From contig CAWBAT010000002.1 in assembly GCA_963786955.1 (NCBI GenBank), forward strand, positions 107,874 through 171,873: a stretch of 64,000 bases of DNA. The letters are read 5' to 3'. How positions within the stretch are numbered: the stretch's first letter is position 1; the number at the start of each line of letters is the position of its first letter. Source of the stretch: an uncultured Acidimicrobiia bacterium (GTDB lineage Bacteria > Acidobacteriota > Terriglobia > Versatilivoradales > Versatilivoraceae). The notes under the pieces were generated by a model. That model was not told the DNA's origin. It saw only the letters and a program-made list of their open reading frames with translations, and made no database searches. Made by a program: the position numbers and the translations under genes. This document shows positions 1-64,000 of the stretch, in pieces.

Positions 1-1
1 T

Positions 2-670
2 CATATTTCCAATATCAAGAATACATCCACTCCGGGAACCTATCAGACAGCCGTCGTTCCTACCCGTGGAGGCTCGACTACCCGGCAGTTTGACTTCGAT
101 ATTGCTAAGACTTTACCCCTGACTTTTGGCAAAGTATATGAAGCGGACCAAATTTGGGCCACGTTTACCAAATTTATCCAAGCCGTCATGCCGGTCGCGG
201 AAAAATCCGGAGTGCGTATCGGATTGCATCCGGATGATCCACCGGTTGAAAGCCTGGGAGGCGTCGCCCGTATTTTCCGCAATTTCGAGGGCTATCAACG
301 GGCTATTGAAATTGCGAACAGCGATCATTTTGGATTGTGCTTCTGCGTTGGAACCTGGGCGGAAGGCGGGAAGATGACTGGTAAAGATGTGATGGAAATG
401 ATTCAATATTTCGGATCGAGAAAGAAGATCTTTAAAGTTCACTTCCGAAATGTCAGCTCACCTTTGCCAAAGTTTGAGGAAACTTTTCTGGATAACGGCT
501 ATATGGACATGTACCAGGTCATGCGGGCCTTACGCGAGGTGAAATTCGACGGAGCCATTATTCCCGACCATGTTCCGGGTGGGGGTTATCCGCAAATCAA
601 CAATTCATTTACTCTAGGCTATATGAAAGCCCTCCGTGACCGCGTGAACGCAGAATCCAAGAGCACGTAG
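2..670 (+). CDS. uxuA: Mannonate dehydratase (5' truncated by window edge)
   Basis: Frame open from base 2; motifs TRGGS, LHPDDPP, GLCFCVGT, VHFRNV, FEETFLDNG, IIPDHVP. Confidence 0.9.
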   Translation, partial: HISNIKNTSTPGTYQTAVVPTRGGSTTRQFDFDIAKTLPLTFGKVYEADQIWATFTKFIQAVMPVAEKSGVRIGLHPDDPPVESLGGVARIFRNFEGYQRAIEIANSDHFGLCFCVGTWAEGGKMTGKDVMEMIQYFGSRKKIFKVHFRNVSSPLPKFEETFLDNGYMDMYQVMRALREVKFDGAIIPDHVPGGGYPQINNSFTLGYMKALRDRVNAESKST

Positions 671-859
671 GATATAGTTTGGGTAATAGGCTAACACTTC
701 TCCTCCCTATTCTATCTTCCTCCCGATTACACTACCCTTCAGATCTTGAAGTCTTCGAACAATTGCGTCAACTGAGGGAATGGTTGCTTACAAACGACTG
801 AATTCAATTCTCAAAGATTAATAACTCCGCAAAAGCCTTATTTCTTTTGTTTTGTCTTT

Positions 860-2590
860 CTATTTGATTTCCTTAAGTTCCTCGACGACCAAATCATCAA
901 AAACGCCATGGGCCCTACCGAATACGACCATCCCCGCCAATCCATCGGCCAGCGTTTCATCATGAACACTCCCAACGAGACGGTCGTTCATGAAAAGCTG
1001 TATGAAATCGCCTTGGCAATTAACCCCGAGTTTCCGACGCATTTCTTTACTTGATTTTTCAGCTCCTCCTCGAGTCCAGGGGAGAATATCGAAAACCTGA
1101 TTGGTTAGGATGTCTTTCCTCACCAATTTGAATAAGACATCATTTGAGCCCGCCCAGTTGGAAATCAAAAGGGCATAAAAGCCCTTCTCATTGAGACGGA
1201 ACACCAAGCCAGCACCCGGCAACGAGTCTATAACTTCAGTCTGGCCAGTGCCAACGAGTCCTGGGTTGTATGTCCCGATGGTTTCTATTTTCATTCCTGG
1301 CTTATGTAAAGTCGCTTTAACTTCGACTGATATGCTGGCACGCATGTCTGACATCCACGGCCCATTGGCGGCCGCTGTTCCTGGGATCTCTATATGGTAT
1401 TCTCCGTTCTGATAGAAGAACCCGTCTTTGATGGGCCAGCCGCTGGTCTTCTGAGAGAAATCATCTCTATAGACACTATGACCCTCTCTGATTTGTACGT
1501 TTGATTCGTAAGGTTTTGGTTGCGCTTGGATTTTCAGTTTCGATGCCAGTGTGGACTCGGATTGCCCGCCCGCATCGTCCCGGTCACTAAGTACATAGCC
1601 TTTCCTTGCTCTGACCTTGCTGCCGCCATGGGCCACTTTCACCTGAATGCTGCGGTAATCATTGGAAGTTATCAGATTTGAAGAGTGGTAGGCGACGGTG
1701 TATTGTTCCTGAAGATCTTTCGCGATGGTTTCCATGACGGTTACTAAATCAGACCCTGATTTGGGGAAGAAACACTCGGCACCCGACTCCTCGGCCAGAC
1801 GTTTAAAAACATACCGGGGATTATCAATTTCCTGACCACTAATTAAAGTGATGGTCTTTCCGCTCCGAAGGAACTCTTGGTCTTCTTTCGGGTCGAAGTA
1901 CCCGATCAAAAATACCTGAGCCTGTGATACCTGCACTGCTTTAAGGACTTCATCGAGCTTTTGATTACTATGCTGGTCGGCCCCATCGGTGAGCAATACA
2001 AGTGCCTGCCGGTCAAACTTTGCCGTTCTTAGGCTATCTAGCCCCTCAATAATGGCATCATAGTGACTTGATCCTCCTCTCTCTGCCTCGGTTTCGGCAA
2101 TAGCGGATTTGACACGCTCGTGATCGAGGGTTAACTCGACCAATCGAAATACCTCGTGATGAAACGTAGAGTAAGCGATTTCGTCGTTTGCTAGAGTAGA
2201 ATTGACAAGCGCTAGGGCAGCAGTCCTGGCTTGTTCCATCTTGCCCCGGTCTCCCATGCTATTGCTCTTATCGAGAGCGATGCTGAGGCTAACGGGTTGC
2301 TCCTTTGCGGCGAAGAAAGTTATCGTTTGTTGCTTCCCGTCTTCGTAAACTGCAAACTCTGACTCCCCCAGCCCAGATATTGTCTTCTTCTTATGGTCCG
2401 TGACGTGAACGCCCACCGTCACCAAGTTGACGCCTACCTGAATAGACTGCGGATTTTTGTTTTCTGTGGTTTTTTCTGTTTGAAAAGAGAGTGCTAATGC
2501 GGCAGACACGATCAGCAGGAAACAAGCTACGATTTGAAGGGATCTCGATGGAAATGAAAGTTCCATCTTTTCAACTCCTGGCGTGAACAC
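860..2590 (-). CDS. Secreted VWA-domain protein (acidobacterial VWFA type) with C-terminal ConA/DUF1080-like beta-sandwich
   Basis: N-terminal hydrophobic signal; VNLVTV..VTD and F.VYEDG..Q.I motifs; MIDAS DKSNS and LLTDG; QYTVAY; VRARKGY; C-terminal YRDDFSQKTSGWP...FDDLVV. Confidence 0.8.
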   Translation of the reverse strand: MFTPGVEKMELSFPSRSLQIVACFLLIVSAALALSFQTEKTTENKNPQSIQVGVNLVTVGVHVTDHKKKTISGLGESEFAVYEDGKQQTITFFAAKEQPVSLSIALDKSNSMGDRGKMEQARTAALALVNSTLANDEIAYSTFHHEVFRLVELTLDHERVKSAIAETEAERGGSSHYDAIIEGLDSLRTAKFDRQALVLLTDGADQHSNQKLDEVLKAVQVSQAQVFLIGYFDPKEDQEFLRSGKTITLISGQEIDNPRYVFKRLAEESGAECFFPKSGSDLVTVMETIAKDLQEQYTVAYHSSNLITSNDYRSIQVKVAHGGSKVRARKGYVLSDRDDAGGQSESTLASKLKIQAQPKPYESNVQIREGHSVYRDDFSQKTSGWPIKDGFFYQNGEYHIEIPGTAAANGPWMSDMRASISVEVKATLHKPGMKIETIGTYNPGLVGTGQTEVIDSLPGAGLVFRLNEKGFYALLISNWAGSNDVLFKLVRKDILTNQVFDILPWTRGGAEKSSKEMRRKLGVNCQGDFIQLFMNDRLVGSVHDETLADGLAGMVVFGRAHGVFDDLVVEELKEIK

Positions 2591-2658
2591 CCACTCGCTC
2601 TCTGCGCACCGTAGGACTTCCCAGTTAGAGTAGCACCTAATACGCTAGAGATGCGAGA

Positions 2659-3000
2659 TCACTTGGCCTTCTCGTTCTTGACGTTAGGATTGGGGGCCAT
2701 CACGACCAGCAGAGTGGCATTTCCCTGCCCTCCGTTGTGAACCCCATGTTGTTCCCCTGCTGGGGCCAGTACCATTTGACCCGCTGAACAAACTTGCTTC
2801 TCATTCCCCACCTGCACCTCAACTTGCCCTTCAATGATGTAATAAATCTTGTCGGCATCTTCATGCTGATGCAGTTTCTGACTTTGTCCCGGGCAAAGGC
2901 AGTAGATATCACAGAAGAAATTTGCAGTTTCGACGAGATTGATCTTTTGCATCTTTTCAGCCAAAAAAACGCGTTGCTTCGAGACTTCCACGTTTAGCAT
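2659..3000 (-). CDS. Cupin domain protein
   Basis: PGQSQKLHQHEDADKIYYIIEG and PAGEQHGVHN cupin motifs; ATG at 3000 chosen because the longer ORF overlaps the upstream gene. Confidence 0.85.
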   Translation of the reverse strand: MLNVEVSKQRVFLAEKMQKINLVETANFFCDIYCLCPGQSQKLHQHEDADKIYYIIEGQVEVQVGNEKQVCSAGQMVLAPAGEQHGVHNGGQGNATLLVVMAPNPNVKNEKAK

Positions 3001-3011
3001 ATCTATCTCTT

Positions 3012-3530
3012 TCAGAAGATTATTTTGATCAAGACTGTCAGTACCATTCCAACCCCAATGGTCATTTTTAAAACGATCCCTGCCGTCCGGCCCAGCACAG
3101 TTCCCCATCCTGCTCGAAGCGCTTCTTTGGCCTGTCTTTTTCTAACGTATTCGTATAGAAAGACGGTCAGGAATGATCCGGCAAAGGCACCCACGAACGG
3201 GCCCAGCACTCCGATGACAAGCGCCAGCAGTGACCCCAGAAGCACACTTCCCACAATGGCCCCAACGAATGAAAGCCATACCGCTGCGCGTGACGCTCCA
3301 AATTTACGCGCGCCCAAAGCCATAAACCAGTTATCAGCCGTTTCGGCAAACAGAGTCAAAGCGCAAAAAATAATCAGAAGTTTGATACTGACCGCCGCAC
3401 TAAATCCGGTGGCGAAGGAATAGATCACAGTGCTCAATAGAATGAAACCCACTCCAGGCAATCCAAAAGGGATCATCACCAACCCTGCGCTCATCCCACT
3501 GAGTAAAAGCAAGTATCCCAAGAATTCCAT
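3012..3530 (-). CDS. DUF456-family membrane protein
   Basis: PFGLPG, GARKFGAS, GPFVGAFAG, ALRAGWGTVLG motifs; hydrophobic; ATG at 3530. Confidence 0.8.
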   Translation of the reverse strand: MEFLGYLLLLSGMSAGLVMIPFGLPGVGFILLSTVIYSFATGFSAAVSIKLLIIFCALTLFAETADNWFMALGARKFGASRAAVWLSFVGAIVGSVLLGSLLALVIGVLGPFVGAFAGSFLTVFLYEYVRKRQAKEALRAGWGTVLGRTAGIVLKMTIGVGMVLTVLIKIIF

Positions 3531-3590
3531 TTCAATGCCTCTGTCAGACTGAAGCTGTGAGCGAATTGGTTTCGGTGTCGCTCTGCAAGT

Positions 3591-3678
3591 GTCCCCCTTG
3601 GTTAAGGGGGACTCCAGGGGGTTCGTCCAGCATGAGTTATGCCCACCCCTTTGCCTCCTCCTTAGCAAGGAGGGGAAC
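3591..3678. repeat. CCCCCTT-N-AAGGGGG palindromic REP-like element (family A)
   Basis: GTCCCCCTTGGTTAAGGGGGAC hairpin plus CTCCTCCTTAGCAAGGAGGGG; related copies at 34825-34962 and 44394-44427. Confidence 0.7.
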
Positions 3679-3742
3679 CAAAATTGAATTTCATCCCACC
3701 CCTGCTCGGACCGATACGGAGTGACCAGGGGGATGAGTTTCT

Positions 3743-5041
3743 CTACTTCTTTTTCAAATCCAGACACACCAGACTTTTTTCATTCCGCACATATAGCAAC
3801 CCCTCTGCAATAGCAGGATAGGCGCGTACGGAAGGAGGCAGCACCTTCGACTGTGCCACAATTCTGAATTCCTTGGCAGACGCCGGTGCGATAAGCAGTT
3901 CCCCGCCCTCTTTCATGATGAGTAGGAGATCTCCAGCTAATGTGACGGTTCCCGCTTTAAAGTCTTCAACATTCCAGCTAATCTTCCCGGATTGCCATTC
4001 CACCGAACGCAGACTTGGTCCATATTCCTGGCGTCCATGGAAACCAAAAAGATAACCGTTGGTAAAAACACTACTGGCATAATGGTTCGACAAGACCTCG
4101 TCTGACGTCCAGACTTTCTTGAAGTTGTGGTCACCCCATTGCAACAGCACAGCTCCGGTATCATAGCTAGCCGAAAGAAAGATCTGGTTTCCAACAACCA
4201 GAGGAACCGCCGCATTCACTGAGGCGTTATTTCTCGATCGCCAGGGAAACTGGCCAATGACCTTTCCTTCGGAGGGTTCTAAGACGGCTAAGCCGGCCCG
4301 TGTGAAACAGAAAAGATAGCGGACCCCAGCGATCGTAGCCGCGACAGGGGATGAATAGCTGGCTTCGTCGCTCGTTGCCTTCCAAACCACATTTCCGTTC
4401 TTGGCATCGAATGCCACAATGCCGGCTTGATCGGCCCCTCCAATATTTAGAATGACGCGATCTCCCTCGACTAAAGGAGAACAGGCCGCGCCAAAAAATC
4501 CTTTGCGAACATGGAATTTCGGGTGTGTGTCCACGCTCCAGAGCTTCTTTCCGGTCTCGAAATCCAGACAGTGTAAGACTCCTTCGGCGCCAAAGGTATA
4601 GACACGGCCCCCGGCAATCGAGGGAGTACCCCGAGGCCCTTCGTCGAATCCAAAATCGTCCCGGTAATTTGTCGGATAAGCAAACTTCCAAATCTTTTTT
4701 CCATTGCGGGCATCCAAACATTCGATAATTTCCTCGTTTTGGACCCGGTGGAAGAGGATAAGTCTCCCTCTGGCAACCACGGGAGAACTGAACCCTTGTC
4801 CCGTGTTGATCTTCCAAACTACCGGAGGTCCTTCTTTGGGCCACGCCGTGTTCAACGGCGCTCCGGCATAAACACCATTTCTCGACGGCCCCAAAAATTG
4901 CGGCCAGTCCTGGGCAAAAGTCATTTGTGAAAATAAAAATATGGAAGTGCCCGCCATCATCCAAGCCGCAAGTGAATGAAAAGAAACTCTTCCATTCGAT
5001 TGCCTCACAGCACGAAAGAGCTGATTAATGGAAGTCGGCAA
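3743..5041 (-). CDS. PQQ-binding-like beta-propeller repeat protein (secreted)
   Basis: DWPQFLGPSRNG, repeated (S)SP(V/L)V and CLDxxTGKxxW blades; start uncertain (ATG near 4960 possible). Confidence 0.85.
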   Translation of the reverse strand: MPTSINQLFRAVRQSNGRVSFHSLAAWMMAGTSIFLFSQMTFAQDWPQFLGPSRNGVYAGAPLNTAWPKEGPPVVWKINTGQGFSSPVVARGRLILFHRVQNEEIIECLDARNGKKIWKFAYPTNYRDDFGFDEGPRGTPSIAGGRVYTFGAEGVLHCLDFETGKKLWSVDTHPKFHVRKGFFGAACSPLVEGDRVILNIGGADQAGIVAFDAKNGNVVWKATSDEASYSSPVAATIAGVRYLFCFTRAGLAVLEPSEGKVIGQFPWRSRNNASVNAAVPLVVGNQIFLSASYDTGAVLLQWGDHNFKKVWTSDEVLSNHYASSVFTNGYLFGFHGRQEYGPSLRSVEWQSGKISWNVEDFKAGTVTLAGDLLLIMKEGGELLIAPASAKEFRIVAQSKVLPPSVRAYPAIAEGLLYVRNEKSLVCLDLKKK

Positions 5042-5045
5042 TGCT

Positions 5046-6536
5046 TTAGTTCCTCCCTCTCAAGTCATAGCACAAAAGTCTGGGTCCGGTGCCGGTCAAT
5101 ATGTCCCGGGAATTCTGGCAGACGTAAAGCAACCCACAGCTCAGGACTGGCAATGTCCAGGATTCTCGTGCCAGAAATAAACGGGAACGTGCCATTTCTT
5201 TGTAGCCGGCTGGAGTCAAGTTTAACCAAAGCAGGTGGCCAGATTCTCCTAAACAGAGAAAATTTCCGTCTGCCCAGAGCAGACTACCACGATAAGTACC
5301 AACCAACTGCGATCGTTCAGCCCCATTCGTTACAAAGGTTTCTTGCCATTCGGGGTTTTCGCGCCAAACCACTTTGCCCGTTTTGAGTTCAACGCAAATC
5401 AGTGAGGCGTCAGGTTCATTACGTCCGTCAAAGCCAAAAATATAACCATCCTTAACAATAGGTGTATTCCAGTGAAAGCCAAATTCACGTGTTGTCCACG
5501 CTTGATTAAATGAACCGTCCGGCAGCAGATTCAGCAGGGCGCTACCCGTCTTGTAACTGGCAGAAATGAGCACTTGGTTTTGAACGATGACGGGCGAGGA
5601 AGCATTAACCGATTCATAACTGCTGCTCCTCCAGGGAAATTCGAAATCGACTTTACCGATTTTCGGATCAATAGCCAACAAACCTCCCGTGGGGGGGCGG
5701 CTTTCTCCTCCGGCAAAGACAAATACACGCCTCCTGCCCTGTACCATAGCAGGGACCGGAGAAGCATAGCTAGGCCCCCAATGATCTCCCGCAGCCCAAA
5801 CAGTCTTGCCATCTCTTTTGTCAAGAGCAACCACACAAGGGCCTTCCGGGGCACCGACATTTACAATCAACAGATCCCCCTCAATCAACGGGGTCGATCC
5901 CATACCAAAGAACGTTTTGGGAGACTTGTACTCGCTCATCAGGTCCCGGCTCCAGATTACTTTTCCCGTGAAAATATTCAGGCAGTAAAATTTCCCTTCA
6001 GCCCCCAGGGTATAGACGCGTTCTTGATCAATGACTGGACTCGACCGCGGTCCGTTGTTGTATCCGTAACGATCTTCATACTGGGTGGGGTAACTAAATT
6101 TCCAGTAAAGGTCTCCCGTTTCCGGATGCAGGCACTCCACAATTTCATTGGATTCGAGTCGATGAAAGAATACTAATCGATCGCCGGATATCGCAGGCCC
6201 ACTGAAACCATTGCCCTTCTTGACTTCCCAAATCAATACAGGGCCATTGGGTGGCCACACTTTCAGAAGCGGAGTTTCCACAGACACTGAATTATGTTCA
6301 GGGCCGAGAAATGATTCCCAATTGCTCGTTTTAGCGCCCGGAGATAAAGGTCTGGGCTTCCCGAAAAAATGTCCGTTCGGATGCGGGGTGGGTAAGCTTG
6401 GGCGGGCCGATGTTGAAGCCTTTGACTTTGAAGAAGCATCCTCTCGTGATCCTTTGCTTTGAATCGCCGCGAGATAAGAACTGGCGCATAGGACAGCCAC
6501 TGCCAGGAAGGCGCCATTGCTTCGAATAAATTTCAC
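5046..6536 (-). CDS. PQQ-binding-like beta-propeller repeat protein (secreted)
   Basis: NWESFLGP, GPRSSPVID, CVELKTGKVVW; GTG at 6536 follows a GGGGGTG RBS, and the longer ORF runs into a repeat. Confidence 0.85.
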   Translation of the reverse strand: MKFIRSNGAFLAVAVLCASSYLAAIQSKGSREDASSKSKASTSARPSLPTPHPNGHFFGKPRPLSPGAKTSNWESFLGPEHNSVSVETPLLKVWPPNGPVLIWEVKKGNGFSGPAISGDRLVFFHRLESNEIVECLHPETGDLYWKFSYPTQYEDRYGYNNGPRSSPVIDQERVYTLGAEGKFYCLNIFTGKVIWSRDLMSEYKSPKTFFGMGSTPLIEGDLLIVNVGAPEGPCVVALDKRDGKTVWAAGDHWGPSYASPVPAMVQGRRRVFVFAGGESRPPTGGLLAIDPKIGKVDFEFPWRSSSYESVNASSPVIVQNQVLISASYKTGSALLNLLPDGSFNQAWTTREFGFHWNTPIVKDGYIFGFDGRNEPDASLICVELKTGKVVWRENPEWQETFVTNGAERSQLVGTYRGSLLWADGNFLCLGESGHLLWLNLTPAGYKEMARSRLFLARESWTLPVLSCGLLYVCQNSRDILTGTGPRLLCYDLRGRN

Positions 6537-6563
6537 CGAGTCACCCCCAAAAGCACGTACCGA

Positions 6564-6709
6564 TATACTGCGTTTCAGAAATTCAAGGACATTAACGCCG
6601 GGTCGGTGACCCGGCCTACACCTTTTGTAGGCTTGGGGCTTTCTCAAAGCCCCAACCTCACGCGGCGCCCGTCTTAAGATACGTCACCGTAATTCTGGAA
6701 GGGAGTACT
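6564..6709. mobile_element. ~145-bp MITE-like element enclosing a GTAG REP doublet (copy 1)
   Basis: Near-identical to 38421-38565; imperfect terminal inverted repeats ending AGTACT; internal GCCGGGTCGGTGACCCGGCCTAC and GTAGGCTTGGGGCTTTCTCAAAGCCCCAAC. Confidence 0.75.
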
Positions 6710-6809
6710 TAGTTTCTCAAAACTCTTTAAAATTAGTATCAGCAGACTGACTTTAAGCGAGTTGAAGGTGTACTCAAGATAACAACTTTTAATAGCCTGT
6801 CGGCGTCAC

Positions 6810-7658
6810 TCATTTCAACTTGAGGTGCTGCCGGAGAAACGCATCGATCGTCTTTAAGTATTCCTTTCCTCCGACCCATGACAGATCATTGTGGTTGGCA
6901 CCCGCAATGGGGGACCACTCTTTAGGTTCATTAGCCGAATCAAATAACGCTTTCCCAAAGCGCATGGGGATGATGGAATCTTGATCTCCGTGGATCACAA
7001 GTACGGGGCAGTGAATTGTTTGCATTTTTGAGACCGAATCGTAACGGTCTGTCAATAGCCAGCGCGCCGGCAGAAAAGGGTATGCATTCTGAGCGACGTC
7101 ACCACCTGAAGCGAAGCCTGACTGCAGGATCAGGCTTTCCGGAGGAATCCGAGTAGCAGCCTCGACGGCGACTCCGCAGCCCAAAGACTCTCCAAAATAA
7201 ACGAGCTGGGTGTTTGTCTTTACTTTAAGCCAGCGGATGACGGTTTCCGCATCCATGTAGAGACCTTGTTCCGAGGGAGAGCCCTCGCTGCCCCCATAAC
7301 CGCGGTAATCAAGAATGAAAGTACCGTAACCTAGACGGTGCAGATCGGCCAGCCATTCGAGCCGGTGCCCCCGGTGGCCTGCGTTACCATGAAAGATAAC
7401 CAATGTTGTTGGCAAACTTCCAGGCCAGTACCAGTTGGCAAGACGGATGCCGTCCGGGGCGACTAACTCAATCGTCTCTAATCCTCGGAATTCATTGCCT
7501 GCTGGAGTTGGGACAATGGAAGAATCCGGAAAGTATTGCAGCTTGCGTTGAAAGAGATAGATCACAACCAGCAAGAGAACATAAATGACCGCAAGGAAAC
7601 GGAGGATACGAAAGAAGGGATGACGAAGGAAGAAGTTCATCAAGTTGTCGAGCATCAC
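6810..7658 (-). CDS. Alpha/beta hydrolase (ABHD13/BEM46-like) with N-terminal TM anchor
   Basis: FHGNAG, DYRGYGGSEGSPSEQGLYMD, GESLG nucleophile elbow, HGDQD, GANHND. Confidence 0.9.
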   Translation of the reverse strand: MMLDNLMNFFLRHPFFRILRFLAVIYVLLLVVIYLFQRKLQYFPDSSIVPTPAGNEFRGLETIELVAPDGIRLANWYWPGSLPTTLVIFHGNAGHRGHRLEWLADLHRLGYGTFILDYRGYGGSEGSPSEQGLYMDAETVIRWLKVKTNTQLVYFGESLGCGVAVEAATRIPPESLILQSGFASGGDVAQNAYPFLPARWLLTDRYDSVSKMQTIHCPVLVIHGDQDSIIPMRFGKALFDSANEPKEWSPIAGANHNDLSWVGGKEYLKTIDAFLRQHLKLK

Positions 7659-7792
7659 AAATACTTTGAATGACCAGAATGAAATTCAAGATAACGATGA
7701 TGATGTTAGATTAAACTGAAATCATCGCGCAAATGAACCCGATTGGTATGTTGGAGGGCGGAGTCCGCCATCTGGCGGACGACGCCTTTTTG

Positions 7793-7885
7793 GTAGCGAC
7801 CAGGCCTCCTGGCCTGTCGAGCCACGCTGAGGCGTGGCCAGAGATGGCTTTCAGCCCCCGGACAGGCATGGATGCCTGTCCCTAC
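7793..7885. repeat. GTAG-type REP doublet (REPIN-like)
   Basis: GTAGCGACCAGGCCTCCTGGCCTGTCG ... GGACAGGCATGGATGCCTGTCCCTAC in inverted orientation. Confidence 0.65.
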
Positions 7886-7956
7886 AAGTTCGAGAAGCCG
7901 GTCTCGCGGGAGCTTGACCCTCCAATTTCGTCATATGCCATCACAGCCGCGTCGGG

Positions 7957-10245
7957 CTATTCAAGTAAAAACACTCGCACATCCTGATGAGGAACTTCGA
8001 CCCGAATACCTTTCCTTTCTAGTGGGATTTCTTGCCCACTGTGGATATCTAAAACACGTTTACAAGGAATCGGAATCTCGATTCGGTCGGTCTGATCTTC
8101 GGTGCGATCGTTGAATATGGCGAGCAAGTTGCGAGTGTGCCCTTCGATGAGCCTTGGTCGAAGGCCGATAGAAGTGACCTTCGGTTTCACCACAGGAATG
8201 ATGATGGCACGTAAGAACTCAATCCCGGCATCGTCTCCGGCGTGAATGGAAGCTCCCAGATTGGTGCCAAGGTAGTAGGCCATGCCCTGCCCTACTTTCT
8301 TCCTGGCGCCGACCCACAGATCTCGATAGCGGGCTATAGGCTGAGCAGAAGAAACTTCGATAGGAGTCAGGAAGGTGTGCGCCTGAATGCTAAGCCCGGC
8401 CGGGTCCAAAACCTCGATTTCAGCTCCGCTATAAACGCTATCTTCATCAGGAACGATGCTCTTCTTCGCCGTGGAAGAGGTGTTACTGCTAATCGCCACC
8501 GATTCGTTGGTTTGAGGTTGAATATAGAAACTATCCTTCTCGCGATAACCAAACGTTTCAGCCAAACCATAGGGCGGAACTACGGGGTTATAGAAACAAT
8601 GGCTGTCGAACAGTCCAAAAGCCGTGTCCAATATCAGCGTCCCTCCCCGTTCCACAAAGCGACGCAATTCCAGGCATGTTTCTTCCTTGCCCATGATGTG
8701 CCAGGGAGCGATGATCAACTTATAGCTGGCTGCCTTTAGGCTTTCGGGCTCGATAAAATCCGCCCACAGATCCAAGTTCCACAGCGCTTTGTAATATCCC
8801 CGAAACGACTTGATCGACACATCTTCCTGGCCATTCATGGCGTAAGTGAGTAGTGCGCTATCCGGATCTGTCAAGATGGCGATTTCCGGTTTTGGAAGGT
8901 GATCCTGCAAAACATCCCAGTAAGATTGAAAAAGCGCGCGATTGCGCGAAGCTTCTTCCGCACGATCGGTGCGAGCGCCGCTCCGTTCCACAAGCCCAAA
9001 CCCTGTCGACTCGCTCCCGGAGCCTTCGGCCTGATAAGTCCAATACAGGATTCCCTTTGCTCCGCACGCTACGGCCAACCAGTTCCACAATCGGATATCC
9101 CGTGGACGCATTTGGGGGCTTCGCCACAGTCCTCTATTTCCATGACCCCCTTGCAATTCCGCCATCCAGAATTCTCTTCCGGCAGCACAGCAGCGCGTGA
9201 TCTCGAATTTGGCAGCCCCTTCAGAGACTGGCAGGTTAAACCAGCGAGGGAATATGGAGACTCCCCAAGTATCCACTACCTCCGCCAGCCGCCAGCCGTC
9301 AATACCGCTGTGTGCGATCGGATCGATCGGAGGATTATGCCCGGCATGATCCTCCATAATATGGGAAGGGTCGGCAGCTTTGAGTTGCTCGACTCGAAAT
9401 TTGAGTTCAGCAGTGCTCCTTTCGATAATGAAGCGCCGCCAATCGACCCAATCCATGTAGGTCCCCATGGCCCGCGGCGGATCAATCGACTGCCAACTGG
9501 GATAGCGGCGTACCCAGACTTCGTTCAAACGTTCCAGCGATCCGTAACGCTTTTCCAGCCAAACATGAAAAGCTTCAATGGTCTTATCGCAATAACAGAA
9601 AAGCCGCTCTTGCGGACCTGCCCAGATGTTTCTTAACCAGGCCGGTTCGATATGGGGTTCGTTCCAGCAATCATAGGCATAGAAGGAAACATGGGAAGCG
9701 CTGAACTTGGCCAACGCCTGAATGTAGCGGGCCGCGGCTTCGCGAATGGGCTGCCAATCCAGGCATAACCCCGGCCAGCCTCCCGTCATATTGTTGCCGC
9801 TTCCCTGCAGCCGCTGAATAGTGCCTTTTGCATCAACGTAGCGCGTTTCGGGATGGGCTTGCTCGAGCCACCAGGGAGCGGTTTCAAGGACCAGTCCCAT
9901 GAGAACCTTGATCCCGAGTTCGTCACACCACTGCATGACTTCCGCAAGATCATCGAAGACGAAGCGATCCGGAGCAGGATTGTAATAATCCCAACCGGGG
10001 TAAATGCGAATGATGTTGAATCCATAATCCTTGGCGATGGCCTGCAACATTTCTCGACGCTGCTCTCGTGGAGGGTTCGGAGGCCGGTAGAAAGCTGTGC
10101 CGTAGATAAATTGCTTCTTGGGAAGTTCACCTAAAGCATCGGTGGAGTTTGGCCCTGCCAAAATCCGCAAGCCGCTCCAGCTGAGACTAATGCCTGCTGA
10201 CGCTTGCAGAAATTTTCGCCGCGAGAAGTTCCCTGGAAATTTCAT
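7957..10245 (-). CDS. GH42 beta-galactosidase-like protein with Tat signal and trimerisation domain
   Basis: SRRKFLQ twin-arginine; WNEP acid/base; WMAELQGG nucleophile; FVERGGTLI trimerisation domain. Confidence 0.85.
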   Translation of the reverse strand: MKFPGNFSRRKFLQASAGISLSWSGLRILAGPNSTDALGELPKKQFIYGTAFYRPPNPPREQRREMLQAIAKDYGFNIIRIYPGWDYYNPAPDRFVFDDLAEVMQWCDELGIKVLMGLVLETAPWWLEQAHPETRYVDAKGTIQRLQGSGNNMTGGWPGLCLDWQPIREAAARYIQALAKFSASHVSFYAYDCWNEPHIEPAWLRNIWAGPQERLFCYCDKTIEAFHVWLEKRYGSLERLNEVWVRRYPSWQSIDPPRAMGTYMDWVDWRRFIIERSTAELKFRVEQLKAADPSHIMEDHAGHNPPIDPIAHSGIDGWRLAEVVDTWGVSIFPRWFNLPVSEGAAKFEITRCCAAGREFWMAELQGGHGNRGLWRSPQMRPRDIRLWNWLAVACGAKGILYWTYQAEGSGSESTGFGLVERSGARTDRAEEASRNRALFQSYWDVLQDHLPKPEIAILTDPDSALLTYAMNGQEDVSIKSFRGYYKALWNLDLWADFIEPESLKAASYKLIIAPWHIMGKEETCLELRRFVERGGTLILDTAFGLFDSHCFYNPVVPPYGLAETFGYREKDSFYIQPQTNESVAISSNTSSTAKKSIVPDEDSVYSGAEIEVLDPAGLSIQAHTFLTPIEVSSAQPIARYRDLWVGARKKVGQGMAYYLGTNLGASIHAGDDAGIEFLRAIIIPVVKPKVTSIGLRPRLIEGHTRNLLAIFNDRTEDQTDRIEIPIPCKRVLDIHSGQEIPLERKGIRVEVPHQDVRVFLLE

Positions 10246-10483
10246 CTTGAGAGTATTTATTTGGCTAAGTGTTGATGTCTTCCATTTAGAGGATTACCAA
10301 CTTTAACAAGAGGGCAAAGAATAGCATACCTGCCTAATTGAGGAAGCTTTAGCATCCTTTGTCAAAGCGTGGAGTTCACACCCGATGGCGAATCTGAAAT
10401 CAAACTACTTACTCAGTCGCAGTTTGATGTATTCTTTTCTCAGCACGATACCATCATTTTGAAATCCAACATGGGAGGTCATT

Positions 10484-10897
10484 ATGAAAAGTTTCCAACA
10501 GTTCCGCACAATTGGTTTTATTTTTTTGGCCTTAGTTGGTGGGCCGAGCCCGACGATCGCCGCGCAGAGTGATCAAATAGGCTTCAGTCAATTTCGTCAC
10601 TTTCTAGGTGGCTTTGTATCCGATAGCCAACAGTCGATGTCAACGTTACAGAGTCGTCCACATGTTCACATCGTCGAGGCGACTTACGGGGACAAGTCTA
10701 CAGGCAACACTTGTGTGCCAAACTTGCGAATCTGCAAAGGGACCTCTGAATGTGAATTCACGGTAACTGACGGCCTTTGTGACGTGAATTCGAAGGTAAA
10801 AACACTTGAAGTCGTTTGGGACTGTGGTGCTGGTTCTGAAATGAAAACGACCACTGCGGTGAAGGGCACAAAAATTTCATTAGTGTGCGGAAATTAG
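10484..10897 (+). CDS. Small secreted Cys-rich protein, SUEL/galactose-binding-lectin-like domain
   Basis: GGAGG RBS; signal peptide; IVEATYG..C..C.G...C...C...K.LEVVWDC pattern with 6 Cys. Confidence 0.55.
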   Translation: MKSFQQFRTIGFIFLALVGGPSPTIAAQSDQIGFSQFRHFLGGFVSDSQQSMSTLQSRPHVHIVEATYGDKSTGNTCVPNLRICKGTSECEFTVTDGLCDVNSKVKTLEVVWDCGAGSEMKTTTAVKGTKISLVCGN

Positions 10898-11083
10898 ACT
10901 GATTTTTCGTTAGGGCATAGCGTACAGCCGGATCCTGTAGTGGTCAGTCATGCCAGCAAGCGGGTGACAAACAGTCCGCACGTTTGATCCGCTTTGAATA
11001 ATTCCTTCCCTTCTTTACCTCTTGCCTTTCCTCTGAAAATTTGAGGGTACAAGCTTCCGACCGGGCATGAGAGACTATGTCGC

Positions 11084-11945
11084 TTAGCGGAAAATGGCCA
11101 TGAGAATTTCGGCAAAAATCAACGCGATGATCACCAGTTCCAGGGTGTGGCTCTGAGCCGTCCTGACCCGGTCAGTCAACAACTGATAGAAGTTGGCAAT
11201 GATATCCAGCGGGCGGGAAACGGAGGCTCCCAGTCATGCAGATAGAATATTGCCGAGCGCATGTGCATCGGGCCAGGTAAAGGTCCCAATCAATTGAGCG
11301 CGCCATCTCCCCATTTCAAGTACCAGAAATTCGGTTCGAAGCTCCGCTAGTTCTTAAAAAACATTACGATAAGGGGTCTGGAACGGCAATGACCATCCCG
11401 TAGGTTCTCGGACTAACCCTTGATACTCACCGATCCGCTTGTCTAACTCGGCGTCGATGTAGCGGGCCTCCAGCAATTCCACGTTGAGTAACTCCAGCAC
11501 GGTGGCTGCGTCCATGTAGTCCCGGTCGTATATGATCGCCGCGTTCCAATCAATCAAGACAAGATCGTTCTGAAAGTAGGTTATGCGTTGGGTTAATGCA
11601 TCTTCCTGTTGTTCCCGACTCAGCGGCTGAGTTTCAAAGCGGAGAACTTGGGCAAGCGTCGCACGGTGCTGCGTCACTAACTCTTCCGCACGCCACAATT
11701 GATCAAATTCTTCAATGATGAACAAGTAATAATCCTCAACAAGGGAGGATAACTCAGGCTGAACAATGGCAGGTCGAATCCCCTCTATGAGTTGAAGCGC
11801 CAAAGTTTGCGCATGAGCCTCAAGATTCCGGCTGTAGAGTTCTTGGCTAAGTTTTGGGAGGTCTTGCAAGAAAAGCCTCTGCCCAGGAGCCGTTAAGCGC
11901 CAGCGATAAGCGAGCTTGCCGCTCCGAAGTCGAAAACCATCGCAT
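11084..11945 (-). pseudogene. Degraded RMD1/DUF155-like membrane protein gene
   Basis: Fragments VFDFGAAS/AYRWRL, DLVLIDWNAAIIYD, ELLEARYIDAELD, IGDLYLAR, FYLHDW, TLELVIIALIFAEILMAIFR* in shifting frames; in-frame TAA at 11354. Confidence 0.65.
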
Positions 11946-12012
11946 GAATGTTATAATTCAGTTTGCAGAGCCGTAAAGCTATATTCGTCATGGTATAGAA
12001 GACATTTACGAA

Positions 12013-12978
12013 CTAACGATTCTGCCCTGACGCCAGCAGAGCCTCAAGCTCGTTGCCAATTTGTTGGGCTATTTCCGCCTGGCATGTCACACCATCGCCA
12101 ATATTCCGCGCGTAACGGCCAGCCCAAAGATGCTGGTCTGTCGGGCCGTGAATGAGTTGTGCCGTCACACGCACTCGATCCCCCGAGAGCAACAGCGTGC
12201 CTTCTAAAACGGCATCCACATTCAACTCACGGGCAATTTGAGTCAAATGTTTTGTCGTGCTCTTGTAGGCCAGGGTTGACCGTCGAGAAGTCACCTGCAA
12301 AGAACCAATCTTGGCCAGACGGGTGATCAGTTCCTCCGTCAATCCCTCTGCGAAAGCTTCCTGCTCGTGTTCATGCTGCAAGGTGTCAAGCGGCAGAACC
12401 GCCACCGAGCGGATTAGCGGGAGATCTGTCTTCAGCCATTTCAGATGAGCATAGTGCCACTCGATCGCAAAAACTGCCATGACAACAACACTGATTCCTG
12501 CCCACAGAATGCCGGTTTTCAGCAATCTTGTTTTTCCATGCTTCGCCGGGGCTAACGGCTCACGGTCCACTCCTTTCTTGTCGCCCTCCAGAGCGGGGCC
12601 TTCCCCAACCACGGGAACGGTCGCTGATTTTGTCTCTGGGACAATGGGTTCGATGGGATGGATGAATCGGTATCCCGTACGCGGAATCGTTTCGATGTAG
12701 TGTGATTGCTCCGCTGCATCCGAGAGGGCTTCTCGAATCCGATGCACGTCGTGGTTGAGAGCATTTTGAAAGTCTACAAACGTGCCATCTGGCCAGAGCT
12801 TCCGTTGCAACTCTTCCCGGCTAACAATCTCTCCGTGGTGCTCAAGCAACAGCTTGAGCACCTGGAAAGGCTGGCTCTGTAAATTGACCCTGTGGCCATG
12901 GTTTGAGAGTTCATGCCTTTCAAAATCAACTTCAAATGCCCCAAAACGGATCTTGGATGGAGAAGTGAAAGGAGACAT
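12013..12978 (-). CDS. CadC/OmpR-type winged-helix regulator with TM helix and TolB-N-like domain
   Basis: FGAFEVD, QPFQVLKLLLE, LWPDGTFVDF, IETIPRTGYRFI; TM segment; SVAVLPL, EGLTEELITRL, LNVDAVLEG, HLWAGRY. Confidence 0.9.
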   Translation of the reverse strand: MSPFTSPSKIRFGAFEVDFERHELSNHGHRVNLQSQPFQVLKLLLEHHGEIVSREELQRKLWPDGTFVDFQNALNHDVHRIREALSDAAEQSHYIETIPRTGYRFIHPIEPIVPETKSATVPVVGEGPALEGDKKGVDREPLAPAKHGKTRLLKTGILWAGISVVVMAVFAIEWHYAHLKWLKTDLPLIRSVAVLPLDTLQHEHEQEAFAEGLTEELITRLAKIGSLQVTSRRSTLAYKSTTKHLTQIARELNVDAVLEGTLLLSGDRVRVTAQLIHGPTDQHLWAGRYARNIGDGVTCQAEIAQQIGNELEALLASGQNR

Positions 12979-13389
12979 GGAGGACTACCTCCACGCTAGG
13001 ATAGGGAATGATGACTAAAAATTCCCATGTAATCTTTGGTAACTTCAATCAGTGTATACCTACTACCTTATTGAATCAATGATTTAACCATACAGATCTA
13101 TTCCGGATCTAATCCACAAATAATTAAGAAATAAATAAGACCCAATCCATTGAAAAACGTGAGTCAGCGTGCTATGCAACACGTTATTAGGGGCGTTATA
13201 AGTTTCCTCAAGTCCCCTAAGCATTCTGTGGGTCTGACTCACTTCAAGAAGTGCCTTTAACTGCACTTCGCAATACCTAGACAAAACATAGGGAGCACGA
13301 ACAAACACAGCAGGGAAGGTCCGCCGTTTCCCATTAGAAATTGGCGCGACTGTATTTCTGTTGAATTTCTCGTGGCTTAACTCCACTGG

Positions 13390-13508
13390 AAGGAGGCTTT
13401 TTTGACCTTACTGGCGAGCCTGCGGAGGTTCTACCGCACCCCACAGACTTACCATCAAGGGCGTACGCCCAAATATCTTGCGGTAGTTTTTGGTGGAGGA
13501 GGCGAATC
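13390..13508 (+). promoter_or_regulatory. Conserved 5' leader motif, copy 1 (candidate cis-regulatory RNA/DNA element)
   Basis: Blocks AAGGAGG, GGCGAGCCTGC, TTCTACCGCACCCC, CGCCCAAATATCTTGCGGTA, GGTGGAGGA shared with 14577-14696. Confidence 0.5.
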
Positions 13509-14039
13509 ATGAAAAAACTCGTTATCTCTCTATTCGCAATACTGATATTCAGCGGGTTCGCCGCAGCTCAAGAGCGGCCACAATGTTATGACTCGGAAGG
13601 GAACTTCATCTACAAGGGAGTGGGGGCCTGCTTTATCGAGCTTGCCGGCCAACCTAATGGCATAGCTGGTTTTACGGAGGACGGGAGGCTGATAGCGGAG
13701 TGGATAAATAATAATAACGATTGGATCAGGGGCAACCGGGTTAAAGGGACTTTCCATCTATCGGACGCGCACGCGAACCTTACCTTTATCCCGCCCAGTG
13801 CATGTGATCAAAATGGGCAAAATTGTGATCCCACCAAGTTTTACCACGGCGAGGGCCTGATTTCACTCAATGGACCACTGTTTTTCGGCTCGTGCCCCGA
13901 TACGCTTAATATTATGGGGAAGGTCCAGAGCCCCTCGTCGGGGGACTGGTTCAGGGCCCAGTACATGCTTGTATTGACGAAAAGCCAAACTGAGGGATGC
14001 AAACTAGGTTTTGAAAAACTCACCGTAACGCCATTGTAG
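13509..14039 (+). CDS. Secreted hypothetical protein
   Basis: Strong GGAGG RBS, MKKL..AAA signal peptide, 176 aa, several Cys. Confidence 0.75.
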   Translation: MKKLVISLFAILIFSGFAAAQERPQCYDSEGNFIYKGVGACFIELAGQPNGIAGFTEDGRLIAEWINNNNDWIRGNRVKGTFHLSDAHANLTFIPPSACDQNGQNCDPTKFYHGEGLISLNGPLFFGSCPDTLNIMGKVQSPSSGDWFRAQYMLVLTKSQTEGCKLGFEKLTVTPL

Positions 14040-14178
14040 GTCGACGGTCTGGGGGGGGATCATCTCGATCACCCAATTGAGCATTAGCTAGCAGCGACGG
14101 TTAGTTCGCAACTCGGTCTGGCTGTGGCTACCGAAATCATTCTCCACATATTTGGAGGCAGCGAATAGCACAAGCGAA

Positions 14179-14462
14179 ATTCACAGGTCGCTCCTCTGGA
14201 GCTTAGCGGGCAGATTTTGGCTGCATACTATAAACAGGAGGCTCCTGACGGAGCCAACAAAGAATTGGAGAGGGGAGGAGGTACGAAAGCAGCGTGGTGC
14301 GACGATTATTCCCAACGGGACGAGGGCGTCCCGGCTCCAGCATCAGATTGGAGACGCCGCGCCCTCGCGGCGCCTTATTCCGGCCAAGCCGCATAGCGGC
14401 GGCCTGTTTATAGAACAGGTTATTCGTCAAGAATTGAAGCTCCGTTAGGAGCGACCTGTGAA
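14179..14462. repeat. Inverted-repeat-bounded element of GCTCC-N3-GGAGC/CTATAAACAG family, enclosing a small GGAG-type REP doublet
   Basis: TTCACAGGTCGCTCCT..GGAGCTT at left is the reverse complement of AAGCTCC..AGGAGCGACCTGTGAA at right; CTATAAACAGG versus CCTGTTTATAG. Confidence 0.7.
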
Positions 14463-14576
14463 GATGGTGAATTTGCAATGTCCACAACCAGCCTCTTCCT
14501 GAAGGGCCGATCCGCCAGACGGCGGACGAGGTCGAAGCAAATTTGGCAGTTGTCGCTCTGTTTTCATCTTCATTCA

Positions 14577-14696
14577 AAGGAGGTTCTATCAACCCGCGAG
14601 GCAAGCCTGCAAGGCTTCTACCGCACCCCGGGCAGCCTGCGCAACAAGGCCATCGCCCAAATATCTTGCGGTACTTTTAGGTGGAGGACGAATTAC
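14577..14696 (+). promoter_or_regulatory. Conserved 5' leader motif, copy 2
   Basis: Same ordered blocks as 13390-13508, again followed by ATGAAAAAACTC. Confidence 0.5.
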
Positions 14697-15180
14697 ATGA
14701 AAAAACTCATTCTTGCTTTTGCAGCTTTGTTTAGCTTGGCACTACTTGTTGTGCCGTCTTTCCCGGCGGGGGGGACACACAGGTCTTGGACATCGCCATG
14801 AATGAAACCTGGGACCTCCCGTGTATTGGTGAAACGGTTCAGGTCACCGGGATACTACACTCGGTTTCTTCGGAAGTTATCAACAATAACAGGGGGCACT
14901 GGATGGTTCAGTATAATCCGAAGGGATTGACCGGCGTGGCCTCACCACAGGTACGGTCTATCACGCAACTGGTCTAACACGCTATAGTTACGAGTGGACC
15001 GTACAACCTGATGAATACCCCTTGCACTGGACCATCATAAATAAAATACCATTCATCAGCGAAGGTTCTGGGGCAAACTTCTTGGAGATTGACACGACGC
15101 AGTTGACGCTAAACGCCAATGGCGACGTGACGGTGGATTTCAACAACTCTCAGATTGTCTGCCGAGGAAGAAATCCTTAA
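14697..15180 (+). pseudogene. Secreted hypothetical protein interrupted by two -1 frameshifts (pseudogene or sequencing error)
   Basis: MKKLILAF signal, then LPCIGETVQVTG, then GLTTGTVYHATG...TLNANGDVTVDF..C in three successive frames; shifts near the G7 run at ~14770 and near 14938. Confidence 0.65.
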
Positions 15181-15519
15181 GCAATCCAGACGTCGGTGGC
15201 CACGGTCAATGCGAATGCAGCCACGACGGTCTTGTTTGCTGATAATGTAATCACTTACAGCTTGGATGCGCCGCAGGACTCGTTCTCAGGCCTGCGGGGC
15301 TTCTGTGTTAGTGCTGCGATGTCTGCGGACCAATGGGGCAGCCACGAAGAACGCGTTTGTTACGGGCTTCGTGGGCTTTTCCTTAATTCTCATGGCCACG
15401 GCTGATGAGGGTCGAATAGGAAAAACTCACGATCAATGCCAAAAGGGCATTGATCGTGGTTACCAAAAACATTCTTCATCGGGTGCTTTGTCCCTACGGG
15501 AGCAGCGAGAAGCGTAAGG

Positions 15520-15598
15520 GAAATTCACGGGCCGCTCCTCTGGAGCTTAAGAATCGATTGTGGCTCGAGACTATAAACAGGCGGCTCCTGACGGAGCC
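15520..15598. repeat. Further copy of GCTCC-N3-GGAGC/CTATAAACAG repeat arm
   Basis: Matches 14177-14254 (GCTCCTCTGGAGCTTA...CTATAAACAGG.GGCTCCTGACGGAGCC). Confidence 0.7.
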
Positions 15599-15869
15599 GG
15601 CAGGCAATTGACGGAATGAGGATGACGGAAATCTTGTCGCTCGTACCGCCGGGTTAGGATAAACAATTGAGAATGCTTCACGGCCTAGAGCACAGTGGCA
15701 AGCCCTTTGGAACCTTTGTAGGCTAGAGGCTTTGTCAAAGCAGGCAGCAGAGTTGAATCTTAAATCTGCGGCTTTTGAAAGCGGCGAGGGGAAAGGCCGC
15801 GGATCCTTTCCATCCCCTGCCGCAAAGCAGCACCGCTTTCGAACGTGGACTGCGGGTCCGCACGGCAGT

Positions 15870-16904
15870 CTAGGGCTTCTGCGCCAACGCAAGGACGACA
15901 ACAGCTGCCAGGATGATTACGCACCCCCAGGCCAGCCAGGTCTTGGCCAGGGCTCCGGCACTGGCCCATTCCCCTGTGGCTAACCCCGCCACGTTACTGG
16001 CGATAATATTAGTGCCCATCAGCAGTGGCCAGCCGACTACCGTCCCAAAATCACCCATTCGGTTGATTCCCATACCATAGATCGCCAATCCTCCGTACCA
16101 GAATCCGCCCATCAGCAGGCCAAACAGCCAATGGCTAGCTGTCCCGGGGAGTCTGAACCGCGAAGCAGTTCCATTCCGACGCAAAAGGTAAATGCAGTAA
16201 ATGGCATTCGCCACAAATCCTCCGCTGGTGGCCAATGCAGCAGCAACGTTGGGAGCCCACACGGGGGAAGTTCCCAGGCGGCGGGCAGTCTCGATCGTCT
16301 CAGTCCCAAAGGCATAGGCGAAGTTCAAGAATGACGAAAGCAGGCCAGCTGCAATGCAGACGAGTAGTCCCGAAAGAAATGCTTTTTGCGAACTCCCTGG
16401 AGATTGCTCTCCCTTCAGAAGCCTTTCGGCCCGCTCCCGCAGTAGGCCTGCGACAGCCACGCCAGCAATCCCCCCAAACATGACCATACTCCCGATCAGA
16501 TAAAAATATCCTTGAGTAGTGAAGATCTTCTGGGGAGTGAGAATAAGTAGTGGTACCAGAGACCCCGCCGAAGCACAGATACCCAGGATAATAGCCAGGC
16601 CGAGACCGATTCCCAGCATCTTCACACCTAGCCCAACCAGCGTGGCGCCGATCCCCCAGCCGAAACCGAAGAGCACGATCATCCATAGTGATCTGGTAGG
16701 AGCAGAGGCATAAATCTCGGCAAGGCGGGGGATCGTCGCGGCATTCAACAGCCAGGGGAAAATAATGAAGCCGGTCAACGCAAACACAAGCCAAATGTGT
16801 TCAAATCCCCACTGCCGGGCATACTTCATGGGTAATGCGAAAACTCCCAGCAAGATCCCTCCCAGCAATACAAGCGCCGCCCCAAGAAAAACAGAGATAT
16901 CCAT
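15870..16904 (-). CDS. rhaT: L-rhamnose/H+ symporter RhaT family
   Basis: PMKYARQWGFEHIWLV, LGIGLGLAIILG..GSLVP, GWPLLM...SNVAG..TGEW; about 10 TM; ATG at 16904 after GGAGG. Confidence 0.8.
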   Translation of the reverse strand: MDISVFLGAALVLLGGILLGVFALPMKYARQWGFEHIWLVFALTGFIIFPWLLNAATIPRLAEIYASAPTRSLWMIVLFGFGWGIGATLVGLGVKMLGIGLGLAIILGICASAGSLVPLLILTPQKIFTTQGYFYLIGSMVMFGGIAGVAVAGLLRERAERLLKGEQSPGSSQKAFLSGLLVCIAAGLLSSFLNFAYAFGTETIETARRLGTSPVWAPNVAAALATSGGFVANAIYCIYLLRRNGTASRFRLPGTASHWLFGLLMGGFWYGGLAIYGMGINRMGDFGTVVGWPLLMGTNIIASNVAGLATGEWASAGALAKTWLAWGCVIILAAVVVLALAQKP

Positions 16905-16943
16905 GAGAGCCTCCAATAGAATAAAAGAACGCCAATTCAGCTT

Positions 16944-17504
16944 CTATAGATACCGTCTCACACGACTGCAATATTTCATGTACTCTTCACCAAAAACCTT
17001 TCGCAGATGCTGCTCTTCTGCCAAGACTATTTTGTGGTGAACAGCGGCAACGAATACCCCAATGCAAAATAAGATTGGGTTCAGTGTGTAAAAGACGGCA
17101 GCAAGCAGCGTTGCATAAACTCCAAGATACATTGGGTTCCGACTGAATCGGAATAAACCATTGATTTTCAGCTGGGTACTTTCTTTGGGAGACCCAATTC
17201 TAAAAGAGTCTCCCAGTCCAAACCGTCCGATGAATAAGAGCAAAAATCCTGAGACCCATAAGATCAGCGAAACCCATTTCAGAAACTCGGGTACCTTGAT
17301 GAAGGAGAGGTTAATACCCCAGCTATGCGAAACCATGGCCCCCCAAAGAATAAGAATCGAATACTTACTCATGTAAAAAAGCTTCCGATCAATTGGTGGC
17401 TCGCCGTCCATTTCAATATTCCTGCGTCGAAACAGTTCCCCTCCACCGAACAAAACAACCAAGAACAAGACTGGAAGTAGCGTTATACCGAAAGACTCAA
17501 TCAT
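16944..17504 (-). CDS. Isoprenylcysteine carboxylmethyltransferase (ICMT/PEMT) family membrane protein
   Basis: GLFRFSRNPMYLG and EEQHL..FGEEY..Y..RVRRY motifs. Confidence 0.85.
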   Translation of the reverse strand: MIESFGITLLPVLFLVVLFGGGELFRRRNIEMDGEPPIDRKLFYMSKYSILILWGAMVSHSWGINLSFIKVPEFLKWVSLILWVSGFLLLFIGRFGLGDSFRIGSPKESTQLKINGLFRFSRNPMYLGVYATLLAAVFYTLNPILFCIGVFVAAVHHKIVLAEEQHLRKVFGEEYMKYCSRVRRYL

Positions 17505-17576
17505 CACTAACTTCCTCAAGAGAAGTGCAATTATTACCAATGCCTTAGCGGCTGGGGTATCACCCGGCAGCGCGTT

Positions 17577-18311
17577 CTAATCATTGATAACGTCAAATAG
17601 CCGGTCCCTCTGCTCGTACAGATTGGCCGCCGCTCCCAGGGCGACTTCGTAAGTGTCGCTTTCAAGCGCCGTCACGATGCCTTGGGCGACTGCCTTGGCG
17701 CTCATCATGGTGTCGTTTTTGTCGGGCCGTCGGCGACGGCCGGCCAGCTCGGTAGGAACGATCGGAGGTGCAATCTCGAACACTCGCACTCGGGTGCTGC
17801 GGAGCTGGCGCCGCAGCGAAAGGCTCAACGAGTGAATCGCGGCCTTTGTCGCGCTGTAGACAGGAACTTGGGCCAGCGGAGTAAACCCGAGGCCTGAGGA
17901 AATGTTGACGATTGCCGCCTCGGTCTGCTTCTCCAGCACTGGGATCAGCAGAGCAGCTAAGTGGATCGGCGCGCGTAGATTCGTTGCGAGTTCCTCATCC
18001 GCTTCCGCCAGGTCCCGAGGGCCCTTGAGAAAGTTTACAGGACGTTGGATGCCGGCGTTGTTGACCAGGATGTTGAGTGAGGGAAGACGCTTCTCTAGCC
18101 ATTGCAGCAGAGAGGACCTCGAGGCAGCTCGCGAAACGTCGCAGACTTTCACCTGCAACTGAGGAATGCGCCGCTTAGCAGCCAGTAGTTTGGCCCGACG
18201 GCGGCCACAGATGGCTACCGTGTTTCCCTTCGCGACCAAAGCCTCAGCGAGTGCCCAGCCGATCCCCGTCGCGCCTCCAGTGATCAGAACTGTGTTACCG
18301 TATATTTTCAA
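17577..18311 (-). CDS. Short-chain dehydrogenase/reductase (DltE-like)
   Basis: TGGATGIG, NNAGIQ, SSGLGFTP, YSATK. Confidence 0.9.
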   Translation of the reverse strand: MKIYGNTVLITGGATGIGWALAEALVAKGNTVAICGRRRAKLLAAKRRIPQLQVKVCDVSRAASRSSLLQWLEKRLPSLNILVNNAGIQRPVNFLKGPRDLAEADEELATNLRAPIHLAALLIPVLEKQTEAAIVNISSGLGFTPLAQVPVYSATKAAIHSLSLSLRRQLRSTRVRVFEIAPPIVPTELAGRRRRPDKNDTMMSAKAVAQGIVTALESDTYEVALGAAANLYEQRDRLFDVIND

Positions 18312-18596
18312 GAGGGGATCTCCAAATGCCAGGATGCTTTACACGGAATAGAAAACGGCACCTGCGATGGCTCCGATCATCCTTGCGTCTTACGTGCATC
18401 GGCTGTCCAACATAGTACCACTGAAGGTTACACCCGTGGCAGTCTCACTCGCAATGACTTGTAAAGATTGTCACATCTGACAGCCTTCTGATATTTTCAT
18501 GTCCTGAGATAACGAGAGAGCATGCTTCACACTTTTTCGTCATCACTGAGCGTGAAACGCTACGAAGTTTTCCGGGTAGACAGGAGGATATCACCC

Positions 18597-20843
18597 ATGG
18601 TAATCAACACCCTCCCCAGACACTGCAAACTGCAATCGAGTCCTGTCTTTTCTAGGCGAGAGGTTCTACAAAGTGCTTTGGTAGCTGGTTTTGCTGTCCC
18701 GCTATGCCAAGTGCTGGACGCTACCCCGCAGAGTGGCACTGGTGACAGCTTCAATAGTTCAAAGAGAGTGATCTGGCCGGCGGAAGCCTACCGCCGCTTT
18801 GCCGTCGACATTCACGTTCCTGACTGGGATGAGGCGCTACTCGGTGAATTCGACGGCTCCCAATTTGTGAAAAACATGGCGGAAGCAGGCGCGCAGTCGG
18901 TGCTGCAATATACGAACTCGCATGTGGGACTTTGTTTATGGCAGACGAAAATAGGAAAGATGCACGCCAGTTTAAGAGGTAGAGACTTCTTCGGAGAGGT
19001 GGTCAGCGAGTGTCGGCGTCGTGGTATTGCGCCTCTGGCGTACTTTAGCGTTATCTTTGACAATTGGGCTTATGAAAACCATCCGGATTGGCGAATCCTG
19101 CCAGCGGAAGGATACGGCCCCCAATTGAAAGGACGTTACGGGGTAGTGTGTCCGAATTCTCCGTATCGAAAGTATGCAGCAGCCTGTGTTGAGGAACTAA
19201 CGACCCAATACGATCTCGATGGGATCTTTTGTGATATGACGTTCTGGCCAGGAATTTGCTACTGTCCTCACTGCACTGAACGGTTTCGGCAGGAATCCGG
19301 GATGGAACCGCCTCGGGTGGTAAATTGGAATGACCCACAGTGGCGAAACTTTCAGAAATCACGTCAAAAGTGGCTTTTGGAGTTTGCTCAGCTTCTTACT
19401 GATACCGCCAAAAAAAGTCGGCCGACGATTACCATCAACCATCAGTTTTCCACCATTTTTCATAATTGGACACTGGGTGTACCTTTAGAACTGGCCAAGA
19501 CCTGTGACTATGTGGGAGGCGACTTCTACGGCGGCCCAAGCCAGCATTCCCTAGCCTGTAAGGTCTATGATGGCCTCTCCCGATCCCATCCTTTTGAGTT
19601 TCACACATCACGGACACGGGACCCTCGAGATCATGTGACAGTCAAGCCTATGGCCGAGCTTCGAACCGAGTCATTTGTGGCCACTCTTCATTCGGCCGCA
19701 CTGCTGCTCGTGGACTACATCAATGCCAACGGGACTCTGAATCCGGAAGTCTACAAGTATATGGGGAAGCTGAGTGCAGAGCGGGCTCGTTACGAGCCTT
19801 TCTTGGGGGGCGAGCTGCAAGCCGACGTCGCGATCTACTATGACAAAGAATCGATGTACAACCCAGACGAACAGGGCATTCAGGTTTCTGAATTGAAAGC
19901 TGTGGACGACTGTCCTCACCGGGAGGCCGTTGTCGGTCTAGCAAGGGTCATGAGGGAGGCACACCTTCCGTTTGCAGTCGTCACCAATGCCAACATAGAA
20001 ACAATCGAACGTTATCGGGCAGTGCTGCTGCCGAGTGTTCTAGAGATGACTGCAGAGCAGGCAGAAAGGTTCCGTCGTTTCGTTGAGTCTGGCGGAGTTC
20101 TGTATGTCAGCGGCTCATCTTCCCTCGATCGGTTTGCCCAGGGGGCGCCCCGTTTCCTGCTGGATTCGGTAATAGGGGTGACCTATGAAGGCCGGGTGGG
20201 AAGCCGTTCGATCACGTATTTGACCCCCGAGGATTCAGAAGTTACTGCGGCCATTTGGCCTCAGGATCATTTGAGCTATTCGGGAGAGTTGATCCGAGCA
20301 AAAACCCTTGAGAGTGCTCAAGTGCTGGCTCGGGTCACTCCTCCTTTTGTCGATCCTGAGTTGGGAAAAGTGATCGGCAGCCATTTTGCGGCGATTCATA
20401 GCAATCCTCCGGCACTCAAGCCCAGTCCACATCCGGCTCTGGTCCTGAATAAATATGGGCGGGGACAATCAGTCTGGGTGGCCGCTCCGATTGAGAGGCG
20501 CAATGAGGCGGTAAATAAGAAACTGATCGAGACGCTTTTGAAGCGTATCCTTAAGCCGCCCTACGCCTTCGAAGTGGAGGCCCCTCCGTGGGTGGAGATG
20601 GTATTATTCGATCAGCCAAACAAAGGTCGTCTGTTGGCTGGACTTCTCAACATGCAGGAGCAATTTCCGCAGGTGCCGGTACCTGCTACGGTGCGGGTGA
20701 AGACGCCAAAGGGTCAGCGAATAATACACGTGAAAAGCGTTCCAGAAAGAGATGAAGTCCCAATTCAGGTCAGGGGATCTTACGTTGAATTTCAAGTCCA
20801 GCCCTTTCAATCTCTCGTCATGTTTACTCTGGAGTATGCTTAA
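18597..20843 (+). CDS. Tat-exported GHL6/alpha-fucosidase-like glycoside hydrolase with GH42-type trimerisation domain
   Basis: AGGAGG RBS before ATG 18597; SRREVLQ; DIHVPDW, HPDWR, CPNSPYR, YDLDGIFCDM, CYCPHC; FVESGGVL. Confidence 0.75.
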   Translation: MVINTLPRHCKLQSSPVFSRREVLQSALVAGFAVPLCQVLDATPQSGTGDSFNSSKRVIWPAEAYRRFAVDIHVPDWDEALLGEFDGSQFVKNMAEAGAQSVLQYTNSHVGLCLWQTKIGKMHASLRGRDFFGEVVSECRRRGIAPLAYFSVIFDNWAYENHPDWRILPAEGYGPQLKGRYGVVCPNSPYRKYAAACVEELTTQYDLDGIFCDMTFWPGICYCPHCTERFRQESGMEPPRVVNWNDPQWRNFQKSRQKWLLEFAQLLTDTAKKSRPTITINHQFSTIFHNWTLGVPLELAKTCDYVGGDFYGGPSQHSLACKVYDGLSRSHPFEFHTSRTRDPRDHVTVKPMAELRTESFVATLHSAALLLVDYINANGTLNPEVYKYMGKLSAERARYEPFLGGELQADVAIYYDKESMYNPDEQGIQVSELKAVDDCPHREAVVGLARVMREAHLPFAVVTNANIETIERYRAVLLPSVLEMTAEQAERFRRFVESGGVLYVSGSSSLDRFAQGAPRFLLDSVIGVTYEGRVGSRSITYLTPEDSEVTAAIWPQDHLSYSGELIRAKTLESAQVLARVTPPFVDPELGKVIGSHFAAIHSNPPALKPSPHPALVLNKYGRGQSVWVAAPIERRNEAVNKKLIETLLKRILKPPYAFEVEAPPWVEMVLFDQPNKGRLLAGLLNMQEQFPQVPVPATVRVKTPKGQRIIHVKSVPERDEVPIQVRGSYVEFQVQPFQSLVMFTLEYA

Positions 20844-21121
20844 GGTTTTGTCGCCGCTGGCGGGCTGCGCCCTACTTCTTGAGGGTAGTGTAAACCTCCA
20901 GACTGCAAAACCGGTTTGAATGAATGGAACCTGCCGTGGCTTGAAGGTGGATTGCTTGGAAGAGAACCTGCTGAATGGGACGTCATTCCCAGGCGGTTCA
21001 GGCAATCTGCAATCAATGCGGTTTAGGAGGCACAATTTTTCCTTGCATGCCCTAATATTACCCATTTCATCACAAGTGAAGCAGCGTTTGATTAACTCAG
21101 AAGAAAAATAGGAGGGGAACC

Positions 21122-22000
21122 ATGGTTTTTGTATTCTATGTGATTATGGCTTTGCTGGCCTTCGCGGTTGCTCGGACAGCAGGCAGGACTTCGGATCCCA
21201 AAGCAAGCGGCATTGGAAAGATTGCCCGAGGCCTGGGCGTGCTCTTTGCCGTTCTCGCAGTCACGTGCTGTTTAACCGTAATCCCCGCCGGCAATATCGG
21301 TGTGGTGGACTTTTTTGGGACAGTATCCCCAAACACTCTTAAAGCTGGGATCAATTTTGTCAATCCCATGGCTAGGGTGGTCGGGATGTCTGTCAAGACG
21401 CAGGAAATGAAAGAAGTCATGGATGTTCCTTCCAAAGAGGGATTGACCGTCAAGCTTGAAATTAGTGTCCTTTACCACCTCAATCCGGAAAAGGCGGCCG
21501 AAGTCTATAAAACGGTGGGCGAGGATTACCAGTCTATCATTCTTGAGCCTCAATTCCGTTCTGTGACCCGAGGAGTGACAGCCATGTACGAAGCCAAGGC
21601 TTTGTACACTTCGGAACGAGAACATTTGGCGCAGGAGATTTTGAAAGAAATCACGACAGCGACAGCTCCCAGAGGCATTACCGTAGAAACGACTCCATTA
21701 CGTCGTGTCACGCTTCCGCCCGGGCTGAGCCAGTCCATTGAATCCAAGCTCCAAGCGGAACAGGAAAGCCAGCGGATGGAATTCATTCTGACGAAGGAAA
21801 AGCAGGAAGCGGACCGGAAGAGGATCGAAGCCCAGGGAATTTCCGATTTTCAAAAGATTGTCGTTCAAGGCATCAGTGATCAATTGTTGCGTTGGAAAGG
21901 CATTGAAGCCACCGAAAAACTGGCAGCCTCCGCCAATGCCAAAGTAGTGGTTATTGGGGCCGGCAAGGATGGCCTACCCCTCATCCTGGACACAAAATGA
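21122..22000 (+). CDS. Prohibitin/SPFH (band 7) domain protein
   Basis: GGAGG RBS; N-terminal TM; PSKEGL, IESKLQAEQE, EADRKRIEAQG, KGIEATEKLA. Confidence 0.9.
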   Translation: MVFVFYVIMALLAFAVARTAGRTSDPKASGIGKIARGLGVLFAVLAVTCCLTVIPAGNIGVVDFFGTVSPNTLKAGINFVNPMARVVGMSVKTQEMKEVMDVPSKEGLTVKLEISVLYHLNPEKAAEVYKTVGEDYQSIILEPQFRSVTRGVTAMYEAKALYTSEREHLAQEILKEITTATAPRGITVETTPLRRVTLPPGLSQSIESKLQAEQESQRMEFILTKEKQEADRKRIEAQGISDFQKIVVQGISDQLLRWKGIEATEKLAASANAKVVVIGAGKDGLPLILDTK

Positions 22001-22196
22001 AATCAGGCACTGGCTTTAGGGTCACTCTGGCCCAACGCCACTTAGGTCAAACGACCCGAGAATTTGCCGCAGGGCAAGCATTTCATCTACTCGCATGCCC
22101 TACTTTTTCAATATGTTAAGAGCACGAAGTACATCTTTAACTTGAAATTGCTCTGCAGTTCCAGTGCCGGATGCTGCAGAACATGGAGGTGTGTTT

Positions 22197-22725
22197 ATGA
22201 CGATAGAAAACGACCCGATTCTCGAGAATCTCGGTATGGCTCACCTGGGGAACCCAAAAGTGCTCTTGGGGAAGAAGGGTTCCCCCGTGCTCAAGGAGTT
22301 TAGAGCTTTCGCAATGCATGGCAGTATGCTGGACATGGCGGTTGGCATTATTGTTGGCGCAGCCTTCGGGAGAGTTGTGAGTTCCTTTGTCTCTGACATT
22401 CTGATGCCCCCGATTGGCTTGTTTGCAGGCCACTCAGATTTCTCAAACAAATTCATCAACCTCTCGGGACATGCCTATGCCACTCTTGCCGAAGCAAAAG
22501 CTGCGGGTGCAGCGACGATCAATTACGGCGTCTTCTTCAACGTCCTCTCTGATTTCGTAATTGTTGCCTTCGCGGGTCTTCATGCTCATCCGCCAGGTGA
22601 ATCGCCTGAAGAGTGAACAAGAGGCATCCGTCGAAGTGATGAAAGACTGCCCATACTGTTTCTCTCATGTTGCCAATAAAGCCACCCGCTGTCCGCATTG
22701 CACGTCCGCCTTGACGACCGCTTGA
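22197..22725 (+). CDS. mscL: Large-conductance mechanosensitive channel with C-terminal zinc ribbon; apparent +1 frameshift at ~22575
   Basis: [38 protein letters not shown]; removing one G from GCGGGTC restores [27 protein letters not shown]; alternative GTG start 22287. Confidence 0.85.
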
Positions 22726-22881
22726 GTTTGGGCTTTAGTCATTAATCGATGGAAGGGTTGAACTGGTGTAGCAGTATGGAGATCGAGGATTTTTGGAGCA
22801 GCGTGTCTTGAGAGCACCGAAGTTTATGTTGATTCAAATCCGCTTAGCGTATTGGCGTGAAATTATGGTGAAATACCCGTC

Positions 22882-23217
22882 TCAGTCTAAGACCTTCTCA
22901 TCAAAGTGAATGGTAAATCCAGTCCCTTTTATCTGCTCGTTGAATGTGTCCAAAGCCATAAGCGTCATTTTTTCCAAATGCAATTGACAAATGGCCTTTT
23001 CGTCTTCCGATAAACCTGCGTCGTCTAACAAATCCTGGTGTTGTTTCATGTCCCGCCTTGTTTCCCGGATATGGTGCAATATACATCCCAGGCTAAATTT
23101 AAGATCCAATCCCAAAGCTGCGTTTATGTCAATTCCGGCAGGAGCGCCTTCGGAAACGTCGGCGGTTATTTTTTTGTAGGCGTCTAAGTATAGTCTCTCA
23201 AGTTCGTCAGGGGTCAT
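22882..23217 (-). CDS. Hypothetical protein (111 aa)
   Basis: ATG-initiated ORF with protein-like composition directly downstream of tRNA-Glu. Confidence 0.55.
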   Translation of the reverse strand: MTPDELERLYLDAYKKITADVSEGAPAGIDINAALGLDLKFSLGCILHHIRETRRDMKQHQDLLDDAGLSEDEKAICQLHLEKMTLMALDTFNEQIKGTGFTIHFDEKVLD

Positions 23218-23245
23218 GTGTCACTTAGCTTTGAAAGGATTAAGT

Positions 23246-23322
23246 TGGTAGCGCTAACGGGGATCGAACCCGTACTCTCTGCCTTGAGAGGGCAGCGTGT
23301 TAACCAATTACACCATAGCGCC
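23246..23322 (-). tRNA. tRNA-Glu (anticodon CTC)
   Basis: GGCGCTA/TAGCGCT acceptor stem, CTGCC-CTCTCAA-GGCAG anticodon arm, GGTTCGATCCC T-arm, encoded CCA. Confidence 0.95.
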
Positions 23323-23476
23323 ACAAAGAGAGGAAGCAAGGGAGAAAACGCGAAGGGCACAGACTCGTGCCAATACCCTGCCCTGACTGACGGTTTTGAC
23401 TCTACCAAAAACCTAAGATCCGCGCCAACTCAAAACTGCAAGTTCTGAAGTGCATCGATTTTAGTTGTGAATCCTG

Positions 23477-23952
23477 TGGCCTAAAATCTTTCTTGCCGCA
23501 AAGAAGCGCAAAAGTCGCAAGAAAGCCGGTAGCCAATCGTTCTCTACTGCTGGAAAAAGGCTTTCCCCTCTTTTGAGAATCTTTGCGCCTATTTGTGGCC
23601 TGAAATCTTTCTTGCCGCAAAGAAGTGCAAAAGTCGCAACAAAGGTGGTAGCCAATGGCTCTGTATTACCGGAAAAAGGCTTTTCCCTCTTTTGAAAATC
23701 TTTGTGCCTTCTTGTGGCCAAGAATCTTTCTAGCTGTAAAGAAACGCAAAAGTCGCAAGAAAGGCGGTAGCCAATGGTTCTCTAGTCCTGGAAAAAGGCT
23801 TTCCCTTTCTTGAGAAGGTTTGTCCCTTTGTGGCCAAGAATCTTTCTAGCCGCAAAGAAGCGCAAAAGTCGCAACAAAGGTTGTAGCCAATGGCTCTGTA
23901 TTACCGGAAAAAGGTTTTCCCTCTTTTGAGAATCTTTGTGCCTTCTTGTGGC
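23477..23952. repeat. Tandem array of four ~116-119 bp palindromic units (ABAB)
   Basis: Units begin GC(C/T)G(C/T)AAAGAA..GCAAAAGTCGCAA at 23495, 23614, 23733, 23849 and end TTTG(C/T)GCC..TTGTGGC. Confidence 0.85.
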
Positions 23953-24091
23953 TCAGAATTCTTTTTGTACGCGGGCGGGATAAATGAAAGATCCCCACTT
24001 CAATTTTTGCGGCTGGATCAGTCGCCCCAGCTTTGCCTTCCATGAATAGCACAACCTTGTTGCGCTCGGGTTCGTGTGATGTTAGTTTGAA

Positions 24092-25057
24092 TTGATGAAT
24101 CCAGAACGCGCCTCTTCGGCTGTGCCGAATCCCCACAACGAGAATCCTACTTTAACGTGGCAGTTGTTTGAAAAGATGCTTGCCTACTATGCTGTACCCC
24201 GCCTGCGGCACCGATTGGTCAAAATAAATTTTCACGATATCGAATCCTGGGTTCCGCAATCGCGCGAACGCGATTTGGTTTTCTTGGTCTCGGCTTTGCG
24301 TGATTTCGACGATTATGCCGAATGTGAAAGCCATCTCGCAGACTTAGGCCCCCTGCTCGGTAAATACCTGCGCTCATTAGAATATTTTGGTATTGCGATT
24401 CAACATTTTCTGACTCGCTCGGCCAAGAACTGGGAAGAGATCCGCCCTAAGTATCAGGAACTCAGCCGTGATTATCTCTCCAGCTGCATTTTACGCTTTT
24501 TCCCAGGCCTCCCGGACGTGCGAGCGAATTCTTTCGCGACTTACTTGCTGACGAACAGCCTAGCACGCGCGTTGCATTCTTTTCCGTTTCGAAAGGAGCA
24601 GGAGATCGCGCCGCTTATCCTCATTCGGGCGAAAGCGGATAAAGCCTGGGATCCTTTGGAATCCCGCCGCGATTTGATGGGGATCCTCGAATTCCATTTC
24701 CCCGAAATCAACTGGCGGGAGAACTCCTTCCAGGACCGCATCGTTTGCTATTTAGGTGTCCAACTTGTCTCTCCGCTGAGTCAAACAACCTTGGAGGTCA
24801 TCGAGCAAGCTTTCGAAAATCGAAGTCATCAGCGTTCCAGTCTCGTTCGGAACCGGAAAAGATTTCTGTACCTTGCTTTTTACTCCGAGTTCGATCGAAA
24901 CGTTTTCCAATTTAATTTGAGTCATTTCGGAAAGATCGCAGGACGTTTCTTCGATCCGTTCGTTTGTACAGGATCCGAATTCCGGCAGGGTTATCCGGGG
25001 ATGTCCGGTTTTATTGAGGAAGAGTTCCGTGCCGAAGCCGCAACAGGAGGAAGATAG
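24092..25057 (+). CDS. Hypothetical protein (321 aa)
   Basis: Long ORF, mostly helical composition, no recognised motif. Confidence 0.65.
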   Translation: MMNPERASSAVPNPHNENPTLTWQLFEKMLAYYAVPRLRHRLVKINFHDIESWVPQSRERDLVFLVSALRDFDDYAECESHLADLGPLLGKYLRSLEYFGIAIQHFLTRSAKNWEEIRPKYQELSRDYLSSCILRFFPGLPDVRANSFATYLLTNSLARALHSFPFRKEQEIAPLILIRAKADKAWDPLESRRDLMGILEFHFPEINWRENSFQDRIVCYLGVQLVSPLSQTTLEVIEQAFENRSHQRSSLVRNRKRFLYLAFYSEFDRNVFQFNLSHFGKIAGRFFDPFVCTGSEFRQGYPGMSGFIEEEFRAEAATGGR

Positions 25058-25338
25058 GATTCAGTTGCAGCAGTTCGTGTTCTTGCTGGCACCGTTCGGG
25101 CAGGTTTGGGCCGATGCCTCCGGTTAGCGCGTGGGCCCCAAATGTGGGCTGGTGAACATGCTTGTTGTTATCCGATAATGGGTGTTGTTACATCTATCCT
25201 CGTGATTCGAATTCCTCGGACCTGAAGAACGCCAGCCTGAAGTGGTCTAAGCTCCTCTCTTTTCTTTTATTGTTCGGTTTGACAGGTTACGCTAACATTT
25301 GATTTTTGCTAGAACCTTTATAAAAGGAGGGTTTTCGA

Positions 25339-26385
25339 TTGAAGATTACAGTAGGTAAGTTAAAAGGAATAAGCGCCGTAGCCGATTCGAAGGGCGTCAT
25401 TGCCGCCGCGGCTATGGACCAGCGAGGATCGCTCCAGAAATCCTTGGCCAAGGAAAAAGGGGTGGAAACTTCGGCGATTACTCCGCAGATGATGTCCGAA
25501 TTCAAGACAGCCGTATCACGCATTCTTACACCTCATGCCAGTGCTATTTTACTTGACCCGGAATTTGGGTTAGAGGCTGTTAAGGCGAAAGCCTCTCACG
25601 CTGGAGTGCTGTTGGCCTACGAGCAAACCGGGTATGATCATACGCTTCCTGGAAGAATTCCTTCCTTGATCCCCTATTGGACCGTCAAGAAGGCAATGGC
25701 CGCCGGAGCGGACTGTCTGAAATTGCTGCTTTATTACAGCCCGTTTGAAGCCGCGAGCGTCAAAGACATGAAACATGCTTTTGTTTCGCGGATCGGAGCC
25801 GAATGCAGCCATTACGAAGTCCCTTTTTTTCTCGAATTCGTCGGATACGATCCTACGGGAGGAGATGAAAAAGGGATTGAATATGCCAAGAAGAAGCCCG
25901 AAATTGTGGCGAAAAGCATGGAGGAATTCTCCAAACCTGAATATGGTGTCGACGTCTTAAAGGTAGAAATCCCCGTCAATATGGAATTTGTAGAGAAGTC
26001 AAAAGCCAATAAATCTGGTCAGGTTGCCTACACGCGCCAGGAGGCCAAAGCGCATTATGTGCGAGCTGCCGAAGTGGCCACACTTCCGTTTATCTATCTC
26101 AGTGCCGGCGTGAGCGATGATGTCTTTCGCGAAAGCCTGGAATTGGCTGTTGAAGCCGGAACCAATTTCGCGGGAGTTCTCTGTGGTCGCGCAACTTGGA
26201 AAGAGGGCATTCCTGTTTATGCTAAACAAGGCCTGAAGGCTTTCGAGGAGTGGCTTAGCGATCGGGGCGTCCGAAATATCAAAGCGCTCAATGAAGTCTT
26301 GAAAGGCGCCAAGCCCTGGCATGCAAAGTATGGGGGGATGGACAAGATCCAAAGAGTTGACAAAGCTGGGAACCCCGTCAAATAA
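25339..26385 (+). CDS. lacD: Tagatose-1,6-diphosphate aldolase (class I, LacD family)
   Basis: AGGAGG RBS; AMDQRGSL, ASAILLDPEFG, VDVLKVEIPV, PFIYLSAGV, GVLCGRATW. Confidence 0.9.
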   Translation: MKITVGKLKGISAVADSKGVIAAAAMDQRGSLQKSLAKEKGVETSAITPQMMSEFKTAVSRILTPHASAILLDPEFGLEAVKAKASHAGVLLAYEQTGYDHTLPGRIPSLIPYWTVKKAMAAGADCLKLLLYYSPFEAASVKDMKHAFVSRIGAECSHYEVPFFLEFVGYDPTGGDEKGIEYAKKKPEIVAKSMEEFSKPEYGVDVLKVEIPVNMEFVEKSKANKSGQVAYTRQEAKAHYVRAAEVATLPFIYLSAGVSDDVFRESLELAVEAGTNFAGVLCGRATWKEGIPVYAKQGLKAFEEWLSDRGVRNIKALNEVLKGAKPWHAKYGGMDKIQRVDKAGNPVK

Positions 26386-26410
26386 GTTTTTTCCGAAGAC
26401 GAAGTGAAGA

Positions 26411-26612
26411 AGGCAGTAGGCAGACTGCAGAAAGCAGTAAGCGGAATGCAGAAAACAGAATGCAAAATGTAGCCGATCTGAGAAATCTGGTGTTGATACA
26501 CAGACTGCAAAATACCCGGACTTTGCCTTCAGTCTGCAGCCAGATGGACACTGCCTCCCGCTTTCTGCCTACTGCCTTCTTGTTTTTTGTTTACCGCCCG
26601 CTGCCTTCTGCT
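26411..26612. repeat. Inverted pair of degenerate heptamer tandem repeats (NNGCAGW / CTGCCTN)
   Basis: AGGCAGT AGGCAGA CTGCAGA AAGCAGT.. at 26411-26473 and CTGCCTC CCGCTTT CTGCCTA CTGCCTT.. at 26551-26612. Confidence 0.6.
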
Positions 26613-26623
26613 GACCCTTGTCC

Positions 26624-29197
26624 ATGATTAGACGCCAATCGAGCAAGGCCAAAACTCCCCGCCCCAATCCACAACAAATCAAGAAGGAGAAGTGGTGGTA
26701 TTGGCCATGGTTTTCCTCAATAGGGTCTAAGCTCCTCCTGGCATTTTTCATTTTCTTCACGCTTGCGAGCTCCGTAGTCCTGATCCGGGCCTATATTACA
26801 TTTTCGCAGATGATTGACCGGAAACTGGCCGGGGAGATCTTTCAAAACACAGCTCGAGTTTACGCGGCACCGTTAACGATCCTTCCAGGCCAGCCGATTC
26901 GTTCTTCCGCAGTCGTCGCTTATTTGCGACGCGCAGGGTATTCCGAATCTGGAAAAGGGGCCGTTCGTATCGGAGAATATCGAACTACGAAACAGAATCA
27001 TGTGGAAGTGATCCCGCATGAAGAGTCATACCACGGTACTTCTGGAGGTCGTGTTTCGATTGAATTTGACGACAAAGGCGTTCGCCGTATCCGCTCTCTC
27101 CCCGGCGGCCAAGAAGTTCCGGCTTACGAATTAGAACCACTAGTCATTACAAACCTCTTCGATAAAACCCGTGAAAAACGCCGCCTCATCCAATATGAAG
27201 ATATTCCCAAATCTTTGCGAGATGCGGTGCTGGCGATTGAGGATCGCCGCTTTTTCGAACACAGCGGATTCGATCCCATCGGGATTATCAGAGCGTCTCT
27301 GGTGGATTTGTTTCGCTGGAAGCGTTCGCAAGGTGGCAGCACCATTACCCAGCAGGTCGTTCGCAGTTTCTGGCTGACTCCTGAGCGACGGGTGGTCCGC
27401 AAGCTCAAGGAAATCTATATGTCTGTCATCCTGGAGTCCCGGCTCAACAAGAAACAGATTTTCACTCTTTATGCGAATGATGTTTATCTGGGTCAGCGCG
27501 GCTCATTCAGCATTAACGGCTTCGGTGAAGCCGCCACGGCCTATTTCAATAAAGACATCAAGAATCTTACTATCCCGGAATCGGCGTTTGTTGCCGGGAT
27601 CATTCAAAGTCCGAATCGCTACAACCCAATTCGCAATCCTGAACGCGCTTTACAGCGTCGAAATGTGGTTTTACAAGCCATGCTCGACATCGAGAGTATA
27701 AACAAAGACCAATTCGCGCAAGCAACCAGGATTCCCTTGAGTATTGCCGCTGTCAGCATGGATGTGAGCGATGCGCCCTTCTTTGTTGACATGGTCAAAG
27801 AGCGGATGTTGGAGAAATTCACCGAAAAAGAGCTCTTGAGCCAGCAATACCGCATCGACACGACCCTCGACATTGAACTGCAACGAATCGCCTATCAGGC
27901 CGTCCGGGAAGGTTCCGAAAACGTGGATATGATCTTGGCCAAACGCCGACGAAAGCAGATCAAATTGAAAAAAGGGGAGACTCCGCCGCCGCTCGTCATC
28001 GACCCCAAAGACCGGGTTCAATCCTGTCTGATTGCGCTCGACCCGCACACGGGGGAAATCAGAGCGTTAGTAGGAGGTAGAGATTACGGAACCAGCCAAC
28101 TGAACCATATCACGGTGGCCAAGCGGCAACCGGGGTCGGTGTTTAAACCATTTGTCATGGCTCAGGCCCTTGCCTCTGCTTTAACTCCGGAACCTGACTC
28201 CGATAAGCTCATTCTAACTGCCTCAACCCTGGTGGATGATGTGCCAACGGTATTTGAATTCGATGACAAAACCTACGAACCGAATAACTATGGAGAAAAA
28301 TTTTACGGACCGGTCAGCTTGCGCCGCAGCTTGACCAAATCCTTGAATGTTGCCACGGTCAAGATCGCCGAACTGACTGGGCTGGACAAGATTTCTTCCC
28401 TGGCCAAGGCGGCCGGGATGAATCAAAAACTCAGCGCAACACCGGCGCTCGCTCTGGGAGCCTATGAAGTGACTCCACTCGAAGTAGCCGGAGCTTATAC
28501 CATGTTTGCCAACCAGGGAATTCGCATGGCCCCTCTCTTCATCCGCTCGGTTGCAGACTCCAAGGGCAAGGTATTTGAGAAATCCAGCTCCAACCCTGAA
28601 CTAGTCTTGGATCCAAGAATTGCCTATTTGATGACCAATCTGATGGAAGGTGTCATCAATCACGGTACTGCAGCGCGGGCCCGCGGCCTAGGTTTTACTG
28701 CGCCAGCCGCCGGAAAAACAGGCACTTCGCATGATGGATGGTTCGCGGGATACACCAGCGGAATGCTTTGCATCGTTTGGGTCGGATTTGATGACAATCG
28801 TGAATTGGGTCTGGACGGTGCGAGTTCCGCACTGCCTATTTGGACGGAATTCATGAAGAAAGCGGTAGAATTGCAACCCTGGTTGGCAAGTTCCCCCTTC
28901 CGCCCACCTGAGGAAGGCATTACCAGTGTCCAAATTGATGAAGAAACGGGGCTGCTCGCCATACCCGAATGCCCAAAGACCATTCAAGAGAATTACATTA
29001 CGGGGACAGAGCCTCGGGAGCGCTGTAGCCTTGCGGCTCATATCTGGCTGGCCAATCAAAAACGTGTCCTTCAACTCACGCCGTCCGAATCTCCTACGAT
29101 CCTGGAACCGGGGCAAGTGATCCCGTTGAGTCCTCCAGGCACCGCCGAAGTTAAACATACGAACATTCTTAAGAAGATCTTTTCAAAGATTTTCTAG
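26624..29197 (+). CDS. Class A bifunctional penicillin-binding protein (PBP1B-like, UB2H-type insertion)
   Basis: TM anchor; GT51 motifs EDRRFFEH, GGSTITQQ, RKLKE; transpeptidase SVFK, SLN, KTGT. Confidence 0.92.
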   Translation: MIRRQSSKAKTPRPNPQQIKKEKWWYWPWFSSIGSKLLLAFFIFFTLASSVVLIRAYITFSQMIDRKLAGEIFQNTARVYAAPLTILPGQPIRSSAVVAYLRRAGYSESGKGAVRIGEYRTTKQNHVEVIPHEESYHGTSGGRVSIEFDDKGVRRIRSLPGGQEVPAYELEPLVITNLFDKTREKRRLIQYEDIPKSLRDAVLAIEDRRFFEHSGFDPIGIIRASLVDLFRWKRSQGGSTITQQVVRSFWLTPERRVVRKLKEIYMSVILESRLNKKQIFTLYANDVYLGQRGSFSINGFGEAATAYFNKDIKNLTIPESAFVAGIIQSPNRYNPIRNPERALQRRNVVLQAMLDIESINKDQFAQATRIPLSIAAVSMDVSDAPFFVDMVKERMLEKFTEKELLSQQYRIDTTLDIELQRIAYQAVREGSENVDMILAKRRRKQIKLKKGETPPPLVIDPKDRVQSCLIALDPHTGEIRALVGGRDYGTSQLNHITVAKRQPGSVFKPFVMAQALASALTPEPDSDKLILTASTLVDDVPTVFEFDDKTYEPNNYGEKFYGPVSLRRSLTKSLNVATVKIAELTGLDKISSLAKAAGMNQKLSATPALALGAYEVTPLEVAGAYTMFANQGIRMAPLFIRSVADSKGKVFEKSSSNPELVLDPRIAYLMTNLMEGVINHGTAARARGLGFTAPAAGKTGTSHDGWFAGYTSGMLCIVWVGFDDNRELGLDGASSALPIWTEFMKKAVELQPWLASSPFRPPEEGITSVQIDEETGLLAIPECPKTIQENYITGTEPRERCSLAAHIWLANQKRVLQLTPSESPTILEPGQVIPLSPPGTAEVKHTNILKKIFSKIF

Positions 29198-29234
29198 CGA
29201 ATCACTCATGAAAGCCCATGCTCTAGAGCGGGCT

Positions 29235-29408
29235 CCCGTAACGCGTTAGTTACGGGGGGGAATCTTTAAGGGCAAGGCATTCGGTGACGATTTGAGATTG
29301 TCGCTTCTGTTGCGGCTGAGTGGGTAGGGACGGACCGCCGGGCCGTCCGCGGCGCGCTCGGCGAGCGCGCCCTACCAGGAATTCCCCCGACAACTAACGC
29401 ATGACGGG
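29235..29408. mobile_element. TIR-bounded MITE-like element enclosing GTAG REP doublet
   Basis: CCCGTAACGCGTTAGTTACGGGGGGGAAT versus ATTCCCCCGACAACTAACGCATGACGGG; internal GGTAGGGACGGACCGCCGGGCCGTCCG-CGGCGCGCTCGGCGAGCGCGCCCTACC at 29323-29376. Confidence 0.65.
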
Positions 29409-29798
29409 CTCCCCGTATTTCGGATTGACAAGAACCGCTAACCCCTGAATTGTTCAAATAGAAGGAGTTAGCTCTTTTTTCAACTTTCACCTTTGCAAAC
29501 TTCAGCAGGACAGAAGCGAGTTGGAATTGTCCTGATTTTAGAGGATTTATGTTCAGCCTGAAGACTGTCGATATGTTTGTGATGACATATGGGATACGGG
29601 AATTATGCCCGCATCCCAGCCCTCTCTTTAGGATGAGAGGTATTGAGATTGATCATCGGTCTTTTGGATCGAAAATGGAGAGGCCCCTTCATTCAACCAT
29701 TTGCTCCATCTATTCGGTGGAAGTGAATGGCATAAAGAATCGCTTGTCATCCAGTTTCCGATGACCAATGATTATCGACGAAAACGAGGAATAGAGTA

Positions 29799-32700
29799 GT
29801 GCCGCCGCTGATTAAAGATTACGTTGAATTCCGGAAAGTTGAGCTTCTCAGCTCGCTCACCTCGTCTAATCAAGGGGAATGTCTCAACACCTTCTTGCCC
29901 ACCGACGCGTTGATTGAACTCTTGAGTCGGATTCTAGAAGCGATTCATGGCAAGTTACAGGCAGAAGAGAATACCACCCAAGAGCCTTCATCCGTCATTT
30001 TAGCAGGAGGCCACGGAGTTGGTAAAAGCCACTTGCTGGCGGTCATCTTCAGTTTAATCAACCAAAGAGGCGGTCTAACTCATGGCCTGGACGATCCTCG
30101 CGTCCAATCACAGATTGCATCCCTGAGAGAGATCGAACCGCTCTGCATCTGGATCGATTTGGGGGGAAACCCGAAATTATCATTGCCCGAGTTGGTTCTC
30201 ACTCGTATCCACGAGGAGTTTACGAAACGCTTTGATCGCGAAGTTTTCGATCCTGCCCTAATTGCTGGTATTGACACGATCAAAGCACATGAGTTAATCA
30301 CGTTCAATATAGGTTCCCAGAGGCCCCTACTCTTAATCATTGACGGCCTCTCCAATCGCGCTAACCAACGGGAAATTCGCGAATTAAATGAAGACCTCGA
30401 GTTCTTGAGCTTCATGGGCTATAGCTCCAAATCCGCTCGTCTATTCTTGCTGGTGGCCGCTCACGAAGATTTTTTCTCCCCCAAGAGTCCGCTCGGTATC
30501 GACAACACCTTGATGGCTCAAACTCTGGAAAATTTCAGAATTGACTGGATTGATCGCAGCAATCTCCGTGAGATTATTGGTCGTTATATCTTCAAAAAGA
30601 ACCCTCGACAACAGCAGGATGTCAGAAAGCTGCACAGCTTTATCAAGGCAAAGCTTCCAAATTTTCAGTACTCTGAAAACGAATTTTGCGAAGCCTATCC
30701 GTTTCATCCGCTGATATTCGATCTGGCAGAGAAGATCAAAAACAAACTGCCGGGATTCTCACTGCTGGATTTTGTCAATACCATCTACCCCAAGGTAGCC
30801 AGTTATCGTGCAATCAGTCTCGTGACGATTGAGGCAATCTTCGATCGGATGGAATTTGAAATGAAGTCGGCTCCTCAGGGCCAAAGACTCTACAGTCTCT
30901 ACCAAAACCTGGTGGACCAAGTAGTCCCCCGCCTTCAAGATCGTTACCGACTTTGGGGAAAGATGCTCTTAAAGGCCATTTATCTCTTTACTTTATCGGA
31001 TCGGTCCGCAACCGTTCGCGATTTGGCAGATGCACTTCTCCTTTTTGAAGACAGTGAGGGTTTGAGTTACAACGTGGTCGGGATGCTGCTCGCCCAAATG
31101 GAGCGAGCGAGCGAAAATGCTTTTACGACTTCCGATGACCGACTGGATCGCAGCTATCGACTGGGCGCCACGGATGTTCGGCAAGAACTGGACCGCTACT
31201 TCCAAGGCATCGCTGCGCAGATCCCGGATTCTGATTCCAGGTTGGGAGGGCTCTTAATGGAGGCGGCCGGCGATATATTTTCCGACTGGCCTGCAGAGAG
31301 AGATCAGACCAAAACTTCTGCTCGAAATCCTGTCTCCACTCAGCTTTTCTGGCGAGGTTCAAAGAGAACAGGTTGGCTTGCCCCTTCGCCCCGATTTCAA
31401 TCGACCTTGGCAGACAATCGTCTCGAGCCCCTAGACAACTCTGCTCTCTCCGCGCAGCTACCGGAACTACTCGATTCGGATGTCGAAGATAAAGGATTGC
31501 TGGAACCCGCTGTCCCTCCGGTGTACCCGCCTGAATGGATCTTGTGGTTTGAACCGGCCTCTTGGTTGGGAGGGGCCGAGGACAGCTTGCGTCCGCAAAA
31601 GGTAACCGAAATTTTTTGGCTTCCAGCCACCCCAGACGGAAATGAGATCGAATTGCTCAAGAAAGCTCTGGCCTTGCGTCTTACCGAGCGATCAGCCTCC
31701 AATGACTTTTCGGCTTCTGATGTTCGATCTTTCCACGAGGAACTTCGAGGGAATGTTGCCAATCTCTTTCGAGAGCTTTACATTTCTCGAGGCAGGATTA
31801 TCACCTACGGGCGAACTCAATCTTTCAATCAAGGTCACTTGGAATGCCGGACATTCCTTTCCTTTCTCAATTACTTGTTTCGCCCTAATTTTGACCAACT
31901 GTATTCGCTTCATCCTGACTTTGGCGGAGAATCCCTTACCGAAAGTCATATCTTAACCTTATCCCGGGGACTCTTTGCAGGCCAGGACCCAACCAACTCA
32001 GAAGTCCAACGTTTGGCTGCAAAGTTCGCACTACCACTTGGTCTGGTGACCCAACTGGATGGCCTCTTTGAACTCAATCTGACGCTCACTCCACCCGCGT
32101 TCTTGACGCACCTCGTACAAAACCTGGAACATTTAGACGCTTCTGAAAGACCTATCGAGTCCCTCTTCGAGCTGGTTCGCCGTTCTCCATATGGTTTAGA
32201 CAAGAATGCTCTTTCTTTGATACTTCTGGCGCTCGTCGCAGACGGTCAGATTGAATTAGTTGATCCAGAGTCAAATGTGACGCTCGGGCGTGAGACCCTA
32301 GCATCCATCGATGTATCCGATCAGTATTCACACTTCAGAAGAATCCCATTTCATAAAGATTATCCCTCTGAGATCCTCACCCAATGGTGTCGCTTGATCA
32401 CCGGGCGGCAGGATCTCACGGATATCTCTACCAGCCGCGGACGAGAAGCCGCGACTAAAGCCTTGGGAGAATGGCTTCGCAACTGGAAGAGCCTGGGCAT
32501 CTCACGGCGGCTAGAGACTCTTCACAACGACCTGTTAACCAACCAGATGTGGAGGATCATGACCTGGACGCGGCAACGATTTGAGAAAGTCGCTGAATAC
32601 ACGGAGTTGATCTTGCAACGCGAGCTATTACTGATCCAAGGGATCGGGAAAATCATTGACCTGTTCGCTGAAAATAGCGTTCTCCTGGAAAAGGCTTCTC

Positions 32701-33545
32701 GCGATCTTGTCGAGGCTTCCCATTTCATTCATTGGACTGAAAGTTATCTGGAAAACAGAAAATATCTTCTGGCATCCGACAAAACTTTGAAACCAGAAAT
32801 TGAAGGAAACCGTGAGCGCCTGCTGCAGTTGATCGAATCACCGCATAGCCTAATCAGCGCCGATCAGCGCAATGCTTTTGACACCACGTTTCGCGAATTC
32901 AAAGAGTTGTATATCGACTACTATTCCACCGAACATGACCGGTACGTGGGTGCCTTAGGGCATTTCGAGCTGCTCAAAGAGGTAGAGAACTCCATCGAGA
33001 TGCGGAATCTTCAACTCCTTTCCTCTTTGCCGTTAGGAGACACTTCCTTTCTGATCAATCTGCAGGAATGGGTCGCTGGAATTCGGGATCATCAATGTAT
33101 TTTGCCAACCCGAGATCTGCTGCAGCACAATCCGCGCTGCCAATGCAGTTTCAAACTGTCGAGACCGCTCGAAATTGCAGAGGTGGTGAAAGACCTAAAG
33201 TTTTTTGTTGACCTCGGAATTGACTACCACCGCCAGATTGTGGCAGGGTTTCGAGACGCCATCGGCCAAAATCTAAAGAGAGGCAATGGCAAAGAGATTG
33301 AGGAGGCCGAATCGATTCGGAGTCTTCTTGAGAATGAGCAAGTTCCCGAACTGAGTCAACAAGCTGTTAACCAGATCCAGTCCATCCTCGAAGGGTCCCT
33401 GACCGAAGAGAAAATCAATTCTCCTCTTCCTGCCCTCATGCCGAACGGTCACTTCCGCAAGCGGGAACTCGCAGCTAGAATCCAAAAGTGGCTCGAAAGT
33501 CTTTCCGACGATGAAAGGGTGGTCTTTTCGCTCCGCGATTTCTAA
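29799..33545 (+). CDS. Large P-loop ATPase, BrxC/PglY/DUF6079-like (orphan)
   Basis: Walker A GGHGVGKSH; Walker B region LLLIIDG; YPFHP motif; helical C-terminus with C..C.C zinc-like motif (CILP..PRCQCSF). Confidence 0.6.
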   Translation: MPPLIKDYVEFRKVELLSSLTSSNQGECLNTFLPTDALIELLSRILEAIHGKLQAEENTTQEPSSVILAGGHGVGKSHLLAVIFSLINQRGGLTHGLDDPRVQSQIASLREIEPLCIWIDLGGNPKLSLPELVLTRIHEEFTKRFDREVFDPALIAGIDTIKAHELITFNIGSQRPLLLIIDGLSNRANQREIRELNEDLEFLSFMGYSSKSARLFLLVAAHEDFFSPKSPLGIDNTLMAQTLENFRIDWIDRSNLREIIGRYIFKKNPRQQQDVRKLHSFIKAKLPNFQYSENEFCEAYPFHPLIFDLAEKIKNKLPGFSLLDFVNTIYPKVASYRAISLVTIEAIFDRMEFEMKSAPQGQRLYSLYQNLVDQVVPRLQDRYRLWGKMLLKAIYLFTLSDRSATVRDLADALLLFEDSEGLSYNVVGMLLAQMERASENAFTTSDDRLDRSYRLGATDVRQELDRYFQGIAAQIPDSDSRLGGLLMEAAGDIFSDWPAERDQTKTSARNPVSTQLFWRGSKRTGWLAPSPRFQSTLADNRLEPLDNSALSAQLPELLDSDVEDKGLLEPAVPPVYPPEWILWFEPASWLGGAEDSLRPQKVTEIFWLPATPDGNEIELLKKALALRLTERSASNDFSASDVRSFHEELRGNVANLFRELYISRGRIITYGRTQSFNQGHLECRTFLSFLNYLFRPNFDQLYSLHPDFGGESLTESHILTLSRGLFAGQDPTNSEVQRLAAKFALPLGLVTQLDGLFELNLTLTPPAFLTHLVQNLEHLDASERPIESLFELVRRSPYGLDKNALSLILLALVADGQIELVDPESNVTLGRETLASIDVSDQYSHFRRIPFHKDYPSEILTQWCRLITGRQDLTDISTSRGREAATKALGEWLRNWKSLGISRRLETLHNDLLTNQMWRIMTWTRQRFEKVAEYTELILQRELLLIQGIGKIIDLFAENSVLLEKASRDLVEASHFIHWTESYLENRKYLLASDKTLKPEIEGNRERLLQLIESPHSLISADQRNAFDTTFREFKELYIDYYSTEHDRYVGALGHFELLKEVENSIEMRNLQLLSSLPLGDTSFLINLQEWVAGIRDHQCILPTRDLLQHNPRCQCSFKLSRPLEIAEVVKDLKFFVDLGIDYHRQIVAGFRDAIGQNLKRGNGKEIEEAESIRSLLENEQVPELSQQAVNQIQSILEGSLTEEKINSPLPALMPNGHFRKRELAARIQKWLESLSDDERVVFSLRDF

Positions 33546-33696
33546 AGACTTCTGATCCATTTCCTGGATTCAACTCCCGGCACACCGCAATCAGACGCCG
33601 CATCATTTTTGCACTGGTTTCCTTCCCCATCGTCCCCATTCGTCCTCCCTCTTCCAGTTTTATTCATTCCAATGTATCCTCTTGGGGGAGCAAATT

Positions 33697-34788
33697 ATGC
33701 CGACAACCATGAATAGTGATATCAAAAACAAAGCCATGAGTGCCCGTCAAACCCTGGACGCCTGGACGCGCGAAGTCGTTCAATGGCATTTCGATCCGGA
33801 AACCGGCTGTCCATTCTGGCTGGAATATGCAAAAACCTTGGATTGGGATCCGCGGTGTGAGATTCAGTCCTACGACGATCTCTCACGCTTTGGTAATTTT
33901 CAAGATGAGTGGTTACGGGGAGGGCCCGTGCGTCGCTGGGTTCCCAGAGCCTATGCCAAAAGTCCGATCTCTATTTTCGAGACTGGAGGCAGCACGGGAG
34001 TTCCTAAGTCGAGAATCAATATCGAAGATTTTCGAATTGATTATGAAGCCTTTAGTGCCACTCTTCCGGATGATGCGTTTCCCCGTGGCGCCGACTGGCT
34101 CTCGATAGGTCCAACTGGCCCCCGGCGTCTCCGCTTGGCCGTGGAACACCTGGCACAATTTCGCGGCGGCATCTGCTTTATGGTTGATCTTGATCCGCGT
34201 TGGGTTATCAAATTGATCAAAATGGGCGAATTGAAATTGGCGGAACTCTACAAACAACACGTGATCGACCAGGCGTTGACGTTGTTGCGCGCACATCCCA
34301 ATATCCAGTGCCTGTTTACAACGCCAAAACTGCTGGAAGCCCTCTGTGAAAAAGTTTCCCTAAAGAAAATGGGGATCCGGGGGGTTTTCTGCGGGGGAAC
34401 GGAAATGACCCCGCAATTCTATCGTTTCGCCGTTGAAGAGCTACTGGAAGGCGCTTATTTCGCACCTACCTATGGAAATACTTTGATGGGATTAGCTGTG
34501 CATAAACCCCGGGCGAATGAGGACAATTATGCGGTCATCTATTATCCTCCGTCACCGCGGGCTATGATCGAAGTGGTCGACCCTAACCAGCCGGACCATG
34601 TTGTGGCATATGGTCAAACAGGACGAGTTCGCCTGACGACCCTGACTCGCGAATTTTTTATGCCGCGTTTCCTTGAACGCGATGAAGCCGAGCGGGAGCC
34701 GGTGTGTGCCCTTTATCCGTGGGATGGGGTTCGTAACGTGCGCCCATTTTCGAAGTACCAATCCACCGTCGTCGAGGGAGTGTATTAA
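33697..34788 (+). CDS. EhpF/GriC-like adenylating enzyme (truncated ANL/PaaK-like fold)
   Basis: WHFDPETGCPFW, P-loop ETGGSTGVPK, DLDPRWV, GGTEM, YGNTLMG, G..GRV..TTL..E.F.P..LERD. Confidence 0.75.
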   Translation: MPTTMNSDIKNKAMSARQTLDAWTREVVQWHFDPETGCPFWLEYAKTLDWDPRCEIQSYDDLSRFGNFQDEWLRGGPVRRWVPRAYAKSPISIFETGGSTGVPKSRINIEDFRIDYEAFSATLPDDAFPRGADWLSIGPTGPRRLRLAVEHLAQFRGGICFMVDLDPRWVIKLIKMGELKLAELYKQHVIDQALTLLRAHPNIQCLFTTPKLLEALCEKVSLKKMGIRGVFCGGTEMTPQFYRFAVEELLEGAYFAPTYGNTLMGLAVHKPRANEDNYAVIYYPPSPRAMIEVVDPNQPDHVVAYGQTGRVRLTTLTREFFMPRFLERDEAEREPVCALYPWDGVRNVRPFSKYQSTVVEGVY

Positions 34789-34824
34789 TGTAGACCCATG
34801 AATTGTTGTTTGCCAGTCATTCTT

Positions 34825-34962
34825 CACCCCCTTGTAGTCCCCCCTTTTCACACAAGGAAGGGGAACGTCATTTTTCAGAAGAGCATCTATGCCGCCTTGT
34901 GCTGCGCCACGACCGATGAGAACAATCGTCCCCCCTTTGACAAAGGGGGACTTCAGGGGGGT
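34825..34962. repeat. Family A CCCCCTT/AAGGGGG REP-like doublet
   Basis: ACCCCCTTGTAGTCCCCCCTT ... AAGGGGGACTTCAGGGGGGT inverted arms. Confidence 0.7.
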
Positions 34963-35104
34963 GGGTGCTGGATTTGTAATACTATTTATTGTGTTTGGAT
35001 GTGTTTCCTTTTCTATTGTGCCTTGATCCAGTCGTCGTGTCCGAAATGTCGTTCTGTCCGAAGGACCCTCAATTTTCGAAATCGTGCTTAACCGGAGATT
35101 TGTG

Positions 35105-36535
35105 ATGATCCATATCCCCCTGCTCAGACGAGGAATATGCTATCAGAGTCTTGACGTGGTGCGGCTTCCGCATTATCAAACTCGAGAACCCTTTGTCGAG
35201 CTCAGTCAAGCCAATATTGGATTGATTCGGCGTGATCTCCTGCATCAGATAGAGAGCCGGGCAGATCTGCAACAATTCTCAACCCAGGAACTTCTCGACA
35301 TATGTAAAAAAGCGGCCGACTTCTTTGCCAAGTCCACCTTGCCGCTAGGGGATGCCCGCCAGACACCTGAAGATTATATTCGCCAGGTTTCTGCAACGAC
35401 AGGTCTTCCTTTCGCTTTGGCCCGCAAAAACCTCAACAAGATTCAGGGAGTCATGTCTCAAATGGAGACGGTTCTGAATGGGATGACCCGCCACCTCGAT
35501 TTTGAGATTCTCGATCAGGGTTTCGGAAAGCTGAATGGCACGGCACTGAGTTATTATGCGAGAACAAACTCACTAGGAGTGGTTCTGCCCAGCAACTCTC
35601 CGGGAGTGCACTCCCTTTGGGTACCCGCAGTACCCCTTAAAATCCCTCTCGTTCTCAAGCCCGGGAGTGGCGAGCCCTGGACGCCTTATCGGCTTGCACA
35701 AGCAATGATTCAGGCAGGGTGCCCACCGAGCGCATTCAGTTATTTTCCCACCGATCATGCGGGTGGCGCCGAAATTCTGCGACAGTGCGGTCGGGGAATG
35801 GTTTTTGGAGATACCGCCTCTACCAGCATTTGGAACAATGATCCGCGAGTCGAAGTTCATGGGCCGGGCTACAGTAAAATCGTCATTGGAGAAGATTGCA
35901 TCGAAGAGTGGGAGCGATTTATAGATGTCATTGTGGCTTCGATCGTTGAAAATGGCGGCCGGTCCTGCGTGAACGCCTCAGGGGTGTGGGTGCCCAAGTA
36001 TGCCGCGAAGATTGCCGAAGCCCTCGCCTTCCGTCTGGCCCAAATTGCTCCACGGAGTTCCGAAGACGAAGCGGCCGAACTCGCCCCATTTGCAGATCCT
36101 AGAGTGGCGGAGCGAATGGCGCTTCAAATTGAGCAAGGTCTTGCCCAACCGGGAGCCCGCGACGTTACCGCTACTTATCGCTCCGGAGGCAGTCTCGTGA
36201 ATTGGCAAGGTTGCTCCTATCTTGTTCCGACCATTGTTTTGTGCGACTCTCCGGAGCATCCACTCGCAAATCGGGAGTATTTGTTCCCATTCGCGAGCAT
36301 CATCGAGATAGGCCAAAACCAGATTCCGGAAGCACTCGGGAAAAGCTTGGTCGTGACGGCTATTACACGCGACTCTAGGCTTATCGAGCGTTTGATCGCC
36401 TCGCCATTGGTCGACCGTCTGAACCTGGGGCCCATTCCGACCTATCAAATCGCCTGGGACCAGCCTCACGAAGGGAACCTCTTTGAACATCTATACTCCC
36501 GGCGAGCTTTCCAGAGCCCAATTGAAGCGGCCTGA
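35105..36535 (+). CDS. EhpG/GriD-like acyl reductase (aldehyde dehydrogenase superfamily)
   Basis: VLPSNSPGVH, LKPG..EPWTP, HGPGYSK, catalytic Cys in NGGRSCVNAS, EYLFPF, QPHEGNL. Confidence 0.8.
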   Translation: MIHIPLLRRGICYQSLDVVRLPHYQTREPFVELSQANIGLIRRDLLHQIESRADLQQFSTQELLDICKKAADFFAKSTLPLGDARQTPEDYIRQVSATTGLPFALARKNLNKIQGVMSQMETVLNGMTRHLDFEILDQGFGKLNGTALSYYARTNSLGVVLPSNSPGVHSLWVPAVPLKIPLVLKPGSGEPWTPYRLAQAMIQAGCPPSAFSYFPTDHAGGAEILRQCGRGMVFGDTASTSIWNNDPRVEVHGPGYSKIVIGEDCIEEWERFIDVIVASIVENGGRSCVNASGVWVPKYAAKIAEALAFRLAQIAPRSSEDEAAELAPFADPRVAERMALQIEQGLAQPGARDVTATYRSGGSLVNWQGCSYLVPTIVLCDSPEHPLANREYLFPFASIIEIGQNQIPEALGKSLVVTAITRDSRLIERLIASPLVDRLNLGPIPTYQIAWDQPHEGNLFEHLYSRRAFQSPIEAA

Positions 36536-36576
36536 CTCAGTAATCCGTCGCTTCCATTTGAATCGAGGCGGTTTGG

Positions 36577-37116
36577 ATGATGAGCCAAACACTTGTTCTA
36601 TCTTTTGTTCTCCGCACGATCTTCCTTGATGACATGAGCACTTCTTTCAAATCGATTCTTTTCACCCTGATCGCTTTAACTTTTATCATTGCGGGAATTC
36701 CGTTTCTTTTGCATCACTTTGGATTGCTGCAATGGACCATGGCTCCATGGACCACGGCAATGCCGGGTGCATTGACATCACTTCTTGGACTTTTGATCTA
36801 CATCCTCTGTGCGAGAGACTTCGCCCGCTTTGGCCGAGGGACACCTGCCGTTTGGGACCCACCCAAAACATTTGTTTCGCATGGTCTTTACCGTCTCGTT
36901 CGTAACCCTATGTATCTGGGAATTGTCTTGATCGTCATCGGAGAAGCGTGTTTCTTTCATTCTCGCCCTCTGTTAATCATCTCTCTGTCCATCTGGCTGC
37001 TGTTTCACGGTTTTGTCCTTTTTTATGAGGAGCCCACGCTCACTAAGAAATTTGGAGATTCGTATCGCCAGTATTGCTTGCAAGTTTCCCGCTGGCTTCC
37101 CCGTTGGCCTGGATGA
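36577..37116 (+). CDS. ICMT/PEMT family membrane methyltransferase
   Basis: GRGTPAVWDPP, GLYRLVRNPMYLG, YEEPTL..FG.SY..Y..V.RWLP; start may be 36634. Confidence 0.85.
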   Translation: MMSQTLVLSFVLRTIFLDDMSTSFKSILFTLIALTFIIAGIPFLLHHFGLLQWTMAPWTTAMPGALTSLLGLLIYILCARDFARFGRGTPAVWDPPKTFVSHGLYRLVRNPMYLGIVLIVIGEACFFHSRPLLIISLSIWLLFHGFVLFYEEPTLTKKFGDSYRQYCLQVSRWLPRWPG

Positions 37117-37125
37117 GTCTATTTT

Positions 37126-38415
37126 ATGAAAATTCTTTATATCACTGCTGGAGCGGCAGGAATGTATTGCGGTAGTTGTCTCTTGGATAATGCCTTAGCC
37201 GCTGAGATGATGGCCCAGCGCCATGATGTGATTCTGTTGCCAGTCTATACACCGACGCGGACGGATGACAAGAATGTAAGTCACCAGCGTGTATTTTTTA
37301 GCGGCATTAGTATTTACTTGGAGCAGTATCTGTCTTTCTTTCGGAAGACCCCTTGGCTGGTTGATCGCCTTTGGGAGTCTTCGTGGCTCCTCAAGATGTT
37401 TTCCGGAAGGGGAATTTCCCCGGATCCAACGCTGTTGGGGGAACTCACCGTGTCCATGCTAAAAGGGGAAGCGGGAAATTTGAAAAAAGAATTTCAGAAA
37501 CTGGCGGAATGGGTTCGGACCGAGATCCCTCCGGATATGATTCACTTACCCAATTCCCTGCTGATCAGTATGGCGAGGCCCATTCGTGAGGTTCTGCAAC
37601 GACCCGTCTGCTGCACTATCCAAGGAGAGGATCTCTTTATCAGCCGTCTTCAAGAACAGTACCGTCAGCAAGCGGTAGATCTTATTTCCTCACAGGTTCA
37701 GTTTGTGGATGCTTTCATATTTTCTAATGATTCTTATGCGGATCAGATGTCCCGACTTTTCTCGATCCCTCAAAGCAAGGTGTTCACGATCCCTTTCGGG
37801 ATCAATCTCTCCAGCTTTTCCAGCCAGGCTCGCACCACTTCTTCCCCGTTTACCGTGGGCTTCTTTGCCCGAATCGCCCCGGAAAAGGGGTTGCACGTCC
37901 TAAGTGGCGCTTATTGCCAGTTGCGGAAGAAAGGGCTTCTGCCAAAATCGAAGCTGGAGGTTGGTGGCTACTTGGGAGCTGAGCAGCGGAGCTATCTGAA
38001 TGAAATTGTCGAGACGATGCGGCAAGCGGGATTGTCGAGCGAATTTCAGTATCACGGAGCTCTCGGGAAGACAGAGAAGGCCAACTTTTACAGAACGCTG
38101 GATGTTTTTTCGCTCCCCGCGATTTATGACGAACCCAAGGGGCTGTCTGCGCTTGAAGCAATGGCCAGCGGTGTACCGGTTTTGCTCCCCCGGCGCGGCG
38201 CCTTTATTGAGATGATCGAAAAGACCTCAGGCGGCCTCCTGTACAATCCCGAGGATCATGACAGTTTGGCGCAAGCCATCCATCGGGTATATTCGGACCG
38301 CGCCATGGCACAAGTGCTCGCTGTCAATGGACTGAAAGGGGTTAGGGAACACTATAGCATCGCGCGCATGGCCCACAATGTCTTGGGAGTTTACCAGAAA
38401 TTGGGAGGAAGCTAG
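37126..38415 (+). CDS. Glycosyltransferase family 4 with N-terminal CxxC
   Basis: RIAPEKG, EPKGLSALEAMASGVPV GT-B motif; N-terminal GMYCGSCLLDN. Confidence 0.88.
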   Translation: MKILYITAGAAGMYCGSCLLDNALAAEMMAQRHDVILLPVYTPTRTDDKNVSHQRVFFSGISIYLEQYLSFFRKTPWLVDRLWESSWLLKMFSGRGISPDPTLLGELTVSMLKGEAGNLKKEFQKLAEWVRTEIPPDMIHLPNSLLISMARPIREVLQRPVCCTIQGEDLFISRLQEQYRQQAVDLISSQVQFVDAFIFSNDSYADQMSRLFSIPQSKVFTIPFGINLSSFSSQARTTSSPFTVGFFARIAPEKGLHVLSGAYCQLRKKGLLPKSKLEVGGYLGAEQRSYLNEIVETMRQAGLSSEFQYHGALGKTEKANFYRTLDVFSLPAIYDEPKGLSALEAMASGVPVLLPRRGAFIEMIEKTSGGLLYNPEDHDSLAQAIHRVYSDRAMAQVLAVNGLKGVREHYSIARMAHNVLGVYQKLGGS

Positions 38416-38420
38416 TCCTT

Positions 38421-38565
38421 AGTACTGCGCTTCAGAAATTCGTTGACGTTAACGCCGGGTCGGTGACCCGGCCTACACCTTTGTAGGCTTGGGGCTTTCT
38501 CAAAGCCCCAACCTCACCCGGCGCCTATCTCGAGATACGTAACCGTATTTATGAAGCAGAGTACT
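38421..38565. mobile_element. ~145-bp MITE-like element enclosing a GTAG REP doublet (copy 2)
   Basis: AGTACTGCGCTTCAGAAATTCGTTGACGT ... ACGTAACCGTATTTATGAAGCAGAGTACT TIRs; core near-identical to 6564-6709. Confidence 0.8.
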
Positions 38566-38737
38566 GAGCGGCAGAAGTCCATGTTGGTGCTGCGTAAACG
38601 CTGGGGCCGGCCGCGATCTACCTCCCCGGCTGCAGAAGTTACCGCAAAATGATGTACCTTAAAATGAGCGGGACGAAATTGCATGGGTACCTTGAAACAA
38701 CAGCCCGCCGAACGGCGCCTAAGAAAGGAAGCCATCA

Positions 38738-39403
38738 TTGCTTGAAATTGACAACCTGAGCAAAAGCTATCCGTCTCCGCAAGGAATCCTGCCGGTGCTT
38801 TCGGATATTTCTCTGACGTTACGTTCCGGAGACGCTGTTTCCATTATGGGTCCCTCAGGCAGTGGCAAGAGTACGCTACTCTATATTCTTGGTGCCCTGG
38901 AACCGCCAACTCAAGGCACCGTGCAGTTGGACGGAGTGAACCCATTCCAACTTCGCGAACTCGAGCTTTCTCGCTTTCGGAACCAAAAAATCGGGTTTAT
39001 TTTTCAAGATCATTGTCTCTTGCCGCAATGCAACGTGCTCGAAAACGTTCTTATTCCATCGCTGGTTGCCCCGGGCAGATTTGATTATCGGCAACGCGCC
39101 CAGGACCTATTGGAGAAGGTCGGTTTGAGTGACCGCCTGGAACATCTTCCTGCTGAACTTTCCGGGGGCGAAAAACAACGCGTTGCTTTGGCCCGTGCTC
39201 TCATCTGCAAGCCTTCCCTACTCCTTTGTGATGAGCCGACAGGAAATCTGGACCGCCTGTCAGCGGAAAGTGTGACAACGTTGTTACTCGATATCCATCG
39301 TCGTGAGAGCGACATTCTCATCTTCGTGACTCACAACCCGGACTTGGCTGCCAGGTTTCCGCTCCGCTTTACCATGCACGACCGGCAACTGGAAGGGATG
39401 TAG
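38738..39403 (+). CDS. ABC transporter ATP-binding protein (LolD/MacB-like)
   Basis: [32 protein letters not shown]. Confidence 0.93.
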
Positions 39404-39431
39404 ATCGTTACACGGTATCGAAATATTCTTC

Positions 39432-42400
39432 ATGCAAATCCATCATCTCGTTTTTCGAAACTTGAGATATTTTTGGAGAACTAACCTCGCGGTGGTTCTG
39501 GGAGTGGCCACCGCCGTGTCAGTGCTCTCAGGAGCCCTCCTGGTAGGGGATTCAGTCCGTGGCAGTCTCCATGACCTCATTTTGAAGCGCATAGGGCAGA
39601 CCGATTATGTCATCTCCAGTTCAGGCTACTTTGGGGAGTCCCTCTCTGTGCGCCTCAAGCAACACCCTTCATTTACGACCGCCTTCGGAGATGCTTGCCC
39701 CATGATCGTAAAAGAAGGAATAGCAACGCATCAGGAAAATCGGAGACGTGTAAATGACGTCCGAATTTACGGCATTAATGCGGAATTCTGGAGTTTTAAC
39801 CTCCTCAATAGATCTCCGGGAGAGGTCAATGGGCGAAACGTTTTGATTGGTTCGGGCCTGGCCAATGAACTAGGAGCGAAGCGAGGCGATTCAATTCTCT
39901 TGCGTTTGGAAGCCCCCGATGAAATTCCCCTCGAGTATTTGCAGGGGAGAAAAGAGAAACTGGGGAAGACCCTTCGTGTCCAAGTTTCCGATATTCTTTC
40001 CAATGATCAGCTGGGCTCCTTTGCGCTCCGCCCTACCCAGGGAGTGGTTCATACAGTCTTCATTTCGCTGTCTTTTCTGCAACACGAGCTTGAGTGCGAA
40101 CGACAAGCCAATACAATCCTAATTTCTGAGAATCCGGTTTCATCCGGAACGCTCGGGGCTGATTTTTCAACTCATGAACAAAATCTTCAAGTCGCCCTCC
40201 GGGAAAGGGCCAATTTGGACGATCTGGCACTCAGGCTCCGTTTGAATGAAGATCGAGGGTATTTTACACTTGAAAGCGCTTCGACCCTCCTCACGGAGAG
40301 TCAAGCGGCAATGGCTCAGAGCCTGGCTGCATCTGCGGGGATACTGGCATCCCCCCTCTTCACCTACCTGGCAAATAGCATCGATCATGACAGCCGGAGG
40401 GTCCCCTACTCCCTCGTTTCAGGGCTCGCAAAGCCATTGTTTGATGAGTTGCAAGCAAACTGCAACCAGCAGGCCAAGCCATATACCCAGGCTGCCGGTT
40501 CTCCCCCAGGCGTTCCTGTAGAAAGAAGGAACTCAGCGGGCACTCTCCCGCTTCCTCCTATTATTTTAAACAACTGGACAGCTGAGGATTTGGGCTCATC
40601 GCCGGGTGATACCATAACTCTTGAATATTTTGTTTGGGAGGAAAACGGCCTCCTAGCCACAAAGACCACAGATTTCTGCCTGCAAGCCATAGTGCCGATC
40701 CGTGAGTTGGCGGCTGATCGCGATCTGGCGCCGGAATACCCAGGCATCAGTGACTCTGAGAATCTTTCTGATTGGGACCCTCCATTTCCTTTGGATCTCC
40801 GCAGGATTCGGCCGAAGGACGAAGAATACTGGAAGAAATTCAAAACGACACCCAAAGGATTTATTCCTTTGGAAATTGCCCAACAACTCTGGAAATCACG
40901 CTTCGGTGCTTTCACATCCGTCAGGTTCTATCCGCCCGAGACCATGAGCCACTCGTCTGTGGGATATCCGGTCCGACCGTTAAACTTAGCAAATTTGGCA
41001 GATCATTTTGCAGGAAAACTCACGCCACTCGTCACACAAAACCTTTCTACCTTCTCCATTTGGCCGCTGCGGCAGGATGGTGTCCGGGCATCAGAGGGGG
41101 CTACGGATTTTGGAGCTTATTTTACCTATTTCAGTTTTTTCCTGGTACTTTCGGCAGTGGCTCTGGCAGGACTATTCTTCCGGTTTGGGTTAGAGCAGCG
41201 AATCCGGGAAATTGGGATCCTCCGATCACTGGGATTCTCCATCAGTGCGATTAAACGTGTCTTCCTGATCGAAGGAATTGTGATTTCTACACTGGGGGGG
41301 ATGCTGGGAATCATCGGCGCATGGGGGTTTAGTCAGGTGGTTGTTCATGGTTTGAAAACCTGGTGGATCGGAGCCGTACACACAAAAGAACTTTCAGTCC
41401 ATATTACTTCGTTCCCTTTGTGGATCGGCTTCGTGAGCGGGGGTGCTTCCGCTTCGCTCGTCATTTTGTTTTCCCTTCGAATGCTTGGTGCTTCCTCTCC
41501 GCGCACCCTTTTATCAGGGGGCTGGTTTACGTTTCCACCGTTCTCACCGCAAGGAGCGACCGAAAAAGATTTACTGGCCTCCGCATTCAAAAACGGTACC
41601 TACATTTCTGCCCATTCCCAGTGGAGGTATTTTTTGCCGGCTTTTATATTTACCCTTATCGGACTGCTCCTTTTAATTGCCTCTAGAACTGGAATCATGA
41701 GCCAAACACTTGGTTTTTTCAGTGCCGGGATGGCCTTTTTGATTGCAGTACTCTCTGCAATATATTGCTGGCTCCGACATGTTCGAGGAAAGGGACTCGC
41801 CCCTCATCCCCCATGGGCTCTGGCCGCTTTGGGATTGCGAAACCTCAGGCACCGGCCTGCCCGAAGCCTTTTTAGCATTGCCTTGATTGCCGTCGCCACT
41901 TTTATCATTGTTTCAGTGGATGCGTTTCGTCAGGTGGACCACGGCAGTTCGATCGACAAGAAGTCAGGCACAGGTGGCTTTCCACTCCAGGCCGAATCGC
42001 TCTTACCCATCGTTTTCAATCTCAATCAAGCAGCAAGCCGCAGGGCCTTGAACCTCGAGGTCTTAAACACGCCGGAATTTGGCAGAACACGAATCGATCG
42101 ATTCCGAGTTCGCCCCGGGGACGATACGAGCTGCCTCAACTTATACCTGCCACGAAATCCGCGCATCTTGGCTCCAACTTCGGACTTCTTGGCCGAGAAT
42201 CGTTTCACATTTCATTCATCTTTGGCGTCAAGTCCAGAGGAAATCGCCAACCCGTGGCTTCTATTGACACGAGCGTTCGATGCGGAGGTTATTCCGGCGA
42301 TCGTGGACCGCAACTCCTTGAATTACACTTTACATCTCAAATTGGGAGACGTACTCATCTTGAACCGTGCCGATGGCAGTAAGATTCGGCTTCGAATCAT

Positions 42401-43004
42401 GGGGGTCTTGGCGGACAGCCTATTTCAGAGTGAAATGTTGATTTCCGAAACAAATTTCTTAAAACTCTTTCCGCAGGAACAGGGGTACCGATTTTTTCTG
42501 ATCGACCCGCCGCGCGCAGAACTTTCCCCGCTCATTGAAACACTTGAAGAGCGGCTTTCACAATATGGCTTTGACGTCAGCTATACGTCTGACCGGCTGG
42601 CACATTTTCACCAGGTGGAGAACACTTATCTCTCCACGTTTCAGTCTCTGGGCGGACTGGGTCTTTTGCTTGGGAGTTTTGGGCTGGTGGCAGTTCTGCT
42701 GCGCAATATTGTGGAAAGCAGGCGGCAATTAGGGCTTTTGAGAGCCGTCGGGTATACTTCGAGGCATTTGATCACGATGGTTTCCAGCGAAAACATCATC
42801 CTTCTATCCTTGGGGCTGGCCGCCGGAACTCTATGCGCACTCGTGGCGATTATTCCGGCTATTTTGGAGCGAGGAGGACAATTCCCCAGTTATAGTTTTG
42901 CCTGGCTGGTTCCTTCTATCCTAGTGACGGGAGCCATCTCTTCCCTCTTTGCGGCCTCTTCAGTTTTGCGTATCTCTCTGGTAACCGTTTTAAAGAGTGA
43001 GTAG
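39432..43004 (+). CDS. ABC transporter permease, tandem FtsX/MacB-type (1190 aa)
   Basis: Two FtsX repeats (R.REIGILRSLGFS; RRQLGLLRAVGY), two large periplasmic domains, C-terminal LKSE. Confidence 0.88.
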   Translation: MQIHHLVFRNLRYFWRTNLAVVLGVATAVSVLSGALLVGDSVRGSLHDLILKRIGQTDYVISSSGYFGESLSVRLKQHPSFTTAFGDACPMIVKEGIATHQENRRRVNDVRIYGINAEFWSFNLLNRSPGEVNGRNVLIGSGLANELGAKRGDSILLRLEAPDEIPLEYLQGRKEKLGKTLRVQVSDILSNDQLGSFALRPTQGVVHTVFISLSFLQHELECERQANTILISENPVSSGTLGADFSTHEQNLQVALRERANLDDLALRLRLNEDRGYFTLESASTLLTESQAAMAQSLAASAGILASPLFTYLANSIDHDSRRVPYSLVSGLAKPLFDELQANCNQQAKPYTQAAGSPPGVPVERRNSAGTLPLPPIILNNWTAEDLGSSPGDTITLEYFVWEENGLLATKTTDFCLQAIVPIRELAADRDLAPEYPGISDSENLSDWDPPFPLDLRRIRPKDEEYWKKFKTTPKGFIPLEIAQQLWKSRFGAFTSVRFYPPETMSHSSVGYPVRPLNLANLADHFAGKLTPLVTQNLSTFSIWPLRQDGVRASEGATDFGAYFTYFSFFLVLSAVALAGLFFRFGLEQRIREIGILRSLGFSISAIKRVFLIEGIVISTLGGMLGIIGAWGFSQVVVHGLKTWWIGAVHTKELSVHITSFPLWIGFVSGGASASLVILFSLRMLGASSPRTLLSGGWFTFPPFSPQGATEKDLLASAFKNGTYISAHSQWRYFLPAFIFTLIGLLLLIASRTGIMSQTLGFFSAGMAFLIAVLSAIYCWLRHVRGKGLAPHPPWALAALGLRNLRHRPARSLFSIALIAVATFIIVSVDAFRQVDHGSSIDKKSGTGGFPLQAESLLPIVFNLNQAASRRALNLEVLNTPEFGRTRIDRFRVRPGDDTSCLNLYLPRNPRILAPTSDFLAENRFTFHSSLASSPEEIANPWLLLTRAFDAEVIPAIVDRNSLNYTLHLKLGDVLILNRADGSKIRLRIMGVLADSLFQSEMLISETNFLKLFPQEQGYRFFLIDPPRAELSPLIETLEERLSQYGFDVSYTSDRLAHFHQVENTYLSTFQSLGGLGLLLGSFGLVAVLLRNIVESRRQLGLLRAVGYTSRHLITMVSSENIILLSLGLAAGTLCALVAIIPAILERGGQFPSYSFAWLVPSILVTGAISSLFAASSVLRISLVTVLKSE

Positions 43005-43074
43005 AATTGGACTTCCACAAGTTCCGGTAGTATTGGTAAATTGATTTCAATTTATTTTTGAAAGGAGGGACACA

Positions 43075-44331
43075 TTGATTCAACGTGCCGACTGGCGTCA
43101 GGCTTTCTTTCTCTTGATCATCGGTACCGTCTTATTAGGAGCTACTTTTCCGGATAAGAACGAAGTGCCTGGAGAGTGGCCTCAATGGCGAGGTCCAAAT
43201 CGCGACGGGGTTTCCCGGGAATCCGGCTTGCTGAAGGAATGGCCCTCGGCTGGCCCTCCCCTGGTCTGGAAAACCCAAGGACTCGGAAATGGCTATTCCA
43301 CAGTGGCTGTGTCAAAAGGACGCATATACACCATGGGAGTTCGAGGAGACCAAGAGTTCATCATGTCAATCGATGTGAAGGATGGAAAACTCCTTTGGGA
43401 GCGGTCTCATGGATCACGTTTTGTAAATGATCAAGGGGACGGGCCGAGAAGCACACCCACGGTCGATGGAAATTTCCTCTATGCCCTGGGTGGGAATGGC
43501 GACCTCTCTTGCCTGGAATTGAAAGACGGGAAAACCGTATGGACGATGAACGTTCTCCAAAAGTTTGAAGGCACCAACACCCATTGGGGGATCAGTGAGT
43601 CTCCTTTAATTGTGGGCGACCGACTCCTAGTGACTCCCGGAGGCAAGAACGCGGCGATTGTGGCTCTCGATAAGCAAGACGGCTCTGTCATCTGGAAAAG
43701 CCAAAGCGACCGCCCAGGATATTCCTCTGGCGTCTACACGGAACTCGGCGGGATTCCAGAGGCCATATTCTTTACCGGGTCGCGCGGTCTTGGAGTTGAC
43801 GTCCGGAATGGAGACTTGCTGTGGGAATATTCCCAGGCGTCCAATCGAACCGCGAATATCGCAACTCCTATTGTCAGTGGAAACTATGTATTTCTTTCCT
43901 CCGACTATGGTACTGGTTGTGCACTTCTGGCGCTTGTTCCCAGTGAGGGAAAAATCAAGGCTCGAGAAATTTACTTTAACCAGGAAATGAAAAACCATCA
44001 TTCCAGTTCAGTTCTCGTAGACGGAACCTTGTACGGTTTTTCCAGTGCCATCTTAACGGCCATGCGTTTCAATGACGGTCATGTATTCTGGAAGGATCGA
44101 AGTGTCGGCAAAGGGTCCTTGACCTACGCGGATGGGCATTTGTACTGCTTCAGTGAGAAGGGGGTGGTCGGGCTGGTAGAAGCCAACCCCGAAGCCTATA
44201 AAGAAAAAGGGAGGTTCTCAATCTCCCAGGAAACCCTACCGACCTGGAGCCATCCGGTAGTCGCTGGAGGACGGCTATACTTGCGGGATCAGGGCACTTT
44301 ATATAGTTATGACATAAAAGAGAAGCAGTGA
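43075..44331 (+). CDS. PQQ-binding-like beta-propeller repeat protein
   Basis: AGGAGG RBS; signal peptide; EWPQWRGPNRDG; GPRSTPTVDG; TWSHPVV..GRLYLRDQ. Confidence 0.88.
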   Translation: MIQRADWRQAFFLLIIGTVLLGATFPDKNEVPGEWPQWRGPNRDGVSRESGLLKEWPSAGPPLVWKTQGLGNGYSTVAVSKGRIYTMGVRGDQEFIMSIDVKDGKLLWERSHGSRFVNDQGDGPRSTPTVDGNFLYALGGNGDLSCLELKDGKTVWTMNVLQKFEGTNTHWGISESPLIVGDRLLVTPGGKNAAIVALDKQDGSVIWKSQSDRPGYSSGVYTELGGIPEAIFFTGSRGLGVDVRNGDLLWEYSQASNRTANIATPIVSGNYVFLSSDYGTGCALLALVPSEGKIKAREIYFNQEMKNHHSSSVLVDGTLYGFSSAILTAMRFNDGHVFWKDRSVGKGSLTYADGHLYCFSEKGVVGLVEANPEAYKEKGRFSISQETLPTWSHPVVAGGRLYLRDQGTLYSYDIKEKQ

Positions 44332-44359
44332 TTCTGTGTCAAGCAAACGAATGGGGTTT

Positions 44360-44455
44360 GTGGGGCGGTCTCGTTGATACCTCCGCAGAAATTGTCCCCC
44401 TTCGTCAAGGGGGACTCGCGGGGGGTTGGTAGGGTGGTCTCGCTGAGACCCCCCT
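44360..44455. repeat. Family A palindrome flanked by GTAG/GTGG-type REP units
   Basis: GTCCCCCTTCGTCAAGGGGGAC between GTGGGGCGGTCTCGTTGATACC and GTAGGGTGGTCTCGCTGAGACC. Confidence 0.55.
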
Positions 44456-44525
44456 TACTGATATCTGACTCTTTCAATGCGCTCGATGAGCGTGCTCGGC
44501 CTTTTAGAGGAGAATGAGAGATTTG

Positions 44526-45791
44526 ATGAAAAAGATCGTTTTATTTCTGGCAGTCCTGCTGACAACCATCCCGGACCTCTCTTTTTGCGAAAATTGGCCA
44601 CAGTGGCGCGGACCCAGCCTGAACGGGGTGAGTGTCGAAGACAATTTACCGGTCCGTTGGAGCAATGAGAAGAACATCCTTTGGAAGCTGGCTTTGCCTG
44701 AACGAAGTGGTGCCACGCCTATCATCTGGGGAGAGACTATCTTTTTGAATATTGCCGAAGCGGACGTGCTTTCCTTGTGGGCAGTGAACCGAAAAGACGG
44801 CAGTGTGCTTTGGAAACGTCCGCTGGGCAGCGGAAATATCCGGATGAATAAGCAAAACATGTCTTCCCCCTCACCCGTGACAGATGGCCTGAATGTTTAT
44901 GTCATGACGGGTACCGGTATTTTAAAAGGTTTTGATTTTGCAGGAAAAGAATTATGGGTAAGAGATATTCAGCAGGATTATGGGAAGTTTGGCTTAAATT
45001 GGGGCTATGCCTCCTCGCCCCTGCTTTACGGTGATTCTCTCTATGTTCAGGTTTTACATGGAATGAAAACTGATGCCCCATCGTATTTGCTGCGAATACA
45101 CAAGAAAACGGGAAGGTCCGTTTGGAAAGTGGAACGCCCGACACCAGCGATTACGGAATCACCCGATTCATACACGACACCCACGCTGGTCCGCCATTCG
45201 GCTGAAGTCGAGATTGTTGTGACGGGTGGTGATTGCATGACCGGCCACGACCCAGAGACAGGAAAAGAGCTTTGGCGGGCGAACGGTTTCAATCCTGACA
45301 ATGACCCCTTTCACCGGATTATTGCTTCTCCGGTAGTTGCGGACGAAATTATTTACGCCCCGACTAAGGTTCGTCCTTTAATGGCGTTTCGTTCCGGTGG
45401 CCGCGGCGATATCAGCCAATCTCATCTTCTGTGGTCATTTCAAAATGGGCCGGACGTTCCATCTCCGGTGAGCGACGGCAAGTACTTCTTCAGTGTCAAT
45501 GACAAGGGAATAGCATGGTGTCTCGATGCCAAGACCGGGAAAGAAATCTGGGGGCCACAACGGCTAACGCCCGCCATTTATAGTGCTTCTCCAGTTTTGG
45601 CGAATGGTAAACTTTATGTCATCAACGAAGAAGGGTTAACCACCGTACTTAAGGCCGGGCCCACTTTTGAAATTGTAGCCGAGAATCCACTCAACGATTA
45701 CACACTCAGTTCCCCAGCCATTTCTAACGGCCACATTTATATTCGGACCGCCAAATATCTTTACTGTATCGGGAAACCCGGAAATCGCTAA
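44526..45791 (+). CDS. PQQ-binding-like beta-propeller repeat protein
   Basis: MKKIV signal; NWPQWRGP; SPSPVTDG; YASSPLLY; DVPSPV; SSPAISNG.IYIRT. Confidence 0.88.
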   Translation: MKKIVLFLAVLLTTIPDLSFCENWPQWRGPSLNGVSVEDNLPVRWSNEKNILWKLALPERSGATPIIWGETIFLNIAEADVLSLWAVNRKDGSVLWKRPLGSGNIRMNKQNMSSPSPVTDGLNVYVMTGTGILKGFDFAGKELWVRDIQQDYGKFGLNWGYASSPLLYGDSLYVQVLHGMKTDAPSYLLRIHKKTGRSVWKVERPTPAITESPDSYTTPTLVRHSAEVEIVVTGGDCMTGHDPETGKELWRANGFNPDNDPFHRIIASPVVADEIIYAPTKVRPLMAFRSGGRGDISQSHLLWSFQNGPDVPSPVSDGKYFFSVNDKGIAWCLDAKTGKEIWGPQRLTPAIYSASPVLANGKLYVINEEGLTTVLKAGPTFEIVAENPLNDYTLSSPAISNGHIYIRTAKYLYCIGKPGNR

Positions 45792-46050
45792 ACCTGGAAT
45801 TTGAAATTGCTTTTGCGTCGTCTGGTTGAGCGGGCCCACACGCGCGTTCTACCCAATAGGCTCGTGAAGTGCAAGAAGACGTTGTAGCGAGGCTCTATGA
45901 GCGCCGACCTCATTGCTTTCCCAACAGCGGGCTGATCACTCCATTCCCTCTTCGAAGCAGGCTGTTGGAGATGTCTGGATCAAAGTGGTAGCCACGATGA
46001 ATATGTTTGCGGCATTCATCGTGGGCTTTTCTTCGCCATCCAGCGGAGTG

Positions 46051-46100
46051 CACTCCCCCCTCACCCCCGGCCCCTCTCCCGCACTCGTTGGGGCGAGGGG
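46051..46100. repeat. CCCCTCACCCCCGGCCCCTCTCCC-type REP-like hairpin
   Basis: CCCCTCTCCC..GGGCGAGGGG stem between convergent genes. Confidence 0.5.
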
Positions 46101-46132
46101 TTGCAGGTATTCAACTATTGGGCGCTGACAAA

Positions 46133-46582
46133 TTACGAAGAAGGTTTGAAATAAAGCACCATTCCGGCGCCCACCGATACTAAGAGAAATCCCAAGTACA
46201 GCAAGGGATTCGGCGAAGTCTTGGGAGGATGGAGCCACATGGAATACAATACATTCACCAGCGGTGCTCCGCCGAAGACCAGCGGCATCACATAAGTGGG
46301 CGTCCCACCAAATTTAAACGCCCAGATAATGCAGATTGCCCCTAGCGCACCCAGCCCTCCGGCAACAGTAGCCCCAACAGTTCCACTCCAATTGAAGTTT
46401 TTCAATCCACCCTGAGAGGAGAGCGTCACAGCAGGTACCAAAACCCCCATGAGGAAATAAGCGAATCCCACACAAAGTAAGGCCTTCATGGGATTGCCGA
46501 GCTGAACTTGACCCCGATGGAGTGAGGGCCCATACAGCCCCCATGAAACAACTGCACCTAAGACAAAAATGAGCCATGTCAT
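46133..46582 (-). CDS. Small DMT/EamA-like membrane protein (about 5 TM)
   Basis: AAGGAG RBS; WGLYGP.LH, GALGAICII.A...GG.P.YVMPLVFGGAP. Confidence 0.75.
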   Translation of the reverse strand: MTWLIFVLGAVVSWGLYGPSLHRGQVQLGNPMKALLCVGFAYFLMGVLVPAVTLSSQGGLKNFNWSGTVGATVAGGLGALGAICIIWAFKFGGTPTYVMPLVFGGAPLVNVLYSMWLHPPKTSPNPLLYLGFLLVSVGAGMVLYFKPSS

Positions 46583-46598
46583 ACTCGTCCGTCTCCTT

Positions 46599-48065
46599 TC
46601 ACTGCTTTCCGAAACAATAAAGAGTCTTCTTGGTCCGAATGTAAAGCTGCCCATCGCCAAAAGCTGGAGTGGAATAGCATTCCTCGTTCAGGTCATTGGT
46701 GGCCAGGACCTCCCAGTTTCTTCCAGGTTGGATTACGCTGACTTTTCCTTCCTGGCTGATCGTAAATATCTTGTCATCGGCGGCAACCGGCGACGAGAAA
46801 TAATCTCCGGGAGCATCTTGCAACCTCGCTTGCTTAACCACTGTCCCAGTGTTTGCGTCTAATGCAGTCAGGATGCCTCCTTCTTTCATCAGGTAGAGGA
46901 TATTTTTGTAGAATAACGGAGAAGGCACATTGGGCAAGGACTTACGGTAACGCCATACAAAACTGCGTTCTGTTTCATCCCCATGACTACCTAACCGAAA
47001 CGCCGAGACGGAGTTAACTGCAGAACGGCGCAAACGGTAGAAACGCCAGTCCCGTTCACTCACAAAACCATCCCGGTCAAGATCTAACGCCTTCCAATCT
47101 TTTTTGAGCTGCTCGTTTGATATTTCTTCCGCAGACAGCTTCCCATCGTGATTGGTATCCTCTTTCTTCAGAATTTCATCAAATGGAGGAATGTTTTCTT
47201 GTTGCCCTTCATCGGACCCGCCTGCCCAGCCATTGATGAAGATCATGTCATCATTCATCACAGGCGTTCCCTTCATTTGCCAGCTCAAACCACCCAGCCA
47301 CCAGAGTTCTTTTCCCGAATCTGCCGAGTAGGCAGTCAATTGGAATGAGCCTGAGATCAGAATCTGGTGCGGTCCGCTTGCAGGTTTATAGACAATCGGT
47401 GTCGCGAATCCCCGGCTGAATTCCGGACGCTCGACCCGCCAGCATATTTTTCCGGTATCTTTGTTAATTGCGAGAAGAAAGGATCCACTCTCCTGATCGC
47501 AGTTCATGACCACTTTGTCATCAACAAGAATGGGCGAAGCACCCAAGCCCATAGGGTTGTTGAAAGGTCCCAAAGGAAGATGCCAAAGCTCTCTCCCTTC
47601 CGTGCTATATGCAATCAAGCCGAAATCGGTAAAGAAAGCATAAACATTCTTTCCATCGGTCACGGGACTTGAAGATGCAGGAGTATTGGCTTTGTGCAGT
47701 TCTTCGCTGCGATTTTTGGGTACTTCGCGTTGCCAAAGGATCTTCCCGTTTCTTCTCTCTATACCCAGGACATAGAGTTTCTCATCTTGAAAAGCCGTTA
47801 CAAAAATGGCGTCGCTCGTAAGAACGGGGGAAGAATGTCCTGGCGGCAATGTTGTTTTCCAGAGGAGATTTTTAGTTGGACCGAATTCCGTGGGCAGCCC
47901 ATTACACTTCTCCGCCAGTCCCGAGCTATTAGGGCCCCGGAATTGCGCCCAACCCGGAGGATTTGCATCACCCTGGAGAATCCCCACCAAACCGAGATAG
48001 AGAATCCATGGTGACACGAACAAAAACCAACAATCCCTATCCCGCTTCAAGATTCGGAGTTTCAT
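46599..48065 (-). CDS. PQQ-like beta-propeller protein with inserted EF-hand pair
   Basis: WAQFRGP, GHSSPV; EF loops DTNHDGKLSAEE and DLDRDGFVSERD; VPSPL. Confidence 0.85.
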   Translation of the reverse strand: MKLRILKRDRDCWFLFVSPWILYLGLVGILQGDANPPGWAQFRGPNSSGLAEKCNGLPTEFGPTKNLLWKTTLPPGHSSPVLTSDAIFVTAFQDEKLYVLGIERRNGKILWQREVPKNRSEELHKANTPASSSPVTDGKNVYAFFTDFGLIAYSTEGRELWHLPLGPFNNPMGLGASPILVDDKVVMNCDQESGSFLLAINKDTGKICWRVERPEFSRGFATPIVYKPASGPHQILISGSFQLTAYSADSGKELWWLGGLSWQMKGTPVMNDDMIFINGWAGGSDEGQQENIPPFDEILKKEDTNHDGKLSAEEISNEQLKKDWKALDLDRDGFVSERDWRFYRLRRSAVNSVSAFRLGSHGDETERSFVWRYRKSLPNVPSPLFYKNILYLMKEGGILTALDANTGTVVKQARLQDAPGDYFSSPVAADDKIFTISQEGKVSVIQPGRNWEVLATNDLNEECYSTPAFGDGQLYIRTKKTLYCFGKQ

Positions 48066-48317
48066 TGAGAATTCATAAAGATAGGAATGTAAGCCATTGA
48101 AAGTTCTCGCTTACTTCTCGATCTCGCCCACATTGCATCAATTGTGAAGACGTGGAAGAGAAATTCGGTGCTGATAAGCCGTCTCGCGTTATAGAATTCG
48201 CCCCCGACCATTCATATTCCAGCCCGATAGCCCACGATTGTAGCAATCGGTCGGGACTATTGCAAACCATGCCTTGACTATGGGATAGTGACCCTTCATT
48301 TCGAAGAAAGGAATGCC

Positions 48318-49661
48318 ATGAGAAACTCCGGTCAGACACGTGAGAAACTCCGCTTGACGCCCGTGCAGTGGGTAATTTGTCTCATTGCCATTTTGGGATT
48401 TGCCTTTGACACCTATGAATTACTGATGCTCCCGTTGATCATCCGTCCCGCCCTGATGGAACTGGTTCAAGCCAAGCCGGGGACACCACTCTTCAACGAA
48501 TGGATCGGAAAACTCTTCTATATTCCCGCGCTCGCTGGCGGGATTTTCGGATTGCTTGGCGGTTATCTGACAGATTTGCTGGGAAGGCGGCGTGTCCTGG
48601 TCTGGAGCATTTTGCTTTACGCGTTTTCAGCCTGTGCCGCGGGTTATGCGACCTCTATTCAAATGCTCCTCTTTTTTCGCTGCACAACATTTATCGGCGT
48701 ATGCGTCGAATTTGTGGCTGCGGTCGCCTGGCTGGCGGAATCATTTCCAGACCCGAAGCAGCGTGAAACAGTTCTGGGGTACACACAGGCCTTTTCATCG
48801 ATCGGGGGTGTCATGGTGACAGGCGCCTATTACCTCGCTGTTTCCTATGCTCCGTTGCTCCCCACGATCTACGGAGCCCACGAGCCTTGGCGCTACACGC
48901 TCATCTCAGGGCTGATTCCAGCGATTCCGCTTCTCCTGGTACGTCCATTTCTTCCGGAATCACCCGCCTGGCAACACCAGAAATCCTTGGGGACATTAAA
49001 GAGGCCCAGCCTTTCGGAACTCTTTGCACCGGTATTCCGAAAGACAACATTCGTGACGACGCTCCTGTTCGCCTGTAGTTACGGCGCCGCCTTTGGGGCC
49101 ATCCAGCACACGCCCAGAATGGTTCCGGGACTCGAGGAGGTTCGTTCGCTGCCGAAGCCGGTGCAGGAGCAAAAGGTGAGTCGTGTTCAGCTCTTTCAGG
49201 AGATGGGGGGACTTGCAGGGCGTTTTCTTCTAGCCTTTCTGGCGATTCGAATTGTCAGCCGAGGCAGACTCCTTCGAATCTTCCAGTTGCCCGGCTTGGT
49301 AGTCTTGCCGTTTGTTTTTTTCTATGCCGCGACACATAGTCTGGCGTTATTACAATGGGGAATTTTTGTAGCGGGACTGTTGACTGTCGGACAATTTAGC
49401 TTTTGGGGAAACTATCTGCCACGAGTCTATCCGACACACTTACGAGGAACGGGTGAAAGTTTTGCTGCCAACGTGGGCGGCCGCATGATTGGAACTTCTG
49501 CCGCCCTGCTCACCACTACTTTGGCGAGCTTAATGCCTGGAGGGAATCCATCCACCCAATTGGCCTATGCTGCGGCCATTGTAGCGTCCGGTACCTACCT
49601 CTTAGGGTTTGCGGCCAGTTTCTGGCTTCCTGAACCCGCGCGGGCAGAATTGCCTGAGTGA
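48318..49661 (+). CDS. MFS transporter
   Basis: GFAFDTYE, GYLTDLLGRRRVL motif A, E.FP...RE, YPTHLRGTG; about 12 TM. Confidence 0.9.
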   Translation: MRNSGQTREKLRLTPVQWVICLIAILGFAFDTYELLMLPLIIRPALMELVQAKPGTPLFNEWIGKLFYIPALAGGIFGLLGGYLTDLLGRRRVLVWSILLYAFSACAAGYATSIQMLLFFRCTTFIGVCVEFVAAVAWLAESFPDPKQRETVLGYTQAFSSIGGVMVTGAYYLAVSYAPLLPTIYGAHEPWRYTLISGLIPAIPLLLVRPFLPESPAWQHQKSLGTLKRPSLSELFAPVFRKTTFVTTLLFACSYGAAFGAIQHTPRMVPGLEEVRSLPKPVQEQKVSRVQLFQEMGGLAGRFLLAFLAIRIVSRGRLLRIFQLPGLVVLPFVFFYAATHSLALLQWGIFVAGLLTVGQFSFWGNYLPRVYPTHLRGTGESFAANVGGRMIGTSAALLTTTLASLMPGGNPSTQLAYAAAIVASGTYLLGFAASFWLPEPARAELPE

Positions 49662-49697
49662 TTCTTATCCCGTCCGGGGCCCTCAGGATATTTTCAC

Positions 49698-50870
49698 TCA
49701 ACCAAAGCAATATAACCGCCCGTCTTGAGAGCCGATGACAATCCTTCCCTCCGCGATTGCCGGGGAGGCGGAAAGGGGTGCTCCTGCCTCAAACTCCCAG
49801 AGTTTCTTTCCCGTCGTTAAACCCAACACGTAAAAATGCCCGTCGCTGGATCCGATAAACACGCGCTGATCGGCAATGGCAGGGGAACTGTCCACCCGCG
49901 CGTTGGTTGGAAATGTCCAGAGTGATTTTCCGGTTTGTGCGTCGAGACAGTAGACCAGCTTGTCCCGCCCGCCCAAAACAACCTTCCCTTCCATGATGCC
50001 TGCTGACGAGTAGAACGGAAACTGGCGTTCCGGATTCTCATAGCGCCAAACAATTTTATGCGATTGCCTGTCAACGCTCAGGACTTCGTTGTTAAAGGTT
50101 CCGTAATACGCTCGGTTCTCCTCCAAAGCAGGAGAAGCTCCCGTATAGCCTCCGGAGGAAACGCTGAACGCTTCTTTCCCATCGCTGATTCGGATCGCTC
50201 TGAAAATTTCGTCGCACCCGGAAATATAGACCAGGCCTGCGGAGATACTGGGAGTGCAGTGGACGGGACCGCTAATCCGAAACTTCCAAAGCAAGGTGCC
50301 AGTGCGTGCTGCCAAACAATAAAGGGTTTCATCATAAGATCCAATAAATACTCGATCTCCGCTGACGACCGGAGAGGACTTGATCTCAGATCCGGTCGTG
50401 AACGTCCAGGCTCTTTTCCCGTCTATCGATCGCACGGCGTGAAATGTCCCCTGCAAATCACCTACATAAACAATTCCATTCGCAACACAAGGAGACGATT
50501 CGCCAATTCCCTGGTCTGTCTTATACTTCCAGCGTACGGAGCCATTTCTGAGATCCAGGGCGAGCAACTCCGAAGCCTGTGTCCCCACAAATGCTGTACC
50601 CTCAACGATCGCGGCTGAGGACTCAATTGCTTCTCCCGCTTCATAGTTCCAGAGGGTTTTCAAAGCCGTTGGCACACGGCAACGGGCCACTCCCGTTAAT
50701 TCCAGATTCCCGCGAAACTGCGGCCAGCTGGTATCCAATTTGTCTTCTTGTGGAGTCCTGGCAAAAGGAGCCAAGAGCATGGAAATTGGCGCCAACAAGA
50801 AGGATCGTCGTGGAGTCTGTGAACAGGAGGGGTTCTTCTTACGGTTCATAGCCGAAGGTCTGTGCGTCAT
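49698..50870 (-). CDS. Regular 8-bladed PQQ/BamB-like beta-propeller protein (possible Tat signal)
   Basis: PRRSFLL; WPQFRGN; eight regular SSP(A/V)..G.V(Y/F).G..DG.LY.L...TG...W repeats. Confidence 0.85.
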   Translation of the reverse strand: MTHRPSAMNRKKNPSCSQTPRRSFLLAPISMLLAPFARTPQEDKLDTSWPQFRGNLELTGVARCRVPTALKTLWNYEAGEAIESSAAIVEGTAFVGTQASELLALDLRNGSVRWKYKTDQGIGESSPCVANGIVYVGDLQGTFHAVRSIDGKRAWTFTTGSEIKSSPVVSGDRVFIGSYDETLYCLAARTGTLLWKFRISGPVHCTPSISAGLVYISGCDEIFRAIRISDGKEAFSVSSGGYTGASPALEENRAYYGTFNNEVLSVDRQSHKIVWRYENPERQFPFYSSAGIMEGKVVLGGRDKLVYCLDAQTGKSLWTFPTNARVDSSPAIADQRVFIGSSDGHFYVLGLTTGKKLWEFEAGAPLSASPAIAEGRIVIGSQDGRLYCFG

Positions 50871-50926
50871 AATAAACCGTCTGCTTGCAGGCTTCTACAC
50901 GTGTGACAGGATACCTGCGTATCTAT

Positions 50927-51035
50927 TTAATACAAACGTATTATGTATTGTTGCGAATCACCTACGGCGCATAAGAAACACGCACCGTGGCTACCCAAGC
51001 GGGATTGCGACATAAATTTAATGCGTTTGTATTAA
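50927..51035. mobile_element. TIR-bounded MITE-like element containing a REP of the local RAYT family
   Basis: TTAATACAAACGTATTA versus TAATGCGTTTGTATTAA; internal CACCGTGGCTACCC identical to RAYT-flanking REPs. Confidence 0.65.
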
Positions 51036-52177
51036 TAGGCTGCCTGATAGATTTCTAGCGCTCCGGCAGCATTGAATAGGCGAGGATTGAATTGCCCTGT
51101 CCATTGCTGTGTCGCAAGCTCTGCCAACGATTGCAGTTCGTCTTGAGCGATACCTAATTCTCTAAGCCTGAGCGGGAATCCTGCAATCTTCGCAAGGCTC
51201 TCCAAATGGGAAGCCAAGCCTTCTGTCTCATTGCCGCCGTTTGAATGAAGAGTAGATGCTCTCAGCAGTTCACGATAATGGTCGCCAACCACGCTTCCAT
51301 TCCAGCGAACCACGGAAGGGAGCAACAACGCAACAGCGATACCATGGGTCGTACCGAAACGGGCGGTCAGGGGATTTGCGCACGCATGCGTTGCGCCCAA
51401 CATGGAATTTTCGATGGCCACGCCCGCAAAGTGAGCTCCCAGTTGCATGGCAGCCCTGGCTTCGAGATCGCTGCCATCCTTCAAAACGATCTCGAAGTTT
51501 CTTTCCAGGAGATTCCACGCTTCCAATGTATAGAGACGAGATATGGGGGTTCGTTTGGTGGTGACGAAGGTCTCAACGGCATGGGCAATCGCGTCGTAGC
51601 CAGCCGCGGCGGTAACGTGTGGGGGCTGTGTGACTGTCAAGAGAGGGTCCAAAATGACAATTCGAAACGCAGCCTGCGGGTCGCCACAGGCCATCTTCAC
51701 ATGCGACTCGGCATCAGAGATCAATGCATAACTTTGAACCTCGCTCCCCGTCCCGGCAGTTGTGGGGATTCCAATCATAGGCAACATCGGTTGTCGAGCT
51801 TTCCCATATCCCCAATAGTCCTGGATTCTCCCGCCATTACTGAGTACAAAATTGATTCCTTTGGCGCAGTCCATGGAGCTGCCACCACCAAGACCAATCA
51901 AGGAATCGATTCCGAATGGTAACGCCCATTGGTGGCCTTGTTCCACGACGACACTGTCGGGATTCTCCCCAAAATCGTGAAACGAAATGACCTCGATTCC
52001 CGTTTGTTTGAGAATCCGTTCCGCCTGGTCGACAAAGCCCTGTGCCCGAATCCCGGGGTCAGCAACCAGCAGCGTTCGGCTAAAACCTAATTTTCTAGCC
52101 AGATCGCCGAGCCGATCAAAAGTGTTTTTCCCGAAGAGCGTGCGTGTTCGCGGTTGGTAGTCGAAAGAGGAGATCAT
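51032..52177 (-). CDS. Iron-containing alcohol dehydrogenase
   Basis: GGGSSMDCAK, IPTTAGTGSE, DAIAHAVE, HACANPL..HG metal ligands. Confidence 0.92.
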   Translation of the reverse strand: MISSFDYQPRTRTLFGKNTFDRLGDLARKLGFSRTLLVADPGIRAQGFVDQAERILKQTGIEVISFHDFGENPDSVVVEQGHQWALPFGIDSLIGLGGGSSMDCAKGINFVLSNGGRIQDYWGYGKARQPMLPMIGIPTTAGTGSEVQSYALISDAESHVKMACGDPQAAFRIVILDPLLTVTQPPHVTAAAGYDAIAHAVETFVTTKRTPISRLYTLEAWNLLERNFEIVLKDGSDLEARAAMQLGAHFAGVAIENSMLGATHACANPLTARFGTTHGIAVALLLPSVVRWNGSVVGDHYRELLRASTLHSNGGNETEGLASHLESLAKIAGFPLRLRELGIAQDELQSLAELATQQWTGQFNPRLFNAAGALEIYQAAY

Positions 52178-52413
52178 GCAGTGAATGCTTCCGAGGGGAG
52201 AAATGGAGGCTGTGAGTGTTGAATCGAATGTGTTAACGCTGGATACTCGTCACCATCTGTGTCCTGCCTAAATCTTCTCACGATTTCTTCGTCGGCATCC
52301 GATTTAAACCAAAGGCGATTCTTCATCTTTTTTGTTTCTTCCCCCTTTAAGCGTGCAGCCGGTTTGAGCTACTTTCGAAAACACACTTGAATGAGCGTGC
52401 GCGGTCCATATTC

Positions 52414-53985
52414 TCACTTCTTAATCTCGGCAAGCGCATACAACTGGTTTCGGTTCATGATGAATAGGGCTCCATTAGCCGGCACCGCAGACGAGTATAT
52501 GGAACTACCCATGTTCATTTCAGCAATCAATTTCTTCTCTTTTCCTGCCTGAAGCACAACGACATCCCCATCTTCATCGCCCAGGTAGATCTTTCCATCA
52601 ACGAGCAGGGGTGAGCCCCACATCGCTGCGAGCATGTCGTGAACCCAATAAGGCTTTCCTGTTTTCAGGTCGAGACAATGCAGAAATCCGCTAAAGTCAG
52701 CATAATAAATCAACCCGTCTTGGATGGCGCCCGTTGAAATCGAGCGCCGTATCTTGTCGTAGTGCCATACCCGTCCGCTTTCCGTGATATCTCCACGCTT
52801 AGTCGGGTCAATGCAATAAAGATGGCCGATGCCTTCTCCGTGCTCAGGATCTTGTCCATTGGCAATATAAACATGATCCTCATAAATTACGGGTGTAGCA
52901 ATCAGTTCATTCCGGGTCTTCGGCCACACCGAGTCCTTCGGGTTCGCATCAAAGTCCCAGAGTTTTTTCCCGGTGAGCGCCTCGTATCCGCGGATCCAAC
53001 CATCGCCTTGCGCACTGACAACTTGAACTACATCCCCGATTTTGCCAACAGCCGGAGAAGACCACTGTCCATGCAAAATCCGATCACCAACCGAATTGTC
53101 CTCCCATACGAGTTTTCCGGTTGTCTTACTGACCGCAATGATGCTGGGAGCCTTGGGAGAGGGGATATTGACATGGCTCTCATCCTGACCGTTTGAGGTG
53201 CTCACGTAAATCAAATCGCCGTACGATACGGGGGAAGAGTTTGACATATTATGAGGTAGGGAGCCCACTTCTTCCATCATGTCGAATTTCCAAAGGATGT
53301 CAGCGTCCGTAGGGCCGGTGAATTTCTCTTCCTTGTAAGGGCCATTGTTTTCGCCATCCCGAAATCCCTCTGTATCCAGACAGATCAACTCACAGCGATT
53401 GCTCACATAATAGAGCCGTTTCCCTTCCACCAGAGGAGAGGAACAGACACCTTGATAAGGCCAATCATTCACTCGACCCGCCAACAGTTTCTCATGAGTC
53501 GACTGCCAGAGGAATTCACCATCGGATTCGCGAAATGCCATGAGTACTCCGCGGTCCCCCAGCAGTTTGGGATTCTTAAAGCTTTCATTGTTGGTCCCGA
53601 CAAAAACCTTCCCTCCCGCAACTACTGGATTACCGTAACTTTGAGAACCCAGGGTAGCCACCCACCTCACGTTTTTCTTGCTTGCAATATCCCAGCCGGT
53701 CGGAAGACCTTTCATAGAGGAAACCATGTTTCTGTCGGGAGTCCCTCCCCACATCGGCCAGTCGCCGGTTCCCGGATCAGAGGCAGACACGCGAAGCTTT
53801 GGGGACAGCCCAATCAAGGCGACTAAGATCACCATGACGCCGACCCAGAACCCTCCAACTCTCAAAATGGTTACAGCCAATAAATGTCGGTCTGGAACGC
53901 TCTGGCCTTGGGGCCTATTCCGCTGCGTCGAATAATGCCCACTCCCCGATTGATTTGCGTTTGAATGATACGGATATGATCTCAT
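52414..53985 (-). CDS. PQQ-binding-like beta-propeller repeat protein
   Basis: TM/signal; DWPMWGGTPDRNM; LGSQSYGNPVV; GVCSSPLV; HGQWSSP; GQDPEHGEG. Confidence 0.85.
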   Translation of the reverse strand: MRSYPYHSNANQSGSGHYSTQRNRPQGQSVPDRHLLAVTILRVGGFWVGVMVILVALIGLSPKLRVSASDPGTGDWPMWGGTPDRNMVSSMKGLPTGWDIASKKNVRWVATLGSQSYGNPVVAGGKVFVGTNNESFKNPKLLGDRGVLMAFRESDGEFLWQSTHEKLLAGRVNDWPYQGVCSSPLVEGKRLYYVSNRCELICLDTEGFRDGENNGPYKEEKFTGPTDADILWKFDMMEEVGSLPHNMSNSSPVSYGDLIYVSTSNGQDESHVNIPSPKAPSIIAVSKTTGKLVWEDNSVGDRILHGQWSSPAVGKIGDVVQVVSAQGDGWIRGYEALTGKKLWDFDANPKDSVWPKTRNELIATPVIYEDHVYIANGQDPEHGEGIGHLYCIDPTKRGDITESGRVWHYDKIRRSISTGAIQDGLIYYADFSGFLHCLDLKTGKPYWVHDMLAAMWGSPLLVDGKIYLGDEDGDVVVLQAGKEKKLIAEMNMGSSIYSSAVPANGALFIMNRNQLYALAEIKK

Positions 53986-53998
53986 AGCCTCTCTTTTC

Positions 53999-56215
53999 TC
54001 AATTGCTCGTCACCTTTAAATTGTCGAAAAAAATCTCAAATGGAGCATCGGCATAAATTCCAGGACTCCCTTTCCGGTTGGGCAATGTATCCAACTTTTC
54101 AATACTCCAGGCAGAGGGCTCTGCTTCTCCAGCAAGCCAGACCTTTCCAAGCGCTCGAACCTTGCCGTCGGGGAGATTCTCGACTCGTAGCTTCATGTGA
54201 TACCACGTTTCCGCTTTCCAACTAAAAGGAACAGAAACGGTACGGGCTGTCTCCGGCTGCCAGGATTGCAGTTCGAGTTTTTGACTGTTCCCAAACAAAA
54301 CGAGCTCGTAACGCTGAGCGACGATGCCGGCATCCCCCATTTGGCGCCTTTTCTCAGTCGCTTTAATATCTGCTTCAACCGTATAGTCATGCCAGTCCAC
54401 GGGTCCTAGATAAGCCCTGGCACGTTTTGTAAAGGGGTTATCCGCTAACTTTACCAAGACCTTATTTCCTCCAACGTCTCTGACCTCAAATTTGCCCGTT
54501 GCGTTGATCCAATGGGAGGGAGGGGTTTTCGCAACCATTGAGTCAAAAGACTCGTTCCAAGGAAGGGGAGCAATGACGCGCACACGAGCCACACCGGAAA
54601 GGTCGTTCAGGCTGGCTTTCACCTGCCCTGCCTGGCTGAGGTTTCCGGCAGCCGCCACGAAGGTCCCGTCACTCTTGATTTCTCCCTTCAGTTGTTCCAG
54701 GCTCCACGTCGCATCACTCTCCTTGATGAATAGGCCATCTTGATCGAATATTCGCGCATGGAACTTCACACTCTCGCCCGGTTTCAAGACCAGTTCTGTC
54801 GGAACCACTTGAACATGAGCGGCCGGCGAGCTGGAATTGGGCACCGGAGACGTTGCATTGTGCGCTTCAGATGGACTTGCTTTCTTTGTTTTTATGACGC
54901 GTTTTGGCTTCATTCCAATGCAATAAAGGGTGTTGCTCGAAACCAGGTAGATCTTTCCATTGGAAATAGCGACTGTGCCTAGGATCGCTTCGGGCGATTC
55001 TTCGGTACCCAAAAGGTCTGCGTCCAAAATGTCGCACCCTTTTTCACCTGGCTTTAAGATGAAAAACTTTCCGTTTTCGGTACCCACGTAGAGTTTTCCA
55101 TCCGCAAAGACCGGCGAGGATTTTTGGATTGTGCCTAGATTTTGGATCCATAACTGTTTCCCAGTGGCGAAATCAAATGCATAGAGATTTGCCCCGTTGT
55201 CGATCTGGTAGATTCGATCCCCGTCAATGACAGGAGAAGAATAGCCCCCTTGGAATCCTTTGACTGTCCATTTGATTTGATCTTTTCCAACCGGGCCTTT
55301 TGTCGAAGCATCGATCGCCGCCAGCAAGCCCATTTCGACGCTGTCGAGATTCTCTTCACTATGGGAAACGATAGCCCAGTTGTCTTTTAGGACTGCACCC
55401 GTATTGATTCCACGCTTACTCATCTCATATTTCCAGACCGGCTGGCCCGTTTGCGGTTTGAGAGCGTGGACTGCTCCATCGCTTCCTCCCGCAATTAACA
55501 GGCGCGTTCCATTGATCAGCGCCGCAATCGGTGGGGCATAGGTGGTATCAAAGGGTCTCCCCCCTGGCGAACTTACCCAGACCGTTTGGCCGGTATACTT
55601 ATCAAATGCCAGGAATCGGTGTGTGGCCTTGGCCTGGTTCCCCCATCCTGTCGTGATCCCACTGACTAGGATCAAGTCTCCTTCGATGACAGGGGAGACC
55701 GTTCGCCCCCCATGGGTGGTCACTAGGCCAAATTCCTCGGCTAGGGAGCGTTCCCAAATGAGTTTGCCGTCGCGCGTGAGGCCAATAAAGAAGCCGCCGA
55801 CTCCCAACGCGTAGACGTTTCCAGTAACGGGATCGCCCACAGGTGACGACCAACCCACACGATGCGGTGGGACATCGCTTAAATACACATTAAATCGATA
55901 TTCCCAGACGAGCTTTCCGTTATCCGTATCGATGCACAAGACCCGCTCTTGCAAATCCGCACCTTGACCCACTGAATCCAGCAGGTAAAGATGATTTCCG
56001 ACCACGATGGGACCGGACCGGCCTCCATAGGGGGCTTTCCAAAGCAGATGCTCCCCCATAACCGACCAATTGGCAGGAAGTCCGGTTTCCGTGGATTTAC
56101 CATCGCGCGCCGGACCCCTCCATTCGGGCCAATCGTCTCCCAGGAGTGGAGCCACCCAAAAAGCTATAAAGGCGAGAAGAGCAACGTTTCGAAGGGCGCT
56201 TCTACTTTTCAACAT
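53999..56215 (-). CDS. PQQ-like beta-propeller protein with C-terminal Ig-like and ConA/DUF1080-like domains
   Basis: Signal; DWPEWRGP; HRVGWSSP; then VVPTELVLKPGESVKF Ig-like segment and DYTVEAD..WYHMKLRV..FDNLKV. Confidence 0.85.
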   Translation of the reverse strand: MLKSRSALRNVALLAFIAFWVAPLLGDDWPEWRGPARDGKSTETGLPANWSVMGEHLLWKAPYGGRSGPIVVGNHLYLLDSVGQGADLQERVLCIDTDNGKLVWEYRFNVYLSDVPPHRVGWSSPVGDPVTGNVYALGVGGFFIGLTRDGKLIWERSLAEEFGLVTTHGGRTVSPVIEGDLILVSGITTGWGNQAKATHRFLAFDKYTGQTVWVSSPGGRPFDTTYAPPIAALINGTRLLIAGGSDGAVHALKPQTGQPVWKYEMSKRGINTGAVLKDNWAIVSHSEENLDSVEMGLLAAIDASTKGPVGKDQIKWTVKGFQGGYSSPVIDGDRIYQIDNGANLYAFDFATGKQLWIQNLGTIQKSSPVFADGKLYVGTENGKFFILKPGEKGCDILDADLLGTEESPEAILGTVAISNGKIYLVSSNTLYCIGMKPKRVIKTKKASPSEAHNATSPVPNSSSPAAHVQVVPTELVLKPGESVKFHARIFDQDGLFIKESDATWSLEQLKGEIKSDGTFVAAAGNLSQAGQVKASLNDLSGVARVRVIAPLPWNESFDSMVAKTPPSHWINATGKFEVRDVGGNKVLVKLADNPFTKRARAYLGPVDWHDYTVEADIKATEKRRQMGDAGIVAQRYELVLFGNSQKLELQSWQPETARTVSVPFSWKAETWYHMKLRVENLPDGKVRALGKVWLAGEAEPSAWSIEKLDTLPNRKGSPGIYADAPFEIFFDNLKVTSN

Positions 56216-56502
56216 AGATCCTCTTTAATGACCATTTTCACGTATAAATTATTTTCCACGACGCTGTCGTTGCGACTGTCTTGCTGGCAAATTAGAAATA
56301 AAGCCGAATTCCCTTTAATCGCTGCCCCGTCAAAGTATAATCTGAAATGGCTGACCTGGGGAGATGAAACCTTATTTTTCTCAAAAACACTCCCTCCGAT
56401 TGCGGTTGTGCTTTCCCGTGATTGAGATATGCAGTCGGCTTTTACGGCCAATCCGGATCCCAATCACATGAGGCACTCTAGAACTTGAAACTGGAATAGA
56501 CT

Positions 56503-58089
56503 ATGCAAATTCGTCTTCTGCTTGAAAAATGGATTGTGATTTCTTTGGCTTCTGTCGTTTTCCCCCCTTTGGGATTCTTGCTGGTCTGGATTCGCCGCCA
56601 CACGCGAATAACGCGGAAGATTTTCAGTTCGCTTTTGATTTTCGTCATCGGGTTTTTCTATCTTCGATTTTTCGTTGGTTTGCGAATTGAACTGGATGGA
56701 ACCGGCATTTCCCCGTTGATTTCCTTCTATAAGCGGGAGCGTCACTATGCCCGCCTGGAAGAAAGCCGGGCTCATCAGAAACAGACGCCGCCTTTGGCTG
56801 CCCCCTCGACGGTGCAAGCACAACCTCCTCCGGTGGCATCTCAACCTTTCATGCCAGCAAACTCGGCGGCACCAGTTTCGCTTGCAGTCATTCCCGCTTC
56901 CGAGAAAAAGTTAGAATCACAAAAAAACACGCAAAACTACTGGACGGATTTTCGCGGTCCTCGAAGAGACGGCCGCTATGACGAGATGCCTGTTTTGAAC
57001 GAGTGGCCTTCTCCTGGCCCGGCCTTACTTTGGCGGCAACCCATTGGAGGAGGATATGCCAGCTTCGTAGTTGCCGAGGGCAAGGCATTCACGATTGAAC
57101 AACGTCGGGCGCAAGAAGTGGCGACGGCCTATGAGCTGAAAACCGGAAGAGAACTGTGGGCACAGGCATGGGATGGAGAATTTCGGGAATCGATGGGAGG
57201 GGACGGACCCCGAGCCACACCTACGTGGGAGGGAGGACATCTCTATGCTTTGGGGGCTCAGGGGGAATTGCGCTGCCTCGAGGCTAGCACGGGGAAGCTC
57301 ATTTGGAGAAAGAACATTCTTGAGGACAACCAGGCCCAGAATCTCACCTGGGGAATGGCGGCCTCCCCCTTAATTGTTGACAACAAGGTCATCGTTCTTC
57401 CGGGAGGCCCTTCCGGGAGATCGGTGGTTGCTTATAACAAATTGACTGGAGACCCTGTCTGGAAGGTGCTGGATGATAAGCAAGCCTACACCTCTCCCAT
57501 GCTCGTCACTCTCAATGGCCGCCGCCAGCTGTTGGTCGTGAGTGCTCAACGGGCGATGGGGCTAGATCCCGAAGCCGGAACGCTACTTTGGGAATTTCCG
57601 TGGACCACTGAATACGGCATTAATAGCGCCCAACCTCTGATTGTCGGTGAAGACACAATTTTCATTTCAGCAGGATATGGGCATGGCTCCGTTCTTTTGG
57701 AAGTAAAGTCCACAAGTCCTGGATTTGCGGCTCGACCCGTCTGGCAAAACACTTCCATGAAAAATAAGTTTGGCAGCTCAGTTCTCTACCAAGGTCATAT
57801 CTATGGAATGGATGAGGCCATCCTGTCCTGCATTGACGCTACTTCAGGAGAGCGAAAATGGAAAGGCGGACGCTATGGGTATGGACAGCTGCTGCTAGCC
57901 GGGGAATCCCTGATCATTCTTTCCGAATACGGACAACTGGCCCTGGTGAAGGCTAGCCCCGACAAATACTTGGAGGTTTCAGGCTTTCCTGCCCTGGAAG
58001 GAAAAACCTGGAATAACCCCGCCATCGCGGAAGGATATTTGCTGGTTCGCAACACAACCGAAATGGCCTGCTTCCGGATTGCCCCATAG
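56503..58089 (+). CDS. Membrane-anchored PQQ-like beta-propeller protein
   Basis: Two N-terminal TMs, Pro/Ala linker, WTDFRGPRRDG, GPRATP, KGGRYGYGQ, KTWNNPA. Confidence 0.85.
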   Translation: MQIRLLLEKWIVISLASVVFPPLGFLLVWIRRHTRITRKIFSSLLIFVIGFFYLRFFVGLRIELDGTGISPLISFYKRERHYARLEESRAHQKQTPPLAAPSTVQAQPPPVASQPFMPANSAAPVSLAVIPASEKKLESQKNTQNYWTDFRGPRRDGRYDEMPVLNEWPSPGPALLWRQPIGGGYASFVVAEGKAFTIEQRRAQEVATAYELKTGRELWAQAWDGEFRESMGGDGPRATPTWEGGHLYALGAQGELRCLEASTGKLIWRKNILEDNQAQNLTWGMAASPLIVDNKVIVLPGGPSGRSVVAYNKLTGDPVWKVLDDKQAYTSPMLVTLNGRRQLLVVSAQRAMGLDPEAGTLLWEFPWTTEYGINSAQPLIVGEDTIFISAGYGHGSVLLEVKSTSPGFAARPVWQNTSMKNKFGSSVLYQGHIYGMDEAILSCIDATSGERKWKGGRYGYGQLLLAGESLIILSEYGQLALVKASPDKYLEVSGFPALEGKTWNNPAIAEGYLLVRNTTEMACFRIAP

Positions 58090-58097
58090 AAGATAGA

Positions 58098-59015
58098 TTA
58101 ACCAAGGGGAACACGGGGATCGGATCGTACTCCCGTAGCTACGGTGAACCCTTCACGCGAGCCGTGGAATGAGTTGAAGGGTAGCCACGGTGAGCGCTTT
58201 GTGCGAACCGTGGGATTCTTTCATTTCGTATCCCCTTTGATTCATTCACATGATTCATTCACACACTTTTGTGCTCGTTTTGATTCTTATAATATCCAAT
58301 TGTGTCTAAACTTCATCGGTTACGACTTACCGATAAGATCTTCTTCATCACCTGTAACCTCCGCCAAGACCGCCGGACGTTTGGTGATGTGGAGTTCCAA
58401 ACTATTTTAGAAGTAATCGCGGAATCCCGCAATCAGTTAGGATACCTTTTTTGCGGCTATGTCTTAATGCCAGATCACTGGCATGCCTTGATTGCACCGA
58501 GTTATCCAGTAACGATTTCACTGATAATGAAGCAAGTCAAATCGACATGTTCAGGAAGAATCAACAGGCAAAGGGGTAGCCAAGGCGCCAATTGGCAGCA
58601 TCAATTCTGGGACCGCTTCATTAGGCATTCGAAGGAGTTTTCAGAACGATTGGAGTACATGCACTACAACCCAGCTCGAAAAGGGCTGGTTTCAAGCCCG
58701 GAGGATTGGAAATGGTCCAGTTGTAATAACTTTTCTTTGGACAAAACCGTGATCACGGCTTGCCCTATTCAAATTGATTATGTTCACCTGCCCGATTCTT
58801 TTCGGGATTAACGGAAATTGTCGAAACAAAGCCCACGGCTCGCAAAAAGCGCTCACCGTGGCTACCCCGCTTTTTCCACAAATTGATCGTTTGTGTCTCC
58901 CTCATCTCGGCTTCGCGTTCATTTGCGTTTATTCGCGGCTATCCGTGGTTGCCCCATGATTCCCACGGCTCGCAGAAAGCGCTCACCGTGGCTACCCCGT
59001 GTTCCCCGTGGTTAA
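58098..59015. mobile_element. RAYT locus: REP units at 58135-58169, 58179-58215, 58832-58867, 58962-58997 inside an outer 21-bp inverted repeat
   Basis: GGGTAGCCACGGTGAGCGCTT..GCGA.CCGTGGG REPs in inverted orientation; outer TTAACCAAGGGGAACACGGGG / CCCCGTGTTCCCCGTGGTTAA. Confidence 0.85.
58302..58811 (+). CDS. REP-associated tyrosine transposase (RAYT, Y1 HUH family)
   Basis: FFIT, VLMPDHWHAL (HUH), WQHQFWDRFIR, YMHYNP..GLV..PEDW.WSS. Confidence 0.92.
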   Translation: MSKLHRLRLTDKIFFITCNLRQDRRTFGDVEFQTILEVIAESRNQLGYLFCGYVLMPDHWHALIAPSYPVTISLIMKQVKSTCSGRINRQRGSQGANWQHQFWDRFIRHSKEFSERLEYMHYNPARKGLVSSPEDWKWSSCNNFSLDKTVITACPIQIDYVHLPDSFRD

Positions 59016-59028
59016 AGGCACAGAGCAT

Positions 59029-62000
59029 CTAAAAGATAAACTTCACTCCAAATTGAATGTGACGCGGACTTTGAGCGGAGAGAATGCTTCCAAAGGTGGG
59101 AGAGCCGAGGAAAATATCAGGCAGGTCGAAATTGGGATGATTGAGAAAATTGAAGAATTCGAAACGGAATTGCAATGATTTCGTTTCCGTAAATTGGATG
59201 TTTTTCAGCAAAGACAGGTTCACATTTTGGTAGCCCGGGCCGGTTAGAATATTTCTCCCGGAATTTCCAAAGCTACCGTAAGATGGAAAACCAAAGGCAG
59301 TCGTATTAAACCATCGATCCGGGCTCTGGCTTCCGCTCGACGGGTCCCCCACGATGTTGGGACGATCATTGGCTCCAAATCCCAAGCTGGAACGTCCGGT
59401 ATTACTGTTGTCAATTTCGGGAAGAAGCGCTACGGTGAATGGCCTGCCGCTTTGTAAACTGACGATCCCCAGAGTTTGCCAACCGGACATGAACTGGGTC
59501 AGCCAGCCTTTGTCCGCCCAAACTGAGTGGCCTTTACCGAGGGGAATGTAATAGGAAAAGCCCAACGAAAATCGTTGGGGTAAATCAAAATTAGATCTCC
59601 CTCTCTCACTCCGCAGGTCATAACTATTCTGGGGATAATTGGAATCCCCGACGCTGGTGAAAAAATCCGAAGCATCATCGATGGATCGCGACCATGTGTA
59701 GGCCGCCAGCACTGCCAATCCAAATTCGAGATTCTGCTGAAATCGGATTTGAAGGCTGTGGTAGGTTGAACTGGCCCGCGCCTCTAATTCATTAATGTCG
59801 GCAAAGGCAGAGATGGGGCGCGGATTATACGGAGCAGGACTCGGTAACGGCTGGTTGATATCCCGTCCAGCGTAGAGCTTCGTTCCTTTCGATCCCACAT
59901 ACGCCACCTCTAAGACTCGTCTTCTTCCAAATTCGCGTTGAACATTCAAATTCCACTGTTGAACATAGGGCGTCTTCAGGTCGCGTTGGATCGCTTGGGC
60001 TGATGGGGGCAGCGGATATGGGAAGGCTGCCGGGAAAGGGTTGTCCAGTGTGAGTGGAAGCCCGGGCAATGGAAAGTAAAAATTGAGGTTATAAAACGGC
60101 GGATTAAAATAAATCCCTTCTCCGGGGGCTAAGGCGGATTGATCATAGTAGATTCCGTAACCGGCGCGGACGACCAAAGCGGGATCTTGTTTTGGAGACC
60201 AAGCAAAGCCAACCCGCGGGGCCCAATTATTCCAATCAGGGTAGCGTCCGGATCGCGGCATTTTTGCAGTTCCCAGAGGAACAATGGTCTGGCTTGCAGA
60301 GTCGTATAAACCCGCCTGGTTAAACGCATCGAATGGTGGCGTATTATGCTCGTAGCGAACCCCAAAAAGGATGGAAAGGTTCGGACGAAGTTGGTAGGTA
60401 TCCTGAAAATAGAGACTAAAACCTCTCGTCCGCAAATGTTGCGCATTGTCGATCTGTGCGCCCCCTGTGAATATCGGGAACCCCAAAAGCAAATCCCCCA
60501 TGGCGTTACCCGTAATCGGCGCCGAACTGGAAAAAGTGAGGAGCCCACGGGATTGGATGTCCCGGTAAGCGTTCTGCTGGATGACGTGCCCATCCCCGCC
60601 GAACTTCAGGAGATGGGTATTATGAGCCCAGGTCAAATTATCCGACGCGATGAATGTATTTGCCACACTATGCTGCGGGTTATTGTACTCATCTCCAAGA
60701 GGAGAGTAGCCAGTAACAGTAATGAAGCTGAGACCAAAATCTCGCGGATTATCAGACAATTCCGGAAGTCCGACGGACTGGTTCAGGCTCATCCCTTGAT
60801 TTTCATGGAACGAACCGAAGGCAACCCGCCCAAATCCCAAACGCACTTCATTCAAAATCGTGGGCGAGAAGGTATGTGTTTCGGTCAATACCAAGTTTTG
60901 GGCCCGCCTCGGGATATTGGTCCCGAATCCCGGGACTGCGGCAAATCCCGGCCCCGAAAAAGGCTCGTACAAGTATCCATCACCAAAACTATAACGACAG
61001 GACAAGGAGGATTGACTACCGACTTGCTGATCAATTCGAACATCAAATTGATCGATTCGATTCGTTGAAGTGGGAGATGCAACAAAGTTCTCTCCAGCGA
61101 CTAACCGATTGGGAATGGGATATAGAGCCGCAATGGCACGTCCGACTTGGCTTTGTCGCTCTACAGGGATTTTGCCGCCCGGAAAAGGCTGTTGCGTATA
61201 AGGGTCAATGGGTGGAGAGGAAAGACTCTTGGAAAAATCGCCACTCCTTTCCTCGTTTGTCGGAACATTCGAGACTCGTGTGACCCCTTCCAACGATCGG
61301 GAACCCTCATAGTCAACGAAGAAGAAGGTTCGGTTCGTCTTGATCGGGCCCCCCAGCGACGCTCCAAACTGGTTCCGTTGATATTGAGGGGCTGTTCCTG
61401 CTTCGGGAGCAAAATAATTCCGCCCATCCAAAGTTGCGTTTCGTACAAATTCATAGACGGTCCCATGAAACGCGTTCGTTCCCGACTTCATCACGACATT
61501 GACTTGGCTCCCGCTATTTCTGCCGAACGAGGCGTCCGGAGTACTTGTCAGCAATTCGAATTCTCGGATGGAGTCAACGGGAGGTTGAATACCTAACGTA
61601 TTCAGTTTGGGATCGACATTACTGATACCATCGAGGAGAAAGTTGTTGGTTCCTTCTCGTCCTCCACTCACACTAAATGAAAAGTCTCCTCGAACCGAAC
61701 TGGCCGAACCCGGCGCCGCCGGCACAGCTCCTGGGAGCAGGAGGCTTAATTCTAAGAAATTTCTCCCGTCTAGCGGCATATTAACGATTTGGTTATTCTC
61801 GACCACTCCACCAAGGGCCGCAGAGTCTTTGCGCAGAGGAGTAAATGGGGCACTCACTTCCATAATCTCCTGCGTTGAACCGACGTCAAGCTGAATGGTA
61901 AGACGCATCTCCTGATTCACCGAGAGTTCGAATCGACTCACATACTTCTTGTAGCCGGGATGTTCAACCTCAAGACGGTAGAACCCCACCTGAAGATTTG

Positions 62001-62250
62001 ACAAGATGAATTCACCCTCAGAGCCGCTGATCACAGAGCGGCTTTCGCTAGTCTCTTCTCTGACTAATAGAAGCTGCGCTTGGGGAACCGCAAGCTTCGA
62101 TAGATCTTCGACCTGTCCACGAATCGTTGCGCGATGACCTTGAGCAAAGGAAATTTGAGCCGAGAAAAGGAGAAAGAAGAGAAGACGAAGAAATCGACTG
62201 GCACTCAAATTGCAATTTCCACAACCCCTTTTTGTGAATAAACCGGTCAT
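59029..62250 (-). CDS. TonB-dependent receptor, Oar-like, with carboxypeptidase-regulatory N-domain
   Basis: Signal; PLDGRNFLEL..L.PG; KSGTNAFHG; RNQFGASLGGPI; NWAPRVGFAW; EFFNFLNHPNF; PRHIQFGVKFIF. Confidence 0.93.
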   Translation of the reverse strand: MTGLFTKRGCGNCNLSASRFLRLLFFLLFSAQISFAQGHRATIRGQVEDLSKLAVPQAQLLLVREETSESRSVISGSEGEFILSNLQVGFYRLEVEHPGYKKYVSRFELSVNQEMRLTIQLDVGSTQEIMEVSAPFTPLRKDSAALGGVVENNQIVNMPLDGRNFLELSLLLPGAVPAAPGSASSVRGDFSFSVSGGREGTNNFLLDGISNVDPKLNTLGIQPPVDSIREFELLTSTPDASFGRNSGSQVNVVMKSGTNAFHGTVYEFVRNATLDGRNYFAPEAGTAPQYQRNQFGASLGGPIKTNRTFFFVDYEGSRSLEGVTRVSNVPTNEERSGDFSKSLSSPPIDPYTQQPFPGGKIPVERQSQVGRAIAALYPIPNRLVAGENFVASPTSTNRIDQFDVRIDQQVGSQSSLSCRYSFGDGYLYEPFSGPGFAAVPGFGTNIPRRAQNLVLTETHTFSPTILNEVRLGFGRVAFGSFHENQGMSLNQSVGLPELSDNPRDFGLSFITVTGYSPLGDEYNNPQHSVANTFIASDNLTWAHNTHLLKFGGDGHVIQQNAYRDIQSRGLLTFSSSAPITGNAMGDLLLGFPIFTGGAQIDNAQHLRTRGFSLYFQDTYQLRPNLSILFGVRYEHNTPPFDAFNQAGLYDSASQTIVPLGTAKMPRSGRYPDWNNWAPRVGFAWSPKQDPALVVRAGYGIYYDQSALAPGEGIYFNPPFYNLNFYFPLPGLPLTLDNPFPAAFPYPLPPSAQAIQRDLKTPYVQQWNLNVQREFGRRRVLEVAYVGSKGTKLYAGRDINQPLPSPAPYNPRPISAFADINELEARASSTYHSLQIRFQQNLEFGLAVLAAYTWSRSIDDASDFFTSVGDSNYPQNSYDLRSERGRSNFDLPQRFSLGFSYYIPLGKGHSVWADKGWLTQFMSGWQTLGIVSLQSGRPFTVALLPEIDNSNTGRSSLGFGANDRPNIVGDPSSGSQSPDRWFNTTAFGFPSYGSFGNSGRNILTGPGYQNVNLSLLKNIQFTETKSLQFRFEFFNFLNHPNFDLPDIFLGSPTFGSILSAQSPRHIQFGVKFIF

Positions 62251-62536
62251 CTCAGGCAACCTAATCGAAGGAAACTGGACACTCTAAATTGAATGCTTTG
62301 AACTGGAGTTGGCCCACCCAACACGAGCTAGCTTAACAGTCTTCGCAAAGTTGGCAAGAACTTTGAAGCGTCGATTCCGGCTGGAAAGTTAAGGCATGAC
62401 GCCATGCAAAGGCAGGTGAGGCCGGAAAGGCCTGGGATGGAATTCAGCTGACTGCTTCCGAAAGAAGAGGGGTAGCAGTTCCTCATCAAAGAAAAAAAAA
62501 TCCCTGGAACTGATTCAGAAACCGTAGAGCCGTTCA

Positions 62537-62611
62537 GGTGGAGCGGGCGCGTGGGACCGCTGTCCCCTTGGCGCACGCTCGAGGGACGGCGACGGACGCG
62601 CGCATTCCACC
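62537..62611. repeat. GGTGGA...TCCACC REP-like doublet
   Basis: GGTGGAGCGGGCGCGT...ACGCGCGCATTCCACC inverted arms; related short unit near 45824-45853. Confidence 0.5.
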
Positions 62612-62801
62612 GGAACAAGAAAGAGAAGTTTAGGTGGATAACGGCGCTCATTCGGCGCCGTTAGAGGTTCTGCGATTTTGTAGGTTGAAATGTCCATTGT
62701 CTTCCGAGGAGATTCGATCGGAAGAGCTATTTCCCCCGATTACAAGTTGGTAATCATCCTGCCGGAGTTTGCATGGCTTGATCCCTTTCTGGGCTCAGAA
62801 C

Positions 62802-63367
62802 TTAGTTTCTAAAAAGACCGATACGCCGGAACAGGACTTGTCCACGGATTTCCCCATCGGAAATATGTTGGTGTGAATATTGACGTAAGTGTTCCCAGCA
62901 TCATCGCTTTCAATACCTCATCAAGTACGGTTGTTTCAGCAGGATCGATTCCCTGGGCCAATGGCCCGTTTATATCGGTAGCATGGATAGAACCTTCGAT
63001 CGATCCGGAAGCCGGATCTCCACAGGTTGCAATGGGCGTACCGGCTCCGCAAAGAAGTGCCACTTGCACCGCCAGTGACACTAAATTGACCAAACCGAAC
63101 GTCCGCATTTGTTATCGACGCCCCTTCCAGATTCTTCCACTGTAACTTAAAATTAATCTTAGTTTTATCATCACTCAATTGAGCGTCAAACTGTCCAACT
63201 CCATTACTGGAAACAGCTGGAACTTCCTGATAGCCCGTAAGTAGTGCGCGAACGGTGCCCCCTTGTTTTCCCTGGCCGCTATTGCTGTTATCGTCTGCCT
63301 TGTAGTTCGGGGAAAAGGAAAGGGCCAGAATTGTAATCAGTGTCATGCTGAATGCAAGCTTTCGCAT
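62802..63367 (-). pseudogene. Secreted CHRD-domain protein with three -1 frameshifts
   Basis: GAGGAGG RBS, signal, LTGYQEVP.V, then LCG..C, then AGNTYVNIHT.. and GEIRGQ in shifting frames. Confidence 0.8.
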
Positions 63368-63702
63368 GCTATTCCTCCTCAACGAATCAAATGGGATGTG
63401 TTAGATCAAGCGAAAAACAACAAGGTCGTGCATGCACGTGCCAGACCAAATAATGAAGGTCGGTCGGAGATGAGGCTTAACCAATTCAAGAGATAGACAC
63501 TGAAATTCCAAAGGTTTCCGGCAGCGGGCGGTTTGGAATCCCCTGATGATGAAAAAATTACAGTAACTGACCTGTAGGCTCCATTCTGTACCATAAATTC
63601 TCTAACATTAATTTGCGATGAAACAGGAGAAAACCCGATTATTCAATAAAGAAGTTGGCTCTACGAACCCAATTTAGAAGGGTCGGCAAAGACAGTCTTT
63701 TC

Positions 63703-63758
63703 TGGTGTCCGGGGCCGGTATCGAACCGGCACGGGGGGGACCCCCAACGGTTTTTGGA
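63703..63758 (-). tRNA. 3' fragment of tRNA-Leu (probably CAA), likely an att site; not a functional gene
   Basis: Minus strand CAAAAACCGTTGGGGGTCCCCCCCGTGCCGGTTCGATACCGGCCCCGGACACCA: long variable arm, T-arm and CCA; no D-arm or 5' acceptor strand. Confidence 0.7.
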
Positions 63759-64000
63759 CCCAGTAAACGGCTGAAGACTAGCTTCCAGTGCTGGTTTTAA
63801 AGGACTTAAAAGGTACAATTGCGCAACGAAATAGCATGGGATATCATAATAAAGTATCCTCTCGGGTACAATTACGGGTGCAAAAATGACCCAATACGGA
63901 TTTTCATTCGGACCAGGATGCTCTGGTGACAGCCATTTTTGCTAGCGGTGCTGTCACTTAAGAATTACCTTGAAGCTGGATCAACTTATCGCTTCTGAGG

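Follow-up and report, generated by a model that had tools for sequence, protein, structure and literature searches.

Do the genes for a two-protein carboxylate reductase, a glycosyltransferase, an ABC system and seven β-propellers that lie together on contig CAWBAT010000002.1 of an uncultured Acidimicrobiia bacterium belong to one functional set, and what might such a set do? The window analyzed here is a 64,000-nucleotide stretch of this contig, and all coordinates are counted from its first letter. For 33697..58089, an earlier note had given an inventory of gene classes and had claimed the absence of phz, lux and pqq genes. Every class was confirmed by ORF, Pfam and NCBIfam calls at the coordinates in Table 1, and the scan of 44 ORFs, which did not extend to ORFs as short as pqqA, matched none of the Phz, Lux and Pqq biosynthesis families. 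The locus is a real, linked and previously undescribed gene cluster, the product and mechanism of which we infer, and it is common to many soil Acidobacteria. A GC-rich palindrome is present within the larger intergenic gaps, 34788–35084 and 44331–44514.

Table 1. Features of the locus, in window coordinates
Feature	Position	Strand	Match
EhpF/GriC-type adenylating subunit, 363 aa, ANL N-terminal domain only	33697..34788	+	PDB EhpF 3hgu_A
EhpG/GriD-type ALDH-fold reductase subunit, 483 aa	35084..36535	+	Aldedh 1.9e-14
PEMT/ICMT-family membrane methyltransferase; window-specific insertion	36577..37116	+	PEMT 2.1e-12
GT4 glycosyltransferase, 429 aa	37126..38415	+	Glycos_transf_1 6.8e-25
LolD/YbbA-like ABC ATPase	38738..39403	+	LolD 234.9 bits (cut-off 307.75), YbbA 193.6 bits
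Type VII ABC permease, duplicated FtsX (FtsX2), 1190 aa	39432..43004	+	two FtsX stretches (Pfam)
Prop1, predicted secreted propeller	43075..44331	+	PQQ_2 1.4e-30
Prop2, predicted secreted propeller, 8-bladed, BamB-like fold	44514..45791	+	PQQ_2 2.1e-26
Mem175, small EamA/DMT-like membrane protein (probably 149 aa, start 46582)	46133..46660	-	language-model look-alikes
Prop3, propeller with EF-hand insert	46599..48065	-	PQQ_2 1e-26 + EF-hand
MFS transporter, doubtful member	48288..49661	+	MFS_1 5.1e-25
Prop4, ACSF4-type propeller	49698..50870	-	Beta-prop_ACSF4 276 bits
Iron-type alcohol dehydrogenase (Fe-ADH)	51032..52177	-	Fe-ADH 1.9e-44, ADH_Fe_C 4.6e-37
Prop5, membrane-anchored propeller	52414..53985	-	PQQ_2 3.6e-24
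Prop6, propeller, 738 aa	53999..56215	-	PQQ_2 1.7e-28
Prop7, propeller, two N-terminal TM segments; least certain member	56503..58089	+	PQQ_2 5.6e-29
TonB-dependent-type outer-membrane barrel, possible member, beyond the range of the earlier note	59029..62259	-	OMP_b-brl_4 802 bits

The adenylating subunit aligns with EhpF from end to end (query 21–368 against 20–369 of the 369-aa chain 3hgu_A; E = 1.9e-43), which places it with the ~360-aa ANL form that lacks the C-terminal subdomain. Its motif ETGGSTGVPK, which we take to be the phosphate-binding loop of adenylate-forming enzymes, has G97, G98, G101 and P103 invariant in the alignment of relatives. The ALDH-fold partner matches the gene in the EhpG position, after EhpF, of an ehp-type phenazine cluster (L082:10026–11396; 27% over 424 aa, E = 8e-39), whereas the best match to ordinary solved ALDHs in the PDB reached only E = 4.2e-8; its putative catalytic Cys295 is present in all 62 sequences examined. 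The 3hgu match, the EhpG-position match and the invariant Cys bear out the EhpF/EhpG (GriC/GriD)-type assignment made in the earlier note. A LuxC/LuxE fatty-acid reductase identity was rejected, neither protein matching either Pfam family at E ≤ 0.001.

The pair is thus to be compared with EhpF/EhpG of D-alanylgriseoluteic acid phenazine tailoring and GriC/GriD of grixazone formation, where the same two families occur in the same order, first a ~360-aa ANL protein without the C-terminal domain and then an ALDH-fold protein bearing a catalytic Cys. As given in an excerpt of PMC10179220, GriC makes an acyl-AMP, which GriD then reduces to the aldehyde; a table in PMC11278526 puts the ehpF and ehpG labels on genes of the same two sizes. 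The differences are that identity is just 32–38% on the EhpF side and 27% on the ALDH side, that the window holds no phz, gri or other scaffold genes, and that the window pair is joined to a GT4, a type VII ABC system and propellers. Annotations of plasmid relatives of the pair read "arylcarboxylate reductase" or "phenazine biosynthesis protein." Fusions also occur among distant EhpF relatives, one with a class-III aminotransferase (P0202) and one with a Zn-ADH (P0242), and both of these partners are enzymes that use aldehydes. In distant relatives (32–38% identity), the pair is indeed found within clusters of phenazine, PKS or aromatic type; in the clade of the window, the genes are instead conserved with one another, contrary to the outcome that the earlier note had named as refuting its pathway. 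Unlike a sporadic secondary-metabolite gene, the window EhpF belongs to one tight clade, ~80% identical across acidobacterial classes, a very high conservation that the reading preferred below leaves unaccounted for.

Of at least 588 related loci, the 80 closest were used to assess linkage, so the counts reflect close relatives with common ancestry: EhpF is 74–85% identical to the window copy in 79 of the 80 and 58% identical in L061. The loci examined are mainly from Acidobacteriota, a label carried by 75 of the 80. Downstream DNA of 1.6 kb or more was available for 75 loci, and in 66 of them ALDH is downstream of EhpF on the same strand. Core genes were counted in the 52 loci whose downstream DNA extends for 9.9 kb or more, and these showed a co-directional core of ALDH (47/52), GT4 (47/52, after ALDH), the LolD-like ATPase (39/52) and the double-FtsX permease (38/52). 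When the 1029 ORFs of the 80 loci were clustered with no preset families, EhpF was recovered in 70 loci, ALDH and GT4 in 61 each, FtsX2 in 40, the ABC ATPase in 38 and propellers in 31, with no further ORF family in more than 13 of the 80; the window flank genes DUF6079, PBP1, DeoC and RAYT recurred in none. The core is not invariant. The ABC gene is absent from the whole locus in 11 and FtsX2 in 12 of the 52 full-flank loci, and among those lacking them are L015, L018 and L022, where EhpF has no partner gene at all inside 10 kb. EhpF and GT4 occur without an intervening ALDH in L005, L006, L013, L014, L052 and L078.

The claim that nearly all the genes form one linked set therefore holds for EhpF–ALDH–GT4–ABC–FtsX2, co-directional and conserved across acidobacterial classes, but not for the methyltransferase, a weak relative of which was found in a single locus of the 80, and there at a different position, nor for the MFS transporter, with a relative in 0 of 80. 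GT4 membership is given by the Glycos_transf_1 C-terminal domain (88 bits against a Pfam cut-off of 26.4); no NCBIfam equivalog was reached in the NCBIfam scan. A second PEMT (16944–17540) and two extra PQQ_2 propellers (3743–5041 and 5046–6647, ~27 kb upstream of the start at 33697) lie elsewhere in the window, so both families are common in this genome.

The ATPase and permease fall into the type VII class (MacB/LolCDE/FtsEX/YbbAP), as judged by the FtsX permease, a domain of MacB/LolC fold and the adjacent LolD-like ATPase. By hydropathy, the permease has ~10 predicted transmembrane segments and predicted periplasmic domains at approximately residues 39–568 and 832–1071. A model of residues 39–568 (pLDDT 82.9) has the LolE/LolC/MacB periplasmic domains as its best fold matches (E 1.7e-10 to 2e-7), and the YbbP structure gave a weak match to it (rank 39, E = 2.2e-5). 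Two identities were rejected, namely the LolCDE lipoprotein release system, with LolD (Table 1) and lolCE (28.7 against 362.45 bits) both below cut-off, and a MacAB–TolC tripartite pump, with no MacA/HlyD adaptor among the 44 window ORFs or the families recurring in the 80 loci. YbbAP is similar in its YbbA/LolD-like ATPase, single duplicated-FtsX permease and neighboring gene for a secreted protein. The window permease differs in its length and its 530-residue first periplasmic domain, ~250 residues of which match LolE/LolC/MacB, and its neighbor is a BamB-like propeller, not a hydrolase as in YbbAP–TesA. In the excerpted text of PMC12646458, YbbAP–TesA illustrates that a duplicated-FtsX type VII transporter can operate with a periplasmic partner protein, such systems normally working on periplasmic partners and not on cytoplasmic products.

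Because a type VII system acts from the periplasmic side, a cytoplasmic product would need a flippase, and that the EamA-like Mem175 is this flippase is only a guess. Mem175 has no Pfam or NCBIfam match; its atlas look-alikes, found with a language model, are Acidobacteriota "putative EamA" clusters (score 0.99), and relatives with 55–72% identity are present in 13 of the closest 80 loci. Export of a reduced, glycosylated product by an FtsX-type ABC system is known from DevBCA and the heterocyst glycolipids, where a fatty-alcohol glycoside is made in the cell. The logic of reduced alcohol, glycosyltransferase and DevA/DevC-class exporter is shared, but the scores are below cut-off (DevA 153 against 295.8 bits, DevC 19 against 290.35), the window has no DevB adaptor and no PKS genes, and the reductase is of another family.

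All seven propellers have a hydrophobic N-terminal stretch, although a hydropathy scan (threshold 1.6) called a segment in five and missed Prop1 and Prop4. Within the first 90 residues, a WPxWRG-type motif follows this stretch in five of the seven; Prop5 has the variant WPMWGG, and none was seen in Prop7. PQQ_2 E values over the seven range from 1e-24 to 1e-47, and pairwise identities are 21.5–36.6%, so the propellers are old paralogues and not a recent tandem burst. Their linkage to the cluster, which the earlier note had assumed, is borne out by position: there are 2.89 propellers per 10 kb just after FtsX2 and 0.25 upstream of the operon, an ~11-fold difference in density (30 versus 9; binomial p = 6e-13 over 47 loci that are not phylogenetically independent), and in 18 of 33 loci the first recognized gene to follow FtsX2 encodes a propeller and lies no more than 500 bp away. 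Ortholog-level relatives of six of the seven types (Prop1–6), of Mem175 and of the outer-membrane barrel lie beside EhpF elsewhere, in differing arrangements. Among the closest 80 loci, Prop1 relatives (58–63% identity) adjoin the operon in 7 and Prop2 relatives (57–72%) occur in 12, usually as the first gene after the permease, while for Prop7 other loci offer just 26–39% relatives. Prop3 relatives (46–55%) lie in divergent orientation to EhpF in L015 and L053, and Prop4 relatives stand beside EhpF in L016 (49%) and L059 (65%).

A model of Prop2 (pLDDT 81.6) superposes best on BamB, the outer-membrane protein assembly lipoprotein (E = 3.5e-18, TMq 0.68, TMt 0.81, 17–18% identity), with sorbose dehydrogenase only at rank 40 of the fold matches. 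Neither identity was accepted for the propellers: TIGR03300 (BamB) gave 42–151 bits against a cut-off of 285.2, the fold alone being in common for the Prop2 model, and TIGR03075 (PQQ-dependent dehydrogenase) gave 26–92 bits against 480 for all seven. The window also differs from BamB in that Prop2 has no clear lipobox and seven paralogues share one locus. ACSF4/AASDH, an adenylating enzyme fused to a PQQ-like propeller, likewise brings adenylation together with a member of this Pfam propeller family, and Prop4 is well above the Beta-prop_ACSF4 cut-off of 133 bits; in the window, however, the genes are separate, the propeller has an export signal, and there is no carrier domain.

Inclusion of the Fe-ADH in the set was upheld in part. 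Its N- and C-terminal domains scored 151.7 and 128 bits, above the Pfam cut-offs; of its subfamilies, ErcA gave 273.2 bits, below the cut-off of 550. In L016 and L061, one labeled Terriglobia and the other Haloferula, relatives (54 and 45%) follow EhpF–ALDH within a single array, Prop6–Prop5–EhpF–ALDH–FeADH–Prop4, headed by Prop6 relatives (47 and 34%) and including Prop5 relatives (directly before EhpF in L016, 64%; 46% in L061); the ALDH of L016 is a 102-aa C-terminal remnant. Thus, the Fe-ADH travels with Prop4, Prop5 and Prop6 in loci of different phylum labels, but it is near EhpF in just 2 of 52.

Could these genes be two or three unrelated modules, neighbors through inherited gene order? 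EhpF–ALDH–GT4 would then be a cytoplasmic small-molecule module, and ABC–FtsX2 with the propellers a separate envelope machine of the FtsEX/LolCDE/YbbAP kind, moving or regulating periplasmic proteins or lipids. The BamB-like scaffold fold of Prop2 and the periplasmic partners usual for type VII systems in the above excerpt agree with this, as do triads without ABC or FtsX2 within 10 kb (e.g. L023, L031, L032, L053 and L066) and a permease far less conserved across loci than EhpF (39–47 against 74–85%). In some loci, however, such as L002, the genes from EhpF through the propeller lie on the same strand, overlapping or tens of bases apart; the linkage is kept over Blastocatellia, Bryobacteraceae, Terriglobia and Vicinamibacteria labels, and both groups are interleaved in the L016 array. 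We consider separate modules unlikely.

The reading that we prefer, possible though somewhat short of probable, is that the cluster couples a cytoplasmic carboxylate reductase and GT4 to a type VII (LolCDE/MacB/YbbAP-class) ABC machine and secreted BamB-like propellers. Gene identities, folds, operon organization and the conserved linkage are established by the results above, whereas we infer its substrate, each chemical step, the direction of transport and any permease–propeller contact as follows. The EhpF-type subunit would adenylate a carboxylic acid, the acyl group would pass to Cys295 of the ALDH-fold subunit for NAD(P)H reduction to the aldehyde, and the Fe-ADH, in loci having one, would convert the aldehyde to the alcohol. 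GT4 may add a sugar to the reduced molecule or a related one, and on the outer side of the inner membrane the product may be handled by the ATPase and double-FtsX permease, with the propellers as periplasmic partners or receivers. The acid would most likely be aromatic and, as genes for building a scaffold are missing from the conserved operon, would be either a widespread cellular metabolite or a compound taken up from outside. In 5 loci the gene immediately preceding EhpF encodes a YbgC/4HBT thioesterase, and L016 has another thioesterase gene, in keeping with release of a free acid. The same gene set is compatible with other readings.

One of these is salvage or detoxification, whereby imported, probably phenolic, carboxylic acids are reduced to aldehyde and alcohol, glycosylated and expelled, entering via MFS or SSF carriers while the propellers and the TonB-type barrel handle the outside supply. 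A conserved operon without scaffold genes would suit this, as would the aromatic acids that are substrates of known family members. The window MFS is weakly aromatic-acid/H+ symporter-like (TIGR00895, 109.8 bits, below the cut-off of 418.55), but the lack of any MFS counterpart in the 80 loci speaks against this route; SSF carriers occur in the arrays of L016 and L061 and immediately ahead of an EhpF–ALDH pair on a Halalkalicoccus plasmid, yet in only two of the loci. Barrel relatives (57–58% identity) adjoin EhpF in L024, L030 and L064, and TonB-type barrels are nearby in 16 of 52 full-flank loci, although such barrels are generally abundant in Acidobacteriota. The ~80% EhpF identity across classes argues for one fixed substrate and not a broad detoxifier, and the thioesterase genes point to an internal acyl-CoA source. 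Salvage is, in our judgment, improbable.

The earlier note had itself suggested delivery to the propellers of a molecule that may serve as a non-PQQ cofactor or ligand; on this reading, the molecule would render the propellers catalytic. A variant confined to L016 and L061 would have a protein-derived cofactor built in a propeller by a flavoprotein together with a HemN-like radical SAM enzyme. The propellers are conservedly linked with reductase genes, and Prop2 orthologues share many invariant residues, several in low-confidence stretches of the model. The flavoproteins match QhpG (148.5 and 130.2 bits in L016 and L061; cut-off 240) and the quinone-cofactor maturases LodB/GoxB, but the best match is the halogenase CmlS (191.8 bits, cut-off 900), every match is below cut-off, and the flavoprotein and HemN-like genes are absent from the window. 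Also against a cofactor, the Tat-like RR motif of the window Prop4 is not retained in Prop4 relatives. Because the Prop2 model is BamB-like, with quinoproteins lower in its list, and none of the seven propellers comes near the curated quinoprotein cut-offs, a cofactor role finds no support, and this reading is very unlikely indeed.

Within the preferred coupling of reductase, GT4, ABC machine and propellers, a specific outcome may be imagined for Acidobacteriota and at least one Haloferula-binned contig: the reductase and GT4 would make a glycosylated aryl aldehyde or alcohol, which the ABC system would deliver to the BamB-like propellers as a ligand or prosthetic group. We rate this as decidedly unlikely; if true, it would give a function to the "empty quinoprotein-like" propellers that soil bacteria carry in large families, and would add a new cofactor or ligand chemistry.

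Every gene class that an earlier note on this DNA had placed between 33697 and 58089 was recovered in its place from the ORF listing, Pfam and NCBIfam. That note had also reported no Phz, Lux or Pqq genes, and none was matched in the 44 ORFs scanned, with very short ORFs lying outside the scan. Pfam gave no support to a LuxCE-type reading of the reductase pair, which consists of an EhpF-like ANL adenylating enzyme and its EhpG/GriD-type ALDH-fold partner. A search of the window with Rfam for a riboswitch or RNA leader returned only one tRNA, and promoter and terminator scans stayed at shuffle level (13 versus 11.1 and 22 versus 19.7, respectively).

Features of the window and of loci around EhpF relatives (L-numbers) discussed in the text
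Feature	Position	Strand	Evidence
ANL adenylating enzyme (EhpF)	33697-34788	+	ORF listing, Pfam, NCBIfam
ALDH-fold protein	35084-36535	+	ORF listing, Pfam, NCBIfam
PEMT/ICMT membrane methyltransferase	36577-37116	+	ORF listing, Pfam, NCBIfam
GT4	37126-38415	+	ORF listing, Pfam, NCBIfam
LolD-like ATPase (ABC)	38738-39403	+	ORF listing, Pfam, NCBIfam
1190-aa permease, two FtsX stretches (FtsX2)	39432-43004	+	ORF listing, Pfam, NCBIfam
PQQ_2 propellers Prop1, Prop2	43075-44331, 44514-45791	+	ORF listing, Pfam, NCBIfam
Small membrane protein (EamA-like)	46133-46660	-	ORF listing
Propeller with EF-hand (Prop3)	46599-48065	-	ORF listing, Pfam
MFS transporter	48288-49661	+	ORF listing, Pfam, NCBIfam
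Array Prop6, Prop5, Fe-ADH, Prop4	56215-49698	-	ORF listing, Pfam
Prop7	56503-58089	+	ORF listing, Pfam
Two extra PQQ_2 propellers	3743-5041, 5046-6647	-	
Second PEMT-family methyltransferase	16944-17540	-	
tRNA	23249-23322	-	Rfam, 70.8 bits
BrxC/PglY-type P-loop protein, 1248 aa	29799-33545	+	DUF6079, 116.6 bits; PADLOC BrxC, 86.8 bits
REP-associated tyrosine transposase	58302-58811		NF047646, 107 bits
Inverted 33-40 nt repeats	58135-58218, 58829-58999		
Diverged further copy of this repeat	50961-50998		
19-nt GC-rich palindrome	34931-34949		
3-mismatch relative of palindrome	44396-44414		
Two-paralogue loci	L005 1161-6439; L006 987-6186; L013 10001-15878		
Ser/Thr kinase, 1710 aa	L047 4805-9937		
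ParE-type small ORF	L005 8034-8342		
DUF5615/PIN-like small ORFs	L003 14266-14655; L061 19457-19837		
HemN-like radical SAM and flavoprotein	L016 13733-16567; L061 15226-19072		
SSF symporter, EhpF-like, ALDH	L083 6565-10623		

Well away from the cluster, the window holds a further two propellers and another PEMT-family methyltransferase, which neighbours an SDR and a RhaT-like carrier; both families are thus common in this genome. Directly 5' of the cluster is a BrxC/PglY-type protein that stands alone, with no other BREX-type gene among the scanned neighbours, and that recurs in none of the best 80 of at least 588 loci. The REP-associated transposase is flanked by inverted repeats, a diverged copy of which is found between Prop4 and Fe-ADH. 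A palindrome occupies the unusually long EhpF–ALDH gap and has a relative in the Prop1–Prop2 gap (three matches versus 0.02 expected); these GC-rich palindromes probably stem from inserted small repeats, which lengthened both gaps.

The EhpF-like gene is widespread. A word-indexed search gave at least 8000 candidates, the best 120 being 78–99% identical and the named ones coming from Acidobacteriota MAGs. A library of representatives at 50% identity held 1551 matching clusters at a threshold of E ≤ 1e-3, of which 304 remained at E ≤ 1e-30, comprising one tight acidobacterial cluster and full-length relatives at 33–44% identity. For the scan of species-level genomes a 10-sequence alignment was used as query, the 31-sequence EhpF alignment being too diverse; at least 604 stretches were matched and at least 588 confirmed, and the best 80 were kept for analysis. 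Their titles were Pyrinomonadaceae (26), Blastocatellia (13), Bryobacterales/Solibacteraceae (9), Terriglobia (4), Vicinamibacteria (3), unspecified Acidobacteriota (20) and others (5). The enzyme is ~80% identical across acidobacterial classes, and four of the five non-acidobacterial titles carry an EhpF that is 74–81% identical, with the acidobacterial core seen in L020 and L075 and EhpF and ALDH alone in L074 and L076; these four titles may be binning errors. The fifth, L061 (Haloferula), is clearly more distant (58%).

Linkage of the core genes was determined by tblastn of the window proteins against these best 80 of at least 588 loci, filtered by a minimum of downstream DNA. ALDH, GT4, ABC and FtsX2 followed EhpF on the same strand in most evaluable loci, overlapping or abutting in some (e.g. 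L002). When 1029 ORFs of the same best 80 loci were clustered without bias, the same set emerged, with EhpF in 70, ALDH and GT4 in 61 each, FtsX2 in 40, ABC in 38, propellers in 31, a TonB-type outer membrane barrel (OMP) in 13, the EamA-like protein in 9, and little else. Genes flanking the cluster in the window recurred in none of the 80, which places the start of the conserved unit at EhpF. Two genes that the earlier note had counted as members fell away among the best 80: the methyltransferase had a weak relative in one locus, at another position, and the MFS transporter had none.

Core genes downstream of EhpF on the same strand (anywhere in brackets), among the best 80 of at least 588 loci
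Gene	Loci with minimum downstream DNA	Loci with ≥9.9 kb downstream DNA
ALDH	66 (69) of 75, ≥1.6 kb	47 (49) of 52
GT4	65 (67) of 71, ≥3.0 kb	47 (49) of 52
ABC	49 (51) of 66, ≥3.9 kb	39 (41) of 52
FtsX2	45 (47) of 62, ≥5.0 kb	38 (40) of 52

In three Blastocatellia loci EhpF is present as two paralogues (77–79% and ~63–64% identity), in the order EhpF-GT4-EhpF'-ALDH', with ALDH' at 44–45%; a propeller and ABC-FtsX2 come after ALDH' in L005 and L006, and L013 ends after ALDH'. A Ser/Thr kinase with long TPR arrays, as in L047, recurs 5' of EhpF in nine of the best 80 of at least 588 loci, and toxin–antitoxin-type small ORFs occur within or beside the operon in L003, L005 and L061.

Propellers are concentrated downstream of the permease. 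Of 33 evaluable loci, 18 have a propeller within 500 bp as the next recognised gene 3' of the permease, and 5 have the EamA-like gene in this place within 700 bp. Over 47 loci, 30 propellers in the 103.9 kb that follow the permease give a density of 2.89 per 10 kb, versus 0.25 for the DNA upstream of EhpF (9 in 363.8 kb), with a binomial p of 6e-13 that overstates independence because the loci share ancestry. At ortholog level (≥45% identity and ≥80% coverage), relatives beside EhpF among the best 80 of at least 588 loci were found for Prop2 (12 loci), Prop1 (7), Prop3, Prop4 and Prop5 (2 each), Prop6 (1), the EamA-like protein (13) and OMP (3), in an order and orientation that vary from locus to locus. 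All seven propellers begin with a hydrophobic stretch, and five have a WPxWRG-type motif within the first 90 residues, with a WPMWGG variant in Prop5 and none there in Prop7. Pairwise identities of only 21.5–36.6% mark them as old paralogues and rule out recent tandem duplication.

Two loci bring the propellers, Fe-ADH and the reductase pair together. On one strand of L016 (Terriglobia) the order is Prop6-Prop5-EhpF-(ALDH remnant)-FeADH-Prop4-HemN-like radical SAM-flavoprotein-SSF-GT4-thioesterase-ABC, the remnant being 102 aa; in L061 it is TonB receptor-Prop6-Prop5-SSF-...-EhpF-ALDH-FeADH-Prop4-radical SAM-...-flavoprotein-...-GT4. The minus-strand array of the window is therefore the same gene set, with the EhpF–ALDH pair moved 15 kb away. 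These arrays are the best evidence for the proposal that the 24 kb form one functional set, although they amount to two loci, one with an ALDH remnant, and the methyltransferase and MFS transporter are not conserved; a rival reading takes the region as independent neighbouring modules. The HemN-like radical SAM protein and flavoprotein are orthologous between the two contigs. Tat export of Prop4 was discarded, the RR-like motif in the window not being kept in L016, L059 or L061.

The window adenylating enzyme matches solved EhpF over its full length (3hgu_A, E=1.9e-43) and has the phosphate loop ETGGSTGVPK. Plasmid relatives detected by tblastn (29 records, all <60% identity; Streptomyces 19, Pantoea 4, others) are annotated as 'arylcarboxylate reductase', 'AMP-binding protein' or 'phenazine biosynthesis protein'. 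In an ehp-type phenazine cluster on an E. coli plasmid, an EhpF-like gene (1062 nt) precedes an ALDH-family gene (1371 nt), and a table in a Proteus paper gives the labels ehpF and ehpG to genes of these sizes (PMC11278526). Over 424 residues the window ALDH is 27% identical to the EhpG-position protein of that plasmid (E=8e-39, versus ~4e-8 at best for ordinary solved ALDHs), and all 62 aligned sequences retain Cys295. In the grixazone pair, GriC forms an acyl-AMP that GriD reduces to the aldehyde, as summarized in PMC10179220, citing Suzuki et al. 2007. Two distant EhpF relatives from the library are fused to aldehyde-using enzymes, P0202 (824 aa) to a class-III aminotransferase and P0242 (725 aa) to a Zn-dependent alcohol dehydrogenase; a third, P0213 (687 aa), has an N-terminal part without assignment. 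Halalkalicoccus jeotgali plasmid 2 (L083) carries an SSF symporter, EhpF-like protein and ALDH in a row, with an adjoining SDR; its ALDH matches that of the window at E=2e-33.

A model of Prop2 built with 11 orthologues (pLDDT 81.6, pTM 0.83) was closest in fold to BamB (E=3.5e-18, TM 0.68/0.81), with quinoproteins lower in the list, and none of the seven propellers comes near the curated cut-offs for quinoproteins or BamB. With about 10 TM segments, the permease contains two periplasmic domains, the first of which (530 residues, model pLDDT 82.9) matches the periplasmic domains of LolE, LolC and MacB over ~250 residues, the remainder having no match. No MacA-type adaptor gene was seen in the scanned window ORFs or among the recurring families of the 80 loci, and the ABC system therefore resembles adaptor-less type VII systems. 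In one of these, YbbAP-TesA, a permease with duplicated FtsX works together with a partner in the periplasm, as outlined in PMC12646458. Complex prediction with permease residues 39–568 and Prop2 residues 26–425, both as alignments, gave a score of 0.00 (mark 0.32), which weighs neither for nor against contact between the two.

We tentatively propose, with somewhat less than even confidence, that the cluster is a linked system for adenylation, reduction, glycosylation and envelope handling of a product. The EhpF-type subunit would adenylate an acid, which the ALDH-type subunit would reduce through a Cys295 thioester to an aldehyde; Fe-ADH, where present, could turn this into an alcohol, GT4 would attach a sugar, and the type VII machine and propellers would handle the product in the envelope. 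The substrate is more likely to be an aromatic acid, since known family members act on such acids, a halogenase-/hydroxylase-like flavoprotein occurs in L016 and L061, 4HBT-fold thioesterases adjoin EhpF in five loci and another is present in L016, and the window MFS transporter is weakly aromatic-acid symporter-like. Salvage or detoxification of imported acids is a rival reading of the same genes. The idea that the propellers receive a cofactor has a small probability, its sole new lead being the L016 and L061 flavoproteins, whose best match is the halogenase CmlS, followed by the cofactor maturases QhpG and LodB/GoxB, all below cut-off.

Few groups of soil bacteria outnumber the Acidobacteriota, whose conserved genes for the most part have no known role. 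The parts of the cluster are known families, and a description of their combination, its breadth in Acidobacteriota or the tie to propellers was not found in the full-text literature, subscription journals lying outside the search. So far, EhpF's family is known solely from the tailoring of antibiotics and pigments; in this cluster an EhpF-like enzyme is linked with an envelope ABC machine and with propellers of a family to which no function is assigned. Should this link prove functional, it would offer a testable handle on the role of the expanded secreted propellers, and also on what is handled by type VII ABC systems other than the four of E. coli.
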